Positions 1 through 64,000 of a stretch of DNA of 64,000 bases are shown here, one piece after another. The translations under genes and the position numbers were made by a program. The stretch is from Callorhinchus milii (lineage: Eukaryota): the NCBI RefSeq assembly GCF_018977255.1, contig NW_024704742.1, positions 24,616,001 through 24,680,000 of the forward strand. The letters run 5' to 3'. The notes under the pieces are model-generated. The model did no database searches and was not told the origin of the DNA. It was given only the letters and a program-made list of their open reading frames with translations. How positions within the stretch are numbered: position 1 is the first letter of the stretch; the number at the start of each line of letters is the position of its first letter.

Positions 1-394
1 TAACTTTAAAAACAAGTCAGATGTCAGTGATGGAGTCATGCTGCTGAAATGTAATGTCCAGCAGCACAATAGGTCCTCCACATTGAGGTAATGTGTGTAA
101 ATATTGACCGATCAACCTCTGGAGGGAATCTGGATGCTGGTTTTTGGAGCCTGCTGGAATTTTTTTAATATAATGAGATACCTGTCACTTTTTTGCCACA
201 TTCACCCCACGTCATGGATCATAAAACTATCTGCTCATGACGAAACAGAGCGGAGTTTCATATCTGCTCCACGGGAGAAACTTCATAATCAGATGAACAG
301 CCTTATCTGATGGGGCAGCCTCCAGAGCTTTTGACTGCAGAGCTCTTGACCAGGTTGCTCAGTATCCAAAAATCAGTGGAGACGATATAAAAAT

Positions 395-530
395 AATCAT
401 AATCCTTGGATTTGATGTCATTGAGACGTCTCCAAGCACTTCACATCGTTTTACGCAGCAGTCAATTTGTGTGCAGCAACATCCCACAAACAGCTATGAA
501 GCAGTGACAATTTTTATTATTCTGAGGGAT
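395..530 (-). mobile_element. Degenerate Deu-type SINE 3' fragment
   Basis: Reverse complement of gctgtttgtggga..gctg core and (tta)n tail. Confidence 0.6.
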
Positions 531-1487
531 TGTTGTTTTATCGATGGCTTCCAACAAAGCCAGCAATTTGAAGGTTTGCAATAACAAATGAAACATCTTG
601 TACACTAATGCAGTGATCACAAATTCAATCTGCTAGGTTTGAGCATTTCCCTATCTTCTCTAGGGTTGCTAGATTAGGAATCTCTGAGCTCACAGAGTGC
701 CTCTCACTCTGCCAGTAGGTAGTGATAGGTTCACCCCGGATGTTGCGCTCTGAAAATGGCCTCTTTCATTTGCCCTTACCAGCAGTGATAATACCAACAG
801 GAAGTGATGTTAGTTGTGGCCATTTTATCATAACAGTAGCCTAGTTGGTCCCCATGGTTCATGCTTATCTGCTCATGTGGCCCTGAAGGCCAAATGAGTT
901 TGCCAGTTAGGAGGTTGAATTTGAGGCACACCACAAGAGGGAACTTCCACACTGAACATTGGTGAGAAACATAGTTTGAAGTTAGTCAAGGTACTTGATT
1001 TTGCTTTGTAATATTGGTGCTGAAGGTTTATGCTTGCAATCATAACACAAACCACTGATCTATAAGCATCTCCGTAGAGGCCCTATTGGATTTGCAGTGT
1101 TTCTGGGGACCTCTACCGCCAGCTGTCAGTATCAGTCCTGTTCCCTTCCAAACTCAAGTGTACTGTATCACAGTGTTGGCACAATTACGCTTGTGCAGGC
1201 TTGTTGTGTGACTAATAGAGCACCCAATAAATGTGGTTTATTTCTATATGGCTGCACACTTAAATCTTCTCTACCAGTGGGGAAAGAGGATCTGCTTCGT
1301 GCCTTGTAATGGGCTAGATTGTACACAATAAAAGTAATGTAGGAGTACAAACATGTTTGCAACAAAATAAAATCATTCTGCCAAGCCCATCTTGAAAATT
1401 CTGCAGGCGAAAGACCCAACAGTTAAGATTGTATTTCATTTTCTGCTTTTATTGAATTTATTTCCCTCAATCCTTTATATTCTGTCT

Positions 1488-1495
1488 GTATATAC

Positions 1496-1526
<31 letters not shown>

Positions 1527-1527
1527 T
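1488..1527. repeat. (TA)n microsatellite
   Basis: Direct reading. Confidence 0.9.
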
Positions 1528-2356
1528 GGTCTGTCATCAGTAGTACTGCAGATTAACACCAGTTCCTATTTCCAAACACTGCTGCTACAGTTGCATAATT
1601 ATTTGAAACCCAGACAATATTTTCTCATCTATAAAGTACTGAAGATTTTGTTTACTGATGTGCTCAAACAAAGCAATCTCTTATTCAGATGCTGGAAATC
1701 AGATCAACTTAATACCACATGCACTGAAGGAAATCACCCGAGATTTTCGTATATGAATAAAGGCTGTGGCGTCATTTTGATTGAGCAGGACTCGCTGCTA
1801 GTGTTACCACTTCAACATCGCTAATACGGAAAACTTTACGTTAGCCAAGAGTACACTGAAGAACCAACAAGGCATCTAGTTAAAACCTGGCATTTTGGTG
1901 ACATTACTTCTTCAATCCCTCTTTTTTTTGTTCTGCCAAAATACTTGAATCCTTCGATTTAAAGCGTCACCCTTGAAAAAATTGGCAAACTATTTTTCTT
2001 ACCAATTTAGAAAGTAAAGTATTTAGAAAGCCAAAGCAATATATATGTATATACAGACAGAATATAAAGGATTGAGTGAAATAAATTCAATAAAAGCAGA
2101 AAATGAAATACGATCGTAACTGTTGGGTCTTTTCGTCTGCAGGACCAACAGGAACTGAGTGGAAAGAATGCCAACCTCCTGTGTGCCCACTTCAGGTCCC
2201 GTCAATAAGCCAGGCTGCCTGGTCTGTCGTCAGCATTACTGCAGATCAACACCAGTTCCTATTTCCAAACACTGCTGCTACAGTTGCATAATTATTTGAA
2301 ACCCAGACATATTTTCTCATCTACAAAGTACTGAAGATTTTTTTTACTGATATGCT

Positions 2357-3027
2357 CAAACAAACAAGCAAACAAACAAAATTACATTCGTATAATGCCT
2401 TTCATGTCGGGAGGACGTCTCAAGGCGCTAGACAATCAGCTTTTTGGAACCGAGCTGGGGGTCGGGATTAAAGGGATTGGGGGTGGGAGGGCAGGGGATG
2501 GTGGGCAGGGGTCTTGAGACGGATCATTGAGGCAAAAAGGGGCGATGCGGATGGACTGTGGGACAGAGTTACAGAGGACGGGGGCAGAGTGGCAAAAGGC
2601 CCGCCTGCCAATGGTGGGACAGACAAGGCGGGACGTGATGCAGGCCTGAGCCCGCTGAGCGGAGGGACTGTCTAGGTTGGTAGGGGGTTAGGAGGTTGCA
2701 GGGGTAGGGGGGAAGCAAAGCCATGCAGGGCTTTGAAAGTGAGAACCAGGATCTTGAATTGTATCCTCTGTGTGATGGGAAGTCAGTGTAGTTGGGCAAG
2801 GATGCGGGTGATAGGGTCGCGGAGCCTAGTGCGGGAGAGGACATGGGTTGTGGTGTGAGACAGTGGCAGAGCTGAGCGATGTTGTGGAGGTGGGGAAAGC
2901 GGAGCAGTCATGTCAGGGATGTGGGGTATGAAGGAGAGTTCAAGGTCCATGAAGGGAGATTCTGTCAGCGTCCGAGGGATGGCGATGCTGACGGCAGCCA
3001 AGAGGAGTGCCTCAGTCTTGTTGACAT
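2357..3027 (-). mobile_element. 5'-truncated L2 LINE inserted in the final codons of TLR2-A
   Basis: Begins with the (N)VNKTEALL segment, contains ELSFIPHI and LSRTRLRDPIT remnants, ends in the L2 tail gcgccttgagacgtcctcccgacatgaaagg...(ttgt)n. Confidence 0.9.
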
Positions 3028-5396
3028 CCTATGTTTTCCTCACCTTTTAATGCTACTTTTAAGTTAAACCAGAAGATTTTCTGTTCTACTTCATCCTCAG
3101 GCCATTCCAAATAGGTTTTTGTGTTCATCAGTTTCCTAAGCTTACAGAATCGCTGAGGAATGGTTTCCTTTGGGATTGGCTCCAACAGAACAAGAATGGC
3201 GGTGTCATTATTCTCATCAAACAGACGGAAATGAGAATAGTCCAGCTCGTACTTGCACCACTCGCTTTGGACAAAGTGTTGAGACAAGACAAACAGGGTC
3301 TTTCTGCTCTTCTCAATGGACTCAATGATGTTGTCAATTATCCACTTCCCTGGGATGAAATCGCGCTTATGAAGACAGAGTGTCACTGGTGGATGGGTAT
3401 TTTCTAATTCCCTCAGCAAGACGTTTTCCACCCACTCAGAATCCATCTCGCTGTAAGAAACAAATGCGTCGTAGAAAATATTATTATTCCTCACTTTCTT
3501 TGGCTTCCTTTTTGCCTGGAGCCACGCCCAGGTCATTTGGATGTACCAGATCCCGTGATACTTGTAGCACAATAGTCCCACAATAGCTATTGGCAAACAC
3601 AAAGCCACACACGACAAGGTGACAGAGAGTGTTGTGTGACAGTCAAAGAAAGAGCGCTTGGTATTTTTCACAATCATTCGCTTGACAACTAAAGGTGAAT
3701 CACAAATGTAGTTTTCCGGCCAGTTCAGCAGTTGTATTGAGTGGGTTAGGTATTTGTTTATATAGGTCAAGAATTCACAGGAACAGATGTAATGGTTCTT
3801 TCCAGCATCCAATGTTGTCAACTTATCGAATGTCGTGATTTCATCACTGGACATAGAGATGAGATTATTCCCACTGATCATCAGAATCTTCACGTTTGGT
3901 AGATAGCCACCGCCTGGTAAATACATCAGCTTGTTATTGGACACATTTAGTTCTCTGAGAGAAGGAAGGTGGGTAGTGAATGTCCTTATGTTATTGTTGC
4001 TTAAATCCAACACCTCGATATTTGGAGGGATGCACTGTGATATAGTACTTAATTGACTGCCTGAAAGGTTTAGAAATTGAAGAGTTTTTGACCATACACA
4101 AGAATCAACATCACTTAATGTATTCTGGCTTAAATCGAGGTGCGTCAGGTGGGTAATGTTAGATAAAATCGGGCTAATTTTCTTGAGAGAATGCAACTTA
4201 TTCTTTCTCAGAATAAGGTACATCAGGGAAGACCAGGAGTTCTCACAAACCATTTCTTTCATCATTAAATCAGTGAGCAAATTCTCCCTTAAATCAAGAT
4301 ACTCCAATCTTTGAAAATGTTGGGATATACCACATGGCATCATGAACAAGTTCAAGTTTGTCAACCTAGCTGTTCTAACATGGGATATCAAGCCATGAAG
4401 GAACGAAAGATCAAAAAATAAATAAAACTGTTTTATGGATATATGTCTGATTGTCAGTGAAATAAGTGATTCACATGTCATATCTTTAACTTTGTGCCAT
4501 TCTCCTCTTCCTGAAAATGCACAATTTTCTGCAACTAGTTCAGATATTCCACTGTCTCTTATATTTTTTAGTAAAACATATATTGTATTGTCACTCAGAG
4601 AACTATTTCTGAAGGTATATTTCTTCACTGATGAATTATTTGGCAATGAAAATAATTGAGTATCACTGGAACTCAGATATTCTAAGTCTCTCAGTTCAAC
4701 ATGGGTGGTGGCTGGTGCTAAATCCCAGATAATCCGTTGAACTAAGGACTGTTTTTTTTGGAATGGGTCATGTAAATTCATAGTGGCATGGCTTACATTT
4801 TGGAAAGAACTGAAACTTCTGTCTTCGTATGATTCTAATTTGTTTCCCAGTAAAATAAAGTCATCGAGATGTGAAATTCCTTCAAAGTCATCTTTCTTTA
4901 GATTAGACAAGAAAGCGTTTCCAACTTTTAACCACCGGAGGCTTTCCAGATGTGAGAAAAGTCTGCCTGGTCCCAGGTTTCTGTATTTATTCCCTGAAAG
5001 ATCCAGGTGTTGTAATTTGGAAAGATGCAGAAACCAAGCTGGTGAGAGTTGGATCAAGGAGTTATTGGACAAATCAAGGTATTCTAGGACCACGTTGCTC
5101 TTAAATGCCTGGTCATCAATAGACTGTATTTCATTTGATTGTAGCATAAGTACTTTGAGTTTAATATGCTTAGTGAGATCAGTTTCCTTGATGTGCGTTA
5201 TGAAGTTGTAGGAGAGGTTCAATCTTGAGACTTTCTCCAACACACGTGGAATAGTCACTAAGTTCATTGAAGAGCAGTTACAGAAGTTGCTGGAGTCACA
5301 TTTTTGACAGCTGTCTGCCTCTGAGCGAGCAATGTCCAGGTAAACACATGCAGCAGCAAGCAGCGTCCACACACTGACACCTCTCATGGTTCTCAT
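3012..5396 (-). CDS. TLR2: Toll-like receptor 2, paralogue A (794 aa, single coding exon; last residues CQQD* derive from an L2 LINE)
   Basis: Signal peptide, Cys-rich LRRNT, LxxLxLxxN repeats, TLR2-type QFYLFFDLS and FMMPC motifs, LRRCT, TM helix, TIR domain (YDAFVSYS, HKRDFIPGKW, SEWCKYELD, YLEWP). Acceptor tttcag|acacgtgtgaATG, exon starts at 5406. Confidence 0.96.
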   Translation of the reverse strand: MRTMRGVSVWTLLAAACVYLDIARSEADSCQKCDSSNFCNCSSMNLVTIPRVLEKVSRLNLSYNFITHIKETDLTKHIKLKVLMLQSNEIQSIDDQAFKSNVVLEYLDLSNNSLIQLSPAWFLHLSKLQHLDLSGNKYRNLGPGRLFSHLESLRWLKVGNAFLSNLKKDDFEGISHLDDFILLGNKLESYEDRSFSSFQNVSHATMNLHDPFQKKQSLVQRIIWDLAPATTHVELRDLEYLSSSDTQLFSLPNNSSVKKYTFRNSSLSDNTIYVLLKNIRDSGISELVAENCAFSGRGEWHKVKDMTCESLISLTIRHISIKQFYLFFDLSFLHGLISHVRTARLTNLNLFMMPCGISQHFQRLEYLDLRENLLTDLMMKEMVCENSWSSLMYLILRKNKLHSLKKISPILSNITHLTHLDLSQNTLSDVDSCVWSKTLQFLNLSGSQLSTISQCIPPNIEVLDLSNNNIRTFTTHLPSLRELNVSNNKLMYLPGGGYLPNVKILMISGNNLISMSSDEITTFDKLTTLDAGKNHYICSCEFLTYINKYLTHSIQLLNWPENYICDSPLVVKRMIVKNTKRSFFDCHTTLSVTLSCVALCLPIAIVGLLCYKYHGIWYIQMTWAWLQAKRKPKKVRNNNIFYDAFVSYSEMDSEWVENVLLRELENTHPPVTLCLHKRDFIPGKWIIDNIIESIEKSRKTLFVLSQHFVQSEWCKYELDYSHFRLFDENNDTAILVLLEPIPKETIPQRFCKLRKLMNTKTYLEWPEDEVEQKIFWFNLKVALKGEENIGCQQD

Positions 5397-5799
5397 TCAC
5401 ACGTGTCTGAAATAGAAATATAAAACATTTAATTGCAATTGACAACTGGGGTCATAGAAAGCAACACTGTTAGTGAACTCTTTCAGAGAATTAAATGCCC
5501 TTGCTTGGGTTGATCCTCTTCATAACTTTCACACATTAGAATGAAAAAAGCACCCTTTTGACCTCCTCTCATCTCCTTACCTGTATATATTCTCAGAACA
5601 ATCACCTCAGTTTGTGTTCCAAGGATCATGCTAATAAATTGCCAGTTAGTTTCTGGAATCGAACCTGACTCCCAAGTCTGGGGTAGAGTTGGTGGTATTC
5701 CTGTTTTGGTATCAAATCGGTGGCATGGCTTACATGATCCTCAACTGGATCAAATCAGCTCAGTAGCAAGTGCAAAAAGAATAGATGTCCTTAAGGTCA

Positions 5800-6008
5800 G
5801 TGGAGCACTGTAGCTCAGTGGTTAGAGCACTTGCCTCGCAAGCGAGAGAACCCGGTTTCGATTTCTGGACGGGTGAAAAGTTGGAAAAATTTCCTTTCCC
5901 GCACGTCTCTGTTTACCTAGTAGTAAAGTAGGACCCCGGTTGTTGGTCGATTGGCAAATCACTTTTCTGGGGGTAATAATTCTTCCAAAAAAAATTATAA
6001 TCATTTTG
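5800..6008 (+). mobile_element. tRNA-derived SINE, 5' half
   Basis: tgtagctcagtggttagagcacttgcctcgcaagcgagag head (A box, B-box-like) followed by SINE body. Confidence 0.8.
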
Positions 6009-6138
6009 TCACTCTTCTCCATGTTTGGACCGTGCTAGCAAGGTAATAGATGATAACTTGTGCCCATGTGGAACATCAGCCTGGTTCAGCTTGTGGTTCT
6101 CTTACTTTGCACTGACTATCTGTCTTGGTTAAACCTTC

Positions 6139-6620
6139 AGTCGCCAACCAGCGAGCGGAGGGATGGTCGCCAACCAGCGAGGGGCAGGGATGGTTGCCAG
6201 CCAGTGAGGGGCAGGGACGGTCGCCAGCCAGCAAGGGGCAGGTATAGTCGCTAGCCAGCGAGGGGCAGGTATAGTCGCTAGCCAGCGAGGGGCAGGTATA
6301 GTCGCTAGCCAGCGAGGGGCAGGTATAGTCGTTAGCCAGCGAGGGGCAGGTATAGTCGCTAGCCAGCGAGGGGCAGGGATGGTCGCCAGCCAACAAGGGG
6401 CAGGGATAGTTGCTAGCCAGCGAGGGCAGGGATGGTCGCCAGCCAGTGAGGGGCATGGATGGTCGCCAACCAGTGAGGGGCAGGGATAGTCGCTAGCCAG
6501 TGAGGGGCGGGGATGGTTGCCAGCCAGCAAGGGGCAGGGATGGTTACTAACTAGCGAGGGGCAGGGACGGTCGCCAACTAGCGAAGGGCAGGGACGGTCG
6601 CCAGCCAGCGAGGGGCAGGG
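6139..6620. repeat. GC-rich minisatellite, 27-bp unit (GGTATAGTCGCTAGCCAGCGAGGGGCA and variants), ~18 copies
   Basis: Direct reading; 9-aa periodicity in the overlapping ORFs. Confidence 0.93.
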
Positions 6621-7001
6621 CCTTGGAAACTCATGTAAACCGAGCGGGACTCACGGAAAGCAAGTCAGGCAGCGGCAGGGAGTCACAGGGCTGGTTTGGG
6701 ATCGGGACTGGAGGCAGCCAGAGGGAGGATCGGAGTCCTGGGGATCTGGACCGGCGTTAGCCAGAGGCAGGGTCTGGCTGGTAGCTGTAGTGGACCCTGA
6801 GGTGTGGCAGGTGCCTCGGGGATCGAGCGGCGGCCATTGCCTGGTAAGGGGGAGCCGCCATTTTGGACTTTCAGATTTTCCCACCATTCTGCATTATGTC
6901 ACTTTCGCCCGCCAGGTTTCAATCCCTGGTAGCAGCTACAGCATAGTTTATACCAGTGTCTCCCTCCCTCCCTTTGTCTGTCTCCCTCCCTCCCTCTCAT
7001 C

Positions 7002-7321
7002 ATGTAGCTCAGTGGTTAGAGGACTCACCTTGCAAGCGAGAGACCTGGGTTCAATTCCAGGCAGGTCAGGGCGAAACCTTGGCCAAGTTTCCTTACTCCA
7101 CACAGAGCCTAATAATAATCCTTCCAGAACAAAAACAACAATAAATTGGTCAGTTTCAATCCACGACTGTTTGTGGGACATTGCTGTGCGCAATTGGCTG
7201 CCGCTTTTTGCCCACAAATATACAGTCAGTTCATGTTATAGCATTTTCTGTGAAGCGCTTTGAGACGTCTGGAAGAAATGGAAAGTGCTATATCACATGC
7301 AAGGATTATTAGTATTATTAT
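7002..7321 (+). mobile_element. Full-length tRNA-derived Deu-type SINE
   Basis: tRNA head, ctgtttgtgggacattgctgtgcgcaattggctgccg core, L2-like tail with (tta)n. Confidence 0.88.
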
Positions 7322-7509
7322 CCTCTGTCTGTCTGTCTCCCTACCTCCCATCCTCTGTCTGTCTCCATCCCCTGTCCTTCCCCTCCAGGCTGCTCGTTGC
7401 TGACCACAATGAGCTTCCTGCCCCCTCTGCGCCACCTCTCGCCCCCACAGCCTCCTGCAGGCTGACAATGTCCCACTAATCCGCTGCCTCTCGTCTCAGC
7501 GTACGCATC

Positions 7510-10500
7510 TTGGCTGCCGCTTCCGACTCAAGCTGGCCCTCCCTCAAAATGTCCCACTCCCTGCAGCTCTCCCGCTCTGTCCTGCTATCTCTCCGCCCTC
7601 CCCGCCTTCTATCTCTGCTTGACCCCCCCCCCCCTCCCCACCCCACTGCCTCCCTCTGCTCCAGCCTGGGAATCCTCCGCCAGGCTCACCGTGGTACTCG
7701 GCGTTGGCACTGTCCAGCAGCAGCCACACCGACTGCCCATTCCCCACTGCCGTCGCAAGCCATCCCGGAGCCAGACCCCGGGGGCTAATCTTTTCTCCCT
7801 CATCCGCATCCGCACCCTCCCTGCCACTACCCCCTCCCATCCCACACATCCCCCTGCCAACTGTCCACTCCACAATGACCTTCAAAACGTCTGCTCCATC
7901 TGCAATAAGACCCTCGATGAGAACGTTGATATTATGGCCTTCACGGAAACCTGGATCACCCCAGGTGACAACTTCCCCCTCACCAAGGCCACACCACCTG
8001 GCCACACTTACCACCGTGCCCCACGCCCAACCGTCGTGGCAGTGGTGTGGCCCTCATATCCCGGGCGTCACTTGTCCTATCCCCCTACTCCACCGACTCA
8101 TTCCCCTCTTTTGAACACCTTACCCTCTGCTATCCTTCCCATCTCTCACTAAAAATCCTCCTCATTTACCGCCTCCCAAATCCTCCCCCACCTTCATCTC
8201 CACCCTCTTTGCTTCTTCCCTTTGCTCTGCTCCGACCGCCTCATCATCCTAAGTGACTTCAACCTCCATTTTACCCCCTCTTGCTCCAACTCCTCAGACT
8301 TCTCTGCTCTCCTCTCCTCTCTCAACCTTTCCCTCCACATCCACTTTGCTACACATGTTCATGGCCACCCGCTAGATCTGGCGATCACCCGGGGCCTCAG
8401 TGTCTCGGATGTCACCATCACCGACAAGGCCATTTCATCTCCCTCAACTCCCATATCTCTCTCCCCAATGGCTCCAAACCTACCACCATCTTCTACCGCC
8501 CCTGGAAGAAGATCTCCCCGCAATCCCTCTCCGCTGCCCTGGAGTCCTCTGATCTCCTCCCCCTCTGGCCCACCTCCCGCACCAACCCATCCTCTGCATT
8601 TACTCTCCTCCACAGCACCCTCTCCACCACACTCGATGCCCTTGCCCCCTAACCTCCCAAACTGCCTCCTATTCCTGATCCTCACCCTGGTTCACCAGTC
8701 ACCTCCGCTCGCTCAAGGGCCAGGTGTGGGCTGCCGACCACACTTAGCTCACATCCGGCCTAACGGTCCACCGCCACATCTGGCTGGACCTCACTAAGAC
8801 CTACTACTCCGCTCTCGCCTCAGCCAAATCATCCTTCTATTCCAGGTGAATCCTGGAGGCAAAGGGCAGCCCCAGGCTCCTGTTCTTCATCACCAACCAG
8901 CTCCTCCCCCCCCCCCCGCCATGCCTCGCAGATTCTTTCCTCTGACTCTCATTGCGAGGAAATGCTGAACTTCCTCGAGTCCAAAATCGAGGGAATCCGC
9001 TCAGCTGCCACTGCCCTCCCAACTTCCACTCCCTCACTACCCCCACCCCACACTCCAACAACTACCTACTCCTCCTTCCACACCTTTGAACCTGTCACTC
9101 CCTCCTCTATCATCACCACCATATCCTCCATGAAGCCCACCACCTGCTCCCTGGACCCCATCCCCATCCCTCTCCTTAAATCCCAGCTCCACCTCCTTGC
9201 ACCACTACTTGCCGACATCATCAACCTCTCTCTGTCATCTGTCCTACCCCCTCAAAACAGGCACTATCACCCCCACCTTGAAGAAACTTTTACTTGACCC
9301 AACACAACTATCTAGCTACCGACCCATCTCTAACCTCCCTTTTCTGTCCAAGGTCCTTCAGAGAGCTATTGCCTCCCAGCTTTGCTCCTTTCTCTCCTTC
9401 CACTCCCTCCATGAACCCTTCCAATCGGGATTCTGTGCTGCCCACAGAATGGAAACTGCTCTGGTCAAGGTCACAAACGACATCCTGACCTTGTATGACC
9501 AGGGCTCCCTCTGCCTCCTCCCACCTCAACCTCCAAGATTCTTGGCTTGACTGGTTCAGGTCCTACCTTTCACACCGCCTCCATTTCATCTCAGCTAACG
9601 GCTTCTCCTCCAGCCCCCACACCACCTTGTGCGATGTTCCTCAGGGCTCTGTCCTTGCTCCCCTCCTCTTCAACCTCTACATGCTCCCCCTTGGTGACCT
9701 CGGCAGACATGGGGTAAATTTCCATATGTATGTGGATGATACCCAGCTCTACCTCTCTGCCTCCACCCTGAACTCCAGGACTACTGGTGTCCTGACATCA
9801 AGTCCTGGAAGAGGGACAACTTTCTCCAGCTGAACGTCAGCAAGACTGAGGCCCTCATGATTGGCTTGCGCCAGCGCTTCCACACCTCAGTTGCTGGCAG
9901 CATCAGCCTCCACAGCTGCACACTCAACCTCACTAAGCCAGTCAGGAACCTCGGTATCTTGTTTGACCCTGAACTGTCCTTTCTCCCCCACATCCACGCC
10001 ATGACCGGCACTGCCTACCACCACATCCGCAACATTGCCAGACTCCACCACTGCCTCATCCCTCAGGCTGCCGAAGCCCTCACCCACGCATTCGTCACCT
10101 CAAGACTCATTTATGGAAATTACCTCCTCATCGGCCTTTCCAACTTTTCACTTCCCCTGCAGGTCATCCAAAGCTCATGTACCCTTGCACACCAGGCTTC
10201 GTGACCCCATCATTCCCACCCGCGCCAGACTCCACTGGCTACCCAGCCCTCAGAGGATCGAATTCAAGATCCTCGTCCTCACTTTCAAGGCCATCCATGG
10301 CCTTGCCCCCTCCTACCTCTCTGACTTGCTGACTCCCTACCAACCTGCCCACTCCCTCCTTTCAAAGGGCTCCGGCCTGCTCCATGTCTCCCGCCCGACC
10401 CACCCTACCATCAGTGGCCGGGCTTTCAGTCTCTCTGCCCCCACGCTCAAGAACTCCATCCCACGGTCCCTTCGCCTCGCTTCCTCCCTTGCCTCCTTGA

Positions 10501-10650
10501 AGGCCGGTTTCAAGACCCTCCTCTTCAATCGTGCCTTTGGTTGCCCTCCCTCACCCCTATCCCACCTCTCCACCATGCTCGGATCCTGACCCCTGACTGT
10601 CCAGCACCTTGGGACGTCCTCCCGACGTGAAAGGTGCTCTATAAATGTAA
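7510..10650 (+). mobile_element. Near full-length degenerate L2 LINE (APE endonuclease + RT, frameshifted)
   Basis: FTETW, SDFNLH, GHPLDL, YRPISNLPFLSKV, FQSGF, VPQGSVLAP, YVDDTQLY, LHWLP motifs; L2 3' tail. 5' boundary approximate. Confidence 0.92.
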
Positions 10651-10674
10651 GAAAGATCACCTCCTCCTTTGGAG

Positions 10675-10967
10675 AAGTCCTGTAGCTCAGAGCAAGAGAC
10701 ATGGGTTTGTTCCCACCAGGGAGAAACCTTGGACAAGTTTCCTTACTCCACACACCTGATAATAAACCCTCAAGAAAAAAAACAATAATAATTTGGTTAC
10801 TTCAATCCATGACTGTTTGTGGGTCACTGCTGTGTGCAATTGGCTGCCGCGTTTCGCCCACAAATATACAGTCAATTCACTTTACAGTGTATTCTGTGAA
10901 GCGCTTTGAAACGTCTAGAAGACGTGAAAAGCGCTATATCAAATGCAAGGATTATTATCATTATTAT
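10675..10967 (+). mobile_element. tRNA-derived Deu-type SINE
   Basis: Same family as 7002-7321, head partly deleted. Confidence 0.85.
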
Positions 10968-11283
10968 CCTGGACAGAGGTGTGCGGCTGGCTTGTCATTC
11001 AGTCCAATCAGGAGCTCGGCACATTTGTGCTTCACAAAATGTAAAGAACATTCAGATTTAACAGAGAACAGTGCAAGTGTGTCTCAAGTGAGTGCAAGTC
11101 TCAAGAAAAGAGAAAATTAGCTTTCTACCACATGTGGCTACCAGATTCAATAAATGCTCGAAAGCGTAATCAGTGACGTTGTACAACATCAAGAAAATTA
11201 CATTTGTAAAAGCCCCTTTCATGTCAGGAGGACATCCCGACGTGCCAACGTCCCGACAGGCGGATAGATCTGATGTGTAACAT

Positions 11284-11650
11284 GTGGAGCCCTATAGCTC
11301 AGTTAGAGCAGTTGCCTCGCAAGCGAGAGGACCTGGGTTGAATTCCTGGGCAGAGCGAAAGATTTGTGCAAGTTTCCTTACTGCACAGGCCTCTGTTTAC
11401 CTAGCAGTAAGTAGGAATCCAATTGTAAGTCAATTGGCAGATCTCTTAAAAAAAAAACCTACTAAATAATAATTTGGTCACTCAATCTTCGACTGTTTGT
11501 GGGACACTGCTGTACCCATTTGGCTGCCCCATTTTGCCCACAAAATATACAGTCAATTCACTTTACAGTATGTTCTGTAAAGCGCCTTGAGATGTCTCGA
11601 AGGTGTGATAAGGCATTATATCAAATGAAAGGATTATTATTATTATTATA
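11284..11650 (+). mobile_element. tRNA-derived Deu-type SINE
   Basis: Head, core and (tta)n tail. Confidence 0.85.
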
Positions 11651-12275
11651 TTTTTACACCAGTGGAAGCCTGGTAACCCTGATATTTCAGACAACAGGTG
11701 AAGTATGAGTGTGAGCTTCCAAATGACACATTTTCAATTGCAAAAATAAAAGCAGGAAATCAACCCTTTTCTAATTACTAATCACACAAAACTGCATAAA
11801 TTATGTGCCAATCTCACCTAATAAAAGGAGGTAATTTGCAGTGTTTACAACATCACACTGCCATTCTTTATTATCCTGCATTCTTTCAAATAAGCCAGGA
11901 ATGTTGTCCATTTCCCCGGAAAACTCGACCTTAACTCAGTCTCAATACACTCACCCTGTTATATAAGGCATGGCTAATGTTACCATTACAAACATTTCTC
12001 TAGCCAGTGCCCAACTCCACTGATGTTTTCTTTTCCACATTGCCTTTGACTATGCAATACAAAATTACATTTATAATGTACCTTTCACGTTGGGAGGACA
12101 CCTGGAGGACACTATGTTGCGTCAATGTTTAATCTTCCTGCCTTGTTAAAGGTATTTTGACAACTGTATTTGGAGTGGTATATAAAGTGGCCAGGTCAAG
12201 GTAAATGCTGAATCTTCACTCACTGGACAGTGATTCTTTTCTTTGTGAAAATGATCACAGCAGCTCTCACTGTTA

Positions 12276-14243
12276 CCTCACATCCTCAAATATCCTATCC
12301 CTCTGGCCTTCCACCCACAGAGATTCTGAAGCAGCCATCCAGCTGCTCCATGATCGCCTCTCCTCCACCTTCAACTCACTTGTTCCTCTCAAATCCAGGA
12401 CCAGCTCCAAACCCACCCGATCCCCCTGATATAACAATCGTTTCCACTGCCTAAAAACCCAAACCCGGCTGCTCGAGCGCAGATGGCAGAAAACTGGCCT
12501 GACAGTTCACCACCAACTGTGGCTCGGGCATCTCCACAGCTACCGCCGTTCTTTGACACGCGCAAAAACGGCCTTCTACTCCAACTTCATCTTGGAGGCT
12601 AAACACAACCCTAAAATCCTTTTTTCCATCAGCCACTACCTCTCCATGCCCCCCTCAGGCCTTCTCAATCTTCACATCTAATGCCAAGTGCGAGGAGGTC
12701 ATGAACTTCTTTTCAACCAAAATACTTAACAACAACAACAACTTGGATTTATATAGCGCCCTCCACGCCAGATAACGTCTCATCCGCCAGGCAGCCTCAT
12801 CTGTCTGCCTCTTGTCACCCACCACCTATCCGTCCCCCTCACCCCTCACCCTTCCCATCATCAGCTCTTACCACGAACCCCATCCTACATTCCTTCCTCC
12901 CATCTCTCCTTCCTCCCTCTCACCCACCATCACTTCAATGAAACCCACCACCTGCTGCCTCAACCCACTCCCACCAACTTGCTGGTCACCCAGCTCCCCT
13001 TCTTCTGCCCACTACTGGCTAACATCATCAACTAGTCCCTCTCCTCCGGATCAGTCCCTGCCCCCCCTCAAAACTGCTGTCATCACTCCCCTCCTCAAAA
13101 AAACTCTCGCTAGATCCCTCAAACCCCAGCCACTACCGTCCTATTTCAAACTTGCCCTTCCTTGCAAAAGTCCTAGAATGCGTTGTTACCAATCAACTCC
13201 GCGCACACCTCTCCTCCCACTCCCTCTTCGAACCCCTCCAGTCCGGTTTCCGCCCTGCCCACGGTACAGAGACTGTGCTTGTGAAAGTCTCAAATGACAT
13301 CCTCTCTATCTGTGACCAGGGATCCCTCTGCCTCCTTATCCTCCTGGACCTCTCCGCCGCGATCGACACAGTCGATCATGCCATCCTCCTCCACCACCTT
13401 TCCTCCGTCATCCACCTCAGTGGGACCACACTCGCCTGGTCCAATTCCTACCTCATGAACCGCCAGCAGTATATCTGCACAGATGGCTTTTCCTCCCGCT
13501 CTCACCCGGTTACCTGCGGGGTACCCCAAGGATCCATCCTTGGCTCACTCCTCTTCCTAATCTATATGCTCCCTCTTGGGGATGTCATCCGCAGACATGG
13601 GGTACACTTCCACATGTATGCGGATGACACCCAACTCTATTTTTCCACCTTTTGCGACCCCCAGTACCCTGATGTTCTGTCAGCCTGCCTGTCAGACATC
13701 AGGAGCTGCCGTGATGAGGGCGAATTTCCTTCAGCTAAATGTTGACAAGACGGAAGCCATACTCTTTGGCTTATCTGCACCAAACTCCGCTCCCCGATAA
13801 CCCCAGTCCTTGCCAGGCTGCACTGGCTGCCTGTCCCAGAGAGGATCGACTTCAAGATCCTCACTCTTGTCTTCAAATCCCTCCACTCCTCTGCATCCCC
13901 CCTACCTCTCTGACCTCCTCCCTCCTCAAAACGGTGCTCGTTGGCTTCACTCCATGGGGTCTGGCCTCTCCTTGTCTCTTGAATTCTCCGCTTCACCATC
14001 GGCAGCTGTGACTTCAGCCACTACACCCTGAGACTCTGGAACTTGCTTCCTCATTCCCTTTGCCTCGCTCCCTTTATTTCTATTTTCAGGTTTCGACTGA
14101 AGATCTTTCTTTTTGACCGCGCCTTTGGTCACCTTCTTCCCCCTCCCCCTGGCTCGGCCCTGGGATCCGTTACTGTGAAGCGCTCTGAGACGCCCTCCGG
14201 TTTGGAGAGTGCTATATAAATCCAAGTTGTTGTTGTTGTTGTT
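12276..14243 (+). mobile_element. L2 LINE (second family), 5'-truncated and internally deleted, with an antisense L2-tail insert at ~12730-12782
   Basis: LQSGFRPAHGTET, LDLSAA.DTVDH, GVPQGS, YADDTQLY; tail gctatataaatccaa(gtt)n. Confidence 0.92.
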
Positions 14244-15189
14244 CCTCAAATAATCTCTCTCCTATTGGCGCTCACTCACCAAGCTCACTAAAGTTACTGA
14301 ACATCAGAGAATCACTCCGCTGGTGTTCACAGTTTCAAAAAGAAAGTCACAGTTTTATTTTACCATCCGTAATCACTCATTGTCAAGAGTATTTGCACAA
14401 AATTTAGGGCAGACTTTCATATTGTAACAAATTAGAATAAAACATAAATAGTATCTGAAAGATGTATTCTTGATGCTTAACTGTCTGGGTTCAGTCACAT
14501 TAGCACAAAGTTTTCACTTACTAGCTTGGAAATCATGGAAAACTAATACAGCAGTAATTTCACCAACCCACACTAACCTTTCAATTTGGAAAGAAGCAGA
14601 TATTGGAAGGATTCTTTTTGGGGAATTGGAATTGGCCCATTTGCAAAAATGAAAACTTTATAGCTGGAAGAACTTCTACTGCTCTTTGTGTAACACTGTT
14701 GTGTGCAAATGGCTGCTACGTTTCAGCCATAAAATATACAGTATATTCACTTGACAGTGTATTCTGTGAAGTGCTTGAGACATCTCAATGACATGATAAG
14801 GCGCTCTATCAAATGCAAGAATTTTTATGATTATTATTAATTTGAGATGAAAATGTGGGTATATGAAACATATGTAGCACCATCATTTTTCTAAGCACCC
14901 ATCACTTGTGATCCTTGCAGCATTTGAAATGATGATATTCTGTATTGCCAATGCTGTTCAGTACTAAAAAGTCAGAGAAACAAAATGCATTGAATGGAAG
15001 AGCATTCATTTGCCCATAGTGTTTGTGAAATAATAGTTTTATTTCTCTTTGACATGTTCTTCTCACAGTTCCTTTTTCAGCAACAGTAAATGGGATTTCG
15101 CAATTTTTGGCTGCTGAGCTTGCTCTTTAAGTTCCACATTTTTTTCCATCCCCAATCCAGAAGTTCTATCGCCTGGGCCCTTCCCAGCA

Positions 15190-15830
15190 GTGCTCCTATT
15201 CGTATTGTCCTCCAAAATGTCCACGGTCTCTCTAACAAAGCTCTCTCTATCCACGACTTCAACCTGGACGAGCGCATCAATCTCCATGGGCTCACGGAAA
15301 CCTGGCTATCACCCGGTGACCCCCCATTCCCTTCATCAAAGCCTCCCCACCTGGCTGCACTGTCCGCCTCGCCCACTCCCCCCTTGCCCCAAGCACTGTG
15401 GTGGTGGGGTGACCCTCATCTCCCACACCTCCCTTGGTCTATCCTCCTATTCTTCTGGCTCCTTCCCCCCCCTTTATACACCTCTGCCTCCTTGTCTTCC
15501 TGGACTTCTTCCCTGCCTTCGACACAGTTGATTGACCTCTTCCACTGCTTCTCCTTCCTCAGCCTCTCTGTCCCCACCTTCTGGAATTCCATCTCACATT
15601 CCTTTTGCCTCACTCCCTCTGTTGCCTCCTTCAAGACATGCCTCAAGATCCTTCTCTTTGACTGTGCCTTCGGCCACCCCTCTACCCTCTCTGCTCTCCA
15701 GCCTCCCTGATCCCAATCCCTCCCGCCAACCCATTCAGGTTCTAATCCCTAACCCTTGATTATTCAGTACCTTGGGATGTCCTCCTGATGTGAAAGGCAC
15801 TTTATTAATGTACTTTGTATTGTATTGCCT
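15190..15830 (+). mobile_element. Heavily deleted L2 remnant (APE start joined to 3' end)
   Basis: LQNVHGLSNK...LTETWL followed by LWNSI...LFD and L2 tail. Confidence 0.75.
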
Positions 15831-15899
15831 CCGCCTCCGACTGTACCTTACACCTAATGCAGATAAAACCCTCAACCATGCTTTCATGCCCCTGCCCAG

Positions 15900-18800
15900 A
15901 TTTGTGTGATGATATGGGGACCCACGATATTGGTAAGAAGAGGGCTGAGATGCTCCAGGGCGAGTATCAAAAGCTGGGGAGCAAACTCAAGTCCAGAACA
16001 TCCAAGGTGGTGATCTCTGGGTTACTCCCGGTACCTCGGGCAACAAAGCACCATAATGAAAGGATCAGGTGCATGAATGATTGGCTGGAGAAATGGTCTG
16101 GAAAAGAAGGTTTCTGTTTTCTGGACAATTGGGACCACTCCTGGGGGAGGTGGGATCTTTACCTTAGGATGGGCGGCACTTAAGCAAGGCAGGGGTGAGC
16201 TTCCTTGCCAAGAGATTATCAAATGCTGTAGGGGCGGATTTAAACTAGTGTCAAGGGGGTAATGGGTATCCAAGGATAAACAATGGATTAGAGATTAGAG
16301 GAAAAAGACAAGTGGGAAGTGTAGAGCAGGTACAAGTGGACAATTTCCTCAAATGCATGTACCTAAATGCACGTAGCTTAGGGAATAAGGTTGATGAGCT
16401 GCAGGTTCAACTGGCCGTAGGGGGTTACGATGTGGTGGCAGTAACCGAGACATGGCTCAAGCCAGGACAGGAATGGGAGTTAAATATTCCAGGATATAAT
16501 GTGTTCAGGAAGGATAGAGAAGGAAGAAAAGGAGGAGGGGTGGCAATATCAGTTAAGGATACAATTATAGCTGTAGAAAGGAACAGGGCTCTGGAGGGCC
16601 CGACAATAGAATCCATCTGGTTAGAGCTGAGAAATAAGAAAGGAGTGGTTACACTGATAGGGGTTTACTATAGACCACCAGACAGCAGGAAGGAGATAGA
16701 GGAGCAGATCTGCAACCAGATCGCGGATAGATGTAAGGCGAACAGAGTTGTGATAATGGGGGATTTCAATTATCCCAATATAGACTGGCAAAATAGCAGC
16801 GCTAAGGGCAAGGCAGGAGAAAGATTCATAGACTGTGTACAGGAAAATTTTCTTGAGCAGTATGTCTCCAGTCCTACGAGGAAGGAAGCATTGCTGGATC
16901 TAGTCCTGGGGAATGAAATAGGTCAGGTTGAACAGGTTTCGGTAGGGATGGGCTAAAAAGGGACCTAGAGTTGGCGGACTGGCAAGTAAGACTAGCAGGT
17001 AAAACAACTCATGAGCAATGGGAGATCTTCAAAGATATGATAGCTCAAGGTCTAAATAGATATATTCCCACAAAAGGGAAATGTGCGACAACCAAGCCAG
17101 CCTGGATGACCAGGGATATTCTGTCTAGGATGAAAAAGAAGAAGACGGCGTACGACAATTGGAAGACGCAAGATACTGAGGATAGCAAAGCGCATTATAG
17201 AGAATGCAGGAGTGATCTTAAAAGAGTGATAAGACAGGCTAAAAGATCGCATTAGAAGAGGTTAGCGGGTAACATAAAGGGGAATCCTAAAATATTTTAC
17301 AAGCACATAAAGGAAAAAAGGTTAGTTAAAGGTAGGGATGGCAATCTTGTTGTGGAGGTAGAGGACATGGCTGATGTACTGAACGAGTACTTTGCATCTG
17401 TCTTCACAACGGAAACGGATGCCCCAAATGCCGCAGTATTGGATGAGAGGGTAGAGGAAATAGATCAGATTACTATAGACAGAGAGGAAGTTCTGAAAAG
17501 ATTGACTGGGCTCAAAATTGATAAGTCACCAGGACCAGATGGGTTTCACCCAAGGTTGCTGTGGGAGATACGGGTTCAAATAGCGGAGGCTTTGGCCATT
17601 ATATTTCAATCTTCATTGGACACAGGAGTGGTGCCAAGAGACTGGAGAGTGGCTAATGTTACCCCCTCTACAAAAAGGGGCAGAAAGACAAACCCGGAAA
17701 TTACAGGCCAGTCAGCCTAACTTCGGTAATAGGAAAACTACTGGAGACCGTAATCCGGGACAAAATAAATCTCTACTTAGAGGAACACGAGGTAATTAGA
17801 GACAGCCAACATGGATTTGTTAAAGGCAAATCTTGCCTAACAAATCTAATAGAATTTTTTGAAGAGGTGACTGCGAGGGTTGATGAGGGAAATGCGGTGG
17901 ACGTTATTTACATGGATTTCAAAAAGGCTTTTGACACAGTACCGCATAAGAGATTAATAAAAAATTAGAGGCCCACGGTATTAAGGGGACAGTGGCAGTT
18001 TGGATTAAGAACTGGCTGAGTGACAGAAAGCAGAGGGTGGTGGTTAATGGGTGTTTCTCGAAATGGAAGGAGGTGTGCAGTGGTGTCCCCCAGGGATCGG
18101 TATTGGGACCACTGCTCTTTCTAATATATATTAATGATCTGGACTTGGGCATAGAGAGCACTATTTCCAAGTTTGCAGATGATACAAAGTTAGGTAGGGT
18201 AGTAAATAGTGAGGAGGACTGTAACCAACTGCAAGCAGACATACACAGAATGGTGGAATAGGCTGACATGTGGCAGATGGATTTCAATGTGGATAAGTGT
18301 GAGGTGATACACTTAGGTAGGAAAAATGATAGGAGGCAATTTAAGACTTAGTAGCTCAATCTTAAGGGGGTCGAATGTACAGAGAGATCTGGGTGTTCAA
18401 GTAAGCGAATCATTAAAGGTAGCGGGGCAAACAGATAAGGCAGTAAAAAAGGCATTTGATGTACTGAACTTTATTAGTAGGGGCATAGAGTATAAGAGTA
18501 GGGAGGTTATGGTTAATCTATACACTGGTTAGGCCTCAGCTGGAGCACTGCGTCCAGTTCTGGGCATCTTACTTCAGGAAGGACATTAAGGCACTGGAAA
18601 GGGTGCAGAGGAGATTCACGAGAATGATAGGACTTTTCCCATTAGAGGAGAGAAGGTTACGCGGGGACCTGACAGAGGTCTTCAAGATCATGAAAGGTTT
18701 CGACAGGCTCGATAAGGAAAAGCTGTTTCCGCTGGTAGGTGTGTCTGTGATCCGTGGTCACAGTCTTAAGATATCTACCAAAAGAAGCAGAGGGGAGGTT

Positions 18801-19052
18801 AGAAGAAATGTTTTCACTCAGCGAGTTGTTCGAATTTGGAATGATCTGCCTGAAAGGGCAGTGAAGTCCGATTCGATAACAGCTTTTAAGAGAGAACTGG
18901 ATAGGTATCTGGGGACGACGGGTTTGCAGGGTTATGGGGAGAAAGCTGGTGATTGGGGTTAATGAAAGTGACTTGCTCTGTCAAAGAGCCGGCACAGACT
19001 CGATGGGCCGAATGGCCTCCTTCTGTGCCGTAACATTCTATGAATCTATGAA
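15900..19052 (+). mobile_element. CR1 LINE with partial ORF1 (SGNH esterase-like) and degenerate ORF2
   Basis: GTHDIG...VVISGLLPVP; YLNARSL, VTETW, MGDFNYP, KSPGPDG, GVPQGSVLGP, KFADDTKL; tail gggccgaatggcctccttctg and short tctatga repeats. Confidence 0.94.
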
Positions 19053-19079
19053 TATACATTATTCGTATATACAATATAC

Positions 19080-19406
19080 GTGAAGTCCTGTAGCTCAGTG
19101 GTTAGAGCATTCGCTTTGCAAGCGAGAGACCTGAGTTCAATTCCAGGCAGAGGGCGAAACCTTGGGCAAGTTTCCTTACTCCACACATCTAATAATAATC
19201 CCTCCAAAACCGAAAACAATAATAAATTGGTCATTTTCAATCTACGAATGTTTGTGGGACATTGCTGTGCGCAATTGGCTGCCGCGTTCGCCCACAAATA
19301 TACAGTCAATTCACTTTACAGTGTGTTCTGTGAAGCGCTTTGGGACGTCCTCCCGACGTGAAAAGCGCTATATCAAATGCAAGGATTATTATTATTATTA
19401 TTATTA
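19080..19406 (+). mobile_element. Full-length tRNA-derived Deu-type SINE
   Basis: Clean head, core and tail with hairpin acgtcctcccgacgt. Confidence 0.9.
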
Positions 19407-19704
19407 CTTCTCTAACCCTCTAGATCTCTGCTTAGGGACCAACTTTATGGTAGTGGAGATCAGCATCTAAGGGGAGTTATTGAGGTGGAGCCTGCAACAC
19501 ATCTGGGATTTGCTGTTTACTTAATCTTTTGTGATTCTCATAAATTTGATCCCATTGAGTTTGTGCTGCCGATGTTCTCCAGTCCAGGTCACTACATACT
19601 GATTGCTATTGATCAACTTTTGTTATACATGAGAGTCTGTTCCTCTGTCTCATGTTTGTCAAAACTGTCAAACGTTGACAATTATTATTGGTCTATTATT
19701 ACAA

Positions 19705-21135
19705 AGAATTACATAGATTTACAAAGAATGTACAGCACGGAAACAAGCCATTCGGCCTAACCGTGTCGGTGTTTATACTTCACGCAAGTCTTCATCCTTT
19801 CCTTATTCTCTCCCGTACCCTTCTATTAACCTCTCCCTCATGTAAAAGTCTAGCTTCCTCTTGAATGCATCTATACTATCTGATTCAAATACTGCTTCAG
19901 GCAATGATTTCCACAATCTCCCTACTCTCTGCGTAAAGTAGTTCCTCCTAAATTCTCTTTTAGATCCCCAATCGCTATCTTGCACTTGTGTCCCCTGGTT
20001 ACCGACTCCCCAACCAGTGGAAACATCCTAGTTATTCTAAAATATTGACTATTTTTATAATTGTAAACAATTGTATTATGTTCCCCCCTTAAACGTCTCT
20101 TCTCTAGTAAAAAAAAAGGCCTAATCTATCCAGTCTATCCTGATAGCAGTAACCTGACAACCCTGGTCTCATCCTAATAAACCTACACTGTGCTTGTTCC
20201 ATCGTTGTTATATCCTTCTTATACTATGGAGACTAGAATTGTACACAAAACTCCAAATGTGGTCTAACCAAGATTTTGTATAAATTCAACATGGAGGGCG
20301 CTATATAAATCCAAGTTGTTGTTGTTGTAGCTTCTTTACTTTTCCTTCCAAAGTGAATTTTCCAACATTAAACTTCATTTGCCATGTATCTGCCCATTCT
20401 GCTAGCCTACTTATGTCCTTATGCATTCTTCTGCAATTCCCTTCTCCCATGCTCTCCAATTCGGTGTCATCTGCAAATTTCTGCACCGCACCTCTTATAC
20501 AAAGCTCTCCATGGCTCGTCCCACCCTACCTCTGCGACCTCCTAACCCCCTACCAATCTGCCCGTTCTCTCCGCTCAGCCGGCTCTGGCCTGCTCCATGT
20601 CCCCCGACCCACCAGCCCCACCATTGGCGGGAGAGCCTTCAGCCACTCTGCCCCCAACCTCTGGAATTCCATCCCCCAGTCATTCCACCTCACCCCCTCC
20701 TTAGCCTCCTTCAAGTCCTGCTTCAAGAACCTCCTCTTCGACCATGCCATCGGCCACCCCCCTTCCCTTCCCTTCCCTTCCCTTCCCTTCTCCCCCCCAA
20801 CCCCAGCTCAGGTCTGAAATATTGTACTCTGTCCAGCGCCTTGGGACGTTCTCCCGACATGTGATCTTGTTGTTGTTGTTGTTGTTGTTGTTGTATAGCT
20901 GAATCCAAATAATTTATGCATATGTTGAGCAGTAGAGGTCCTAACACTGATCTCTGTAGAACACTATTTCCTACCTCTTGCAGCCTGAGAAGATATCCTT
21001 AACTCCTACCCTTTGCTTTCGGTTTCCTAATCATTCTTTAATTATTTCTGCTACTTTTTGCACAAATCAGCATTTTAGTCATGAGCATCTTATGTGGAAC
21101 TTTATCAAAAGCCTTCTGGAAATCCAGATACATTT
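19705..21135 (-). mobile_element. Old CR1 3' fragment interrupted by L2 pieces (~20293-20328 minus; ~20503-20895 plus)
   Basis: FTQRVGRLW, KFADDT, WQMKFNVGK, LGPLLLNICIN remnants; L2 LWNSIP segment and (ttg)n tail inside. Confidence 0.8.
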
Positions 21136-22464
21136 CAGTAAAACTCACATAAGTTGTATGAGTTGGGATCATAATTTTTAATATGACTGATGCAGAGTAT
21201 CTATCAGTTATGACAAACTTGTATAAGTCGTATCAAATATGATTTATGTAAAGTTTTGTATAAGTCAGATTCTATATGACTAATACATGCCAAATACACA
21301 AGAACTGTACTGTGACGTTACTGGTGACATTAAGGCAAGGTTTGTGTGCCATGTTTAACACATGAAAAATGGATGGGCTGCAGCTTGCCAAAGGTGAAGC
21401 AGAAAGAGATCTTGTGGTGTTTTCAACGCTCACCACATGAAAAGCCAGAACAATACTTTTTGATTCACCAAAACAGCAGAAAAAGTGGGCAAAGATTTAA
21501 AGTTATAAAGGGTAATTCAGGACAGACACCACTATATGTGGAGTCCTATAGCTCAGAACCACTTAGCTCACAAGCGAGAGAATTAATGCAGACCCAGCCT
21601 TTATATTTGAAAACCCAATGTGTTCCTTAAGCACAGATGGGGGAAACAGATCATTGCTATATAAATAACAATAGCAGACGTCAGGTGCTTTGCCTGAATG
21701 CATGACAAAGACTCGGTAGGTGGAAGTTCCGCACTCATGGCCTCTGAGTTACTTAACATTTTTATTGTGATATTATTTCATACTTCCTATTAGCTGTTTC
21801 TCTTCTCTCTTGCTGTTTCACTTCTCTCTTCCTCTTTCACTTCTGCTAGAATTGAAAAGAATGATAGTCTTTGTCCAGGAAACTGCAGGCCAGTCATCTT
21901 AACATCACTTGTGCAAGCTGTCAGAATCTATAACAATAAAGGTTTAAGTAACCCGTCACTTGGAAAAGGAGAACATAATTTACAAAAGGAAGGTTATGTT
22001 TGATCAACCTTAATGAATTCTTTGAAGATTTAATCGATATAGGCTTTATTGAATCCAGTAGCCATATGTGGTAGAAAGCTAACTTGCTTTGTTCTTGAGA
22101 CTTGCACTCACTTGAGACGCACTTGCACTGTTCTCTGTTGAGTCTGAATGTTCTTTACATTTTGTGAAGCACAAATGTACGAGTGACCCAGTGATGATTC
22201 TCTCTCTAATTCTCATCTCTTACCTCAGCTTCCCATATAGCAGTGGTGGTCAACCCTGCAGGTTGGCCTAGAGACCCATGTTTCGACCATCCTGGACAGA
22301 GATGTGCAGCTGGCTTGTCATTCAGTGGCCATAAATCAAGAAATATTCAATCAAGAACAATTTATTTAATTGGCCGACCATAAAGATTGGCCATATAGAA
22401 TACTTATAGGATATAGGATGCCATATAGGACGCGTGTGTGAATGGGCAAAGCAATTTATAAGGC

Positions 22465-23800
22465 TATAATAATGATCCTTACATTTGCTATAGTGCCTTG
22501 CAAGAGGACATTTCAAAGCGCTCCACAGGATATCATATAAAGTGGAGTGACTCTGTATTTTGTAGGTGAATACAACAGCAATTGTGCACAGCAATGTCCT
22601 ACAAATAACCATGACGTGAATGGCCAATTTCATTTGTGGAATTGGTGGGGAATTAAAAGGAGAAACTTCCTTTTTTTGAGTAGAGTCATGGGATCTTTAA
22701 TGACCATGCGTTCACATGGGAGCTCAGTTTAATGTCTCATTTAAAAGACACCATCTCGAACAATGCAGCACAACCCTAGCATGACATTGGAGTGTCATCT
22801 TAGACTATATGAGTTCCAAGTCCCGACGTAGGGCTATTGCACAAAATTCTTTGCTACCATCTGAGTTATACAATACAATACAAAATTACATTTGTGTAGC
22901 GCCTTTCACATCGGGAGATGTACCAAGGTGCTGGACAGTCAGGGATTTGGACCTGAGCGGGGGGGTTGGGATCAGGGAGGGTGGAGGACAGGGAGGGTCG
23001 AAGGGTGGCCGAAGGCGCGATCAAAGATGATGATCTTGAGATGTGCCTTGAACAACAACACAACAAAATTACATTTATAGAGTGCCTTTCATGTTGGGGG
23101 GAAGTCCCAAAGCGCTGGGACTGGGATGAAGGAGGCAAGGAAGGGAGCAAGGTGAAAGGAATGCGGAATGGAGTTCCATAAGGTGGCGGCAGAGAGGCTG
23201 AAGGCCCAACCGCCAATGGTGGGGTGGCACGGGTGGTGGACGTGGAGCAGGCCAGAGCGGACAAGTTGATAGGGGGTCAGCAGGTCACAGAGGTAGGAAG
23301 GAGCAAGCCCGTGGAGGGCCTTGATGGCGAGAACAAGGATTTTGAACTCTGGGAGATGGGGAGCAAGTGGATCCGGGCAAAGGTGGGGGTAATAGGGTCA
23401 TGGAGCCTGGTGCATGAGAGGACATGAGCTGCAGAGTTCTGGATGATCTGTGGAGGGAAGAGGTGGAAAACCACCACCATCAACAACAACAAGATTACAT
23501 TTATATAGCACCTTTCACATCGGGAGGATGTCCTAAGGCGCCGGACAGTGAACAACAAGCAGGGAGTTGGCGTAGTCGAGCCTAGATGTGATGAACGGTG
23601 TGATGAGGGTTTCGGCGGCCTAAGGGGTGGGTCAGTGGTAGAGTCGGGCAATGTTGCAGAGGTGGGGGAAGGCAGAGCGGGTCATGGCACGGATGTTGAG
23701 TGTCAAACAAAACGCTTAGGTTCCGGATTGGCTCAGTGAGGTGGAGTGAGCATCTATGGATGGTAATGCTATCATGGCCTGAGGTGTGGAGGCGCATGAT
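22465..23800 (-). mobile_element. Cluster: old Deu-type SINE (~22465-22865) followed by fragmented L2 3' pieces
   Basis: Deu core on minus strand; IQNSAAHVLSCTRL, ARIHLLP remnants; several L2 tails. Confidence 0.75.
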
Positions 23801-24665
23801 TATTTCACTGACAATCAGACATAATAACAATCCTTGTATTTGATATAGTGCCATATCACGTTGTTCGGATATCTCAAAGCGCCCCACTGGATTTTACTAA
23901 GTAAAGTAAAATTTTACTGTACAGTGACTGTATATTTACAGGCAAATGCAATAGCCAATTTGTTCACAGCAATATCCCACAAACAGCCGTGGACTAAATG
24001 ACCAAGTTTGGGGGTTTCTCTACCTCTTCAATACTAACTGATGAGCCAAGCTTTTTTATTTTGGCCAGCCAGGTGACTGACACATTTAAGAATATCCAAA
24101 CTAAACTGAGGGGCTTTGGTAAATAGACATTATTTTGTGATGGACAGCATAGGATGAAAAATATGGAAGATTCATGTCACATTTAATGGCATCGCACTGA
24201 ATGTGGATGACACTGGCCGGAGCTGGATTTGTTGCCCAAGCCTGGTTGCCTTGAGAAGATGGTGGTGAAGCTTTCTCTATAAACTGCTGTTGACCCTGCA
24301 GCCATGGTGCTCCTGCAATGTTATTGAGTGGAGAAGCTTAATGCCAATCAAATTGCACACTGCGTCAAGTAGCGAGAAGCAAGATGAACCAGTCACGGAA
24401 TGAATTGGGGAAGTGGCATGGAGCAATACGAGTAAGCTCATAGACTCTTAGAGAAACAATGTGGCAAGAAAGGCTGCATCCGGCCAGAGTTAAATAGATT
24501 TGCTTGCAGTAATATATAACCAACCTTACCAAACCATCTACTTCAATTCATGAAGTTGACATGCAGCTGTTACTTTATGATGACACACCAAAACTTGTAT
24601 GATCCACCTCCCTTGCCATAATAATAACCCTTGCATTTGATACAGTGTCTTATCACATCATCGAG

Positions 24666-25213
24666 ACAACAACAACAACAACAAGATTCCATTTATAAAG
24701 CGCCTTTCACGTCAGGAGGACGTCCCAAGGCGCTGCACAGTTGGGTCATGACCCGAGCAGGGGGGAAATGGTCAGGGTGAGGGGAGGGAAGGGAGGGAGA
24801 GAGGAGGGGGGAAATGGTCAGGGTGAGGGGAGGGAAGGGAGGGAGCGAGGAGGGGGAAGAGAGTCGAGAGGGGAGCTGAAGGCACGGTCAAAGAGAAAGG
24901 TTTTGAGACCGGCCTTGAAGGAGGAAAGGGAGGAAGCGGCGAAGGCACTGGGGGATGGAGTTCCAGAGCCTGGGGGCTGAGAGGCTGAAGGCCCGACCAC
25001 TGATGGTAGGGCGGTTGGCGCGGGGGACATGGAGCAGACCGGAGCCAGAGGAACGGAGGGTACGGGCAGGTAGGTAGGGGGATAGTAGGTTGGAGAGGTA
25101 GGAGGGAGCGAGGCCGTGAATGGCCTTGTAGGTGAGGATGAGGATCTTGAAATCAATCCTCTGGGGGATGGGGAGCCAGTGGAGGCGAGCGAGGGTGGGA
25201 GTGATGTGGTCCC
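24666..25213 (-). mobile_element. Young 5'-truncated L2
   Basis: Near-identical to 58094-58611 and 61402-62097; (caa)n tail. Confidence 0.92.
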
Positions 25214-26322
25214 GACCACAACCCTACCTGAGAGAGATTCTTAAATTAGTCCAGAGTCTTAGCTTCAACCACCTTTGGTAACCAGTTCGAGTCATCGATT
25301 GCCCCTTGTGTAAACAAATACTTCCTGAGTTCCGTGTCAGAATTGCTATAATAATAATACCTCCACAAGTATGTGGAGTCCTGTAGCTTAGTGGTTAGAG
25401 CTCTTGCCTCACAAGTGAGAGACCTGGGTTCGATTCTCGGAAGGATGAAATGTTGAGCAAGTTTCCTTACTGCACACGCCTCTGTTTACGCAGCAGTAAG
25501 TAATAATAATAATAATAATGATCCTTAAATTTGATATAGCCCTTTCCATTTCTTCTAGACGTCTCAAAGCGCTTCACAGAATATGCTGTAAAGTGAATTG
25601 ACTGTATATTTGTGGGCAAAACACGGCAGCCAATGGCGCACAGCAGTGTCCCACAAACAGTCATGGATTGAAAATGACCAATTTATTATTGTTTTGTTTT
25701 GGAGGGATTATTATTAGGCGTGTGGAGTAAGGAAACTTGCCCAAGGTTTTGCTCTGCCTGGAATTTAACCCAGGTGTCCCGGGATCCGTTACTGTAAAGC
25801 GCTCTAAGACGCCGTCCGGCATGGAGGGCGCTATATAAATCCAAGTTGTTGTTGTGGTTGTTGTTGTTGCTTGCAAGGCGAGTGCTCAAACCACTGAGCT
25901 GCAGAACTCCTCTACAGAACAGCTACAGTCAATTCACTCTACAATATATTCTGTGAAGCGCTTTGAGATGTCTAGAAGAAATGGAAAGCGCTATATCAAA
26001 TTTAAGGATCATTATTATTATTATTATTATTATTACTTACTGCTGCGTAAACAGAGGCGTGTGCAGTAAGGAAACTTGCTCAACATTTCATCCTTCCGAG
26101 AATCGAACCCAGGTCTCTCACTTGTGAGGCAAGAGCTCTAACCACTAAGCTACAGGACTCCACATACTTGTGGAGGTATTATTATTATAGCAATTCTGAC
26201 ACGGAACTCAGGAAGTATTTGTTTACACAAGGGGCAATCGATGACTCGAACTGGTTACCCAAGGTGGTTGAAGCTAAGACTCTGGACTAATTTAAGAATC
26301 TCTCTCAGGTAGGGTTGTGGTC
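25214..26322. repeat. Inverted duplication, arms 25214-25606 and 25924-26322
   Basis: Reverse-complement match of ~395 bp including non-repeat-looking sequence and two SINE halves. Confidence 0.95.
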
Positions 26323-27114
26323 ATCCGTGTGGCTAAATAGTTTGAATGGTCACTCATAGTCTATGCTCACACATAGGTATTTATGCAACACATCAGAGTG
26401 TGCTGGCATCATTCAAACTATGTTCTCGTGTGAATCACAACATTCAGGGGAGGTGTGATTGGGGGCAAAGGCAGTAGGGATGACACTATATGCAAATAAA
26501 GATGTGATTAATTGCAATATCAAATGCAACGAATATTATTATCATTATTATTGCTATCAGGGAATATATAAACAAAATATGGTTCTGAAAAGAAAAAAGC
26601 AGCAAGTAATGCATTAAATAGTCATATACTTGAGTGCTTGATCCCTGGGAAGTGTGAAATCAAGTAAGTTATTGGAGATGCAGGCACTGCTGTCAAGCCT
26701 ATTTCTGTCGAATAATGATCTGAATAAACTGATGGATATCACTGAAAAGGTGGCCTATGTATCATGTATCAGGCACTGATAATGTATCAGGCACTGGAAG
26801 TTAGTTTGTACATTCACCTCCCGCCTCCCTCTCCCCCGGCTCATTGTCAGACTCTGCCATTGTGGAGCGCTCTGGTGCGCTACGCTGTGTGAAGCGCTAT
26901 ATAAATGCTAGTTGTTATTGTTGGTCTTGTTGTTATATGATACCTGATGCACATAGGCCTTTCTTGACCAGGCTTTTCAAGTAGAGGACAGGGGATGATG
27001 AGTTAAAGAGGAGTTAGTGATGCAGAACAAAAGGCGGGGGTGACAAAAGAACTTGCAACAAAACAGGGAGATCAGGGAGAGAAAAGGTGTGTCTGGGACC
27101 AGGATGATGTGGCA

Positions 27115-27501
27115 ATCCTCACCCTTGTATTCAATTCCCTGCACTCCTCTGCACCCCACTATCTCTCTGGCCTCCTCTTCCTCAAAACAGTACGCGTTGC
27201 CTTCGTTCCACCGGATCTGGCCTCCTCCTCATCCCCCGAGTCCTCCGCTCCACTCACGGCGGCCGTGCCTTCAGCCACTATGCTCCAAGGTTTTGGAACT
27301 CCCTTCCTCACTCCCTTCGTCTCGCTCCCTCCCTTCCTATTTTCAGGTCTCTGCTGAAGACCTTTCTTTTCGACCGCGCCTTTGGTCACCTTCCTCTCCC
27401 TCCCCCTGGCTCGGCCCCGGGATCCGTTACTGTAAAGCGCTCTGAGATGCCGTCTGGCGTGGAGGGCGCTATATAAATCCAAGTTGTTGCTGTTGTTGTT
27501 G
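27115..27501 (+). mobile_element. L2 3' fragment (second family)
   Basis: Matches the 3' ends at ~13855-14243 and 36262-36563. Confidence 0.87.
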
Positions 27502-28473
27502 TAATGGTCACAGAAGAGGGGGAGGGGGAGGGGGAGGGGGGGTGGCGAGGGATAAATTCTATAAATTCTAGAAATTTGATTTGCAAATTCATGTCTCTGT
27601 GATTTTTGTGAACTGTCAAACCTCTCACCAAAGTCTTGCACCAACCAAAAGCTGCTTCTATAAAGAAGTCAAGGCTGTTGCTATTATGTTGTGGTTTGGC
27701 AAGTTCTGTAAAGATTCAGTTTCATGTAATTTTCTTACTGTCAGTTCTGCAAGGACACTAATGTAGATAACTGAAGAGTAAGCAAGTATCATTTTCCAGT
27801 AATACTTATTGTTTTTTGCGCTCTGGGATGTCACCCTGCGTATATATAATATACTCTGTATAAATGCAAATTGTTGTTATTTGCGCAGTAATCCCGAAAC
27901 AAAGCTACGCAACCTTGATATGGTTCAGTAGTCCCTGTACTGCTATTATTGGCTTTACTTTTTGTGAGTTGAGACTCCATCTTTGTCCTGCTCATTTCCT
28001 ACAGACGGTTGACTGTAAGCAGTTTGCACTGAGATAATCTGCCAATTATTGATTACATTTGCTTCAGAAAATCAAATCAAATGAACTTTACGCTTACAAT
28101 TTTATTGTCTTTTGAACGGAAAGCATCAAAACCATAATTTGTGGAACTTGATACTGAAATCTCCGCAGGTAAGAATACTGTTTTAAGTAACTCAAAGAGA
28201 ATATGTTTGTTTCCACTTGCTTTGTATTTCTTATGGAATAGGAGTTAGGTTCCATGAGTGAGGGGAACTAAATTACACAGTTGAACAATTAATGAGGTTT
28301 ACAAGGACTAAAAAAAACCTAAATATGTTATTTTGCAGTAGTTAACAACTAAAGGAAGTTTCATCTCTCAAAATGTTTTCAAACCTTTAGTCTTAAAATA
28401 GAAGCATTTCAGGGTTGAAAACACAGGTGCGCAATCTGAAGTGACGCTTTTGAGAATAATTAATGATGTATAG

Positions 28474-28847
28474 CAATAATAATAATCCTTGCATTTGATA
28501 TAGCCCCTTATCACATCTTCAAGACGTCTCAAAACGCTTCACAGAACATACTGTAAATTTAATGGACTGTATATTTTGTGGACAAAAAGCGGCATCCAAT
28601 TGTGCACAGCAGTGTTCCACAAACAGTCTTGGATTGAGTGACCAAATTATTATTTTTTTAAGGAATGATTAACCCCTGTAAAAGTGATCCGCCAATTGAC
28701 TAACAACCGGGTACCTACTTACTGTTATGTAAACAGAGACGCATGCAGTAAGGAAACTTGCCCACGGTTTTGCCCTGCTGGGAATCAAACCCAGGCCTCT
28801 CGCTTGCGAGGCGAGTGTTCTAACTACTAAGCTACAGGACTCCACAT
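28474..28847 (-). mobile_element. Full-length tRNA-derived Deu-type SINE
   Basis: Reverse complement of the SINE family at 11284. Confidence 0.87.
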
Positions 28848-29752
28848 GATAGTTACTATGGGATCTAAATGAGATGCATTTTAGAAGAAGCGAAGTAGAC
28901 AGACAAGGAAGAAGGGAATATAAGGGAGGGAGTAAGGAGTGGATGGCGAATGGAGCATGTGGTGTACAAACACCAGGATGGACTAGCTGGGCCGAATGGC
29001 CTCTTTCCGTGCTGGAAATCAATGTAAAGTTTATTTAATATTTAGCTAGTAGTTTGTGGATAATCTTAGAATGTAAAGACCCCTTTGCACAGTTTTTCAC
29101 AATTTGTTTCACATTTTAGCACTTGAGATAATCCTTGCATTTGAAATAACGCTTTTCACGTCTTCTAGACGTCTCAAAGAGCTTCACAGAATATGCTGTA
29201 AAGTGAATTGACCGTATATTTGTGGGTGAGATTTACACTCATCCTCCTATCTCTACCCTCCCCTGTCCTCCACACCTCTTGCTCCCAACTCCCAGTTCGG
29301 GTTCAAATCCTTGACTGTCCAGCACCTTGGGACATCCTCCCGATGTGAAAGGTGCTATACAAATATAATTTCCCGTCGTTGTTTTGTATCCTTTTAGCAG
29401 ATACATATGTGGTTATGGTCATGAAATTTTCAGTCATATGGATAAATTGCAATGCTTTTTCTGGTAGATCTCTTAATAAGAAATGTGTAATTAGCAAATT
29501 TCAGTACGTTCACATGTAGAAATTTCATCTTGATTTACTCTGGATGGGAACAAATTAAGCCCCTAAAATTGAAGACTTCATGAGAAACCACCATAATTCC
29601 TACAAAGTACGCGGTCACTTTGCCTTAAATCCCGTGAAACACTTTGAGATATCCTGCTGATGTGACAAGAAATATATTAAATACAATGATTATTAATGAT
29701 GAGAGGGCCTTTATGAGGGTCTCAGGGGGTAGCCTTTTTCAAGGGCGGTAGA

Positions 29753-32063
29753 GGATCCTCCTTGTCTACCGCCCCCCCAAGCCCCCCCGGCTCCTTCCAC
29801 ACAGACATCTCCACGCTCCTCTCTTCCTGTTCCTCTGTTCCGAGCACCTACTCATAATGGGTGATTTCAACCTCCGCCTAAACTCCCCTTGCACCACTTC
29901 TGCTGATTTCACTGCCCTCCTCTCCTCCCTAAACCTAACCCTTCATATAAACTCACCCACCCACAACCGTTTTCATGCACTTGACCTCGTCATCACCCAT
30001 GGCCTTGACATTTCCGGCCTCAGCATAGTGGCCAAGGCCATCTCGGACCACTTTTTCATCTCCTTCTCCTCTCACATCCCTCTCTCCTCCACCAAGCCCT
30101 CAACCATCCTCTACCGCCCTTGGAAAAGACTAGCCCCTGAGATCCTCACAAAGGCCCTCTCTTCATCAAACATCCTATCCCTCTGGCCTTCCACCCGCGG
30201 AGATCTTGAAGCAGCCGTCCAGCTGATCCATGATCGCCTCTCCTCCACCTTTAACTCCCTCGTCCCCCTGAAATCCAGGACCTTCTCCAAATCCACCCGA
30301 TCCCACTGATACAACAACCATCTCCACTGCCAAAAAACCCAAACCTGTCTGCTTGAGCGCAGATGGCAGAAAACTGGCCTGACAGTTCACCACCAACTGT
30401 GGCTCGAGCATCTCCACAGCTACCGCTGTTCTTTGACATGTGCAAAAACGGCCTTCTACTCCAACATCATCTTGGAGGCTAAACACAACCCTAAAATCCT
30501 TTTTTCCACCACCCACTACCTCCTCCATGCCCCCCTCAGGCCTCCTCAATCTTCATATCAAATGCCAAGTGCGGGGAGGTCATGGACTTCTTTTCATCTA
30601 AAATACTTAACATCCACCAGGCAGCTTCATCCACCTGCCCCTTGTCACCCACCACCATGGCATCTCTGTCCCCCTCACCTTCCTCATCATCTGCTCCTAC
30701 CACCACTCCCATTCTACATTCTTTCCTCCCCATCTCTCCTCCTCCCTCTCACCCACCATCACCTCCATGAAACCCACTATCAGCTGCCTCGACCCTCCCC
30801 ACCAACTTACTAGTCACACAGCTCCCCCTTTTCTGCCCACTACTGGCTGACATCATCAACTAGTCCCTCTCCTCCGGATCAGTCCCTGCCCCCCTAAAAC
30901 TGCTGTCATCACCCCCCTCCTCAAAAAACCTTCCCTAGATCCCTCAAACCCCAGCCACTACCGCCCTATTTCTAATCTGCCCTTCCTCTCAAAAGTCCTA
31001 GAATGCATTGTTGCCAACCAACTTCGCGCACATCTCTCCTCCCACTCCCTCTTCGAACCCTTCCAGTCCGGTTTCCGCGCTGCCCACAGTACAAAGACTG
31101 CGCTTGTGAAAGTCACAAATGACATCCTCTCTATCTGTGACCAGGACTCCCTCTGCCTCCTTGTCCTCCTGGACCTCTCCGCCGCGGTCAACACAGTCGA
31201 TCACGCCATCCTCCTCCACCGCCTTTCCTCCGTCATCCACCTCAGTGGGACCGCACTCGCCTGGTTCGAGTCTTACCTCACGAACCGCCAGCAGCACATC
31301 TGCACAAACGGCTCCTCCTCCCACTCTCACCCGGTTACCTGCAGGGTACCCCAAGGATCCATCCTTGGCCCCCTCCTCTTTCTGATCTACATGCTCCCTC
31401 TTGGGGATTTCATCCGCAAACATGGGATAACACTTCCACATGTATGCAGATGACACCCAACTCTAGTTTTCCCCCTCTCTTTGTGACCCCCAGTCCCCTG
31501 ATGTTCTGTCAGCCTGCCTATCAGACCTCAGGGTGTGGATGAGCGCAAGTTTCCTTCAGCTGAACGTTGACAAGACGGAAGCCGTACTCTTGGCTCTCGT
31601 CAATGTCTAAAATCTCACGGCTCTCACCTCCTTCACCTACCGAACCTCCCCCTAAAACTCTCTGAACCAGTACGAAACCTAGGCATCAGGTTCGATCCCT
31701 AATTATCCTTCCTCCCCCACATCCGGTCCCTCACCAGCACCGCTTTCTTCCACCTCCGACGCATCACCCATCTCCGCCAATACCTCTCCCCAAAAGCCGC
31801 TGAAACCCTGGTCTATGCCTTTGTCACCTCTCGGATGGACTACTCTAATGCCCTTCTCACCGGCCTCCCCTCTACTACCATCCATAAAATCCAAATCATT
31901 CAAAACTCTGCTACCCGCATTCTCACCCGCACGAAAGTCCACTCCCCGATCACCCCAGTCCACGCCAGACTGCATTGGCTGCCTATCCCAGAGAGGATCG
32001 ATTTCAAGATCCTCACCCTTGTATTCAAGTTCCTGCACTCCTCTGCACCCCCCTACCCCTCTG
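29753..32063 (+). mobile_element. L2 LINE (second family), 5' part; resumes at 36262-36563
   Basis: MGDFNL, HALDL, FQSGF, PQGSILGP, LHWLPIPERIDFKIL; cut by a CR1 insertion. Confidence 0.92.
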
Positions 32064-32556
32064 TAGGGGTAATAGTGGATGATTTCAATCGCCACATAGA
32101 TTGGGAAAACCAAATCAGCAAAAGTAGGTTAGAAGAAGAGTTCATTGAGTGTATGAGAGATAACTTTCCAGAGCAACATGCCGAGGAACCAACTAGGGGA
32201 CAGACCATCCTGGATCTTGTTTTGTGTAATGAAACAAGGCTAGTCGGCAGTGTAGGTATTAAGACTCCTCTAGGGCAGAGTGATCACAATATGATTGAAT
32301 TCTGCATTAAGTTAGAGAGGGATATAATTAAATCCGAGGCAAGTATTCTGAATTTAAATAAGGCTAATTTTGTAGGTATGAGGAAAGATTTAGGTAAAAT
32401 AGACTGGAGAATAAGATTAAGAGGTAAAACTGTAGACCAACAGTGGCAAATATTTAAGGATGTAGTGCATAATTCTCAGCGGTCGCATATTCCCTTGCGG
32501 AATAAGAGTACCACAGGGAAAGCAATTCATCCGTGGCTAACTAGAGCAGTTAGGGA

Positions 32557-33476
32557 ACAACAACAACAACAAGATTCCATTTATAGAAGCGCCTTTCACG
32601 TCGGGAGGACGTCCCAAAGCGCTGGACAGTTGGGTCAGGATCCGAGCAGGGGGGAAATGGTCAGGGTGGGGGGAGGGAAGGGAGGGGGCAAGGAGGGGGT
32701 AGAGAGTTGAGAGGGGAGCTGAAGGCACGGTCAAAGAGATCGGCCTTGAAGGAGGAAAGGGAGGAGGCAAGGCGAAGGCACTGGGGGATAGAGTTCCAGA
32801 GCCTAGGGACTGAGAAGCTGAAGGCCCGGCCACCGATGGTAGGGCGGTTGGGGCGGGGGATGTGGAGCAGATCGGAGTCAGAGGAACGGAGGGTACGGGC
32901 AGGTAGATAGGGGGATAGTAGGTCGGAGAGGTAGGAGGGAGCGAGGCCGTGAATGGCCTTGTAGGTGAGGATGAGGATCTTGAATTCGATCCTCTGGGGG
33001 ATGGGGAGCCAGTGGAGGCGAGCGAGGGTGGGAGTGATGTGGTCCCGAAGCCTGGTGCGGGACAGTACACGAGCTGCAGAGTTCTGAATGACCTGCAGCT
33101 TGTGGAGGGAGGTGCCGGGAAGGCCGACGAGGAGAGAGTTCCCATAGTCCAGCCTTGAGGTGATAAAGGCGTGGACCAGAGTTTCAGCAGCGTGAGGGGT
33201 GAGGTAGTGCCGTAGTCTGGCGATGTTCCGGAGGTGATGGAAAGCGGTGCCACTTGTGGCGCGGATGTGGGGAAGAAAGGACAGCTCAGGGTCGAACAGA
33301 ACACCGAGGTTCCTGACCGGCTTTGAGAGGTGGAGAGTGCAGCCTTGGATGCTGATGCTGTCAGCGCCTGAGGTGCGGAGGCGCTGACGTGAGCCAATCA
33401 GGAGGGCCTCAGTTTTACGCATGTTGAGCTGAAGAAAGTTGTCTCTCGTCCAGGACTCGATGTCAGACAGGCAGGC
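32557..33476 (-). mobile_element. Young L2 3' portion inserted in CR1
   Basis: 253-aa open L2 ORF2 C-terminus; candidate TSD AGGGA at 32552-32556 and 33477-33481. Confidence 0.92.
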
Positions 33477-34812
33477 AGGGAAAGCATCAAATTAAAACAA
33501 AAAGCTTATAAAACTGCCAAAAAAAAGCAGCAAATCTGAAGATTGGGAGGCTTTTAGAAACCAACAAAAAAAACCTAAAAAACTCATTAAGAGCGAGAAA
33601 AAGGAACATTAAGTCAGATTGCAAAGGTTTTTACAAATACATTAAGAGGGATAGGCTAGTGAGGGTAAATGTAGGTCCACTTCAGTCAGAGACGGGAGAA
33701 GTTGTAATGGGGGATAAGGACATGGCAGAGTCCCTAAATTAGAAGACACAACCAATCTGCCAACAATAGGGATGCACCAAGGGGATAAGGACAGGGAGCA
33801 ACTTAGGGAAATTTTCATTGGTAGAGAATTGGTGCTAGGGAAACTGTTAGTACTAAAGAGTGACAAATCCCCTGGTCCGGACGGCTTGCATCCCAGGGTT
33901 TTAAAAGGGGTATCTTATGAGATAGTGGAGGCCTTGTGTCTGATTTTCCAAAATTCCTTGGATTCTGGAACAGTCCCCATGGATTGGAAGATTGCAAATG
34001 TCATACCACTATTTTAAAAAGGTGGAAAGGAAAGGATGGGAAACTATAGGCCAGTTAGTCTCACATCACTGATAGGAAAAATTTTAGAATCGTTGATTAA
34101 GGATGTGGTAGTGCGGTATTCAGGGGAGCACAATATAATTAGGCCAAGTCAGCATGGCTTTACAAAAGGGAAGTCATGTTTAACAAATTTCATAGAATTG
34201 TTTGAGGATATTTCGTGTAAACTAGATAAGGGTGAATCAGTGGTTGTGGCCTATTTAGACTTCCAGAAGGCATTCGATACGGTGCCACATAAAAGGTTAG
34301 TCCAAAAGATAGGGGCCCACGGAATTGGGGGGAGCATATTAACATGGATTGGGGAATGGTTAACGGGTAGGGACAAATAGTAGGGATAAACGGGTCCTTT
34401 TCAGATTGGCGGGATGTGACTAGTGGAGTGCCACAAGGATCAGTCCTTGGGCCTCAGCTATTTACCGTCTACATCACTGATCTAGATGAGGACATCGAAG
34501 TTAATATATCTAAATTCGCGGATGACACAAAACTAGGAGGAAGTGTCAACACAGAGGATGACATTAAAAAAATGCAGCGAGACATTGATAGGTTAGGTGA
34601 TTGGGCAGGTAGGTGGCAGATGAAGTATAATGTAGGGAAGTGCGAAGTCATCCACCTAGGTAGCAAAAACAGTAGAGCAGGTTATTTTTTAGAAGGGGAG
34701 AGATTGGAATGTGTTAGCGTCCAGAGGGACTTGGGTGTCCTTGTACACCAATCACAGAAAGTTAGTCTACAGGTGCAGCAGCAATTGGGAAGGCGAATGG
34801 TATGTTAGCATT

Positions 34813-35630
34813 CATAGAATCATAGAATTATAGAATCGTACAGCACAAAAAGAAACCATTCGGCCCATCGAGTTTGTGCCGGCTCTTTGATTAGAGCAAT
34901 TAATGTCAATCCCACTCCCCGGCCCTTTCCCCATAACCCGGGTTTCGTCCTCCTTAAATACCCGTCCACCGCGTTTTTAAAAGTAGTTATCAAATCGGCC
35001 TCCACCACCCTTTCAGGCAATACGTTCCAGATTCGAACAACTCGCTGCGTGAAAAAAATTCTTCTCACCTCCCCTCTGCTTCTTTTGGAGACTATTTTGA
35101 ATCTGTAACCTCGAGTCACCGACACACCCACCAGTGAAAACAGTTTTTCCCTTTCTACCCTATCATATCCCCTCATGATTTTGAAGACCTCTATTAGGTC
35201 TCCTCGTAACCTTCTCTGCTCCAATGAGAACAATCCCAGTCTCTCGTGCCTTTCCTCATAATCAAGGTCGCTCATTCCTGGTACCATCCTTGTAAATCTC
35301 CTCTGCACCCTTTCCAATGCTTTAACATCCTTCCTATAGTGTGGTGCCCAGAATTGGGTGCAGTATTCCAACTGAGGCCTAACCTGTGCTTTATATAGGT
35401 TAATCATAACCTCCTGACTCTTGTACTCTATGCCCCTGTTTATAAAGCCTAGTATCCCATATGCCCTTTTTACAGCTTTATCTACCTGTCCTGCCACCTT
35501 CAAGGATTCATTTACCTGCACCCCCAGGTCTCTCTGTTCTTTCACCCCCCTTAAGATTGTATCACCTAACCTATATTGCCTCCCCTCATTCTTTCTACCA
35601 AATTGCATTACCTCGCATTTCTCCACATTG
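34813..35630 (-). mobile_element. Young CR1 3' portion inserted antisense in CR1
   Basis: Open CR1 ORF2 C-terminus (KCEVMQFG...LEYCTQFWAP...FFTQRVV); tctatga-like tail repeats. Confidence 0.92.
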
Positions 35631-36261
35631 AAAGGATTATGAAAGGATTAGAGTATAAGAGTAGGGAAGTCTTGCTGCAACTGTATAGGACCCTGGTGAG
35701 ACCACACCTGGAATACTGTGTGCAGTTTTGTCTCCTTATTTAAGGAAGGATGTACTTGCCTTGGAGGGGGTGCAGCGTAGATTTACTAGGTTAGTACCAG
35801 GGATGAAGGGGATGAGTTACGAGGATAGGCTGACCAATTTGGGCCTATATTCTTTAGAATATAGAAGAATTAGAGGGGATCTTTTTAGAAACCTATAAGA
35901 TCATCAAAGGGCATGATAGAGTAGATAGTGGGAGATTGTTTCCCCTGGTTGGAGAAACTAAAACCAGGAGTCACAACTTTAAAATCAGAGGCCAGCCCTT
36001 TCGCACTGAGTTGAGGAAGAACTTCTTCACTCAAAGGGTGGTGAACGTATGGAACTCTCTACCCCAAAGGGCTGTTGATGCTCAGTCCTTGAACATATTC
36101 AAGACTGAGATAGATATATTTCTTATTGCAAAAGGGATTAAGGGATATGGGGATAAGGCAGGGTTATGGTATCAACTGGAGTTAGATTAGAAGATCAGCC
36201 ATGATTGAATGGCGGGGCAGGCTCGAAGGGCCGAATGGCCTACTCCTACATGTTATGTTAT

Positions 36262-36563
36262 GTTGCCTTCGTTCCTCCGGGTCTGGCCTCCTCCTCGTCC
36301 CCCGAGTCCTCCGCTCCACCCTCGGTCGCCGTGCCTTCAGACACTATGCCCCAAGGCTCTGGAACTGCCTTTCTCACTCCCTTTGCCTCGCTCCCTCCCT
36401 TCCTATTTTCAGGTCTCTGCTGAAGACCTTTCTTTTCGGCCGCGTCTTTGGTCACTTTCCTCCCCCTCCCCCTGGCTCGGCCCCGGGATCCGTTACTGTG
36501 AAGTGCTCTGAGATGCCATCCGGTGTGGAGGGCGCGATATAAATCCAAGTTGTTGTTGCTGTT
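36262..36563 (+). mobile_element. 3' end of the L2 begun at 29753
   Basis: Collinear with the uninterrupted copy at 27115-27501 after a ~25-bp gap. Confidence 0.87.
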
Positions 36564-37299
36564 ATTATTATGCTATATTCTTAGCTTTTCAAAGCATCTA
36601 GCATTGACAAATTGTTGAATGAAGTTCTCGAAAGAACTTACAAAAAACTGGCTTCAAAAATTAAGACTGAATTCATCAAATGGATTTTTGGAATGCCAAA
36701 TCCCAATTTCGCTAGGATTTAGTTTTGTAACCTGCTTGAAATCATCTTTTAAACTACAATTTAATCCGTCACTAATAATAATTCTTACATATGGCCATAA
36801 TCTGCCTTTGTAAAGAGCTCAACATGAAGAGTGCTGTATAAATGCAAGTTGTCGTTGTTGTACAGTGTTTATAAGTTATTTTTTATGACGAGAGCATTTT
36901 TACAGAGATTTAAAACACTTTATTTCACTGCTTCCAGAATCAAAGGAATTATCTGTGGTAACCTACCTTGCAACATGGCTAGGATAGCTTCTGCAGTAAT
37001 TAACTCACCAAAAGTTAAAACTGACTTTAACGTCAAATATTTACATGAACAATTTGGTTGAAAAATATTGGCTCATGTCATAATTGTATTTACTTGTTAG
37101 ATTAAATGTTTCTGCGTATCCAGTTCTTTCTTATATGATTCTATTGATCCTGGATAAAGCCATTTCACCCGCCTATGTCTCTCCTAAAGGCCAGATAGAG
37201 AAGCCTCAGCTGACTTTTTTTTACATAACAATAACTTGCATTTATATAGCGGTCTACACTCCAGATGGCGTCCAAGTGGTGGTTAACAATGGCGGAGCC

Positions 37300-38640
37300 C
37301 AATGCAATCTTAAAATGGGGAAAGAGGGGGCAAGGCGAAGGGACTGAGGGAGGGAGTTCCATAGTGCTGGGGGACACAGGGCAGGAGGATGAGGCTGCCA
37401 GGCAGATGTTTTCTATTTTGGAGGTAAGGAGATCCATGACCTCTTCACACTTGGCATTTGATGTAATGATTGAGGGTGCTAGAGGGGTGCACGGAGGACG
37501 TGGTGGGTGGAGTTTAGAGTTATTTTTGGCCTCCAGAATGATCTTTGAGTAATACACAGTTTTTGCTTGCGAGAGGGAGCGGCAGTAGGTGTGAAGGTGC
37601 TTGAGCCACAGATGGTGGTGAACTATGAGGCTGGTTTTTTGCCATTTGCTTCGAGTAACCAGGTTTGTGATTTTAGGGAATGAAGATGGCTGTTGTACCG
37701 GGGGAGCGGGAGCATTTGAAGACAGTCCTGGATTTCAGGGAGCCAAGGGAGTTCAAGGTGGAGGAGAGGCAATCATGGAGCAGCTTGATGGCTGCATCAG
37801 GATTGCTGCGGGTGGTAGGCCAGAGGAAGAGGAGGTCTGAGGATGGAAGGGCATTTGTGAGGGTCCCGGGGACTGTCTTTTCCATGGGTGGAAAAGGATG
37901 GTGGAGGGCTTGATGGAGGGAAAAGGGATGCAAGAAGAGAGGGAGACAAGGAAATGGGCTGAGAGGGCCTTGTTGGTGATTGATAGGCCAGAGATATCTA
38001 AGCTGTGGGTGATAACAAGGTCCAGGGGGTGGCCATGGTTATGGGTCAGGGAGTTCATATGGAGGATGAGATTTAGGGTGGAGAGGAGTGCAGTGAAGTC
38101 AAAGGAAGTGGGGCAGGAAGAGTTGAGATGAAGGCTGAAGTTGCCTGTGATGAGCATGCATTCAGTGCAGAGGGACAGGGATGAGAGGAGAGAGATGTCC
38201 ATGAGGAAGGAGCCAGGAAGTTTTGGGAGGAGCAGTGCACAAGGAGGAATTTGAAGGAGAGAGGAGGGATGGTGGAGGTGCTCAAAAGAAGGGAAACAGC
38301 CAGAGGAATAGTGGGGTAGATTAAGAGAGATTTGGGAGATGAGGGCCACACGACTGCCGAGATGGTTGGGGTGGGGTGGGGGTGACGGAGTTGCCGGAGG
38401 GCGGCCAGGTTTCCATGAGCCCTACGATGTCAACTTGCTCATCTAGGATGGGGTGGTGGATGGTGAGGGCTTTGTTTGAGAGGGAGCGAAGTTTTGGAGG
38501 GTGATGCTGGTGGGGGCGCTGATGGGATTGGATGCTGGGGAGAGGGTGTTGCAGATTGTGGGGGGAGAGCAACTGTGGGATTTGAGGGGGGAGGAGAGTT
38601 GTGAAGGGTGGGAGTGAGGGAAGGGTTTGCCTTATAGGTG
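37300..38640 (-). mobile_element. Degenerate L2 5' portion (APE region) in the intron upstream of TLR2-B
   Basis: LSNKALTIH, GLMETW, GHPLDLVIT, YYSKIILEAK remnants. Confidence 0.85.
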
Positions 38641-38810
38641 CGGGGGAGGGTTTTGCGTAATGAGTGGCTGCTCTGGGACAACCAACGATATGTGCCATGA
38701 TAAGCTTTGAAATGGCATCCTGATGTGAAAGGCATGATAACAAATATAAGCATTATTATTATTTGTAGGAAAATAAAAGCAATATTTTCTTTTATTTCAG
38801 ACACGTGTGA

Positions 38811-41192
38811 ATGAGAACCATGAGAGGTGTCAGTGTGTGGACGCTGCTTGCTGCTGCATGTGTTTACCTGGACATTGCTCGCTCAGAGGCAGACACCTGT
38901 CAAAGATGTGACTCCAGCAACTTCTGTAACTGCTCTTCAATGAACTTAGTGACTATTCCACGTGTGTTGGAGAAAGTCTCAAGATTGAACCTCTCCTACA
39001 ACTTCATAACGCACATCAAGGAAACTGATCTCACTAAGCATATTAAACTCAAAGTACTTATGCTACAATCAAATGAAATACAGTCTATTGATGACCAGGC
39101 ATTTAAGAGCAACGTGGTCCTAGAATACCTTGATTTGTCCAATAACTCCTTGATCCAACTCTCACCAGCTTGGTTTCTGCATCTTTCCAAATTACAACAC
39201 CTGGATCTTTCAGGGAATAAATACAGAAACCTGGGACCAGGCAGACTTTTCTCACATCTGGAAAGCCTCCGGTGGTTAAAAGTTGGAAACGCTTTCTTGT
39301 CTAATCTAAAGAAAGATGACTTTGAAGGAATTTCACATCTCGATGACTTTATTTTACTGGGAAACAAATTGGAATCATACGAGGACAGAAGTTTCAGTTC
39401 TTTCCAAAATGTAAGCCATGCCACTATGAATTTACATGACCCATTCCAAAAAAACCAGACCTTAGCTCAACGGATTATCTGGGATTTAGCACCAGCCACC
39501 ACCCATGTTGAACTGAGAGACTTAGAATATCTGAGTTCCAGTGATACTCAATTATTTTCATTGCCAAATAATTCATCAGTGAAGAAATATACCTTCAGAA
39601 ATAGTTCTCTGAGTGACAGTACAATATATGTTTTACTAAAAAATGGAAGAAACAGTGGAATATCTGAACTAGTTGCAGAAAATTGTGCATTTTCAGGAAG
39701 AGGAGAATGGCACAAAGTTAAAAATATGACATGTGAATCACTTATTTCACTGACAATCAGACATATATCCATAAAACAGTTTTATTTATTTTTTGATCTT
39801 TCGTTCCTTCATGGCTTGATATCCCATGTTAGAACAGCTAGGTTGACAAACTTGAACTTGTTCATGATGCCATGTGGTGTATCCAAAAGTTTTCAAAGAT
39901 TGGAGTATCTTGATTTAAGGGAGAATTTGCTCACTGATTTAATGATGAAAGAAATGGTTTGTGAGAACTCCTGGTCTTCTCTGACGTACCTTATTCTGAG
40001 AAAGAATAAGTTGCATTCTCTCAAGAAAATTAGCCCGATTTTATCTAACATTACCCACCTGATGCACCTCGATTTAAGCCAGAATACATTAAGTGATGTT
40101 GATTTTTGTGTATGGTCAAAAACTCTTCAATTTCTAAACCTTTCAGGCAGTCAATTAAGTACTATATCACAGTGCATCCCTCCAAATATCGAGGTGTTGG
40201 ATTTAAGCAACAATAACATAAGGACATTCACTACCCACCTTCCTTCTCTCAGAGAACTAAATGTGTCCAATAACAAGCTGATGTATTTACCAGGCGGTGG
40301 CTATCTACCAAACGTGAAGATTCTGATGATCAGTGGGAATAATCTCATCTCTATGTCCAGTGATGAAATCACGACATTCGATAAGTTGACAACATTGGAT
40401 GCTGGAAAGAACCATTACATCTGTTCCTGTGAATTCTTGACCTATATAAACAAATACCTAACCCACTCAATACAACTGCTGAACTGGCCGGAAAACTACA
40501 TTTGTGATTCACCTTTAGTTGTCAAGCGAATGATTGTGAAAAATACCAAGCGCTCTTTCTTTGACTGTCACACAACACTCTCTGTCACCTTGTCGTGTGT
40601 GGCTTTGTGTTTGCCAATAGCTATTGTGGGACTATTGTGCTACAAGTATCACGGGATCTGGTACATCCAAATGACCTGGGCGTGGCTCCAGGCAAAAAGG
40701 AAGCCAAAGAAAGTGAGGAATAATAATATTTTCTACGACGCATTTGTTTCTTACAGCGAGATGGATTCTGAGTGGGTGGAAAACTTCCTGCTGAGGGAAT
40801 TAGAAAATACCCATCCACCACTGATACTCTGTCTTCATAAGCGCGATTTCATCCCAGGGAAGTGGATAATTGACAACATCATTGAGTCCATTGAGAAGAG
40901 CAGAAAGACCCTGTTTGTCTTGTCTCAACACTTTGTCCAAAGCGAGTGGTGCAAGTACGAGCTGGACTATTCTCATTTCCGTCTGTTTGATGAGAATAAT
41001 GACACCGCCATTCTTGTTCTGTTGGAGCCAATCCCAAAGGAAACCATTCCTCAGCGATTCTGTAAGCTTAGGAAACTGATGAACACAAAAACCTATTTGG
41101 AATGGCCTGAGGATGAAGTAGAACAGCAAATCTTCTGGTTTAACTTAAAAGTAGCATTAAAAGGTGAGGAAAACATAAGAGGACATCAGTAA
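38811..41192 (+). CDS. TLR2: Toll-like receptor 2, paralogue B (793 aa, single coding exon)
   Basis: Same architecture and ~97% aa identity to copy A; acceptor tttcag|acacgtgtgaATG at 38800/38801; tail-to-tail with RNF175 as for human TLR2. Confidence 0.97.
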   Translation: MRTMRGVSVWTLLAAACVYLDIARSEADTCQRCDSSNFCNCSSMNLVTIPRVLEKVSRLNLSYNFITHIKETDLTKHIKLKVLMLQSNEIQSIDDQAFKSNVVLEYLDLSNNSLIQLSPAWFLHLSKLQHLDLSGNKYRNLGPGRLFSHLESLRWLKVGNAFLSNLKKDDFEGISHLDDFILLGNKLESYEDRSFSSFQNVSHATMNLHDPFQKNQTLAQRIIWDLAPATTHVELRDLEYLSSSDTQLFSLPNNSSVKKYTFRNSSLSDSTIYVLLKNGRNSGISELVAENCAFSGRGEWHKVKNMTCESLISLTIRHISIKQFYLFFDLSFLHGLISHVRTARLTNLNLFMMPCGVSKSFQRLEYLDLRENLLTDLMMKEMVCENSWSSLTYLILRKNKLHSLKKISPILSNITHLMHLDLSQNTLSDVDFCVWSKTLQFLNLSGSQLSTISQCIPPNIEVLDLSNNNIRTFTTHLPSLRELNVSNNKLMYLPGGGYLPNVKILMISGNNLISMSSDEITTFDKLTTLDAGKNHYICSCEFLTYINKYLTHSIQLLNWPENYICDSPLVVKRMIVKNTKRSFFDCHTTLSVTLSCVALCLPIAIVGLLCYKYHGIWYIQMTWAWLQAKRKPKKVRNNNIFYDAFVSYSEMDSEWVENFLLRELENTHPPLILCLHKRDFIPGKWIIDNIIESIEKSRKTLFVLSQHFVQSEWCKYELDYSHFRLFDENNDTAILVLLEPIPKETIPQRFCKLRKLMNTKTYLEWPEDEVEQQIFWFNLKVALKGEENIRGHQ

Positions 41193-41504
41193 AAAAAAAT
41201 CTTCAGTACTTCGGAGATGAGAAAAGACGTCTGGGTTTCAAATAATTTTGCAAGTGTGTCCATAGTGTTTGGAAATAGGAACTGGAGTGAATTTAAATGA
41301 ATGTTGCATGAGGTACACCTCTATCACACATTGTTATAAACTCACCTGAGTTCCTAATATTCAGTCCCGTGGATTGGTATTAATGATAAGAAGGCATGAA
41401 ACAAGAAATAACTATTTGAACCTTTAGGACCGCTGCCTCCTGAGACCAGGAACAACATCTCATCACTCTCTCTACCTGTTTCATCTGTTTATGGTCAATT
41501 CTGC

Positions 41505-41510
41505 AATAAA
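41505..41510 (+). promoter_or_regulatory. Candidate polyadenylation signal of TLR2-B
   Basis: First AATAAA noticed, ~310 nt after the stop; motif only. Confidence 0.35.
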
Positions 41511-42204
41511 CCTCCAATCAAGTGAGAATCCAGAATGTCTGCTCATCTTTACATTTCCACATTTCCACTTAATGTAGTCCATACACCACTGCTCCCTGGC
41601 TTGATGACTTCAGTCTTACTTGACTCTATAATCTAAAATCATGTAACAAGATAGATGTTTACCCACATCCAATTTTCATTGCTGACCACAAATGGCAAAG
41701 ATGCATGAAAAAGCTCACAGAACACATGGAATCGTTAAAAAACTGTAGGCTCCACTTGTAATTATTGTGCCTTCAGTAATCTGCAAACGCCTATATCTAC
41801 CCAATGGTATTTGACATTCTCCAGAGAAAACCTATCACTTTCTCTTTACTCTGAACTATTAAATGTATGCAGGTGCTTATCTAATGCAAGAAAAAGTGCA
41901 CAGAATCTGAAATTTAGGAACTTGGACACAGGAAGGCAGAACTGTTTGACACAAAGTGCTAAGTATTTGCATAATAAATTTGCGCGCTAAGTCAGATGGA
42001 CAATCTGCTTTTCTTGCTAACTTTTAAACCGGTTGACCACGATGTCACTGCAAAAATGCAATCTCTTCAAATTTCAAGCAACTAACAAATGTATATATAT
42101 CTCCACATTAAAAAAATATGTTTTACATAGAGAAATGAGTTACTTATTTCAGTACAAAGCAGTATATTTGGTTTTCGTCTTACGAGCTGGAATTGTCCAA
42201 TCTG

Positions 42205-42570
42205 CGGTCTGCAGGGTTCTGTCTGACAGATGGTTATCAAAATTCTGAGGGGTTTTAATAGTCAATGGGGAGAAATTATTCTCACTGGTTGGTTAATCAG
42301 TGGCCACAGGGCATCAATTCGAGTTTGTTACCAAAGAGCAAATGGAGAGGTTAGGTGAATTTTATTTGTACGCAGAGCAGTTAGGATATGGCTGGAGTGG
42401 AGCACTATTTGGAGCAGAATCCATATTAGCTTCAAAGGGAAGTAGGTAAATATCTAAGAAGAAGCAAACTACAGGGATATGAGGAAAGGGCAGGTAAATG
42501 GGACTGAAATAGTCAGCACAGACATGATGGGCTGAATGGCTCTCCCGCGTGCTGTAAATTTCTATGTAAA
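42205..42570 (+). mobile_element. Old CR1 3' fragment
   Basis: Tail gatgggctgaatggctctcc...tctatg. Confidence 0.65.
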
Positions 42571-45112
42571 TTTCATTGCTGTGCGCAATTGACTGGCAAT
42601 TTGCCCACAAAATACACAGTAAATCCATTATTAAGGTTAAGCTTGAGCATATAAAATACATATTAGGTGGACCTAGTTTGTCAAGTTGCTTTGAAATTAC
42701 CTTTAAATTAATTGTTGATGCAAGATACTGCACGGAATAAACAAATTCTAAATTGCACTGAATGATTCAGCGAACAAGTTTTCCAGTGCGAAAGTATTGA
42801 TCTCCTTGGTGGTCTTACTGACTCGTGATTAATATTTAAAATGTCATCATATAATACGTAATATAACATTAATATAACATCTGCATAACTTTACAGAACA
42901 GATGTTTGAATCGTTAATAAAGACTTGGGTCGCTCAATTGTTTTGTGTTAAATCTGTACATACTCAAACCTCAGGTATTCACTGAAGTAACTTCCAAAGA
43001 AAAGTTCTGTTTCTGTTTAAGTCTCATTTTGTGTGAAAGGAATGTCTGTCTGCGCATTCAGGTCAGAAACAGTTTGAAGTCTTTCACATAATTAAGTTAT
43101 ATTTCGAAATCTATCAAAGATCAGGTCAATAACGAATCCTTTAAACATTTGCCATCAGAGAACAACTACTCCCATGTGTTTTACTTTAAAATTTGTCATT
43201 GTACTTTCTGGCAACATAAACCAAAGATGTTACCAATCTTCGTGCTACATCAGCAGAAGTCACATATAAAAACACTTTGAAAGGTCAAATGGGTGGTATT
43301 TTAGTTTAAAAGATGATTTTAGCATGGATTGTGCAAACTTTTGATGTTATTCAGAACAATACTTTTAGATACACCAAGATAGTACAAGACAACCTAATTT
43401 TGAGTTGCAAAGGGCAGGTTCACGACACACTAGGAAGTATTTCATTACTTAAAAGGTAATTAATGACTGGAACAGATTGCCATTTAAGTGGTTTTGGCCA
43501 GTTCACTGGACTTACTTAAAAAGCAGCTTGATGCTGCGATGGGAAAATGGTGTATTCTGAATATTCTGAAAGGATGAGAAGGGACCATTGCAAACTAATC
43601 TTCTGATTTGTAAGCTTGTATCTTTGTGCCTCCAGGAACACTGCACTTGACAGACTGCCTGTCAACTGTTAAATCTTGGCTGAGCCTTAGGTTAATAGTA
43701 TTGATAGTAGATGTAAAGCAAATACTGAGCCAGAAAGTAAAGGAATTAAGGTGTCGGCAAAGATAGGCAGTCGTCAGAGTGATTTGAGTGTAGATTCAGA
43801 TGTCTCGCAGTCTCAAACTAACTCTCAAGTAACAAGAATAAGTATAAGAATACATTGAGCCATCAAACGCACTCCTTCCACAGGCTGTAAACATTACTGC
43901 ACCTACTTGTCTCCGTCAGAATTGCAGCTCGATTGCCAACAGTCCCACCCCAAGGAGCATCATTACCTTCAGTCCCAATTCTAAGCAAAACATCAAAGTC
44001 CTTTTTGAAGGAATTAATTAACAGTGCAGTCTTTTCTTACTTGAGGAAAAAAGAGAATTCAAATCCCTTTATAATAGTTTTATTTTAAAATCTGCCTAAT
44101 GGTTTGGCGGTGGTGACATCATGAGCAGGGAACCTGCAAACTGGTTTGAGTGGAGACTGATGTCTGTTAGAAGTTGCCTTTACTGTTTGCATGGTATTGT
44201 TTCAGTCACTTACACCTAACAGGTAGCAGGAACTGTTAAAGGATGTTGTTGTCTGAAGGAGGCCTGATTTACATGAAAACTTATCGACTGTATGAATGTG
44301 TATTTTGTGAATGTCACAGTACACTAACTAGGGGATAAAACACAAGGTGTTTGAGCAGGCAGCAGAGTTGTACCTTGTGGGGGGCGGGGGGGGGGGGGGG
44401 GGTACTTATAACAAGCAAGTGGGTCAGCTTGCTTCTCTGCTCAAACCGTAAATGGCAGCATTATGACTCTGACTTAAGGCTTTGGAGTGTTGTCAAAAAT
44501 ATATGCTTGTTTCCATTAAGTAGTTTAAAGTTATTTCGAGAAGTGCGCATTTTAAATTTAATATAACCAGGATACTGGCTTAATCCTCCTGACTCGAGAA
44601 GCCCCGACTCTAATCACTGAAGCTTGGGTATAAAATTTCAAGCTCCGTGACAATGGCATGGCTCCATTCTTTATTAAAGGCTATTTACAGAACCTGCATT
44701 TGGAACTAAAAAAGTACTTTGTAAGTATAAAGTACAGTAAATGTATCTGGCAAAATAGTCTCAATTATGTGATAAGGTGCTATATCAAATGCAAGGATAA
44801 TCATTATTATTACTGCCAGTGGTGGATAAAATAACGCTTTACAGCTTTTTAATTCAAAGACTAATTGAGCTACTTGCAGCCATTAATAAGATGGAGGGAA
44901 ATACGTGTTTAGATAAATACAATGAATGCAAAAATATTATAAAAACAATATTTAATATCTAAATAGTAATTATAGATGGGTAAAAAGCCAAATCAGCACT
45001 GAAAGAATCATGTAATTCCGAATTTATGGATTATTTGCTACCAGTCTCGCTTCTAATAGAACTAAACCTGAAATGGAAAATCACAGACAAGGGGTGAAAA
45101 TAGTAATCACAT

Positions 45113-45118
45113 TTTATT
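45113..45118 (-). promoter_or_regulatory. Candidate polyadenylation signal of RNF175
   Basis: AATAAA on minus ~720 nt after the stop; motif only. Confidence 0.35.
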
Positions 45119-45840
45119 TAAGTGGTTACAGTATGTATGCTTAAGATGAAATAGAAAAACCAGAAAGAAAATCACTGCAGAATATATGAATTTGGATGTT
45201 GTGGATATACAACATACTCAGTATTCTAATACTGCTTACAAATATGACAACCTAAAAATAATAATAAATTAACGTTGTGCATTATGCATTCTAGCATAAA
45301 TTCTTAACACATTCGCTGTAAACAGTACAGAACCTGAAAGTTGGACGATTTCAACTTTTTTTAATAAGTTATGCATTTATACATTTTACAGTCAAGTTTG
45401 GCTTTAACATACTCACAATGGATGAATCAGAATTATAGCCAACAATGCATCATAAGTACAGAAAGGTAAACACGTCTGCCTTTGTCAACTCTGTTGCTGG
45501 GTGCTGATGTGAAAGGCATTATACAAATGTAATTTTTTTGTTGTTGCTGCATTCTCCTCTAATGATATAACATGGGACTTGTTCCACAAAACCCAGTGTC
45601 ACTGCACAATCATTTTTTAAAAAATATTTTTTCAAATACTGCAGTTTAATATGTGACAACACAGACACAGTAAAAAGTGATTAATTTACAATCATGTTTC
45701 AGCTACCTAATACTAATTGCCATATTTTTAGAGTAAAGAGCTCATTTTGTTTATACAATATTAAGTACAGAATATACAGAAATTGTCTCTTTCCATTTAT
45801 GACATATTGCTCAATTATACATTCAAATAATTTCTATGAT

Positions 45841-47267
<1,427 letters not shown>

Positions 47268-47499
47268 TTAAGGATATGATGCTCGTCTAGGGCAGTAACA
47301 CAAGCGTTAAATAACTGTTTGCATTTATTCACTGGGTTGTTTGCAGTATAGCAGGAATGTAACAAGACAATGTTGAAAACAGCGTTAAAAACAGATGCTA
47401 AGAGGCAAAATTCTCACATTTTCATTATAAAATATAATATTCCACAATCTAATAATAAATACTTGCAATTACATATTACATTGTTCACTGTAACATAAT

Positions 47500-49570
47500 G
47501 AATGTAGACAGGGAAAAGAAGCAGAATGGATAGCAAGCTGGCTACAAGACAGAAAACAGAGAGTAGGGATAAAAGGTAGCTTCTCAGACTGGCAGAGGGT
47601 GGGAAGTGGTTCTTCACAAGGATCGGTATTGGGATAACTGTTGTTCACAATTTACATTAATGATTTGGACTCGGGGATTGAAAGTACAATTTCAAAATTT
47701 GCGGACGACACCAATTGGGGAGTGTAGTTAATTCTGAGGTGCACTGCAACAAATTACAAAAAGACATTAATAAACTTGCTGAATGGGCATTTAATTGGCA
47801 AATAAATTTCAATTTAGATAAGTGTGAGGTGGTACATTTTGGTCGGAGAAATAAGGAGGTCACATACTGCCTGGAAAATAAGAATCTAAATGGGGTAGAG
47901 GAGCAAAGGGATCTAGGGGTACAGGTGCACAAATCGCTAAAAGTAGCGACACAGGTTAATAAGGCCATAAAGAAGCAAACCATTTCTAGAGGGATCTTTG
48001 CTTCCTGCAAAGCTTGAAATGAAGAACAGGGAAGTTATGCTAAACTTATATCGAACCTTGGTTAGACCACACTTGGTGTACTGTGTACAGTTCTGGTCCC
48101 CATATTATAGAAAGGATTTTGAGGCACTGGAGAAGGTGCAAAGGAAATTTACAAGGATGATACCAGTACTGCGATCAGGAAAGGTTGAACAAGCTTGAGC
48201 TCTTTTCTCTTGAAAAGAGGAGGGTAAAGGGTGACCCAATAGAGGTCTTTAAAATTATGAAAGGTTTTGATAGGGTAGACATAGGGAAGATGTTTCCACT
48301 TGTGGGGGAGACCAAAACCAAGGCCATAAATATAAAATAGTCACCAATACAACAAAAAATTTACATTTATAGAGCGCCTTTCACGTCGGGAGGACGTCCC
48401 AAAGCAGTGAACGGCACAAGCATGGGGGAGGGGTGGTTTAGGGAAGAGGGAAGGCAGAGAGGTGAGAGGGTGACCAAAGGCACGATCGAAGAGAAGGATC
48501 TTGAGACCGGCCTTGAGGGAGGCAAGGGAGGAAGCGAGGCGAAGGGACCGTGGGATGGAGTTCCAGAGTGTGGGGCAGAGAGGCTGAAAGCCCGGCCACC
48601 AATGGTAGAGCGGGTCGGACAGGAGACATGGAGTAGGCCGGAGCCTGATGAACGGAGGGAGTGGGCAGGTTGGTAGGAAGTCAGCAGGTCAGAAAGGTAG
48701 GAGGGGGCAAGGCCATGGATGGCCTTAAATGTGAGGACGAAGATCTTGAACTCGATCCTCTGGGGGATGGGGAGCCAGTGGAGTCGGGTGAGAGTGGGAG
48801 TGATGGAGTCACGGAGCCTGATGTGCGAGAGTACACGAGCTGTGGTGTTTTGGATGATCTGCAGCTTGTGAAGGGAAGAGTTGGGAAGGCCGATGAGGAG
48901 AGAGTTCCCGTAATTGAGCCTTGATGTGACAAATGCGTAGGTGAGGGTTTCAGCAGCCTGAGGGGTGAGGCAGTGGCGGAGTCTGGCAATATTGCAGAGG
49001 TGGTGGAAGGCACTGCTGGTCATGGCGCAGATGTGGGGGAGAAAGGACAGTTCAGGGTTAAACAAGACACCCGGGTTCGTGACTGGCTTAGTGAGGTCAA
49101 ATAGGGAATAAGTCAAACAGGGAAGTCAGAAGAAACTTTTTTACCTAGAGAGTGGTGGGAATGCAAAACTTGCTGCCGCAAGGAGTGGTTGAGGCGAATG
49201 ACATAGATGCATGTAAGGGAAAGCCAGATAAGTACGAGGGAGACAGGAACAGAAGGTTATGCTGATAGGCTTAATTGAGGAAGAACAGGAGGCTCATGTG
49301 GAGCATAAACCGGCCTTGAAGGAGGCAAGGGAGGAAGTGAGGCGAAGGGACCGTGGGAAGGAGTTCCAGAGTGTGGGGGCAGAGAGGCCAAAAGCCCAGC
49401 CACCGATGGTAGGGCGGGTCGGGCGGGAGACATGGAGCAGGCTGGAGCCCGCTGAACGGAGGGAGCGGGCAGGTTGGTAGGGAGTCAGCAGGTCAGAAAG
49501 GTAGGATGGCCTTAAAAATATAGACCAGTTGGACTGAATGGCCTGTTTCTGGACTGTATATTCTATGTAA
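47500..49570 (+). mobile_element. CR1 3' half inside the RNF175 U12 intron, with nested antisense L2 pieces
   Basis: KFADDT, DKCEVVHFG, LVRPHLVYCVQFWSP; CR1 tail near 49530-49570. Confidence 0.88.
48349..49100 (-). mobile_element. L2 3' portion nested in CR1
   Basis: ORF 48367-49116: ELSFLPHI, LHWLPIPQRIEFKI; L2 tail. Confidence 0.9.
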
Positions 49571-51005
49571 TTAAATGTAGTCTCCATCTACTTCACACAA
49601 CCGGTTATTTTTAAGGCAAATGAGGGAGCTATTTTGCACCAACGTCCCACAAATTGAAATGAATGACCATTTAATTTGTATGAATGAATTTGGATGAGAT
49701 TAGACTGAACTTTTTAAAATGTCCAACAGAACTGCAGATAGGACTTCCTAGCTATTTGTTTCAACCTCCAACAATGCGGAGTTCTCTCAGTACTGCACTG
49801 ATAGACAGGCCAGATATGGGCTCAAATGTTTTTGCTGTGGGGGAAAAGTTGAACACCGAACCTTTTGACCCAATGAAAAGAGCTACAACTGAGCCAAACT
49901 GATGCAATAAAGTCCATTACTACTTCAAAAGGTGTAAAGTTGTATTTATATAATTATATACAAACATTGTTCAGTTGACAACCAGAACATGATGCTGAAT
50001 TATGTATGTATTTTCTGAAATAAATTTTTATAGTGGAGTCATTCTGAACGGTGCAGTATTTTTTGGCCTACAAAATGAGCTATTTGCACAATTATGATAA
50101 CTTCATAGCATATCAATGTGGAATTTTATCAAAGTACCAAATATTACTAGATGTTGAAGATTGTACCAAACTAACGCTCTTAAAACCCACAGCTTCCCTG
50201 TCATTCGTGCTTGAGTAAGGGAATATTTCACCATTGCTCAGCCAGCTATTAGATACACCAAGTGACAGCAGGTTAGGATTCTGTTTGGAAGGATGAGTCA
50301 GAAAAAGAAATATGCAGAACTGTTCAAAATGAACACTGCACAATTTCCATTTGTGTTGGAAAGTACCAAGTTAAATTTACTTGAATGATATTTCACAACT
50401 TAAAACTCGTGCATTAATTGAGGACAATAATGGCAATTGTACAGCAAAATGACTGAAGCTTCTATACTCATAGCATTTTACAGCTCTTTGGGAGAATACA
50501 TGTAACAAAAATGTTGGCCTTAAAACAATTGTGTTACACTCTACAATTGACAAAATCTGTGAAAGTTGGAATGATTATGAAGTGCTCATGAAATTTATGT
50601 CCCCCAAGAGATAATCAGGAGTGGGTAATTCTACAGCACCACCACTGTGAACTGTCCAGTACTACAACAGTTTGCAAAGTGCAAATAAAGCCTGGTTTAT
50701 CCCTTCAGAAGTGATGCCTCATTTCTCGAGTGGAACGATGTGGGGCGTGAAGCCTGATTTATTATCCCGCTTCCCTCTCTCTAACCAGTCAGGCTATAAT
50801 GTTTAATGTTTCAAGAGACTTTTTAAAACTTTGCGACCATGTACCTCAAACACAATTCGCCACGATTTTCACAGTGCAGTATAAACTAGCGTAGAATAAA
50901 CGAGGTAATAAAAATGATTTAGTATAAGTGTTGTATAAACTAGGTAATAAAAGTTATGGTCACAAAACTTGAACCTTAGAATGCAATGGTGATAAAAATT
51001 AATCA

Positions 51006-51406
<401 letters not shown>

Positions 51407-51917
51407 TTAAGGAAAAGGTCATTTCAGATTAGTTAAAAATGGTCAATTTCACACAGTCAGGTCGAACAGCCAGTTTATAAAACAAGATTGGAATTTAGAG
51501 TGTGAATTATAATGTTGCTCTAAATCTCTTTATCACTGCGCAATAAACAGCTTAAATTTGGTCCCTGGCATACATTCAATACATCTTTTGAAACTGTCAT
51601 GATGGAGCATCATTGCAGCTGTAATTGCTAAGATTATTTGATGTTATTTAATGCTTCTTACAGATCTATAGAACAAACTATTCATTCTGAAGTTTAAACA
51701 TGGAAAGTGTACTTGGTACATGGAGTTTAATATTACTTTTGTGGGCCACAAACACACAAAACAGAGAATTAACTATAAACCACATCAAAAAAGTATCTGC
51801 TACAAGTATATCGCATTGTAATGCGTGTGAAAATAAATGTTAAAAAGTGTTACAATCTGTAACAAGTTTGGGCATTGAGATTTATTCAAAATAAGCCCCA
51901 ATAAGTGAATGTGGTTA

Positions 51918-52127
<210 letters not shown>

Positions 52128-53784
52128 TTAATTAAAATGAAATATTTAGTATACATGCATATCGCAATGAAAAAGAAGCATTAATATTGCAATGGTTTAA
52201 CACAGTTTCAGCCCGTGAAGACTTGTAAATGGTTAGAACCCACACAATGTTGTAATAATCTTGAGGCAATTACAGAATCTAGTCTATGAAGTTAGGAACA
52301 GTGGTATGCAACAAGTGGTAATTTGGTCAATGGTAACACAAACCAGATGTGTGCCAATACTATAATTTTTTTCTCCATCTCTCCAAATTCATCCAGCAGT
52401 GCTGATCCAGTGATTCCCCACTCAAGTTGCTTATTGTTCATGTCTGGACCAAAAATATTCACAAGCAACCATGTTGAGGGGGAAAGATAATGCACAATCT
52501 TATTTCAATCAATCCATCATATACATACATGCACTTTTTGCAGGGATCACTAGAGAGCATAAGCAGGGACACTGGATTACTTCTGTCCTCACCAGCTATT
52601 GCTGTTTAAGTTGCTCAAACAATGGTTCTGCTTTAGATCAGCAAACAGACTAGTAATTGATCCTGAGATTTTATGATCTTTATGCTCAGTAGCACACACT
52701 GCAATGCCTTACCAATTGAACTATAAAGGAGATTATGGTTGTTGATGTGGTCTTCTTACATTAGTGCAGCTATTGAAATATGTCTAGCATTTCAAGTATT
52801 ATATACATGAAAAACGTGCAATTTAAAATAAAATGGAAAATAACACAAATCCAAATTAAAAGGGAGATCATTTCTGGCTTCTTGATTTAGTGAAGCACTT
52901 TTTTAAAAAAAAATTGTGTCATTGGACAAATGGGATATACAGACTCTTTGAGAGGGCTATTTCAAAATCAACGGTCAAAGTCCAATGAAATAAAATAATA
53001 ATCCTTGCATTTGATTCATTTGAAACATAGGATTCCTGAATCAAGATCTTTTGAATAACCAAGGTTATAGGCAAGTTGTCTGATAAAACAAGGGTTGTAA
53101 TTGTAAGTGTCAAGTATCCTATTTATGTGTGCTGATTCACTACATCTCTGACACTAGAACTCTTCACTCCTCCTTCTCATATTATTTTATCTTTCAGGAT
53201 TCATTACAGTTTACTGAATAATCTTGCATTAATGAATGCACAAGTTAAACCATGATCCTTATGCAATTTGCTGGACAGTGCACTTTCTGAATGTTTTTTT
53301 GCAAGTGACAGAAAAACCTTCTTAAAAAATTTAACAAGTTAGCAACCATATAGTCTGGCGAAGAAGCTTATAGAAAATTATACAATTGCACACTCAACGG
53401 AAGTCAGAAACCAGGGCAGAGATTACTGATACAGAATAATAAAACTGTTTCAAATCCACTAATTATAAAATGATTTGTTATCTTGCCATCTTGTTGCATC
53501 TTCCTGTCACATTAAATAATTTAGATTTTTACTTAAGAGGGTTCTAAATTTCCAAAGTTACATCAGATCCTTGGTTTAGTAGAACATAAGTGAATATACA
53601 TTAGGAAGAATTTTGACAAAATGTATGAAATAACTGGTTATGTTTTATGCCTCAACTAGATTAATACAATTTACACTTATAAAGCACCTTTCAGGATGGG
53701 AGGATTAAGCAAACAAGCTTCCATAACAGGGACTGTTCTATCTCATTAGCATAAACTGTGAAACTGTGATCACACTAAAGTTAT

Positions 53785-54650
53785 AATAACAATCCTTGCA
53801 TTTGATACAGCATACGTACATCCAAAAAGACGTCTCAAAGAGCTTCACAGGATTTTACTGTAAAGTGTACTGTTTGTGTATTTGTAGGCAAACGCAGCAG
53901 CCAATTTTTGCACAGCAATGTCCCACAAACAACCATGACCAATTTTTAATCTGGGAGATTGTTGATCAGGACACTGGGAGGAGGAGGAACTCCCTTCTCT
54001 TTTCAAGTAGTGCCAAAGTGCTTGAGATATCCTTTGATGTGAAAGGCGCTGTATAAATTGTATTGTATGGAATCTTTATTGTGCACTTGCACAGGCAGCT
54101 GGGATCCTCGGTTTAATGTCTCATCTGAAGGATACCATCCCAGACAATGCAGTGCTCCCTTAACACTGCCTGTAGCATGTAAGTTCAAAGTCCCTACATG
54201 GGGCTTGAACCCACACCTTCTGACTCACAGGAAAGAGTACTACCAACTGAGCATGGTTCTATGGATATGACAATGTAAGTAGGCAGAGAATGAAAGAAGC
54301 CGCCTAGAAAATGTTTATGCCCATGCGTGGGGGGAACAGATCCAGTTGAAGTGGCATATTTGATGTTACTTTCACACAGAAACAAGTGGTACATTGTAAT
54401 ATTAATAATTCTTACATTTGATATAACGCCTTATTACATAATCGAGGCATCGCAAAGCACTTCACAGGAAATACTGTAAAACGGTTTGACTGTGTATTTC
54501 ATGGGCGAAAAGCGGCTGCCTATTGCGAATAGCAATGTGCCATAAACAGCATCGAGTGAGTGACCAATTTTATTTGGGGGATTTGTTGGCCAGGACACCA
54601 GGAGAAATTCCCTTCTCTTTTCAAATACTGCTGTGGAATCTTTAACGTAC
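53785..54650 (-). mobile_element. Two older Deu-type SINE copies (~53785-54250 and ~54400-54650)
   Basis: gcagccaattt..cagcaatgtcccacaaac cores and aatccttgcatttgat-like tails. Confidence 0.7.
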
Positions 54651-54774
54651 AGAGCAAACCAACTACGGTACTGTGAAAAGTAAAACATAAATGTGAGATT
54701 ATTCAATGATGGATTAAAAAATTCATTGAATGTGTAGTAAAATGGTACGAGTCCATTATTTATAAAATTATTTA

Positions 54775-55128
<354 letters not shown>

Positions 55129-58093
55129 CTACAAAATTTACCCGCATAGCATAGAACAATAAATACCCAGTTTTTAATAACGCTGCATAGGTTTATTCTA
55201 TCATTTTTATGTATTGTGGCTTGAGATAACATTTAAAAATGAATGCTAATTGTTTTTAAAAGGTCAAGATTCTTAAAAATACAATCCATTTATTTAAATG
55301 TGAATACACACAATTAATTTACTGGATTAACATCACATAAGCACTGTATAAATACAAACTTTAACTACAAAGAAAAAGTTAAATTTGCTGCATTTGCTTT
55401 TAATCATTTTACTACAATTGAATCAAATTTTGAAGAACTCAGAAAAACACATTATCACCACAGAAACTATTAATATTACTATTCTAAAGATTGCTCTTTG
55501 GAATCTTGTCCATTCAATGAAGGCATCCAATAAATCAAAAATTATTTACTAACCACTGAGAAAATAGAACTCACTGAGTACTTTGAATTTAAATGTTTTG
55601 CCTGGGTCAGAAGAAGGATACCATTTTAACACATTGTCAGTTTACTTCCTGATCAGGTTCACTTGGACAAGTATTGTACATGTTTTGTACAGAGTTAATT
55701 GTGGCCTATAGTCTGATGTGGCTTCTGATATGAAAACATTTAACATTTATAGTGTCCCCTGATAAAAACAGTAGTTTGTCTGGTAATTACTTTCAATCCA
55801 CGAAAGTGGGGAATGTGCTAAAAATATTACCACAACTTTATTTCAACTATTTTAAGAGAAGCAATGTAGTGATTTTGAGAATTCTCGTAAACAAAATATG
55901 CTGCAGAGGAATGGTTATAAATGTTTCTGGAGCAATTGCTGAGCCGAATGTCGTGGTGCACTGTGCAAAATTCAGTAGTCCACTGATACACCAGGACATA
56001 GTTTAGCATCTGTACTCTGTTAATACCACTGGTGCTGGTACAGTCGACATCTGGATATAGAAAAACACATCATCTACTTTATTGTTTAATGGCACCATTA
56101 GCATCTGGATTATATTAGCACAAACTTTACTTATCCATACATCATATCCCATGGAATTTCCTGACAAATCAGACTGCTGCCCAAAGGCTAAATGTTTTTC
56201 TCATTAAAAAGGCTTAAATGAGCTAAGCAGGACCTAGACCTCAAGTAAATCCTAAAGTGGGGGTCTAAATAATTAGAAGGCAGCGGGACATTTAATTTAT
56301 CACTAACGATTTTTGGTATTGCTTGTCTTGGCAAAGGACATTCATAACGTTGACCTAACGTACAGTATAACGTACAGACACAACTAACAAATACTATTCA
56401 CCTTTTTCTTTTAATAGTTTCAGGTTAACCTTCACTCTAAACAGGCATATGTGAAATGTTCTGATACAAACTACGGGTTAAACAAGGGGAAATGGAGCCT
56501 TACTACCAATCATATTCTCATTTTGCACCAATATATTTCAAATTAGGTAACAAGGGTTCATCAAATGCTATACAATTATAACGTTAATATTTTCCAAATT
56601 TTCTCTGACCCTTTAAATTAAGTTTTTTTCTTGTCTTAACAGTTGTACAATTCAAATCAAGCAACACTCAAGTTTATTTTACAATTTACAGTGCCCGAGA
56701 GCAAAGTCTGCACTCTACCAAGTCGCACACAGTTTGCCTCTGGCCACACAATTTTACTACCGAACAACTTTGCAATAATTCTTATGTTAAATGACAGCAA
56801 TTATTGCTATCCAGAAAGACCAAAAACAAGATAGTGTTTCTCCCAATTAATGAAAGTTATTAAAAATGGGGCAATATATGAAAACCATTATGCCACACTA
56901 GCACATACTGAATCTTTGACAAAATATACTGCCCAATAACAGCTGCCATCTTGGATTCATTATAGTGGAACTGAAATCCGAGCAGCCAAACAGCACATAA
57001 ATTAAAATGCATATTTCACACCATTGTTACAGCTTTCAAATCTAGTGGCAGCTGCACAAAACTTGAATCTCAAAAATGCTGCTTACTAAGGCGCAATTTT
57101 ATTAAAAGCCACTGGTGCTGACAACTATAGAGAAAAGCAGATAATTGGGAATAAACTGAGTTCAGAATGCAAACAAGTTCGAATCTAAAATGGGGAGAGA
57201 CCCTATTTGACCCAATACTCTTGTGCTAGTTCCTCAATGGAACCATGTACTCAAATCCCATACCCCTTTAATATTACATCTACTCAAGTGATTATCCAAT
57301 TTCCTTTCAAATTCTATTATGAACACAGCTTTAACATTTTAGTTATTTATCCCCAAATCCTTAGCTATCTTTTGTGTAACTTAAAAGGACACACACCATT
57401 TAGTTTTCTTCCTCCATTCCTTGTTAACCAGTTTGGCCTTGGCAATAGTGTTTTACGGACTTCATAATGTTTCAATTGAAAGTACACACCATGAGGCGGA
57501 GGTCTTCCCTGCTGATTGTTTTTCTTTGCCTCACAGGCAGGCAGAGAGCGAAATCCATCACATTGGCCGTGTTAGCCCCACAGCAGACATAGTGAAAGCC
57601 ATACGCTACCCAAAAGCCACACAAGACTATCGTCAAAAGAAAGTTCCAAACTTGAACTTGGGTTTTATACAAACAGCAGATGAAATGATGAAAAAAAGCA
57701 AAGAAAGACAGAATTTTTTTTAAAAGCATCAATTTTAAATAAAGTGAAAGTTTCGCATGAACTCTGGGTTATTTACTGCTTTCCATAATGCAAGCAGTAT
57801 TATCATTACATATAAGGTCAAAAATATAATGGTCTCAATGTACTGTCTGAATTGGAATTCTATTTTCAAAAACTAGCTGCCTAAGGAGGGCACATTCAAA
57901 CTCTAGTAAGCTTTTAGGTAAAAGAGTCCTTGCATACATACATTTATTGACTCATTAGCATAGATTATTTGGAAAGACATTAGTATTATGGGAAAAAGAT
58001 TCCAAAGCAAAAAGTTTCTTCATAATTCACAATTCCTGCTATAACAGTGATTATTTCTGCAATTTAAAGAATGTTTTTTACTTGTTAGTAAAG

Positions 58094-58611
58094 TACTGGC
58101 TCCCCATCCCCCAGAGGATTGATTTCAAGATCCTCATCCTCACCTACAAGGCCATTCACGGCCTCGCTCCCTCCTACCTCTCCAACCTACTATCCCCCTA
58201 CCTACCTGCCCGTACCCTCCGTTCCTCTGGCTCCGGTCTGCTCCACGTCCCCCGCCCCAACCGCCCTACTATCGGTGGTCGGGCCTTCAGCCTCTCAGCC
58301 CCGAGGCTCTGGAACTCTATCCCCCAGTGCCTTCGCCACCTCCTCCCTTTCCTCCTTCAAGGCCGGTCTCAAAACCTTTCTCTTTGACCGTGCCTTCAGC
58401 TCCCCTCTCGACTCTCTTCCTCCTCCTCGCTCCCTCCCTTCCCTCCCCTCACCCTGACCATTTCCCCCTCCTCTCTCCCTTCCTTCCCTTCCCTCACCCT
58501 GACCATTTCCCCCTGCTCGGGTCATGACCCAACTCTGCAGCGCCTTGGGACGTCCTCCTGACGTGAAAGGCGCTCTATAAATGGAATCTTGTTGTTGTTG
58601 TTGTTGTTGTT
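58094..58611 (+). mobile_element. Young 5'-truncated L2 in RNF175 intron
   Basis: WLPIPQRIDFKIL...; (ttg)n tail. Confidence 0.92.
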
Positions 58612-59045
58612 TCCCTCATAGTTACAGTGGTTTGATCATAAGATAACATAAAAATGCCCCCCATTAGATTTTGGACAACTTATTCAGATTCATAAGTTAA
58701 AATTATTAAGCAAAGCTACATTTTTAATTATACGTGCATTACGGTAGGTATACTTTGGGTTTTAATTCTATTTGCCGTGATTAAGGTGAGGGAAATATCA
58801 CTTTTTCGCTTTAAAGACCCAACATTAGCCCTCAGTGCTGCCACAAGGTATAAATGTATAATAATAAATCTCACTCTGCTTTCATTAAACTCAACCTCAG
58901 TAGACCATTTCATGCTGCACTAGTGTGACAATTACCATTTCCCACATCTATCAAGCTACGGCCCATAACGAGGTATCAATTTGTGTTGAATAGAAAATAT
59001 TTCACTTCAAGAAAAAACATAGAATTTCATAGATTTGAAGCCTTA

Positions 59046-59279
<234 letters not shown>

Positions 59280-60256
59280 CTAAAGTGAAGAAAGTGTTGA
59301 GGAGTACAGTAAAACTCGCATACATCTTCACTTTATAAAGCGTATAATCACCTAAGTCGTACATGCACCCGAGTCCCATTCAGTTCCCCATCAAACTGCT
59401 TAAATTTCTTTGCACTAGTCGTATTTTATAAGCAAATCATCTCCATTCCCCTATTCTCCAATACTCCTGCACTGACTAGTTGCATTGGATTGCATTGAAT
59501 CTCGGAAACATAGTCTTGACCCATTAATTAATCCATTAATTTGCGTAGAATTCCCTTCCCCCGACACACACCTTCCTGTTCAATGCAGGCTCTATTTTAC
59601 CTCCACCCAATTCCTTGTAAACGACATTTACTATATTTACACTTGTTTAGTTAGTCCAGATTACGTTTCAGTGTTTGCATGTGGACCATATTCAACATAG
59701 TCTTTCTTATCACCCACAGGTGAATCACTTCAAAAGATGCTGTATGATGCTTTTAACCTTCAAAAAAAAAAGAAGTTCCTTTCTCTAATGTGTTCCCCGC
59801 ATTTTCTCCTGTAAAATGTATTTTTTTTGTACAGCTTTTTCTGCCTCGCCTAGATTTTGTTGGTCTCTGGCAAAGTTTGCACAGTGCGTGTTTCTGTTGC
59901 CTTCTATTGTGGATTGGAGTTTAAGACATTTTCAGCAGGCGAAACGGGAAGGAATTTAAAGACTCGACGTCAAGATATTTCTGTTCTTTCTCGCTTCGCG
60001 TATGAATGAGATACACAGGCAATCGAGGGAACCGAAGAGAAGACTGGGGAAGTGGTAGAATCTAACAGCAAAAGCTATAAAACCCACAGAGATTGTACAT
60101 GGTGTCCCTGTATTCTCCCTGTGCGCTGTGCACTCATTCTGTCTCCATCCTTAATTCCATGTTGCTGTCTCTTCCAACAGTCAGATGTCAAGTGCTGTCA
60201 GTCACTAAGTGCTGGTCTGTCTCCCTCCCCGCTCGGGCTCCTGCTCACTTTCTAAA

Positions 60257-60579
60257 GTGGAGTCCTGCAGCTCAGTGGTGAGAGCACTCGCCTCGCAAGC
60301 GAGAGACCTGGGTTTGATTCCTAGTAGGGCGAAACTTTGGGTAAGCTTTCTTACTCCACACGCCTGATAATAATGCCTCAAGAAAAAAACAATAATAATT
60401 TAGTCACTCAATCCATGACTGTTTGTGGGACACTGCTGTGCGCAATTGGCTGCCGTGTTTCGCCCACAAATACGCAGTCAATTCACTTTACAGTATATTC
60501 TGTGAAGCGCTTTGAGACGTCTCAAAGACTTGAAAAGCGCTGCATCAAATGCAAGGATTATTATTATTATTATTATTAT
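60257..60579 (+). mobile_element. Full-length tRNA-derived Deu-type SINE
   Basis: Head, core, (tta)n tail. Confidence 0.9.
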
Positions 60580-61401
60580 CACCGCATGTGCCGGCTGCAG
60601 GGACGAAGTACAACTTGTACATTTACCAGATGCATCTGGAGATATTTTTGTCACAAAGCTCTCAGAGATGACAAAGTTACAATATTTTACTTCCACTTAA
60701 ATTTCTAAATTACTAACATAAGATATGTAAGCTGCTTCTTGTTCATCCTATTGTTTTTAATTTTCCTTTTTAAGACTTTTACTTTCTCCCACCCAAAAGA
60801 ATCTGTCCAAATCACTATCTTGAGTATACCAAAGTTTCCATATCCTTGGCTATCTTTTATTACATGTTCCACATACAAGTGGATGTTGGCCATTACACAC
60901 AGAAGGGGGGCTGAAAATTACTTCTATGCACTCGACTGATCATCTGATCTACTTCCCTCTCCTGTTACCAGAAAACAAATAACTTTGCAGCGGTTAACCT
61001 GCTGTCTCTCACAACACATGTCCAATTACATTTAGATTTACCAAGACAGCAGACCAAGAGGTCACATGTTTAGGATTGCAAAAAGCAATTTCAGGGCAGA
61101 CACCATAAGGTATTTTTTTTACCCTAAAGGTAATGACTAGAACAGGTTGCCAGAAAGGGTGATCGAGGTCAGGACAAGAAAACTGCGTTGATGTTGTGAT
61201 GAGAGGACAATGCAGCAGCTGTTCTGGAAGAATAACCACTTGCGATAATAAATTGCATTGGGAGGATGTCCCATGGCGCTGGATAAGATTTAATGAGCAG
61301 AGGGACCTTCTTCATTCGAATGTCGTGACATTTCTGTTTAGGTTTATGCAATCTAAACAGAATCCTAAACTGCAATCCTAAATTCAACACTGAGTACACC
61401 T

Positions 61402-62097
61402 ACAACAACAACAACAACAACAAGATTCCATTTATAAAGCGCCTTTCATGTCAGGAGGACGTCCCAAGGCGCTGCACAGTTGGGTCATGACCCGAGCAGG
61501 GGGAAATGGTCAGGGTGAGGGGAGGGAAGGGAGGGAGCGAGGAGGGGGAAATGGTCAGGGTGAGGGGAGGGAAGGGAGGGAGCGAGGAGGAGGAAGAGAG
61601 TCGAGAGGGGAGCTGAAGGCACGGTCAAAGAGAAAGGTTTTGAGACCGGCCTTGAAGGAGGAGAGGGAGGAAGCGGCGAAGGCACTGGGGATGGAGTTCC
61701 AGAGCCTCGGGGCTGAGAGGCTGAAGGCCCGGCCACCGATGGTAGGGCGGTTGGGGCGGGGGATGTGGAGCAGACCGGAGCCGGAGGAACGGAGGGTACG
61801 GGCAGGTAGGTAGGGGGATAGTAGGTCAGAGAGGTAGGAGGGAGCGAGGCCGTGAATGGCCTTGTAGGTGAGGATGAGGATCTTGAAATCAATCCTCTGG
61901 GGGATGGGGAGCCAGTGGAGGCGAGCGAGGGTGGGTGTGATGTGGTCCCGAAGCCTGGTGCGGGACAGTACACGAGCTGCAGAGTTCTGAATGACCTGCA
62001 GCTTGTGGAGGGAGGTGGCGGGAAGGCCGGCGAGGAGAGAGTTCCCATAGTCCAGCCTTGAGGTGACAAAGGCGTGGACCAGGGTTTCAGCAGCGTG
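61402..62097 (-). mobile_element. Young 5'-truncated L2 in RNF175 intron
   Basis: Near-identical reverse complement of 58094-58611, extended further 5'. Confidence 0.92.
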
Positions 62098-62379
62098 TAT
62101 TGGGCAAATTAGATATTTCTGTTAGGTACCTTTACAGGTTTCCATTGCACATTCAATCTCATTCATTCTCCCACTTGCCCACTCGAGTATGCATCCTATC
62201 ACAGAGGAATATACCAAATACTATATGCAACACAGAGAACATCTGTGATATCATTGTTATGAATGGTGCAACTTGCACTAATCAAGGCCCGTCAATCCAG
62301 AAACTAATTTTCACTAACCATGAATAGCAAAGAGGACTTCGATTCCCTTTCCCAGCTAAGGAGAAAGAAATTGCCTTTT

Positions 62380-62765
62380 CAAAGCACCTTTTTAGGTTGA
62401 AACATCTCAAAAGGATTTATTAATGATGTCAAGTGTGGTGACTATCTGTTGTAGGCAAACAAAACAGCGATTTTGTGCATCAGAATTTCCTTAACCTTAG
62501 TCCCCAAAGAGCCACGAAACAAAATAATCATCTTCAAGCTTATTAGCCAAGATGCAGAGATAAACTGCTTTCCTTTCTGAATAGTGTCCTTGGTTCCTCA
62601 ATATCCAACTGAACAAGCAGGCGGGACTTTGGTTTAATATCTTATTCGAAAGACAACAAAGCCTGACAATACAGTACTCCCCCAAAAGATTATGGAGTCA
62701 GCCTATGTTACGAGCTCAGTTCTTCAAATGGTACTTGAACCCACAACTATCTCCCTCAAGAAACA
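62380..62765 (-). mobile_element. Old Deu-type SINE remnant
   Basis: Degenerate ggtttaatatcttattcgaaagac...gagtcagcct...cttgaacccacaac segments. Confidence 0.5.
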
Positions 62766-63201
62766 AGATTGCATTCAGAGACATATTTTAATTAAAAATG
62801 TAAGAGTCTCTTTTTACTTCCTCTCATGAGAGGCTTAATGAATAGACAGTGTCATGGATATTTTCGAATAACTAAGACCACCATAATATTTCTGGAAAGA
62901 AACAACACAGGAGTAGGAAATAAGCACTGTAATTTTTGGGATTAACTCTTCTAAAACTACAATTTAATGGAAGTTTTTTTAAAGCAATCAGGTGTATCAG
63001 GTTTCTTTTAGAAGTAGAATTTTTTTATAAGTGGCGACAAATAATGAAATTCTACTATTATTTTCTATTGCTTAACATTGACTAGACTGTAAAGCTTTAC
63101 AGTCTTCACATGATATGGGCTTCCATACTAATAAAAACACTTTACTACACAATAAACCCAGAGTGGAAATGGCTGTATACTGCAGACATTGCACGGCTTA
63201 C

Positions 63202-63242
63202 CTCCATTGGTCGTCTTCTGAAGGGAGTTTTAAAAGGTCAAT
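63202..63242 (-). CDS. RNF175: RNF175 small internal coding exon (IDLLKLPSEDDQWR), 41 nt
   Basis: ttcccttag|ATT...TGGAG|gtaagc; phase 2 joins the next exon (AG|G = Arg); resembles the short ..EQWR exon of the RNF121/175 family. Confidence 0.8.
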
Positions 63243-64000
63243 CTAAGGGAAAAAATAAAGCCATTTGAAAATGTGATCTCAATACAGTAGATCCCCATTA
63301 TGATTGGTAGTTAGGGTCTATAAAATTCCCTCCAGCCTGCATGAAGTCCTGTGGGTGGCAACCTAATAACCCAGTCAGTGGTTGATAAACTAAAATGGTC
63401 ATCAGGTTACCATTGTGCATGTACAGCTGGCATTTTGTAATACCAATGGAGTCTGTGATAAGTATATTGTGATAACTAAACGCTAGGATCAACATACCAC
63501 CTTATAAGTGACCCAGTGTTACAACAGAACTCCACTGTAGTTATCTATAGTTCATCAGTGTAGAATGTAGATATATTGCCATGGAAAATGATATTTGTTG
63601 GCATGTATTCGCACAAGAGAAATTGATCAAATAACTCAAGGCCAAGGCTACAAATTATTATATGTATCACCTTACAATTGTCCGCATTAAACTTCATTTG
63701 ACATTCATTTACCCAATCAACTAATCTCTCTCTGTCTCTCTGAAATGGCAAATAAATAATCTTCTAACCCAAATAAACTTCCATCGATGAAAATCGTTGT
63801 TGCAAGACGAAAATTGAGAAAAAAATTTAAAACAGCTAATAGTGTTACAAAGAGCATGCTGTGGTGTCAAAGGTGAGCAATGGGGAGAAGGCGGTTGAAA
63901 AGCTTGTAGTGAGCGTGATTCACCAACACGTTTTACTGAGGCAGCAGAGAAGGTCTGTGACTAATTCTTGGTTTGCAGGACTAACGGGTGAATGACAAAA

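What the first reader, a model, noticed from the sequence alone, without database searches (positions are those of the whole stretch)
2344..3030. An L2 LINE supplies the C-terminus and stop codon of TLR2-A
Seen: A ends AAC ATA GG|A TGT CAA CAA GAC TGA; ATGTCAACAAGACTGAGGCACTCCTC is the L2 ORF2 (N)VNKTEALL segment (compare 9834-9860) read in another frame. Beyond the ~670-bp L2, the minus strand resumes AGCATATCAGTAAAAAAAATCTTCAGTAC, homologous to B's GGACATCAGTAAAAAAAAATCTTCAGTAC. Removing the L2 gives ATA GGA GCA TAT CAG TAA (IGAYQ*), the same length as B's IRGHQ*. The ancestral stop is stranded at 2344-2346 and A gained GCQQD* with a new Cys. The insertion also sits where A/B near-identity ends, so it may bound conversion (inference).
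Basis: seen in the sequence. Interest (0 to 1): 0.75.

Follow-up and report, generated by a model that had tools for sequence, protein, structure and literature searches.

The report
L2 LINE ends a TLR2 paralogue
In one of two near-identical TLR2 immune-receptor genes of a chimaera-type fish, an old jumping-gene fragment landed three codons before the stop, so the last four amino acids and the stop codon now come from that fragment; this is real and transcribed but probably harmless.

Summary
TLR2-A (3012-5396, minus strand, 794 aa) and TLR2-B (38811-41192, plus strand, 793 aa) are 98.9% identical from 10 nt upstream of the coding exon's splice acceptor to codon 789. At that point A carries a 5'-truncated, sense-oriented L2-like LINE fragment of about 670 bp (about 3026-2358) with a (TTTG)n tail. 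LINE homology starts at 3025-3027, so it covers TGT CAA CAA GAC TGA (3026-3012).

Past the fragment, A resumes homology to B's last codons, stop and 3'UTR at 87% identity. This gives a same-length empty-site reconstruction. B is the empty site, and that flank sequence occurs nowhere else in the genome.

A spliced RNA contig with A-type letters at the diagnostic sites listed reads 180 nt across the CDS/L2 junction. Two independent database protein models also end in GCQQD.

New findings:
- The stranded stop occurs twice (2344-2346 and 1652-1654), because a later 693-bp duplication copied part of the L2 tail.
- The TGA lies on a CpG-to-TpG site of the LINE.
- A's 5'UTR exon lies in an antisense L2.

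The changed residues lie beyond the folded TIR domain, in a tail that varies between species, so the change is probably neutral. That the L2 bounds gene conversion is plausible but not proven. Ordinary kind, well documented case.

The parts
3012..5396 (-). TLR2-A open reading frame, 794 aa, single coding exon, ends ...KGEENIGCQQD*
   Evidence: ORF list. Pfam LRR families plus TIR at residues 642-768. Best named relatives are shark and ray TLR2 at about 62% identity. Identical to database protein P0001.
3012..3026 (-). LINE-derived codons TGT CAA CAA GAC (C791 Q792 Q793 D794) and the TGA stop. In the LINE's own frame this is (N)VNKTEALL.
   Evidence: Alignment to 5 other copies and to L018. Own-genome matches start at 3027. 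blastn to other copies starts at 3025-3024.
2358..3026 (-). 5'-truncated, decayed L2-like (CR1-group) LINE fragment in the same orientation as TLR2-A. Boundaries are good to about 2 nt. Target-site duplication is 0-2 nt.
   Evidence: tblastn with an intact ORF2 C-terminus from the window gives 64% identity over 50 aa, then continues in two other frames, combined E = 3e-19, with one in-frame stop. About 17% diverged from a crude consensus of 7 copies.
2358..2385 (-). (TTTG)n-type 3' tail of the LINE
   Evidence: Sequence. Six other copies in the window match up to insert position 667-671 of 672. Read laying skipped 2353-2385 as a repeat.
2843..2849 (-). Site where the window's L2 lacks about 118 nt that other copies carry between short direct repeats. 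The RNA contigs of X1 and X2 leave the window sequence here.
   Evidence: Alignment A2. Loose ends at 2842, 2846 and 2849. The 30 letters shown match another L2 exactly, at G000:C2:21630323-21630352.
2220..2357 (-). U1: stranded ancestral end of TLR2-A (GCA TAT CAG TAA, stop at 2346-2344) plus about 100 nt of the old 3'UTR
   Evidence: 86.9% identity to B 41179-41285. K2P distance to B is 0.137. This sequence occurs only 3 times in the genome: B, U1 and U2.
1527..1676 (-). U2: second copy of U1 including about 12 nt of the LINE tail (GCA CAT CAG TAA, stop at 1654-1652). Together with U1 it forms a 693-bp direct duplication made after the LINE insertion.
   Evidence: 94% identity over 150 nt to 2220-2367. 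K2P U1-U2 is 0.054. 84.3% identity to B.
38811..41192 (+). TLR2-B open reading frame, 793 aa, ends ...KGEENIRGHQ*. It serves as the empty site for the insertion (41178-41192).
   Evidence: The X5 contig (record 18) joins the B coding sequence to the B 3'UTR.
5407..5408 (-). Splice acceptor AG of the coding exon. The A/B identity block starts 10 nt upstream, at 5418.
   Evidence: Sequence ...tatttctatttcAG|acacg. Contigs of X1, X2 and X5 end at 5408, while the probable DNA run X9 goes on.
13906..14045 (-). 5'UTR exon of TLR2-A seen in the X1 contig. Only 30 letters were shown (13908-13937); the far end is set by the 140-nt loose length. The donor is AG|GTAGGG at 13906|13905. The exon lies inside an antisense L2.
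   Evidence: tblastn places L2 ORF2 C-terminus residues 123-244 at 13779-14147 on the plus strand, E = 2.7e-19.

Best explanation
After the TLR2 gene was duplicated into a head-to-head pair, a 5'-truncated L2-like (CR1-group) LINE copy retrotransposed into TLR2-A in sense orientation. It landed between codon 790 and the last three codons, and it made essentially no target-site duplication. Read in the TLR2 frame, the LINE's 'VNKTE' stretch gives Cys-Gln-Gln-Asp and then TGA. A therefore changed from ...IGA(H/Y)Q* (793 aa, as in B) to ...IGCQQD* (794 aa). The old last codons, stop and 3'UTR were pushed about 670 nt downstream.

Shown here: the structure, the LINE homology over the stop, the empty-site paralogue, a spliced A-type RNA contig reading through the junction, and presence in independent data sets.

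Inferred:
(a) The insertion is old. It predates a local duplication whose copies now differ by 5%.
(b) The protein change is neutral or nearly so. It lies 6 residues beyond the last residue that aligns to the solved TLR2 TIR structure, in a tail that varies freely among cartilaginous fishes.
(c) Gene conversion keeps the coding exons nearly identical, and since the insertion it can no longer reach the 3' flank. That flank has diverged to 13-16%.
For: - Structure.
- Repeat nature and extent. ORF2 C-terminus similarity with frameshifts and one stop. A sister copy has an RVT_1 reverse-transcriptase domain (E = 1e-21).
- Empty site: the ungapped 18-nt alignment to B, and the flank found only at B, U1 and U2 in a 991-Mb genome. 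Only two TLR2 copies exist; the next paralogue is at most 36% identical.
- RNA: X1 record 7 spans 2849..5408 with 7 other letters, 6 of them listed. It shows no B-type letter at the 13 diagnostic A/B sites listed in table 3. The other 12 of the 25 are not listed for any run, and 4 rows were not shown.
- Splicing: the X1 contig's 5' end maps to 13908-13937 with GT-AG boundaries.
- Independent records: named database proteins XP_007902229.1 and A0A4W3I464 differ from the window's A at 2 residues in the shared part and also end in GCQQD. A0A4W3HWJ4 ends in IRGHQ.
- Order of events: U2 carries about 12 nt of the LINE tail. K2P distances are U1-U2 0.054 and U-B 0.137-0.163.
- Conversion: dS between A and B is 0.008 against 0.14-0.16 in the flank. 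Differences are clustered, with a largest gap of 680 nt (P = 0.004).
- Neutrality: human TLR2 TIR (1fyw) aligns to A residues 638-784 and the chain ends one residue later. The 13 shark and ray TLR2 tails differ in length and sequence.
Against: - The fragment itself matches no Pfam family (the related ORF2 C-terminus gave 0 families) and no Rfam family. The L2-versus-CR1 label was not tested against a repeat library.
- The fragment is 17% from a crude consensus of 7 copies. That is more than half the U-B flank distance (7-8%), so either the consensus is of the wrong subfamily or the flank evolves slowly. The dating is loose.
- The runs are recorded only as 'RNA?'. Contigs cannot give strand, 3' end or level, and there is no protein evidence.
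- The X1 and X2 contigs leave the window sequence at 2849. The 30 letters shown there are identical to another L2 locus, so part of those contigs could be chimeric. Against that, the 180 nt on the L2 side match the window at 178 of 180, while that other locus matches this part at only about 85%.
- The X2 bridging contig has B-type letters at 3080-3422, which contig collapsing could explain.
- dN/dS between A and B is about 1.4, which cannot separate relaxed from diversifying selection on A.
Confidence: 0.85

Rival explanations
1. The insertion matters for regulation. By stopping conversion at the stop codon and replacing the short 3'UTR with a long, LINE-rich one, and with a 5'UTR exon that also lies in an antisense L2, it gave TLR2-A its own post-transcriptional or transcriptional control. 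That helped the pair to subfunctionalise.
For: Identity falls from 98.9% to 87% exactly at the insert. The first canonical AATAAA downstream of A's stop is at 1462, about 1.5 kb away, whereas B has an AATAAA about 315 nt after its stop (read from the sequence). X1 contigs cover most of 1-2843. The 5'UTR exon lies inside an antisense L2. In X5 the bridging contig is B-type, while in X1 it is A-type.
Against: No measure of expression level, tissue or 3' end is possible from contigs. The flank homology is only about 110 nt, so conversion tracts would end near there with or without the LINE. The 5' edge of the identity block is equally sharp. B's 5' exon was not found, so promoter differences are unknown.
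Confidence: 0.12
2. TLR2-A is a decaying or redundant copy. The LINE hit is one step in pseudogenisation, and the transcript is tolerated noise.
For: 20 of 24 coding differences between A and B are non-synonymous, with dN/dS about 1.4. The LINE, a later 693-bp duplication and an inverted repeat have all accumulated right behind the gene.
Against: The 794-codon frame is intact although the insertion predates a duplication that is now 5% diverged. It is spliced and transcribed. Ongoing conversion with B would keep repairing it. The same frame is present in a second, allelic record.
Confidence: 0.08
3. The LINE was already present before the duplication and B lost it by a precise deletion, or the arrangement is an assembly artefact.
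For: None found. It was considered because the fragment's 17% divergence from the consensus exceeds half of the flank divergence.
Against: B aligns to A's two flanks without any gap or leftover LINE bases, and precise loss of a LINE is rare (established knowledge). The junction is seen in RNA contigs of two runs and in protein models from another record.
Confidence: 0.03

Closest known systems
Transposable-element fragments contributing coding sequence or stop codons to host genes (TE-derived C-termini; a general phenomenon, recalled from the literature rather than from a paper read here)
   Same: A retroelement fragment read out of its own frame supplies a few terminal residues and the stop. 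The host reading frame otherwise stays intact and the transcript persists.
   Different: Most described cases arise by exonisation of intronic elements through new splice sites. Here the LINE inserted directly into the last codons of a single coding exon, and a near-identical paralogue in the same window preserves the empty site.
Gene conversion between duplicated TLR2 genes in birds (TLR2A/TLR2B), PMC3125219 (passages read)
   Same: Two neighbouring single-exon TLR2 copies are kept alike by conversion while parts of the ectodomain differ.
   Different: A different lineage and an independent duplication. Here the pair is head-to-head and 33 kb apart, identity covers the whole exon (98.9%), and the 3' edge coincides with a LINE insertion.
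TLR2 duplicates in cartilaginous fishes, bioRxiv 10.64898/2026.03.23.713620 (section 10 read)
   Same: TLR2 is reported as duplicated in most sharks, with 99-100% identical tandem copies in squaliform sharks.
   Different: The passages and section read do not mention a LINE-derived C-terminus, conversion boundaries or the chimaera pair. Its supplements could not be seen.
5'-truncated CR1-group/L2 LINE insertions made by target-primed reverse transcription
   Same: An intact 3' end with a short tandem-repeat tail instead of poly(A), 5' truncation, thousands of copies in the genome, and a minimal target-site duplication.
   Different: Nothing unusual about the element itself. It carries an internal deletion of about 118 nt between direct repeats, and another copy (L006) shows a similar but independent deletion.

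Membership tests
CR1-group / L2-like LINE (non-LTR retrotransposon) | Similarity to the ORF2 of autonomous copies | tested here: met
   tblastn with an intact 253-aa ORF2 C-terminus from the window gives 64% identity over 50 aa and continues in two shifted frames, E = 3e-19. The nucleotide alignment covers the 5' end.
CR1-group / L2-like LINE (non-LTR retrotransposon) | Reverse transcriptase in sister copies of the family | tested here: met
   The window ORF 13152-13742 matches Pfam RVT_1, E = 1e-21. The same copy continues into the ORF2 C-terminus at 13779-14147.
CR1-group / L2-like LINE (non-LTR retrotransposon) | Dispersed, high copy number with a shared 3' end and a short tandem-repeat tail rather than poly(A) | tested here: met
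   12,496 first-look candidates, 40 scored, 66 matching pieces. 30 further matches in the window, 6 of which reach position 667-671 of 672.
CR1-group / L2-like LINE (non-LTR retrotransposon) | Placement in the L2 clade rather than CR1 or other clades by reverse-transcriptase phylogeny or a curated consensus | not testable with these tools
   No Repbase or Dfam library is on hand. The L2 label comes from the recalled look of the ORF2 C-terminal motif. PMC13343379 (passages read) notes that CR1 and L2 labels are often confused.
CR1-group / L2-like LINE (non-LTR retrotransposon) | A known structured LINE 3' element | tested here: not met
   No Rfam family matches window 2200-3100 at E up to 1.
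TLR2 (TLR1 subfamily) | LRR ectodomain, a transmembrane segment and a C-terminal TIR domain, with TLR2 as best relatives | tested here: met
   Pfam LRR_8, LRR_4 and TIR at 642-768. The top named hits are TLR2 of sharks and rays at 55-62% identity. PDB TLR2 TIR matches at E = 2e-77. The transmembrane segment was read by eye only.
TE-derived coding end | TE homology covers the terminal codons and the stop, and mature RNA contains them contiguous with the coding sequence | tested here: met
   for homology. (X1 record 7, X2 record 10) together for a spliced RNA contig.
TE-derived coding end | The protein with the TE-derived tail is made | not testable with these tools
   No proteomic data are available.
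Interlocus gene conversion between paralogues | Synonymous divergence far below that of flanking non-coding homology, with a mosaic distribution of differences | tested here: met
   dS is 0.008 against a flank K2P of 0.137-0.163. The largest difference-free stretch is 680 nt, P = 0.004 in 100,000 permutations.
Interlocus gene conversion between paralogues | Paralogues cluster within a species while the duplication is shared with other species | not testable with these tools
   No other holocephalan TLR2 appears among the 120 best of 1642 hits.

The most novel reading that the evidence does not exclude
Both ends of the TLR2-A mRNA are built from L2 elements: a 5'UTR exon and splice donor in an antisense L2, and the last codons, stop and 3'UTR in a sense L2. 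The 3' insertion acts as a heterology barrier that has shut the 3' flank out of an otherwise continuing conversion with TLR2-B. The LINEs would then have given one member of a concertedly evolving immune-receptor pair its own regulatory identity. The flank divergence (K about 0.14-0.16) would date the insertion rather than the duplication. A remoter variant is that the new C-terminal Cys sits four residues from the end (C-Q-Q-D), the spacing of a prenylation box. The box rule is recalled, and the residues are poor for it.
Probability: 0.12. Interest if true: 0.5.

Novelty: new member of a known kind. Interest (0 to 1): 0.28.

Why it matters
This is a clean natural example of a LINE landing inside the last codons of an intact, expressed innate-immune receptor gene without destroying it. 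The empty site is preserved 36 kb away in a paralogue that is otherwise kept 98.9% identical. That makes it a useful teaching and annotation case: the deposited protein models ending in GCQQD are correct, and their ends are TE-derived. It is also a possible natural marker for where conversion tracts between TLR2 copies stop. It does not change what is known about TLR2 function. The altered residues lie outside the TIR fold, in a tail that varies freely between species.

Tried and rejected
- The look-up of sequencing runs: no RNA holder is listed on record. All runs are 'RNA?' or '?', so RNA status had to be argued from a splice junction.
- Parts without cover in read laying: X1, X2 and X5 have no depth at 6319-7000, X1 has none at 6085-7000, and there are gaps in X2 and X5 downstream of the LINE. 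None of this was used as evidence.
- X2's bridging contig carries B-type letters at 3080, 3382, 3386, 3419 and 3422 next to the L2. It is tempting to read this as a conversion tract ending at the LINE. I rejected that because contigs collapse A/B bubbles; the probable DNA run X9 shows a similar mosaic.
- The X1 joint 2247->1555 ('goes back 693') could mean a third U copy. It is explained equally well by the 62-nt exact repeat.
- The long form of the L2 in X1 and X2 is unresolved between a real indel allele and a chimera. The 30 letters shown equal another locus exactly, yet the opposite loose ends (2842, 2846) are not identical to that locus.
- A search for A/B homology upstream of the exon found only dispersed repeats. 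B's 5' exon was not found.
- Rfam on 2200-3100 gave nothing. ARAGORN on 5500-6100 gave nothing. Pfam on the ORF2 C-terminus and on two other LINE ORFs gave nothing.
- The search of earlier findings had no notes for this genome.
- The second loose-end 30-mer is absent from the window.
- The literature searches and the passages read turned up no mention of this insertion.
Full report
**Setting.** The window is G000:C1:24616001-24680000 of a 991.5-Mb genome. It holds two long ORFs of the TLR2 type in head-to-head orientation. TLR2-A is at 3012-5396 on the minus strand (794 aa). TLR2-B is at 38811-41192 on the plus strand (793 aa). Pfam finds LRR families and a TIR domain at 642-768. The best named relatives are shark and ray TLR2 at only 55-62% identity. 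The proteins at 90% identity or more that carry names are Callorhinchus milii TLR2, so the genome is that of this chimaera or a very close relative. Only these two TLR2 copies exist in the genome; the next TLR1-family gene is at most 36% identical.

**The observation.** A ends ...AAC ATA GGA TGT CAA CAA GAC TGA (stop at 3014-3012), and B ends ...AAC ATA AGA GGA CAT CAG TAA. blastn aligns A 5418..3030 with B 38790..41177 at 98.9% over 2389 columns. It then aligns A 2357..2252 with B 41179..41285 at 86.9% over 107 columns. So 672 bp (3029-2358) are present in A only. The fall in identity across them is far beyond chance: 25 of 2388 versus 14 of 107 differences, p = 1.9e-10.

**What the insert is.**
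- It is a dispersed repeat. There are 30 further matches inside the window. In the whole genome the first look gave 12,496 candidates, of which 40 were scored, giving 66 matching pieces at 70-85% identity.
- On the minus strand it ends in a (TTTG)n tail, a 3' end shared with other copies. Six window copies match up to position 667-671 of 672.
- An intact 253-aa ORF from another copy in the window (33422-32664) aligns to it at 64% over 50 aa. The alignment then continues in the two other frames (combined E = 3e-19) and contains one in-frame stop. The insert is therefore a decayed copy.
- A sister copy carries a reverse-transcriptase domain (RVT_1, E = 1e-21) that continues into the same C-terminal region.
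- The fragment is therefore a 5'-truncated non-LTR retrotransposon of the CR1 group, in the same orientation as TLR2-A.
- Calling it 'L2' rests on the recalled look of the ORF2 C-terminus. No repeat library was available, Rfam gave no match, and the literature warns that CR1 and L2 labels are unstable (PMC13343379, passages).

**Does the LINE cover the stop?** Yes.
- Own-genome copies match from query position 174 of window:2200-3200:-, which is window 3027.
- blastn to other copies starts at 3025-3024.
- In a multiple alignment the family reads ...TTGAACGTCAACAAGAC(C/T)GAGGC..., against A's ...ATAGGATGTCAACAAGACTGAGGC.
- So GGA (G790) is TLR2-derived, or ambiguous in its last base. TGT CAA CAA GAC TGA (3026-3012) is LINE sequence read one base out of the LINE's own N-V-N-K-T-E frame.
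- The T of the TGA sits on a CpG of the family. Of 6 other copies compared, 4 have C (ACC GAG) and 2 have T.
- The stop was therefore either inherited from a T-bearing source or made by CpG decay after insertion. In the second case the first post-insertion frame would have run 23 codons further, to the next TGA (frame 0). Either way the LINE supplies the stop.

**The empty site.** Removing 3027-2357 gives ATA GGA GCA TAT CAG TAA, against B's ATA AGA GGA CAT CAG TAA. The two have the same length, with 3 mismatches in 18 and at most 0-2 nt of target duplication. The 3' flank sequence is not a repeat. In the whole genome it occurs only at B and at two places behind A. B is thus an internal empty-site control. 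The insertion replaced three codons (A, H or Y, Q) and TAA with four codons (C, Q, Q, D) and TGA.

**Transcripts.** The evidence comes from what the contigs show.
- X1 record 7 (2773 nt) and X2 record 10 (2620 nt) each match the window continuously from 5408 to 2849. They cross 3029/3030 with 180 nt on the LINE side, and only 2 letters there differ from the window.
- The closest other LINE copy found matches this part at about 85%.
- At 5408 the X1 contig continues with 140 letters unlike the window. The 30 letters shown occur once in the window, at 13908-13937. There the minus strand reads ...CAGAG|GTAGGG, and 5408-5407 is the AG of ...TATTTCTATTTCAG.
- This is a canonical GT-AG intron of 8.5 kb, so the contig is a spliced RNA.
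- It shows no B-type letter at the 13 of the 25 A/B diagnostic sites that table 3 lists. Of its 7 differences from the window, the 6 listed lie at non-diagnostic positions.
- Contigs of X2 and X5, from two studies, also stop at 5408, while the probable DNA run X9 goes on. By the tool's own standard this is only a weak hint.
- No joint leaves the coding exon near its end in X1 or X2. The one apparent 'skip' of the LINE (X5 record 18) is a B transcript. It has 11 other letters in 94 nt of flank, and its loose end is B's own 3'UTR.
- Independently, two named database models that differ from the window's A at two residues in the shared part (T415I, A733T) end in GCQQD, and a third ends in IRGHQ.

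**Later history behind the gene.**
- The stranded end exists twice. U1 (2367-2220, TAA at 2346-2344) and U2 (1676-1527, TAA at 1654-1652) are 94% identical over 150 nt, and the homology includes about 12 nt of the LINE tail. A direct duplication with a 693-bp period therefore happened after the insertion.
- U2 keeps CAT (His), as in B, where U1 has TAT. The pre-insertion tail was probably IGAHQ.
- K2P distances are 0.054 (U1-U2) and 0.137-0.163 (U-B). The insertion is therefore old, not a recent polymorphism.
- The fragment is about 17% from a leave-one-out consensus of 7 copies, which are themselves 8.5-12% from it. This is an upper bound on its age and sits awkwardly with the flank distance.
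- The window's fragment also lacks about 118 nt that other copies carry between short direct repeats.
- At exactly that point the X1 and X2 contigs continue with LINE sequence that the window lacks. The 30 letters shown are identical to another L2 on contig C2. Whether this is a longer allele or a chimeric contig is open. It lies 160 nt downstream of the stop and does not affect the coding claim.

**Gene conversion.**
- Across the 789 shared codons there are 24 substitutions, 20 non-synonymous and 4 synonymous. dN is 0.0113 and dS is 0.0081.
- Synonymous divergence is about 17 times lower than flank divergence.
- The differences are clustered, with a 680-nt stretch free of them (P = 0.004).
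- Homology starts only 10 nt upstream of the acceptor, and nothing further upstream aligns apart from dispersed repeats.
- This is the pattern of concerted evolution known for avian TLR2A/TLR2B (PMC3125219, passages). It also matches the near-identical TLR2 duplicates reported in sharks (bioRxiv 10.64898/2026.03.23.713620, section 10).
- The 3' edge of near-identity coincides with the LINE to within 50 nt; the last difference is at 3080.
- A simple reading is that the whole block was homogenised until the LINE cut off its last 120 nt or so, which then diverged. This is inference. The flank is short enough that tracts would end nearby anyway.

**Function.**
- The solved human TLR2 TIR domain (1fyw) aligns to A residues 638-784, and that chain ends one residue later.
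- The tail at 785-794 (GEENIGCQQD) lies outside the fold.
- Among 13 shark and ray TLR2 proteins, the tails after the last helix differ in length and sequence, and one protein ends almost at the helix.
- Swapping AHQ for CQQD is therefore most likely neutral.
- The larger effect may be on the mRNA. The first canonical AATAAA after A's stop is about 1.5 kb downstream, at 1462, whereas B has one about 315 nt after its stop (sequence). X1 contigs cover most of 1-2843. Contigs cannot show 3' ends or levels.

**Verdict.** The finding is real and correctly interpreted. In kind it is ordinary: a TE fragment contributing terminal codons and a stop. It is unusually well documented, because the paralogue preserves the empty site. 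Interest is modest.

Noticed in passing
window 1401-2367: Behind TLR2-A there is a 693-bp-period direct duplication (U1 2220-2367, U2 1527-1676, 94% identical). There is also a 95% inverted repeat (2042-2142 versus 1401-1503) next to a (TA)n run at about 1500-1528. An X1 contig joins 2247 back to 1555, which hints at copy-number variation or a graph loop.
   Followed up: partly
window 2843-2849; L018 1501-1619 (G000:C2): The window's L2 lacks about 118 nt flanked by short direct repeats, and another copy (L006) has a similar independent deletion. The X1 and X2 contigs carry LINE sequence at this point. The 30 letters shown equal another L2 on contig C2 exactly, although that copy is only 82-85% identical elsewhere.
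   Followed up: partly
window 13906-14045 (minus strand): The 5'UTR exon of TLR2-A seen in the X1 contig, with its GT donor, lies wholly inside the ORF2 C-terminal part of an L2 on the opposite strand (13779-14147). The intron to the coding exon is 8.5 kb. Only 30 of the 140 letters were shown.
   Followed up: partly
window 3012-3014: The TGA stop of TLR2-A sits on a site that is CpG in 4 of 6 other L2 copies (ACC GAG) and TpG in 2 of 6. The stop may therefore have arisen by CpG decay, before or after insertion.
   Followed up: yes
window 5617-5850: A very high-copy element about 200 nt upstream of the coding exon, inside the intron. Word depth is about 25,000 in the probable DNA run and about 4,000 in X1. 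ARAGORN finds no tRNA there. It is probably a SINE and was not classified.
   Followed up: partly
window 38703-38749: An L2-like 3' end lies about 40 nt upstream of where A/B identity begins on the B side (local score 30 against a maximum of 24 in 300 shuffles). A second LINE insertion may therefore mark the 5' edge of the identity block.
   Followed up: partly
window 25214-25606 and 25924-26322: A pair of 399-bp inverted repeats, 97% identical and about 320 bp apart, in the 33-kb LINE-rich spacer between the two TLR2 genes.
   Followed up: no
TLR2-A/B codons 29-432 and 659-672: 20 of the 24 coding differences between the paralogues change the amino acid. They cluster in the LRR ectodomain and at the start of the TIR region, and codons 433-658 are identical.
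   Followed up: partly
proteins P0003, P0005, P0006, P0009, P0013, P0014: Several shark and ray TLR2 proteins end in S/T-x-L (GSL, ASL, TTL, TSL, TDL, TVL). This resembles a class I PDZ-binding end (motif rule recalled). Neither copy in this window has it.
   Followed up: no
TLR2-A residues 791-794: The LINE-derived Cys lies exactly four residues from the C-terminus (C-Q-Q-D), the spacing of a prenylation box (rule recalled). The residues are poor for such a box, and it is most likely meaningless.
   Followed up: no

Follow-up and report, generated by a model that had tools for sequence, protein, structure and literature searches.

Gene conversion after an older inverted duplication as the best explanation for two near-identical TLR2 exons in Callorhinchus milii

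Two genes in opposite orientation and with entirely different flanks may be nearly identical either when the duplication is recent or when an older pair has been homogenised. This question is raised by a 64,000-nucleotide stretch of the Callorhinchus milii genome (contig NW_024704742.1, positions 24,616,001 to 24,680,000 of assembly GCF_018977255.1), hereafter the window, from whose first nucleotide all positions are counted. The window contains two intact single-exon TLR2 genes, inverted and head-to-head, with start codons 33.4 kb apart. Copy A (3012..5396, minus strand) is a complete coding sequence (CDS) of 794 aa, and copy B (38811..41192, plus strand) is a complete CDS of 793 aa. Both ORFs are open and carry LRR (LRR_8) and TIR domains in Pfam, as expected from the initial annotation, which had described two intact inverted TLR2 ORFs 33 kb apart. 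Copy B has a tail of the ancestral type (...ENIRGHQ). The junction sequence revealed that the last five residues of copy A (GCQQD) and its stop codon are coded by inserted LINE sequence, and this tail is also present in the named protein models P0140 and P0141.

Both copies showed the architecture of TLR2, with an LRR ectodomain, a transmembrane stretch and a cytoplasmic TIR domain in about 790 aa. Pfam E-values for the two copies were 1e-40 and 2e-39 for LRR_8, and 2e-22 and 3e-22 for TIR, and PDB matches were found with TLR2 ectodomains (E = 4e-106) and the TLR2 TIR domain (E = 3e-75). The best named relatives of copy B were the TLR2 proteins of 13 elasmobranchs (55–62% aa identity), followed by bony-vertebrate TLR2 (37–49%), with only about 30–38% identity to TLR1/6. 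The next-best loci of the same genome were at most 36% identical to the TLR2 genes of the window, and the two copies shared a 90%-identity protein cluster with proteins named Callorhinchus milii TLR2 by their sources. Sequence comparison thus assigns both genes to TLR2, and not to TLR1/6/10 or other TLRs. The 33-kb spacer between them consists mostly of LINE debris. Pfam analysis of 26 ORFs from the spacer and flanks detected RVT_1 and Exo_endo_phos domains only, with no neighbouring gene, and a search of the spacer for a duplicated promoter or 5' exon, in the form of low-copy inverted-symmetric matches, yielded LINE-type matches only.

Assemblers typically have trouble with inverted copies that are nearly identical, and one real gene could have been copied or collapsed into two places during assembly or polishing. 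The window is free of Ns and the flanks of A and B are entirely different, which argues against such an artefact. Independent evidence came from Logan contigs of six runs (X1–X6), which merge the two copies; the assembled sample may be among runs X1–X4, which leaves some room for the artefact. A contig from run X1 covered exactly 3030..5417 and mixed the letters of A with those of B (11 other letters), at a depth of 21.9 compared to 10.7–14.3 in the unique flanks, a rough per-contig value that is not a copy number. The 5' junction of copy A was bridged by a contig from run X2, and run X5 provided a 3619-nt B-type contig that differed from A at 26 positions and had flanks of its own. Contigs from two samples end at, or run across, the same edges, with both sets of letters present. 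The contigs of X5 and X6, tentatively taken to be RNA, were B-type over the CDS and also covered the sequence downstream of A (1–2071), with zero cover in either run of the bin 6004–6670. The match of a B-type X5 contig ended at 5409, in the acceptor, as that of a spliced RNA would, while DNA-type contigs continued to 5417 or beyond. Named models from other records, which were made separately, comprised A-type (P0140 and P0141) and B-type (P0139) proteins, in agreement at 19 of 19 diagnostic residues; the LINE-encoded tail was included, and their upstream exons mapped to the own flank of A or B. Both copies thus exist in independent data, and an artefact is very improbable.

The near-identity block extends over 5418..3030 on the minus strand in copy A, comprising about 12 nt of intron, the splice acceptor, 10 nt of 5'UTR and CDS nt 1–2367, and its BLAST partner in copy B is 38790..41177 on the plus strand. 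The two sides differed at 25 of 2389 nt (98.9% identity), and CDS nt 1–2367 of the two copies aligned free of gaps. The block matched these two places only in the 991.5-Mb genome, which led to the rejection of a third TLR2 locus as donor. An earlier count of roughly 30 differences in ~2370 nt is accounted for by these 25 together with 7 further mismatches from the unrelated final 15–18 nt, giving 32 when compared naively. Twenty-one of the 25 block differences were nonsynonymous and four synonymous, with a concentration in the central LRRs. The amino acids differed at residues 29, 32, 215–432 (13 sites), 659, 671, 672 and 773, and the alignment bore out the absence of amino-acid differences at residues 33–214 and 433–658 that had been noted before. 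The four synonymous differences were spread over nt 561–1978, and conserved residues used an identical codon in 766 of 770 cases. The Jukes–Cantor (JC) distance of the block was 0.0105 and dS was 0.0081 (4 synonymous differences over 494 synonymous sites).

On the 5' side, the block takes in about 12 nt ahead of the shared splice acceptor motif tatttcag, located at 5407..5414 (minus strand) in A and 38793–38800 (plus strand) in B, and tatttcag|ACACGTGTGA-ATG is common to both copies. Upstream of the block, local alignment over 150 nt gave a score of 11 against 10.2 ± 1.7 for shuffled sequence (P = 0.37), that is, no detectable homology, in line with the claim that near-identity begins at the acceptor and that the introns upstream do not align. 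The intron of copy A beside the acceptor (5419..5800, minus strand) occurs at one place only in the genome, and nothing near B corresponds to it. The intron of copy B contains dispersed repeats (38377..38768, plus strand) that reach to about 21 nt from the block edge, with 555 genome candidates over query 1–329 and a second family over query 144–209, corresponding to window positions 38703–38768. An origin of one copy as a processed retrocopy was rejected, since both copies retain the acceptor and the sequence upstream of A, present once in the genome, resembles nothing near B.

On the 3' side, the block ends, to the base, at the junction with a 3' fragment of a LINE (2358..3029, minus strand), a 5'-truncated non-LTR retrotransposon piece of 672 nt with a (TTTG)n-like tail, whose insertion point in copy A lies 15 nt ahead of the ancestral stop codon. 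A first look at the genome gave 12520 candidates for this fragment at 75–83% identity, and its matches within the window sit just 3' of an RVT_1 ORF. Behind the LINE, the displaced ancestral last codons, stop codon and start of the 3'UTR of copy A are preserved at 2231..2357 (minus strand), as old unconverted homology to the last codons and 3'UTR start of copy B (41179..41306, plus strand). The initial annotation had missed that the 672-nt repeat (3029..2358) splits this piece from the CDS, and that the piece includes the ancestral last codons and stop codon; its value of ~87% for 3'UTR identity was reproduced, with 86.9% over 107 nt between A 2357..2252 and B 41179..41285. Identity was 82% over 128 nt when extended to B 41179..41306, and no homology was found past +128 nt. 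The 3' remnant occurred at only three places in the 991.5-Mb genome, namely B, A and a local second copy of the LINE-tail/3'UTR junction of A, here called A2 (1527..1676, minus strand; 94% identical to 2367..2220), indicating that it is not a dispersed repeat and represents paralogous flank. As A2 copies the LINE/UTR junction and is 6% diverged from A, the LINE insertion predates the roughly 1% divergence of the block.

The JC distance of the 3' remnant (0.134), which puts neutral divergence there at about 0.13, was far above that of the block (0.0105), and the difference between the two was significant with Fisher's test for all sites (p = 1.9e-10) and for synonymous sites only (p = 2.5e-8). 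Had the block diverged to 0.134 as well, it should show about 60 synonymous differences, compared to the 4 observed. Purifying selection has been reported to be strong on elasmobranch TLR genes in a recent preprint (bioRxiv 10.64898/2026.03.23.713620), and could be thought to have kept the CDS of an old duplicate pair alike. Selection at the protein level cannot erase synonymous differences, however, and a dS of 0.008 next to a flank of 0.134, together with a preponderance of nonsynonymous differences (21 to 4) that is the opposite of what constraint predicts, makes purifying selection alone a negligible explanation.

A recent duplication that took in hardly more than the exon, in which conversion played no part and to whose history the 3' piece is foreign, would agree with a homologous unit of about exon size, without homology upstream of the acceptor or past +128 nt on the 3' side. 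Yet the 3' piece occurs at this locus only and directly continues the block of B; at A, where it follows immediately on the LINE, it opens with the last codons and the stop of the ancestral gene. Its divergence of 13%, against 1% in the block, implies that a TLR2 3' end was present at the site of A before the block became identical. Moreover, placing a new exon exactly between the old intron of A and an older LINE would amount to conversion, and we consider the recent exon duplication improbable. Flanks as similar as the CDS, the pattern that the initial annotation would have expected of a recent duplication, were likewise not seen (no upstream homology; 86.9% in the 3' piece).

The best explanation is very probably an older inverted duplication with later interlocus gene conversion between the exons, and the earlier proposal of an old duplication homogenised by conversion agrees with the contrast between the 3' remnant (JC 0.134) and the block (JC 0.0105, dS 0.008). 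A segment far more alike than its paralogous flank, synonymous sites included, and sharp edges with a mosaic of identical and differing stretches are both features of gene conversion, and both were observed here. The unconverted homology on which this comparison draws is short (107–128 nt) and lies on the 3' side. The data show the block with its edges, the older 3' homology and the order of events. In this reading, an inverted duplication produced two TLR2 paralogues, which both look functional; a LINE fragment then entered the last codons of copy A, severing its old tail and 3'UTR from the exon. Non-allelic conversion between the inverted exons, probably repeated, has since homogenised the uninterrupted block of 2389 nt from the acceptor side to the LINE junction, and the severed 3' piece went on diverging. 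The likely mechanism is homologous recombination repair, by heteroduplex or synthesis-dependent copying. The initial annotation called the conversion exon-limited; a closer description is that it covers the homology as far as this runs uninterrupted, with the LINE setting the 3' edge and repeats of the B intron reaching to about 21 nt from the 5' edge. With no older 5' homology and a short, one-sided 3' homology, the duplication unit may have been little larger than the exon.

The longest identical run in the block was 679 nt (P = 0.0056), and the two longest runs, of 679 and 465 nt, had a joint probability of 0.0004. Neighbouring differences were at most 12 nt apart in 12 of 24 cases, compared to 2.9 expected, a value reached in 0 of 200000 permutations. 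Within aa 215–432, only one synonymous difference occurred in 654 nt, at a nonsynonymous to synonymous ratio of 15:1. A single recent conversion over the whole block, with fast amino-acid divergence thereafter, is consistent with the uniformly low dS (4 synonymous differences over nt 561–1978), with the agreement of independent models at 19 of 19 diagnostic residues, and with the fact that selection or relaxed constraint alone could set the positions of the 21 nonsynonymous differences out of 25. Against this, the differences are very uneven (P = 0.0004 to 0.0056) and micro-clustered, and a block spanning both ends of the available homology is more easily produced by many events. The copies of 11 out of 11 shark species are, in addition, 94.3–99.2% identical over aa 30–769 despite an old duplication. 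A single event is therefore possible but the less likely alternative, and more than one conversion event appears to have occurred. The clustering of differences could reflect uneven constraint instead of several tracts. The differences that survive between A and B suggest relaxed or diversifying selection on both receptors; positive selection was rejected as proven, the overall dN/dS of 1.39 being not significantly above 1 (p = 0.38). Of the previous claim of continuing conversion, conversion itself was upheld, and its continuation is inferred from the uneven spread of differences and from the shark data. The A-type and B-type models of two independent sets were identical at 19 of 19 diagnostic residues, and nothing indicates current conversion.

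The chimaera lineage was represented by two sequences (A and B), and data on grouping by species or by paralogue came from sharks, for which predicted proteins were used with quick IQ-TREE and FastTree trees. In a tree of 33 rows, within-species TLR2 pairs grouped by species in 12 of 12 cases (11 sharks and the window pair), the copies clustering by species in all 11 shark species with two TLR2 proteins. Among 55 species-pair quartets, residues before 770 contained 8099 sites supporting grouping by species, 3 by paralogue and 0 with the third pattern; from residue 770 onwards the numbers were 11, 214 and 6, respectively. Only the last ~20 residues of the shark proteins fell into two tail types shared among species, alpha and beta. 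These two shared tail types, combined with grouping by species over the remainder, make one old duplication with concerted evolution likely in sharks, judging from protein comparisons. The persistent likeness of shark copies despite an old duplication requires repeated conversion in the shark family. No relic of a beta-type tail was found in the window, where the tails of both copies were closer to alpha. Rhincodon and Chiloscyllium plagiosum had one sequence each in the clusters examined.

Large sex-chromosome palindromes are spaced inverted repeats that are kept near-identical by intrachromosomal conversion from arm to arm, and crossing-over between inverted arms inverts the spacer and does not delete it. 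The window pair resembles them as inverted repeats separated by a spacer and kept near-identical by conversion, but its arms are only 2.4 kb long and consist of single immune-receptor exons, with a 33-kb spacer made up mostly of LINE debris. Closer parallels are found in the TLR1 family, where gene conversion has been described for avian TLR2A/TLR2B and TLR1A/TLR1B (PMC3125219). The bird genes are, as here, neighbouring TLR2 paralogues with a single-exon CDS, in which paralogues within a species are closer than orthologues, the TIR domain lies within the conversion, and identical codons in converted parts reach 99% (766 of 770 in the window pair). In birds, however, the central region (about LRR9–14) is spared by conversion, has 56% identical codons and groups by paralogue (PMC3125219), whereas here and in sharks this region is converted, and the parts that escape are the last ~20 residues in sharks and the tail and 3'UTR behind the LINE in the window. 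The window pair also differs in being inverted and 33 kb apart. The comparison with bird TLR2A/2B made in the initial annotation thus holds only in part, the central LRRs not being spared here. Partial conversion of the bird type was rejected, as aa 215–432 have one synonymous difference in 654 nt and sharks have 3 by-paralogue sites before residue 770.

Mammalian TLR1/TLR6 (PMC2077338) are likewise tandem paralogues of the TLR1 family in which gene conversion limits divergence, but they are another gene pair, and conversion there affects only the C-terminal part, according to PMC3125219. For sharks, the available part of the preprint cited above (bioRxiv 10.64898/2026.03.23.713620) reports that TLR2 is duplicated in most sharks and single in most rays, and that two squaliform sharks have three tandem TLR2 copies with 99–100% identity, in the same family and with the same high within-species identity as observed here. 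It reads the pattern as lineage-specific differences in copy number, and the term 'gene conversion' is absent from that part, whereas the present protein analysis points to one old duplication, two conserved tail types and concerted evolution. A copy number for the chimaera is not given in its main text. No description of conversion in TLR2 pairs of cartilaginous fishes was found in the literature searched.

The concentration of differences in the central LRRs places them beside the putative ligand pocket. Eleven residues of the human TLR2 lipopeptide pocket (LRR9–12), named in PMC5037785, aligned through 6NIG to window residues 272, 289, 300, 316, 321, 324, 327, 330, 350, 351 and 352. None of these putative pocket residues differed between A and B, and most but not all were hydrophobic in the fish. 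Residues 279–281 and 354–360 differed between copies in several species. Residual A/B differences in the central LRRs beside the pocket may mark functional tuning of two receptors. A more far-reaching idea, which we regard as speculative and rather unlikely, is that the pair is no young, lineage-specific duplicate but the holocephalan version of a single duplication in early cartilaginous fishes, maintained as a converting pair over hundreds of millions of years. In sharks and rays, escape from conversion would have been confined to the last ~20 residues with their alpha and beta tails, the chimaera tail would have been converted too until it was cut by the LINE, and selection would be re-creating differences at the pocket-adjacent loops 279–281 and 354–360. 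If this were true, both members of the pair would be ligand-tuned receptors and would have in common a signalling scaffold that co-evolves.

With the present results, cartilaginous fishes would join birds and mammals as lineages with concertedly evolving paralogues of the TLR1 family. The locus also offers an unusually clean natural marker of a tract boundary, in which the homogenised block breaks off, to the base, at a dated LINE insertion, with a 'fossil' of older divergence preserved beyond it. For comparative immunology it carries a warning, since near-identical TLR2 copies of sharks and chimaeras mimic recent, species-specific duplications in protein trees, while the common C-terminal tail types of sharks indicate an old duplication masked by conversion. 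Such a masked duplication alters orthology calls, the dating of duplications and analyses of selection.

The window (C1:24616001-24680000 of a 991.5 Mb assembly) contains two inverted TLR2 genes arranged head-to-head, copy A on the minus strand at 3012..5396 (open reading frame of 794 aa) and copy B on the plus strand at 38811..41192 (open reading frame of 793 aa). Pfam domains were alike in both copies (LRR and TIR), both matched solved TLR2 ectodomains (E = 4e-106) as well as TLR2 TIR domains, and their closest named relatives were TLR2 from 13 elasmobranchs, at 55–62% identity. The 90% cluster holding the A and B proteins also contained proteins named Callorhinchus milii TLR2 by their sources, and trees placed the pair as sister to all elasmobranch TLR2. 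A and B were the only TLR2 copies in the genome, with the next-best locus 36% identical. Four more open single-exon frames resembling the TLR1 subfamily (806–849 aa, 32–36% identical to B) were located elsewhere, at C5:9528158-9530422, C1:47505386-47507695, C740:28178-30472 and C5:48709098-48711383.

BLAST aligned A 5418..3030 with B 38790..41177 as a block of near-identity (98.9% over 2389 nt, 25 mismatches), gap-free over CDS nt 1-2367. The initial annotation had described near-identity beginning at the splice acceptor, with upstream introns that do not align, and this was confirmed: identity started about 12 nt upstream of the exon, at tatttcag followed by ACACGTGTGA-ATG, and no similarity was detectable in the 150 nt upstream of this edge (local score 11, versus 10.2 ± 1.7 for shuffles). 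The upstream sequence of A (5419-5800) was single-copy in the genome, and that of B was made up of dispersed repeats reaching 38768, about 21 nt short of the block edge. The spacer also held an inverted pair of 134 nt (11021-11154 and 22045-22178; 92.5% identity) in a bin with very high repeat depth, probably a young SINE-like repeat.

At the 3′ side, identity ended 15 nt ahead of the B stop codon, exactly where a 672-nt repeat started in A (3029..2358). This repeat had 12520 first-look candidates genome-wide at 75–83% identity, ended in a (TTTG)n-like tail, and had relatives in the window sitting directly 3′ of reverse-transcriptase ORFs; from these features we read it as a 5′-truncated LINE fragment in the same orientation as the gene. 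The final five residues of A (GCQQD) and its stop codon come from this fragment. Directly behind it lay a 3′ remnant homologous between the copies (A 2357..2231, B 41179..41306) that opened on the last ancestral codons and TAA; its identity was 86.9% across 107 nt and 82% across 128 nt. It is not a repeat: the whole genome contained it at three places, namely B, A and a second copy close by (A2, 1676..1527). A2 was 94% identical to the piece at A and included the junction with the LINE tail, and therefore the LINE insertion predates the A2 event, itself about six times older than the divergence of the block. The duplicated junction spanned 2367..2220 and 1676..1527 (94%), and a further 100-nt piece downstream of A lay in inverted orientation (2142..2042 versus 1401..1500, 95%); together, the duplicated and inverted pieces in 1401-2367 are a small local rearrangement.

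Within the block, Nei-Gojobori counting found differences at 4 of 494 synonymous sites and at 21 of 1873 nonsynonymous sites (dN 0.0113). The contrast with the 3′ remnant was significant whether all sites (p = 1.9e-10) or only synonymous ones (p = 2.5e-8) were compared, the latter ruling out purifying selection as the cause of block identity. By the time the exon reached ~99% identity with B, a TLR2 3′ end was already present at A with an older LINE ahead of it. The A exon was therefore overwritten where it stood, by interlocus gene conversion. The homogenised block comprised the entire uninterrupted homology stretch between A and B. Two claims of the initial annotation, that the near-identical inverted ORFs have a less similar 3′UTR and that they represent an older duplication with exon conversion, are borne out respectively by the identities of 98.9% in the block versus 86.9% over 107 nt, and by a dS of 0.0081 against a JC distance of 0.134 in a remnant unique to the locus. 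Differences within the block were unevenly spread: 16 of the 25 lay in aa 215-432, and no difference interrupted a stretch of 679 nt (P = 0.0056) or a second one of 465 nt (P = 0.0004 for both stretches together). Twelve of 24 neighbouring differences were spaced within 12 nt, a number reached in 0/200000 permutations under a uniform null (P = 0.0001 under a null preserving regional densities). Several tracts that differ in age could produce this spread, as could selection acting on certain loops; the spread does not prove that conversion continues at present.

A and B differed at 19 residues. Compared with 13 elasmobranch sequences, the odd state was found in A at 219, 281, 659, 671 and 773 and in B at 32, 418, 432 and 672, and therefore both copies changed at otherwise conserved sites. 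In a 6NIG alignment in human numbering, verified on seven named residues, sites 270, 279, 281, 305, 357, 359 and 360 aligned to human residues 264-358, within the LRR9-12 span forming the lipopeptide site (PMC5037785). That paper names eleven pocket residues, and none of the seven sites coincided with any of them.

A single Logan contig from sequencing run X1 covered exactly 3030..5417 (2388 nt), with letters of A and of B mixed (11 other letters), at a depth of 21.9 versus 10.7–14.3 on unique-flank contigs. A contig from run X2 (depth 12.9; flank contigs 6.1–8.3) extended from 3030 through the 5′ junction of A to 5831. Per-contig depth is no copy number, and these values are only compatible with a collapse of the two copies. 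The case for two real copies was made more strongly by named gene models from other records, as A-type P0140 and P0141 and B-type P0139 matched at 19/19 diagnostic residues, the A-type models contained the LINE-encoded tail and differed further from A only at residues 415 and 733, and model-specific upstream exons mapped to their own flanks (A 5534-5629, minus strand; B 38532-38573, plus strand). The upstream exon of B lay within a dispersed repeat. P0141 and P0139 begin in these copy-specific exons and enter the main exon only at codon 28/29, which leaves out the signal peptide, and these starts are therefore probably model artefacts or minor isoforms.

No run was recorded as RNA, and the RNA nature of runs X5 and X6 is a guess. 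A 3619-nt X5 contig matched 3030..5409 with 26 differences from A, making it B-type, and had its own ends of 382 and 857 nt. Its match ended at the acceptor (DNA-type contigs ended at 5417), a pattern expected of a spliced B transcript and weak evidence of its expression. X6 contigs covering the CDS were likewise B-type. Past the block, B-type contigs extended by 707 nt in X6 (to ~41884) and by 857 nt in X5 (to ~42034); poly(A)-signal-like hexamers occurred at 41858 and 41973 in the B 3′ flank, and the X6 contig ended 21 nt beyond the ATTAAA at 41858. Contigs of both runs also covered unique sequence downstream of A (window 1-2071), which could be either a separate transcript or a long A 3′UTR that extends across the LINE. 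On the A strand, AATAAA first occurs at 1462.

Conversion is established, in the portions of the sources considered, for TLR2A/B and TLR1A/B in birds (PMC3125219) and for TLR1/6 in mammals (PMC2077338, PMC6107061). The available part of a 2026 chondrichthyan TLR preprint (10.64898/2026.03.23.713620) describes TLR2 as duplicated in most sharks, and as present in squaliforms in three tandem copies of 99–100% identity; gene conversion is mentioned neither there, supplements aside, nor in the part considered of the whale shark genome paper (PMC8455134), and no title or abstract describing TLR2 conversion in cartilaginous fishes was found in the literature searched.

Cluster look-up gave two TLR2 proteins per species in 11 shark species, and all 11 shark pairs and the window pair grouped by species (33-row FastTree, support 97–100). 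Identity between the shark copies of a species was 94.3–99.2% over aa 30-769. Tails were typed by eye, and in each of the 11 shark species one protein had an alpha tail (FWFNL..AL.GD...) and the other a beta tail (NFWLSLKVALKEE.N.TD-like). When sites were counted across all 55 species-pair quartets, those before residue 770 were by-species in 8099 cases, by-paralogue in 3 and third-pattern in 0, versus 11, 214 and 6, respectively, from residue 770 on. Within-species differences in 12 pairs were enriched in aa 215-432 (88/180 versus 53 expected, p = 1.5e-8), with position 357 differing in 4/12 pairs and 217, 279, 409 and 740 each in 3/12. Recurrent differences included copy B residues 279-281 and 354-360 in several species; such positions could reflect recurrent tuning or merely fast-evolving sites.

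A beta tail in sawfish and alpha tails in skates suggest reciprocal loss in rays and, if the tails are orthologous, the shark duplication dates back to the shark-ray ancestor or earlier. The tails of A and B were both alpha-like, and no beta-tail relic was present in the window, so that the chimaera pair either arose by a duplication of its own or had its tail erased by conversion as well. The earlier observation is extended here in two ways: the conversion tract is bounded by a LINE, and sharks show a family-wide pattern, which in these protein alignments is the likely mark of a single old duplication whose copies then evolved in concert over nearly the whole coding exon.

Follow-up and report, generated by a model that had tools for sequence, protein, structure and literature searches.

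The TLR2 gene pair

The window analysed here is the whole 64,000-nt stretch of Callorhinchus milii (elephant shark) DNA on contig NW_024704742.1 (GCF_018977255.1), forward strand, positions 24,616,001-24,680,000. It carries two paralogous genes for TLR2, the vertebrate sensor of bacterial lipopeptides, inverted and head to head with ∼33 kb between them. The two proteins are 97% identical. The genes and the upstream parts of copy B are as follows:

3012..5396, minus strand: TLR2 copy A (P0002), single coding exon, 794 aa, intact ORF, LRR and TIR domains
38811..41192, plus strand: TLR2 copy B (P0001), single coding exon, 793 aa, intact ORF
28136..28168, plus strand: 3′ end of copy B's non-coding upstream exon, with a GTAAGA donor after it
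28169-38800, plus strand: intron of copy B, 10.6 kb, ending in TTTCAG

A spliced transcript contig from run X1 maps onto copy B, and its loose end has a single match in the window, at 28136-28165; because the contig is spliced we take X1 to be an RNA run.

Both copies have the domain architecture, the closest relatives and the pocket-entrance motifs of a vertebrate TLR2 (TLR1 subfamily). Pfam detects LRR_8 (2.1e-39) and TIR (3e-22) in copy B, and both domains are present in copy A as well. The best phmmer match of copy B to a solved structure is 5d3i_A, the mouse TLR2 ectodomain (4.2e-106), with 6nig_A (1.9e-100) and 2z7x_A (2.1e-99) among the complexes; solved TLR2 ectodomains score from 4e-106 to 2e-90 versus 1.7e-33 for TLR1. 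The top matches among named proteins are all TLR2, those from cartilaginous fish at 55-62% identity and those from mammals at 44-46%, while TLR1/6 matches start only at E ∼1e-99; among the teleost matches further down the ranking are unnamed ‘hypothetical protein’ records. In the AlphaFold2 model we see an LRR solenoid, with pLDDT mostly 80-96, together with a helix at 588-612 and a TIR fold. Architecture and motifs are shared with the human and mouse TLR2 of the solved TLR2-TLR1 and TLR2-TLR6 lipopeptide complexes (2z7x, 3a79 and 6nig): FYLFFDL (324-330) and FMMPC (351-355), common to both copies, align with human FYLFYDL and FLVPC. Four TLR1-family loci in the genome (L003-L006, 32-36% identity) are, by sequence, candidate heterodimer partners.

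Gene conversion of the coding exon

The coding exons of A and B undergo interlocus gene conversion. They align in a gapless tract that starts at the polypyrimidine tract/splice acceptor, ∼27 nt 5′ of the ATG, and ends at codon 789; identity drops sharply at the tract ends, and the flanks are far more diverged than the synonymous sites inside. The longest stretch without a mismatch measures 680 nt (P=0.005). The tract and the features at its 3′ edge are:

38790..41188, plus strand: high-identity (conversion) tract, B arm (self-BLAST, 2399 bp, 98.75% identity)
3019..5417, minus strand: the A arm, its self-BLAST partner
41179..41288, plus strand: last 14 nt of the copy B CDS (including the stop) and first ∼96 nt of its 3′UTR (local alignments)
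2358..3029, minus strand: insertion of ∼670 bp that follows codon 789 of copy A (sequence alignments)
2249..2357, minus strand: copy A's original end as a displaced remnant, with its last codons, stop and 3′UTR start (local alignment)
1552..1665, minus strand: second copy of the displaced remnant, in a ∼690 bp unit duplicated downstream of copy A

Upstream of the tract the introns and 5′ exons of the two genes are unalike; the 10.6 kb intron of copy B lacks a counterpart at copy A, and its upstream exon has no second copy anywhere in the 64-kb window. At the other end the insert gives copy A a new tail (GCQQD, stop) and terminates the A/B homology, the C-terminal tails being unalike from codon 790. 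The counterpart in copy B of the displaced remnants beside copy A is 41179..41288. Aligned with it, the remnant at 2249..2357 has 14 mismatches and one gap in 110 columns (12.7% diverged), whereas synonymous sites differ by 0.8% (Fisher P=3.4e-8); the remnant alignments show that the two C. milii copies originally had the same type of tail. The duplicated unit appears in self-BLAST as 1527-1672 versus 2220-2364 (94.5%). Part of the insert is similar to a repeat located elsewhere in the window (2382-2853 versus 10650-10168, 69%).

Repeated overwriting of the TLR2 coding exon would leave a CDS that looks young (dS ∼0.008) inside surroundings that are unalike. That conversion acts on the pair had been proposed from the sequence alone, and the 98.75% tract, the unlike flanks and the diverged remnant bear this out.

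Differences between the two copies

An exact, ungapped comparison codon by codon gives 19 internal amino-acid differences (codons 1-789). Thirteen of them (A/B: K215N, S217T, V219A, N270S, I279G, D281N, D305N, I357V, Q359K, H360S, M392T, T418M and S432F) fall within codons 215-432, a central block of 218 of the 789 codons (27.6%) that corresponds roughly to LRR7-15; the six outside it are S29T, K32R, V659F, V671L, T672I and K773Q. Four of the changes in codons 1-789 are synonymous (L187, E191, S390 and L660). Two of the central replacements need two bases, I279G (ATA/GGA) and H360S (CAT/AGT), and those at 392 and 418 are CpG transitions. The counts agree with the sequence-only reading, which had put 13 of 19 internal substitutions in ∼28% of the protein, noted the same two double changes and spotted about four synonymous differences in the whole CDS; every site it listed was reproduced. 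The block and its tightest cluster lie at:

39453..40106, plus strand: copy B's central block (codons 215-432), with 13 of the 19 internal differences
4101..4754, minus strand: central block of copy A, codons 215-432, coordinates from the codon comparison
39879..39890, plus strand: codons 357-360 of copy B, four base changes in 10 nt (I357V, Q359K, H360S)

Derived states at the differing sites are found in both copies. Three proteins named as C. milii TLR2 match the A-type or the B-type state at 19 of 19 sites, and contigs from other public runs contain A flanks as well as B flanks. An assembly or allelic artefact was rejected on the unlike flanks, the inverted orientation and the recurrence of the same states in other named C. 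milii proteins. A third TLR2-like donor, as a micro-conversion source of the tight clusters, was also rejected, the next genomic match among the best-scoring candidates being 36% identical. Site 418 may be polymorphic, since an A letter occurs there inside an otherwise B-type transcript contig. Variants within copies comprise six nonsynonymous (four of them central) and two synonymous ones, and this mostly nonsynonymous make-up fits weak constraint as much as selection. The X2 contigs have A flanks with mixed A and B letters; they come from a short-word assembly, so that phase is not readable in them.

Position of the differing sites on the receptor

Sites were placed by aligning the copies with human TLR2 and from the secondary structure in the AlphaFold2 model, and were compared with the pocket and interface residues given in the available text of the docking study PMC5312493 and of PMC9386714 and PMC8818788. 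The human counterpart of site 357 in the alignment is L355, a lipid-contact residue (PMC5312493), and 357 is the sole central site to equal a lipid contact reported there; site 279 aligns with human N274, on which one docking study, in the text available, centred its pocket box. No central site matches the main dimer-interface residues that these sources report. A and B do not differ anywhere in 306-356, the stretch with the FYLF and F-M-M-P motifs. The human and mouse receptors share ∼45% identity with the C. milii copies, and the pocket and interface residues named in these texts are, by alignment, the same in A and B except at the equivalent of L355. The sequence-only reading had noted that the differing sites bracket the FYLFxDL and FLVP motifs, around which the lipopeptide pocket and the TLR1/6 interface map in mammalian TLR2; with one lipid contact and no main interface residue among the 13, a link to pocket and interface is not supported by the residues so reported.

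In the AlphaFold2 model codons 357-360 lie in a short convex-side helix (H355-360) after the F-M-M-P-C motif, and 8 of the 13 central sites fall inside three convex-side helices or at their ends. The differences at 215, 217 and 305 create two N-glycosylation sequons found only in B, N215-Q-T and N305-M-T.

TLR2 pairs of elasmobranchs

Each of 12 elasmobranch species has two TLR2 proteins, near-identical and with the same pattern as in C. milii: 11 pairs are 94.7-98.0% identical and that of Pristiophorus 89.2%. Two or three near-identical TLR2 copies in most sharks are described in a preprint (bioRxiv 10.64898/2026.03.23.713620), in the available part of which the term ‘gene conversion’ is absent. 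Sharks and a ray have in common two old C-terminal tail types, distinct from about codon 773. In three species quartets the informative sites before codon 773 (30, 22 and 26) all group by species and those from codon 773 onward (13, 6 and 10) all group by paralogue type, and no site in any of the three has the third grouping pattern. Paralogues cluster by species in trees of both the gene body and the central block, the central tree departing from this only for the Chiloscyllium punctatum pair.

Grouping by species in spite of an older duplication is thus seen in elasmobranchs. The protein homologue search found no second holocephalan TLR2, so that for the lineage of C. milii the case for concerted evolution rests on the flank contrast. 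In contrast to the two old tail types of elasmobranchs, the C. milii copies originally had one, so their duplication is not necessarily the same event.

Selection and constraint in the central LRRs

Nei-Gojobori estimates give Nd 21, Sd 4 and omega 1.39 for the whole gene; Nd 15, Sd 1, dN 0.0296, dS 0.0074 and omega 4.0 for the central block; and omega 0.53 with dS 0.0084 outside it. The nonsynonymous rate per site in LRR7-15 is ∼7 times that elsewhere. For the block an omega of 0.3, as under typical purifying selection, is rejected (P=6e-4). When its own synonymous change is used, a central omega above 1 is not significant (P=0.12); with gene-wide synonymous change, omega of 1 or less is rejected (P=0.0125, or 0.029 scan-corrected for the choice of window). 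Counting both tandem two-base changes as single mutations makes the case for omega above 1 weaker still. As judged from these sequences, evidence for adaptive divergence of the central block is borderline.

The differences are more clustered than a uniform spread would give (P=0.0057 by scan permutation; Fisher P=3.4e-5 for nonsynonymous changes in the block versus the rest). That they are mostly nonsynonymous and concentrated in the central LRRs, as the sequence-only reading had noted, is confirmed. The check by domain-wise dN/dS that it proposed gives an uneven spread and a high central omega; an omega above 1 is secured only at the borderline levels just given. The central region is the fastest-evolving part of chondrichthyan TLR2 and takes 25.6-53.5% of the differences between orthologues (40.6-48.1% in deep comparisons). 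Since it normally carries ∼40-45% of TLR2 amino-acid change, the clustering is only partly special. With sites weighted by chondrichthyan orthologue variability it gives P=0.0095 (binomial) and 0.028 (scan). Taken together, 13 chondrichthyan pairs have 88 of 165 differences in the central block versus 43-46% expected (P=0.002-0.02); positions 356/357 differ in 6 of the 13, a hotspot that reaches only P=0.026-0.07 under rate-weighted nulls.

We think it probable that A and B are old duplicates under repeated conversion whose central parts have recently re-diverged, partly through weak constraint and for the remainder most likely through diversifying selection. The single coding exon of two old TLR2 genes would have been overwritten again and again by interlocus gene conversion, and the central differences would have accumulated in both copies after the last homogenisation. 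Part of the excess would arise because no other part of TLR2 is as weakly constrained as its central LRRs. For the excess beyond weak constraint diversifying selection is the most likely source, although we infer both this selection and any functional divergence; it may act on helices and loops of the convex side around the lipid pocket and also on surface glycans, given the two N-glycosylation sequons gained by copy B.

Drift in a redundant pair, neutral or relaxed, with tolerant central LRRs, multi-nucleotide mutations and CpG hotspots and with no functional divergence, is about half as credible in our judgement. It would accommodate the central omega not significantly above 1 by itself, the 40-48% central share in distant orthologues, the intrinsic variability of the 19 sites (mean 1.22 bits versus 0.67 over all sites), the six-to-two ratio of within-copy variants, and the two CpG transitions and two tandem double changes. 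It has difficulty with a central nonsynonymous change exceeding gene-wide synonymous change, with an excess that persists after rate weighting, and with changes at positions that vary little or not at all among elasmobranchs (A219V, N281D, R392 to M/T, S432F and the radical I279G).

Age of the central differences

The 13 central differences postdate the last homogenisation. Synonymous divergence is uniformly low, the central dS of 0.0074 being at the same level as that elsewhere, and the 137 central synonymous sites hold one difference where ∼17 would be expected if the block had been shielded for as long as the 3′UTR remnant (P=4.9e-7). The low, uniform dS and the lack of central paralogue-specific sites in the elasmobranch quartets thus mark the differences as recent, not as a conversion-shielded island. 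Small ancient islands at codons 215-219, 279-281 and 357-360 were rejected, as no synonymous differences accompany them.

These data bear on the proposal that long-standing selection shields the central LRRs from conversion and so keeps two ligand or partner specificities, as in avian TLR2A/TLR2B. According to the available text of PMC3125219, in chicken, turkey and duck as well as in zebra finch adjacent TLR2 paralogues are homogenised by conversion from the N-terminus to LRR8 and from LRR15 to the TIR, and differences and predicted positive selection concentrate in the central ligand-binding LRRs. The pattern in C. milii, with differences in LRR7-15 between identical flanks, recalls this case, and conversion does operate on A and B. 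In birds, however, as far as that text goes, the central region escapes conversion, is deeply diverged (56% of the codons for conserved residues are identical) and gives trees by paralogue, whereas the C. milii block is 2.6% diverged in nucleotides with one synonymous difference, and chondrichthyan pairs group by species, also in the central tree. The deep synonymous and nonsynonymous divergence of an unconverted, avian-type island is absent. What escapes conversion here is about the last five codons (∼20 in elasmobranchs) and the untranslated parts. The sequence-only reading had favoured such maintenance against conversion; with 1 synonymous difference versus ∼17, and no paralogue-type site before codon 773 in the three quartets, we regard it as improbable.

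That the coding exon alone was duplicated very recently, without conversion, would suit the low, uniform dS and the single original tail type, and is the least probable reading in view of the 12.7% diverged remnant of copy A's 3′ end, the upstream exon and intron of copy B that copy A lacks, an identity boundary exactly at the splice acceptor and the same picture in 12 elasmobranch species.

Mammalian TLR1/TLR6 resemble the C. milii pair as tandem TLR1-family paralogues whose C-terminal LRRs, transmembrane part and TIR are kept alike by conversion while the ligand-binding LRRs differ; in the text available (PMC3125219), conversion there covers only LRR16 to the TIR and the ligand-binding half is long diverged, unlike the nearly whole coding exon in C. 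milii.

TLR2 duplicates of cartilaginous fish

What is known of homogenisation versus diversification in duplicated innate receptors comes mainly from birds and mammals. With the C. milii pair and the 12 pairs from elasmobranchs, cartilaginous fish join the groups whose TLR2 duplicates undergo gene conversion; in the literature searched, as far as its text was available, we found no description of it for chondrichthyan TLR2. The regime is a different one, with nearly the whole coding exon converted and lasting differences only in the cytoplasmic tail and untranslated parts. Coding identity may mislead in dating chondrichthyan TLR2 duplications, and central-LRR differences between young-looking paralogues should not be taken as stable specificities.

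More speculatively, the TLR2 pairs of cartilaginous fish might have passed through a repeating cycle of divergence and erasure since before the shark-ray split, the ectodomain being wiped and the same few places re-diverging: the LRR12 pocket helix (356/357), the convex-side helices and glycan sites. Permanent differences would then lie only in the last ∼20 cytoplasmic residues and in regulatory DNA, the pair in the elephant shark would show one moment of the cycle, and two genes would be retained for signalling or expression, not for ligand specificity.

Two TLR2 genes

The two TLR2 genes, copy A and copy B, are inverted in a head-to-head arrangement, as read from the open reading frames (ORFs) of the window:

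3012-5396, minus strand: TLR2 copy A, intact ORF of ~2.4 kb, 794 aa
38811-41192, plus strand: TLR2 copy B, intact ORF of ~2.4 kb, 793 aa

Both encode leucine-rich repeats (LRRs) and a TIR domain, and both match solved TLR2 ectodomains far above TLR1 or TLR6 (5d3i_A, 4.2e-106, vs 1.7e-33 for TLR1). Their closest named relatives are shark and ray TLR2, at only 55-62% identity, and their 90% cluster includes other proteins annotated as Callorhinchus milii TLR2. No third TLR2-like copy was found in the C. milii genome assembly, where the next match is 36% identical. Four TLR1-family loci of this genome (L003, L004, L005 and L006) have intact open frames of 806-849 aa, 32-36% identical to TLR2, and are possible heterodimer partners. 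In the two UniRef records of C. milii TLR2 within that cluster (P0122 and P0124) other N-termini replace the first ~28 residues, with an exon joined near codon 28, which suggests alternative or mis-predicted 5′ splicing.

Differences between copies A and B

The coding alignment is gap-free up to codon 789. All 13 central substitutions listed in the sequence-only reading were recovered by exact codon comparison in codons 215-432 (the central block, which we take to be about LRR7-15), along with six more amino-acid differences elsewhere; its estimate of about four synonymous differences became exactly four, and I279G and H360S are two-base changes, as it had claimed. Three proteins from the same cluster, named C. 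milii TLR2, have identical states at 19/19 sites: one is B-type and two are A-type, the latter adding T415I and A733T.

Nei-Gojobori comparison of copies A and B
Whole gene: Nd 21, Sd 4, omega 1.39
Central block (215-432): Nd 15, Sd 1, dN 0.0296, dS 0.0074, omega 4.0
Outside the central block: Nd 6, Sd 3, dN 0.0044, dS 0.0084, omega 0.53

The differences are clustered against a uniform null (scan permutation P=0.0057), with a central non-synonymous density 6.7-fold higher than elsewhere (Fisher P=3.4e-5). The central block is also the fastest-evolving part of chondrichthyan TLR2, holding 39% of site variability in 28% of the length. Its share of orthologue differences is 40.6-48.1% for distant species and 25.6-53.5% across the full set of 16 comparisons. 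Under a variability-based expectation the 13/19 central share has P=0.0095, and the rate-weighted scan P=0.028.

The regional dN/dS analysis gave a high central omega, but taken by itself the block does not significantly exceed 1 (P=0.12); against the gene-wide synonymous count the excess reached P=0.0125, or 0.029 after correction for the choice of window. An omega of 0.3 was rejected for the block (P=6e-4). The evidence for omega >1 is further weakened because each of the tandem two-base changes may have arisen as one mutation and because 392 and 418, both central, are CpG transitions. The case for positive selection on the central differences is suggestive but unproven.

Gene conversion of the coding exon

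The inverted repeat formed by the two genes (3019-5417 vs 41188-38790; 98.75% identity) is only 2399 bp long. High identity starts ~27 nt ahead of the ATG, in the polypyrimidine tract of a splice acceptor, and runs as far as codon 789. The contig of a public sequencing run (X1) departs from the genome at that acceptor and resumes in an exon ending at 28168, followed by a GTAAGA donor; being spliced, it derives from RNA. Copy B therefore has an upstream exon and a long intron:

28136-28168, plus strand: copy B upstream non-coding exon (X1 contig match)
28169-38800, plus strand: copy B intron, 10.6 kb, between the non-coding and coding exons

Neither has a counterpart near copy A; with no matching exon for that copy anywhere in the window, A and B are probably driven by different promoters.

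At the other end, copy A has lost its original last five codons (four residues and the stop) to an insertion, which also terminates the conversion tract:

2358-3029, minus strand: foreign DNA after copy A codon 789, ~670 bp, supplying a new tail
2249-2357, minus strand: original end of copy A (last codons, stop, start of the 3′UTR), matched to copy B
1552-1665, minus strand: second copy of the displaced end, matched to copy B

The unit that carries the displaced 3′ end occurs twice (1527-1672 and 2220-2364, 94.5%). This remnant differs from copy B at 14/110 positions plus one gap, a divergence of 12.7% vs 0.8% at synonymous sites (P=3.4e-8). The longest A/B identical run, 680 nt, exceeds chance (P=0.005). 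The contrast with the flanks, the remnant divergence and the long run together indicate that the duplication is much older than the coding identity implies and that the exon was homogenised, in agreement with the earlier proposal that gene conversion acts on this pair.

Age of the central differences

That proposal went on to suggest that selection holds two specificities against conversion. Central dS equals that of the rest of the gene. A central island shielded for as long as the 3′UTR remnant should carry ~17 synonymous differences; one was observed (P=4.9e-7). With states polarised by elasmobranch outgroups, copy A is derived at 219, 281, 359, 659, 671 and 773, copy B at 32, 279, 418, 432 and 672, and both copies at 392. 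The low central dS and the derived states on both sides make the differences recent and two-sided rather than a maintained island, and the proposal of two specificities held by selection is not supported. The pattern is best read as recent re-divergence, following conversion, of fast-evolving central LRRs.

Gene conversion in chondrichthyan TLR2 was not described in the literature searched; the term does not occur in a whale-shark genome paper or in the accessible part of a 2026 preprint on cartilaginous-fish TLRs (bioRxiv 10.64898/2026.03.23.713620). The nearest precedent, avian TLR2A/TLR2B, has a deeply diverged, unconverted central region, unlike C. milii (PMC3125219).

Elasmobranch pairs

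Twelve elasmobranch species have two TLR2 proteins apiece (isoform records P0127, P0135 and P0143 were left out). Eleven of the 12 pairs are 94.7-98.0% identical; the 89.2% of the Pristiophorus pair partly reflects N-terminal annotation differences. At the C-terminus, several shark orders and the sawfish share two old types of tail, IFWFNL... and NFWLSL.... The types occupy alignment positions 773-794 (P0003-P0015, P0125-P0143), the rest of both proteins being homogenised per species; the boundary appears a few codons later, at ~780, in catsharks and Mustelus.

In quartets of Cetorhinus with Carcharodon, two Scyliorhinus species, and Hemiscyllium with Chiloscyllium, informative sites before codon 773 group by species (30/30, 22/22 and 26/26, respectively) and those from 773 on by paralogue type (13/13, 6/6 and 10/10); no site in the three quartets has the third pattern. 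Paralogues also pair within species in the gene-body and central-block trees, from which Pristiophorus copy 2 was omitted as a partial sequence; the one departure, a minor one, is the Chiloscyllium punctatum pair in the central-block tree. Conversion thus reaches the central LRRs of elasmobranchs as well, where paralogues differ in a species-specific way. When 13 pairs were pooled (positions 45-772), 88/165 differences were central (expected 43-46%; P=0.002-0.02). Positions 356/357 differ in 6/13 pairs (P=0.026-0.07 rate-weighted, 0.0003 uniform).

Location of the central sites

Sites were mapped by alignment to 6nig_A, whose numbering equals human numbering when checked against residue names in PMC5312493 and PMC8818788. 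The C. milii positions 215, 217 and 219 correspond to human TLR2 Q209, I211 and L213; 270 to E264; 279 to N274; 281 to I276; 305 to N300; 357 to L355; 359 to Q357; 360 to H358; 392 to Q390; 418 to T416; and 432 to T431. L355 is among the TLR2 lipid contacts in a docking study on crystal structures (PMC5312493), N274, L282 and F284 centred a pocket docking box (PMC8818788), and K347, F349, L371, E375, Y376 and N379 are singled out as interface residues (PMC9386714). By alignment, site 357 coincides with the lipid contact L355, and the equivalents of those six interface residues are the same in both copies. No A/B difference falls in codons 306-356, which hold the FYLF and FMMPC motifs.

An AlphaFold2 model has a mean pLDDT of 78.6, with most of the ectodomain at 80-96. 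In this model 8/13 sites fall inside three convex-side helices (216-226, 269-279 and 355-360) or at their ends, and 392 and 418 immediately precede beta strands. Copy B, unlike copy A, carries two predicted N-glycosylation sequons, owing to the differences at 215, 217 and 305:

39453-39461: N215-Q-T, copy B codons 215-217
39723-39731: N305-M-T, copy B codons 305-307

Variants in other samples

Variants were read from unphased contigs of three public runs. X1 is B-type at all paralogue sites except codon 418 (A letter), with I222L, F584S and one synonymous change. X9 has B-type letters plus N215T, a change that would abolish the first sequon of copy B. X2 has A flanks, the 3′ flank of B, A733T and a mosaic of A/B letters that an assembler alone can generate. 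Within-copy variants (the runs plus T415I and A733T) number six non-synonymous, four of them central, vs two synonymous, a pattern that weak constraint and diversifying selection fit equally.

Repeats in the window

Upstream of copy A, at 6140-6620, ~18 tandem copies of a 27-bp unit form a G+C-rich array. The spacer and flanks are rich in interspersed repeats (listed: 24666-25215, 58095-58610, 61402-61951, 16312-16956 and 31835-32710), including three ~97% identical copies as well as partial ORFs that encode endonuclease-reverse-transcriptase (LINE) domains.
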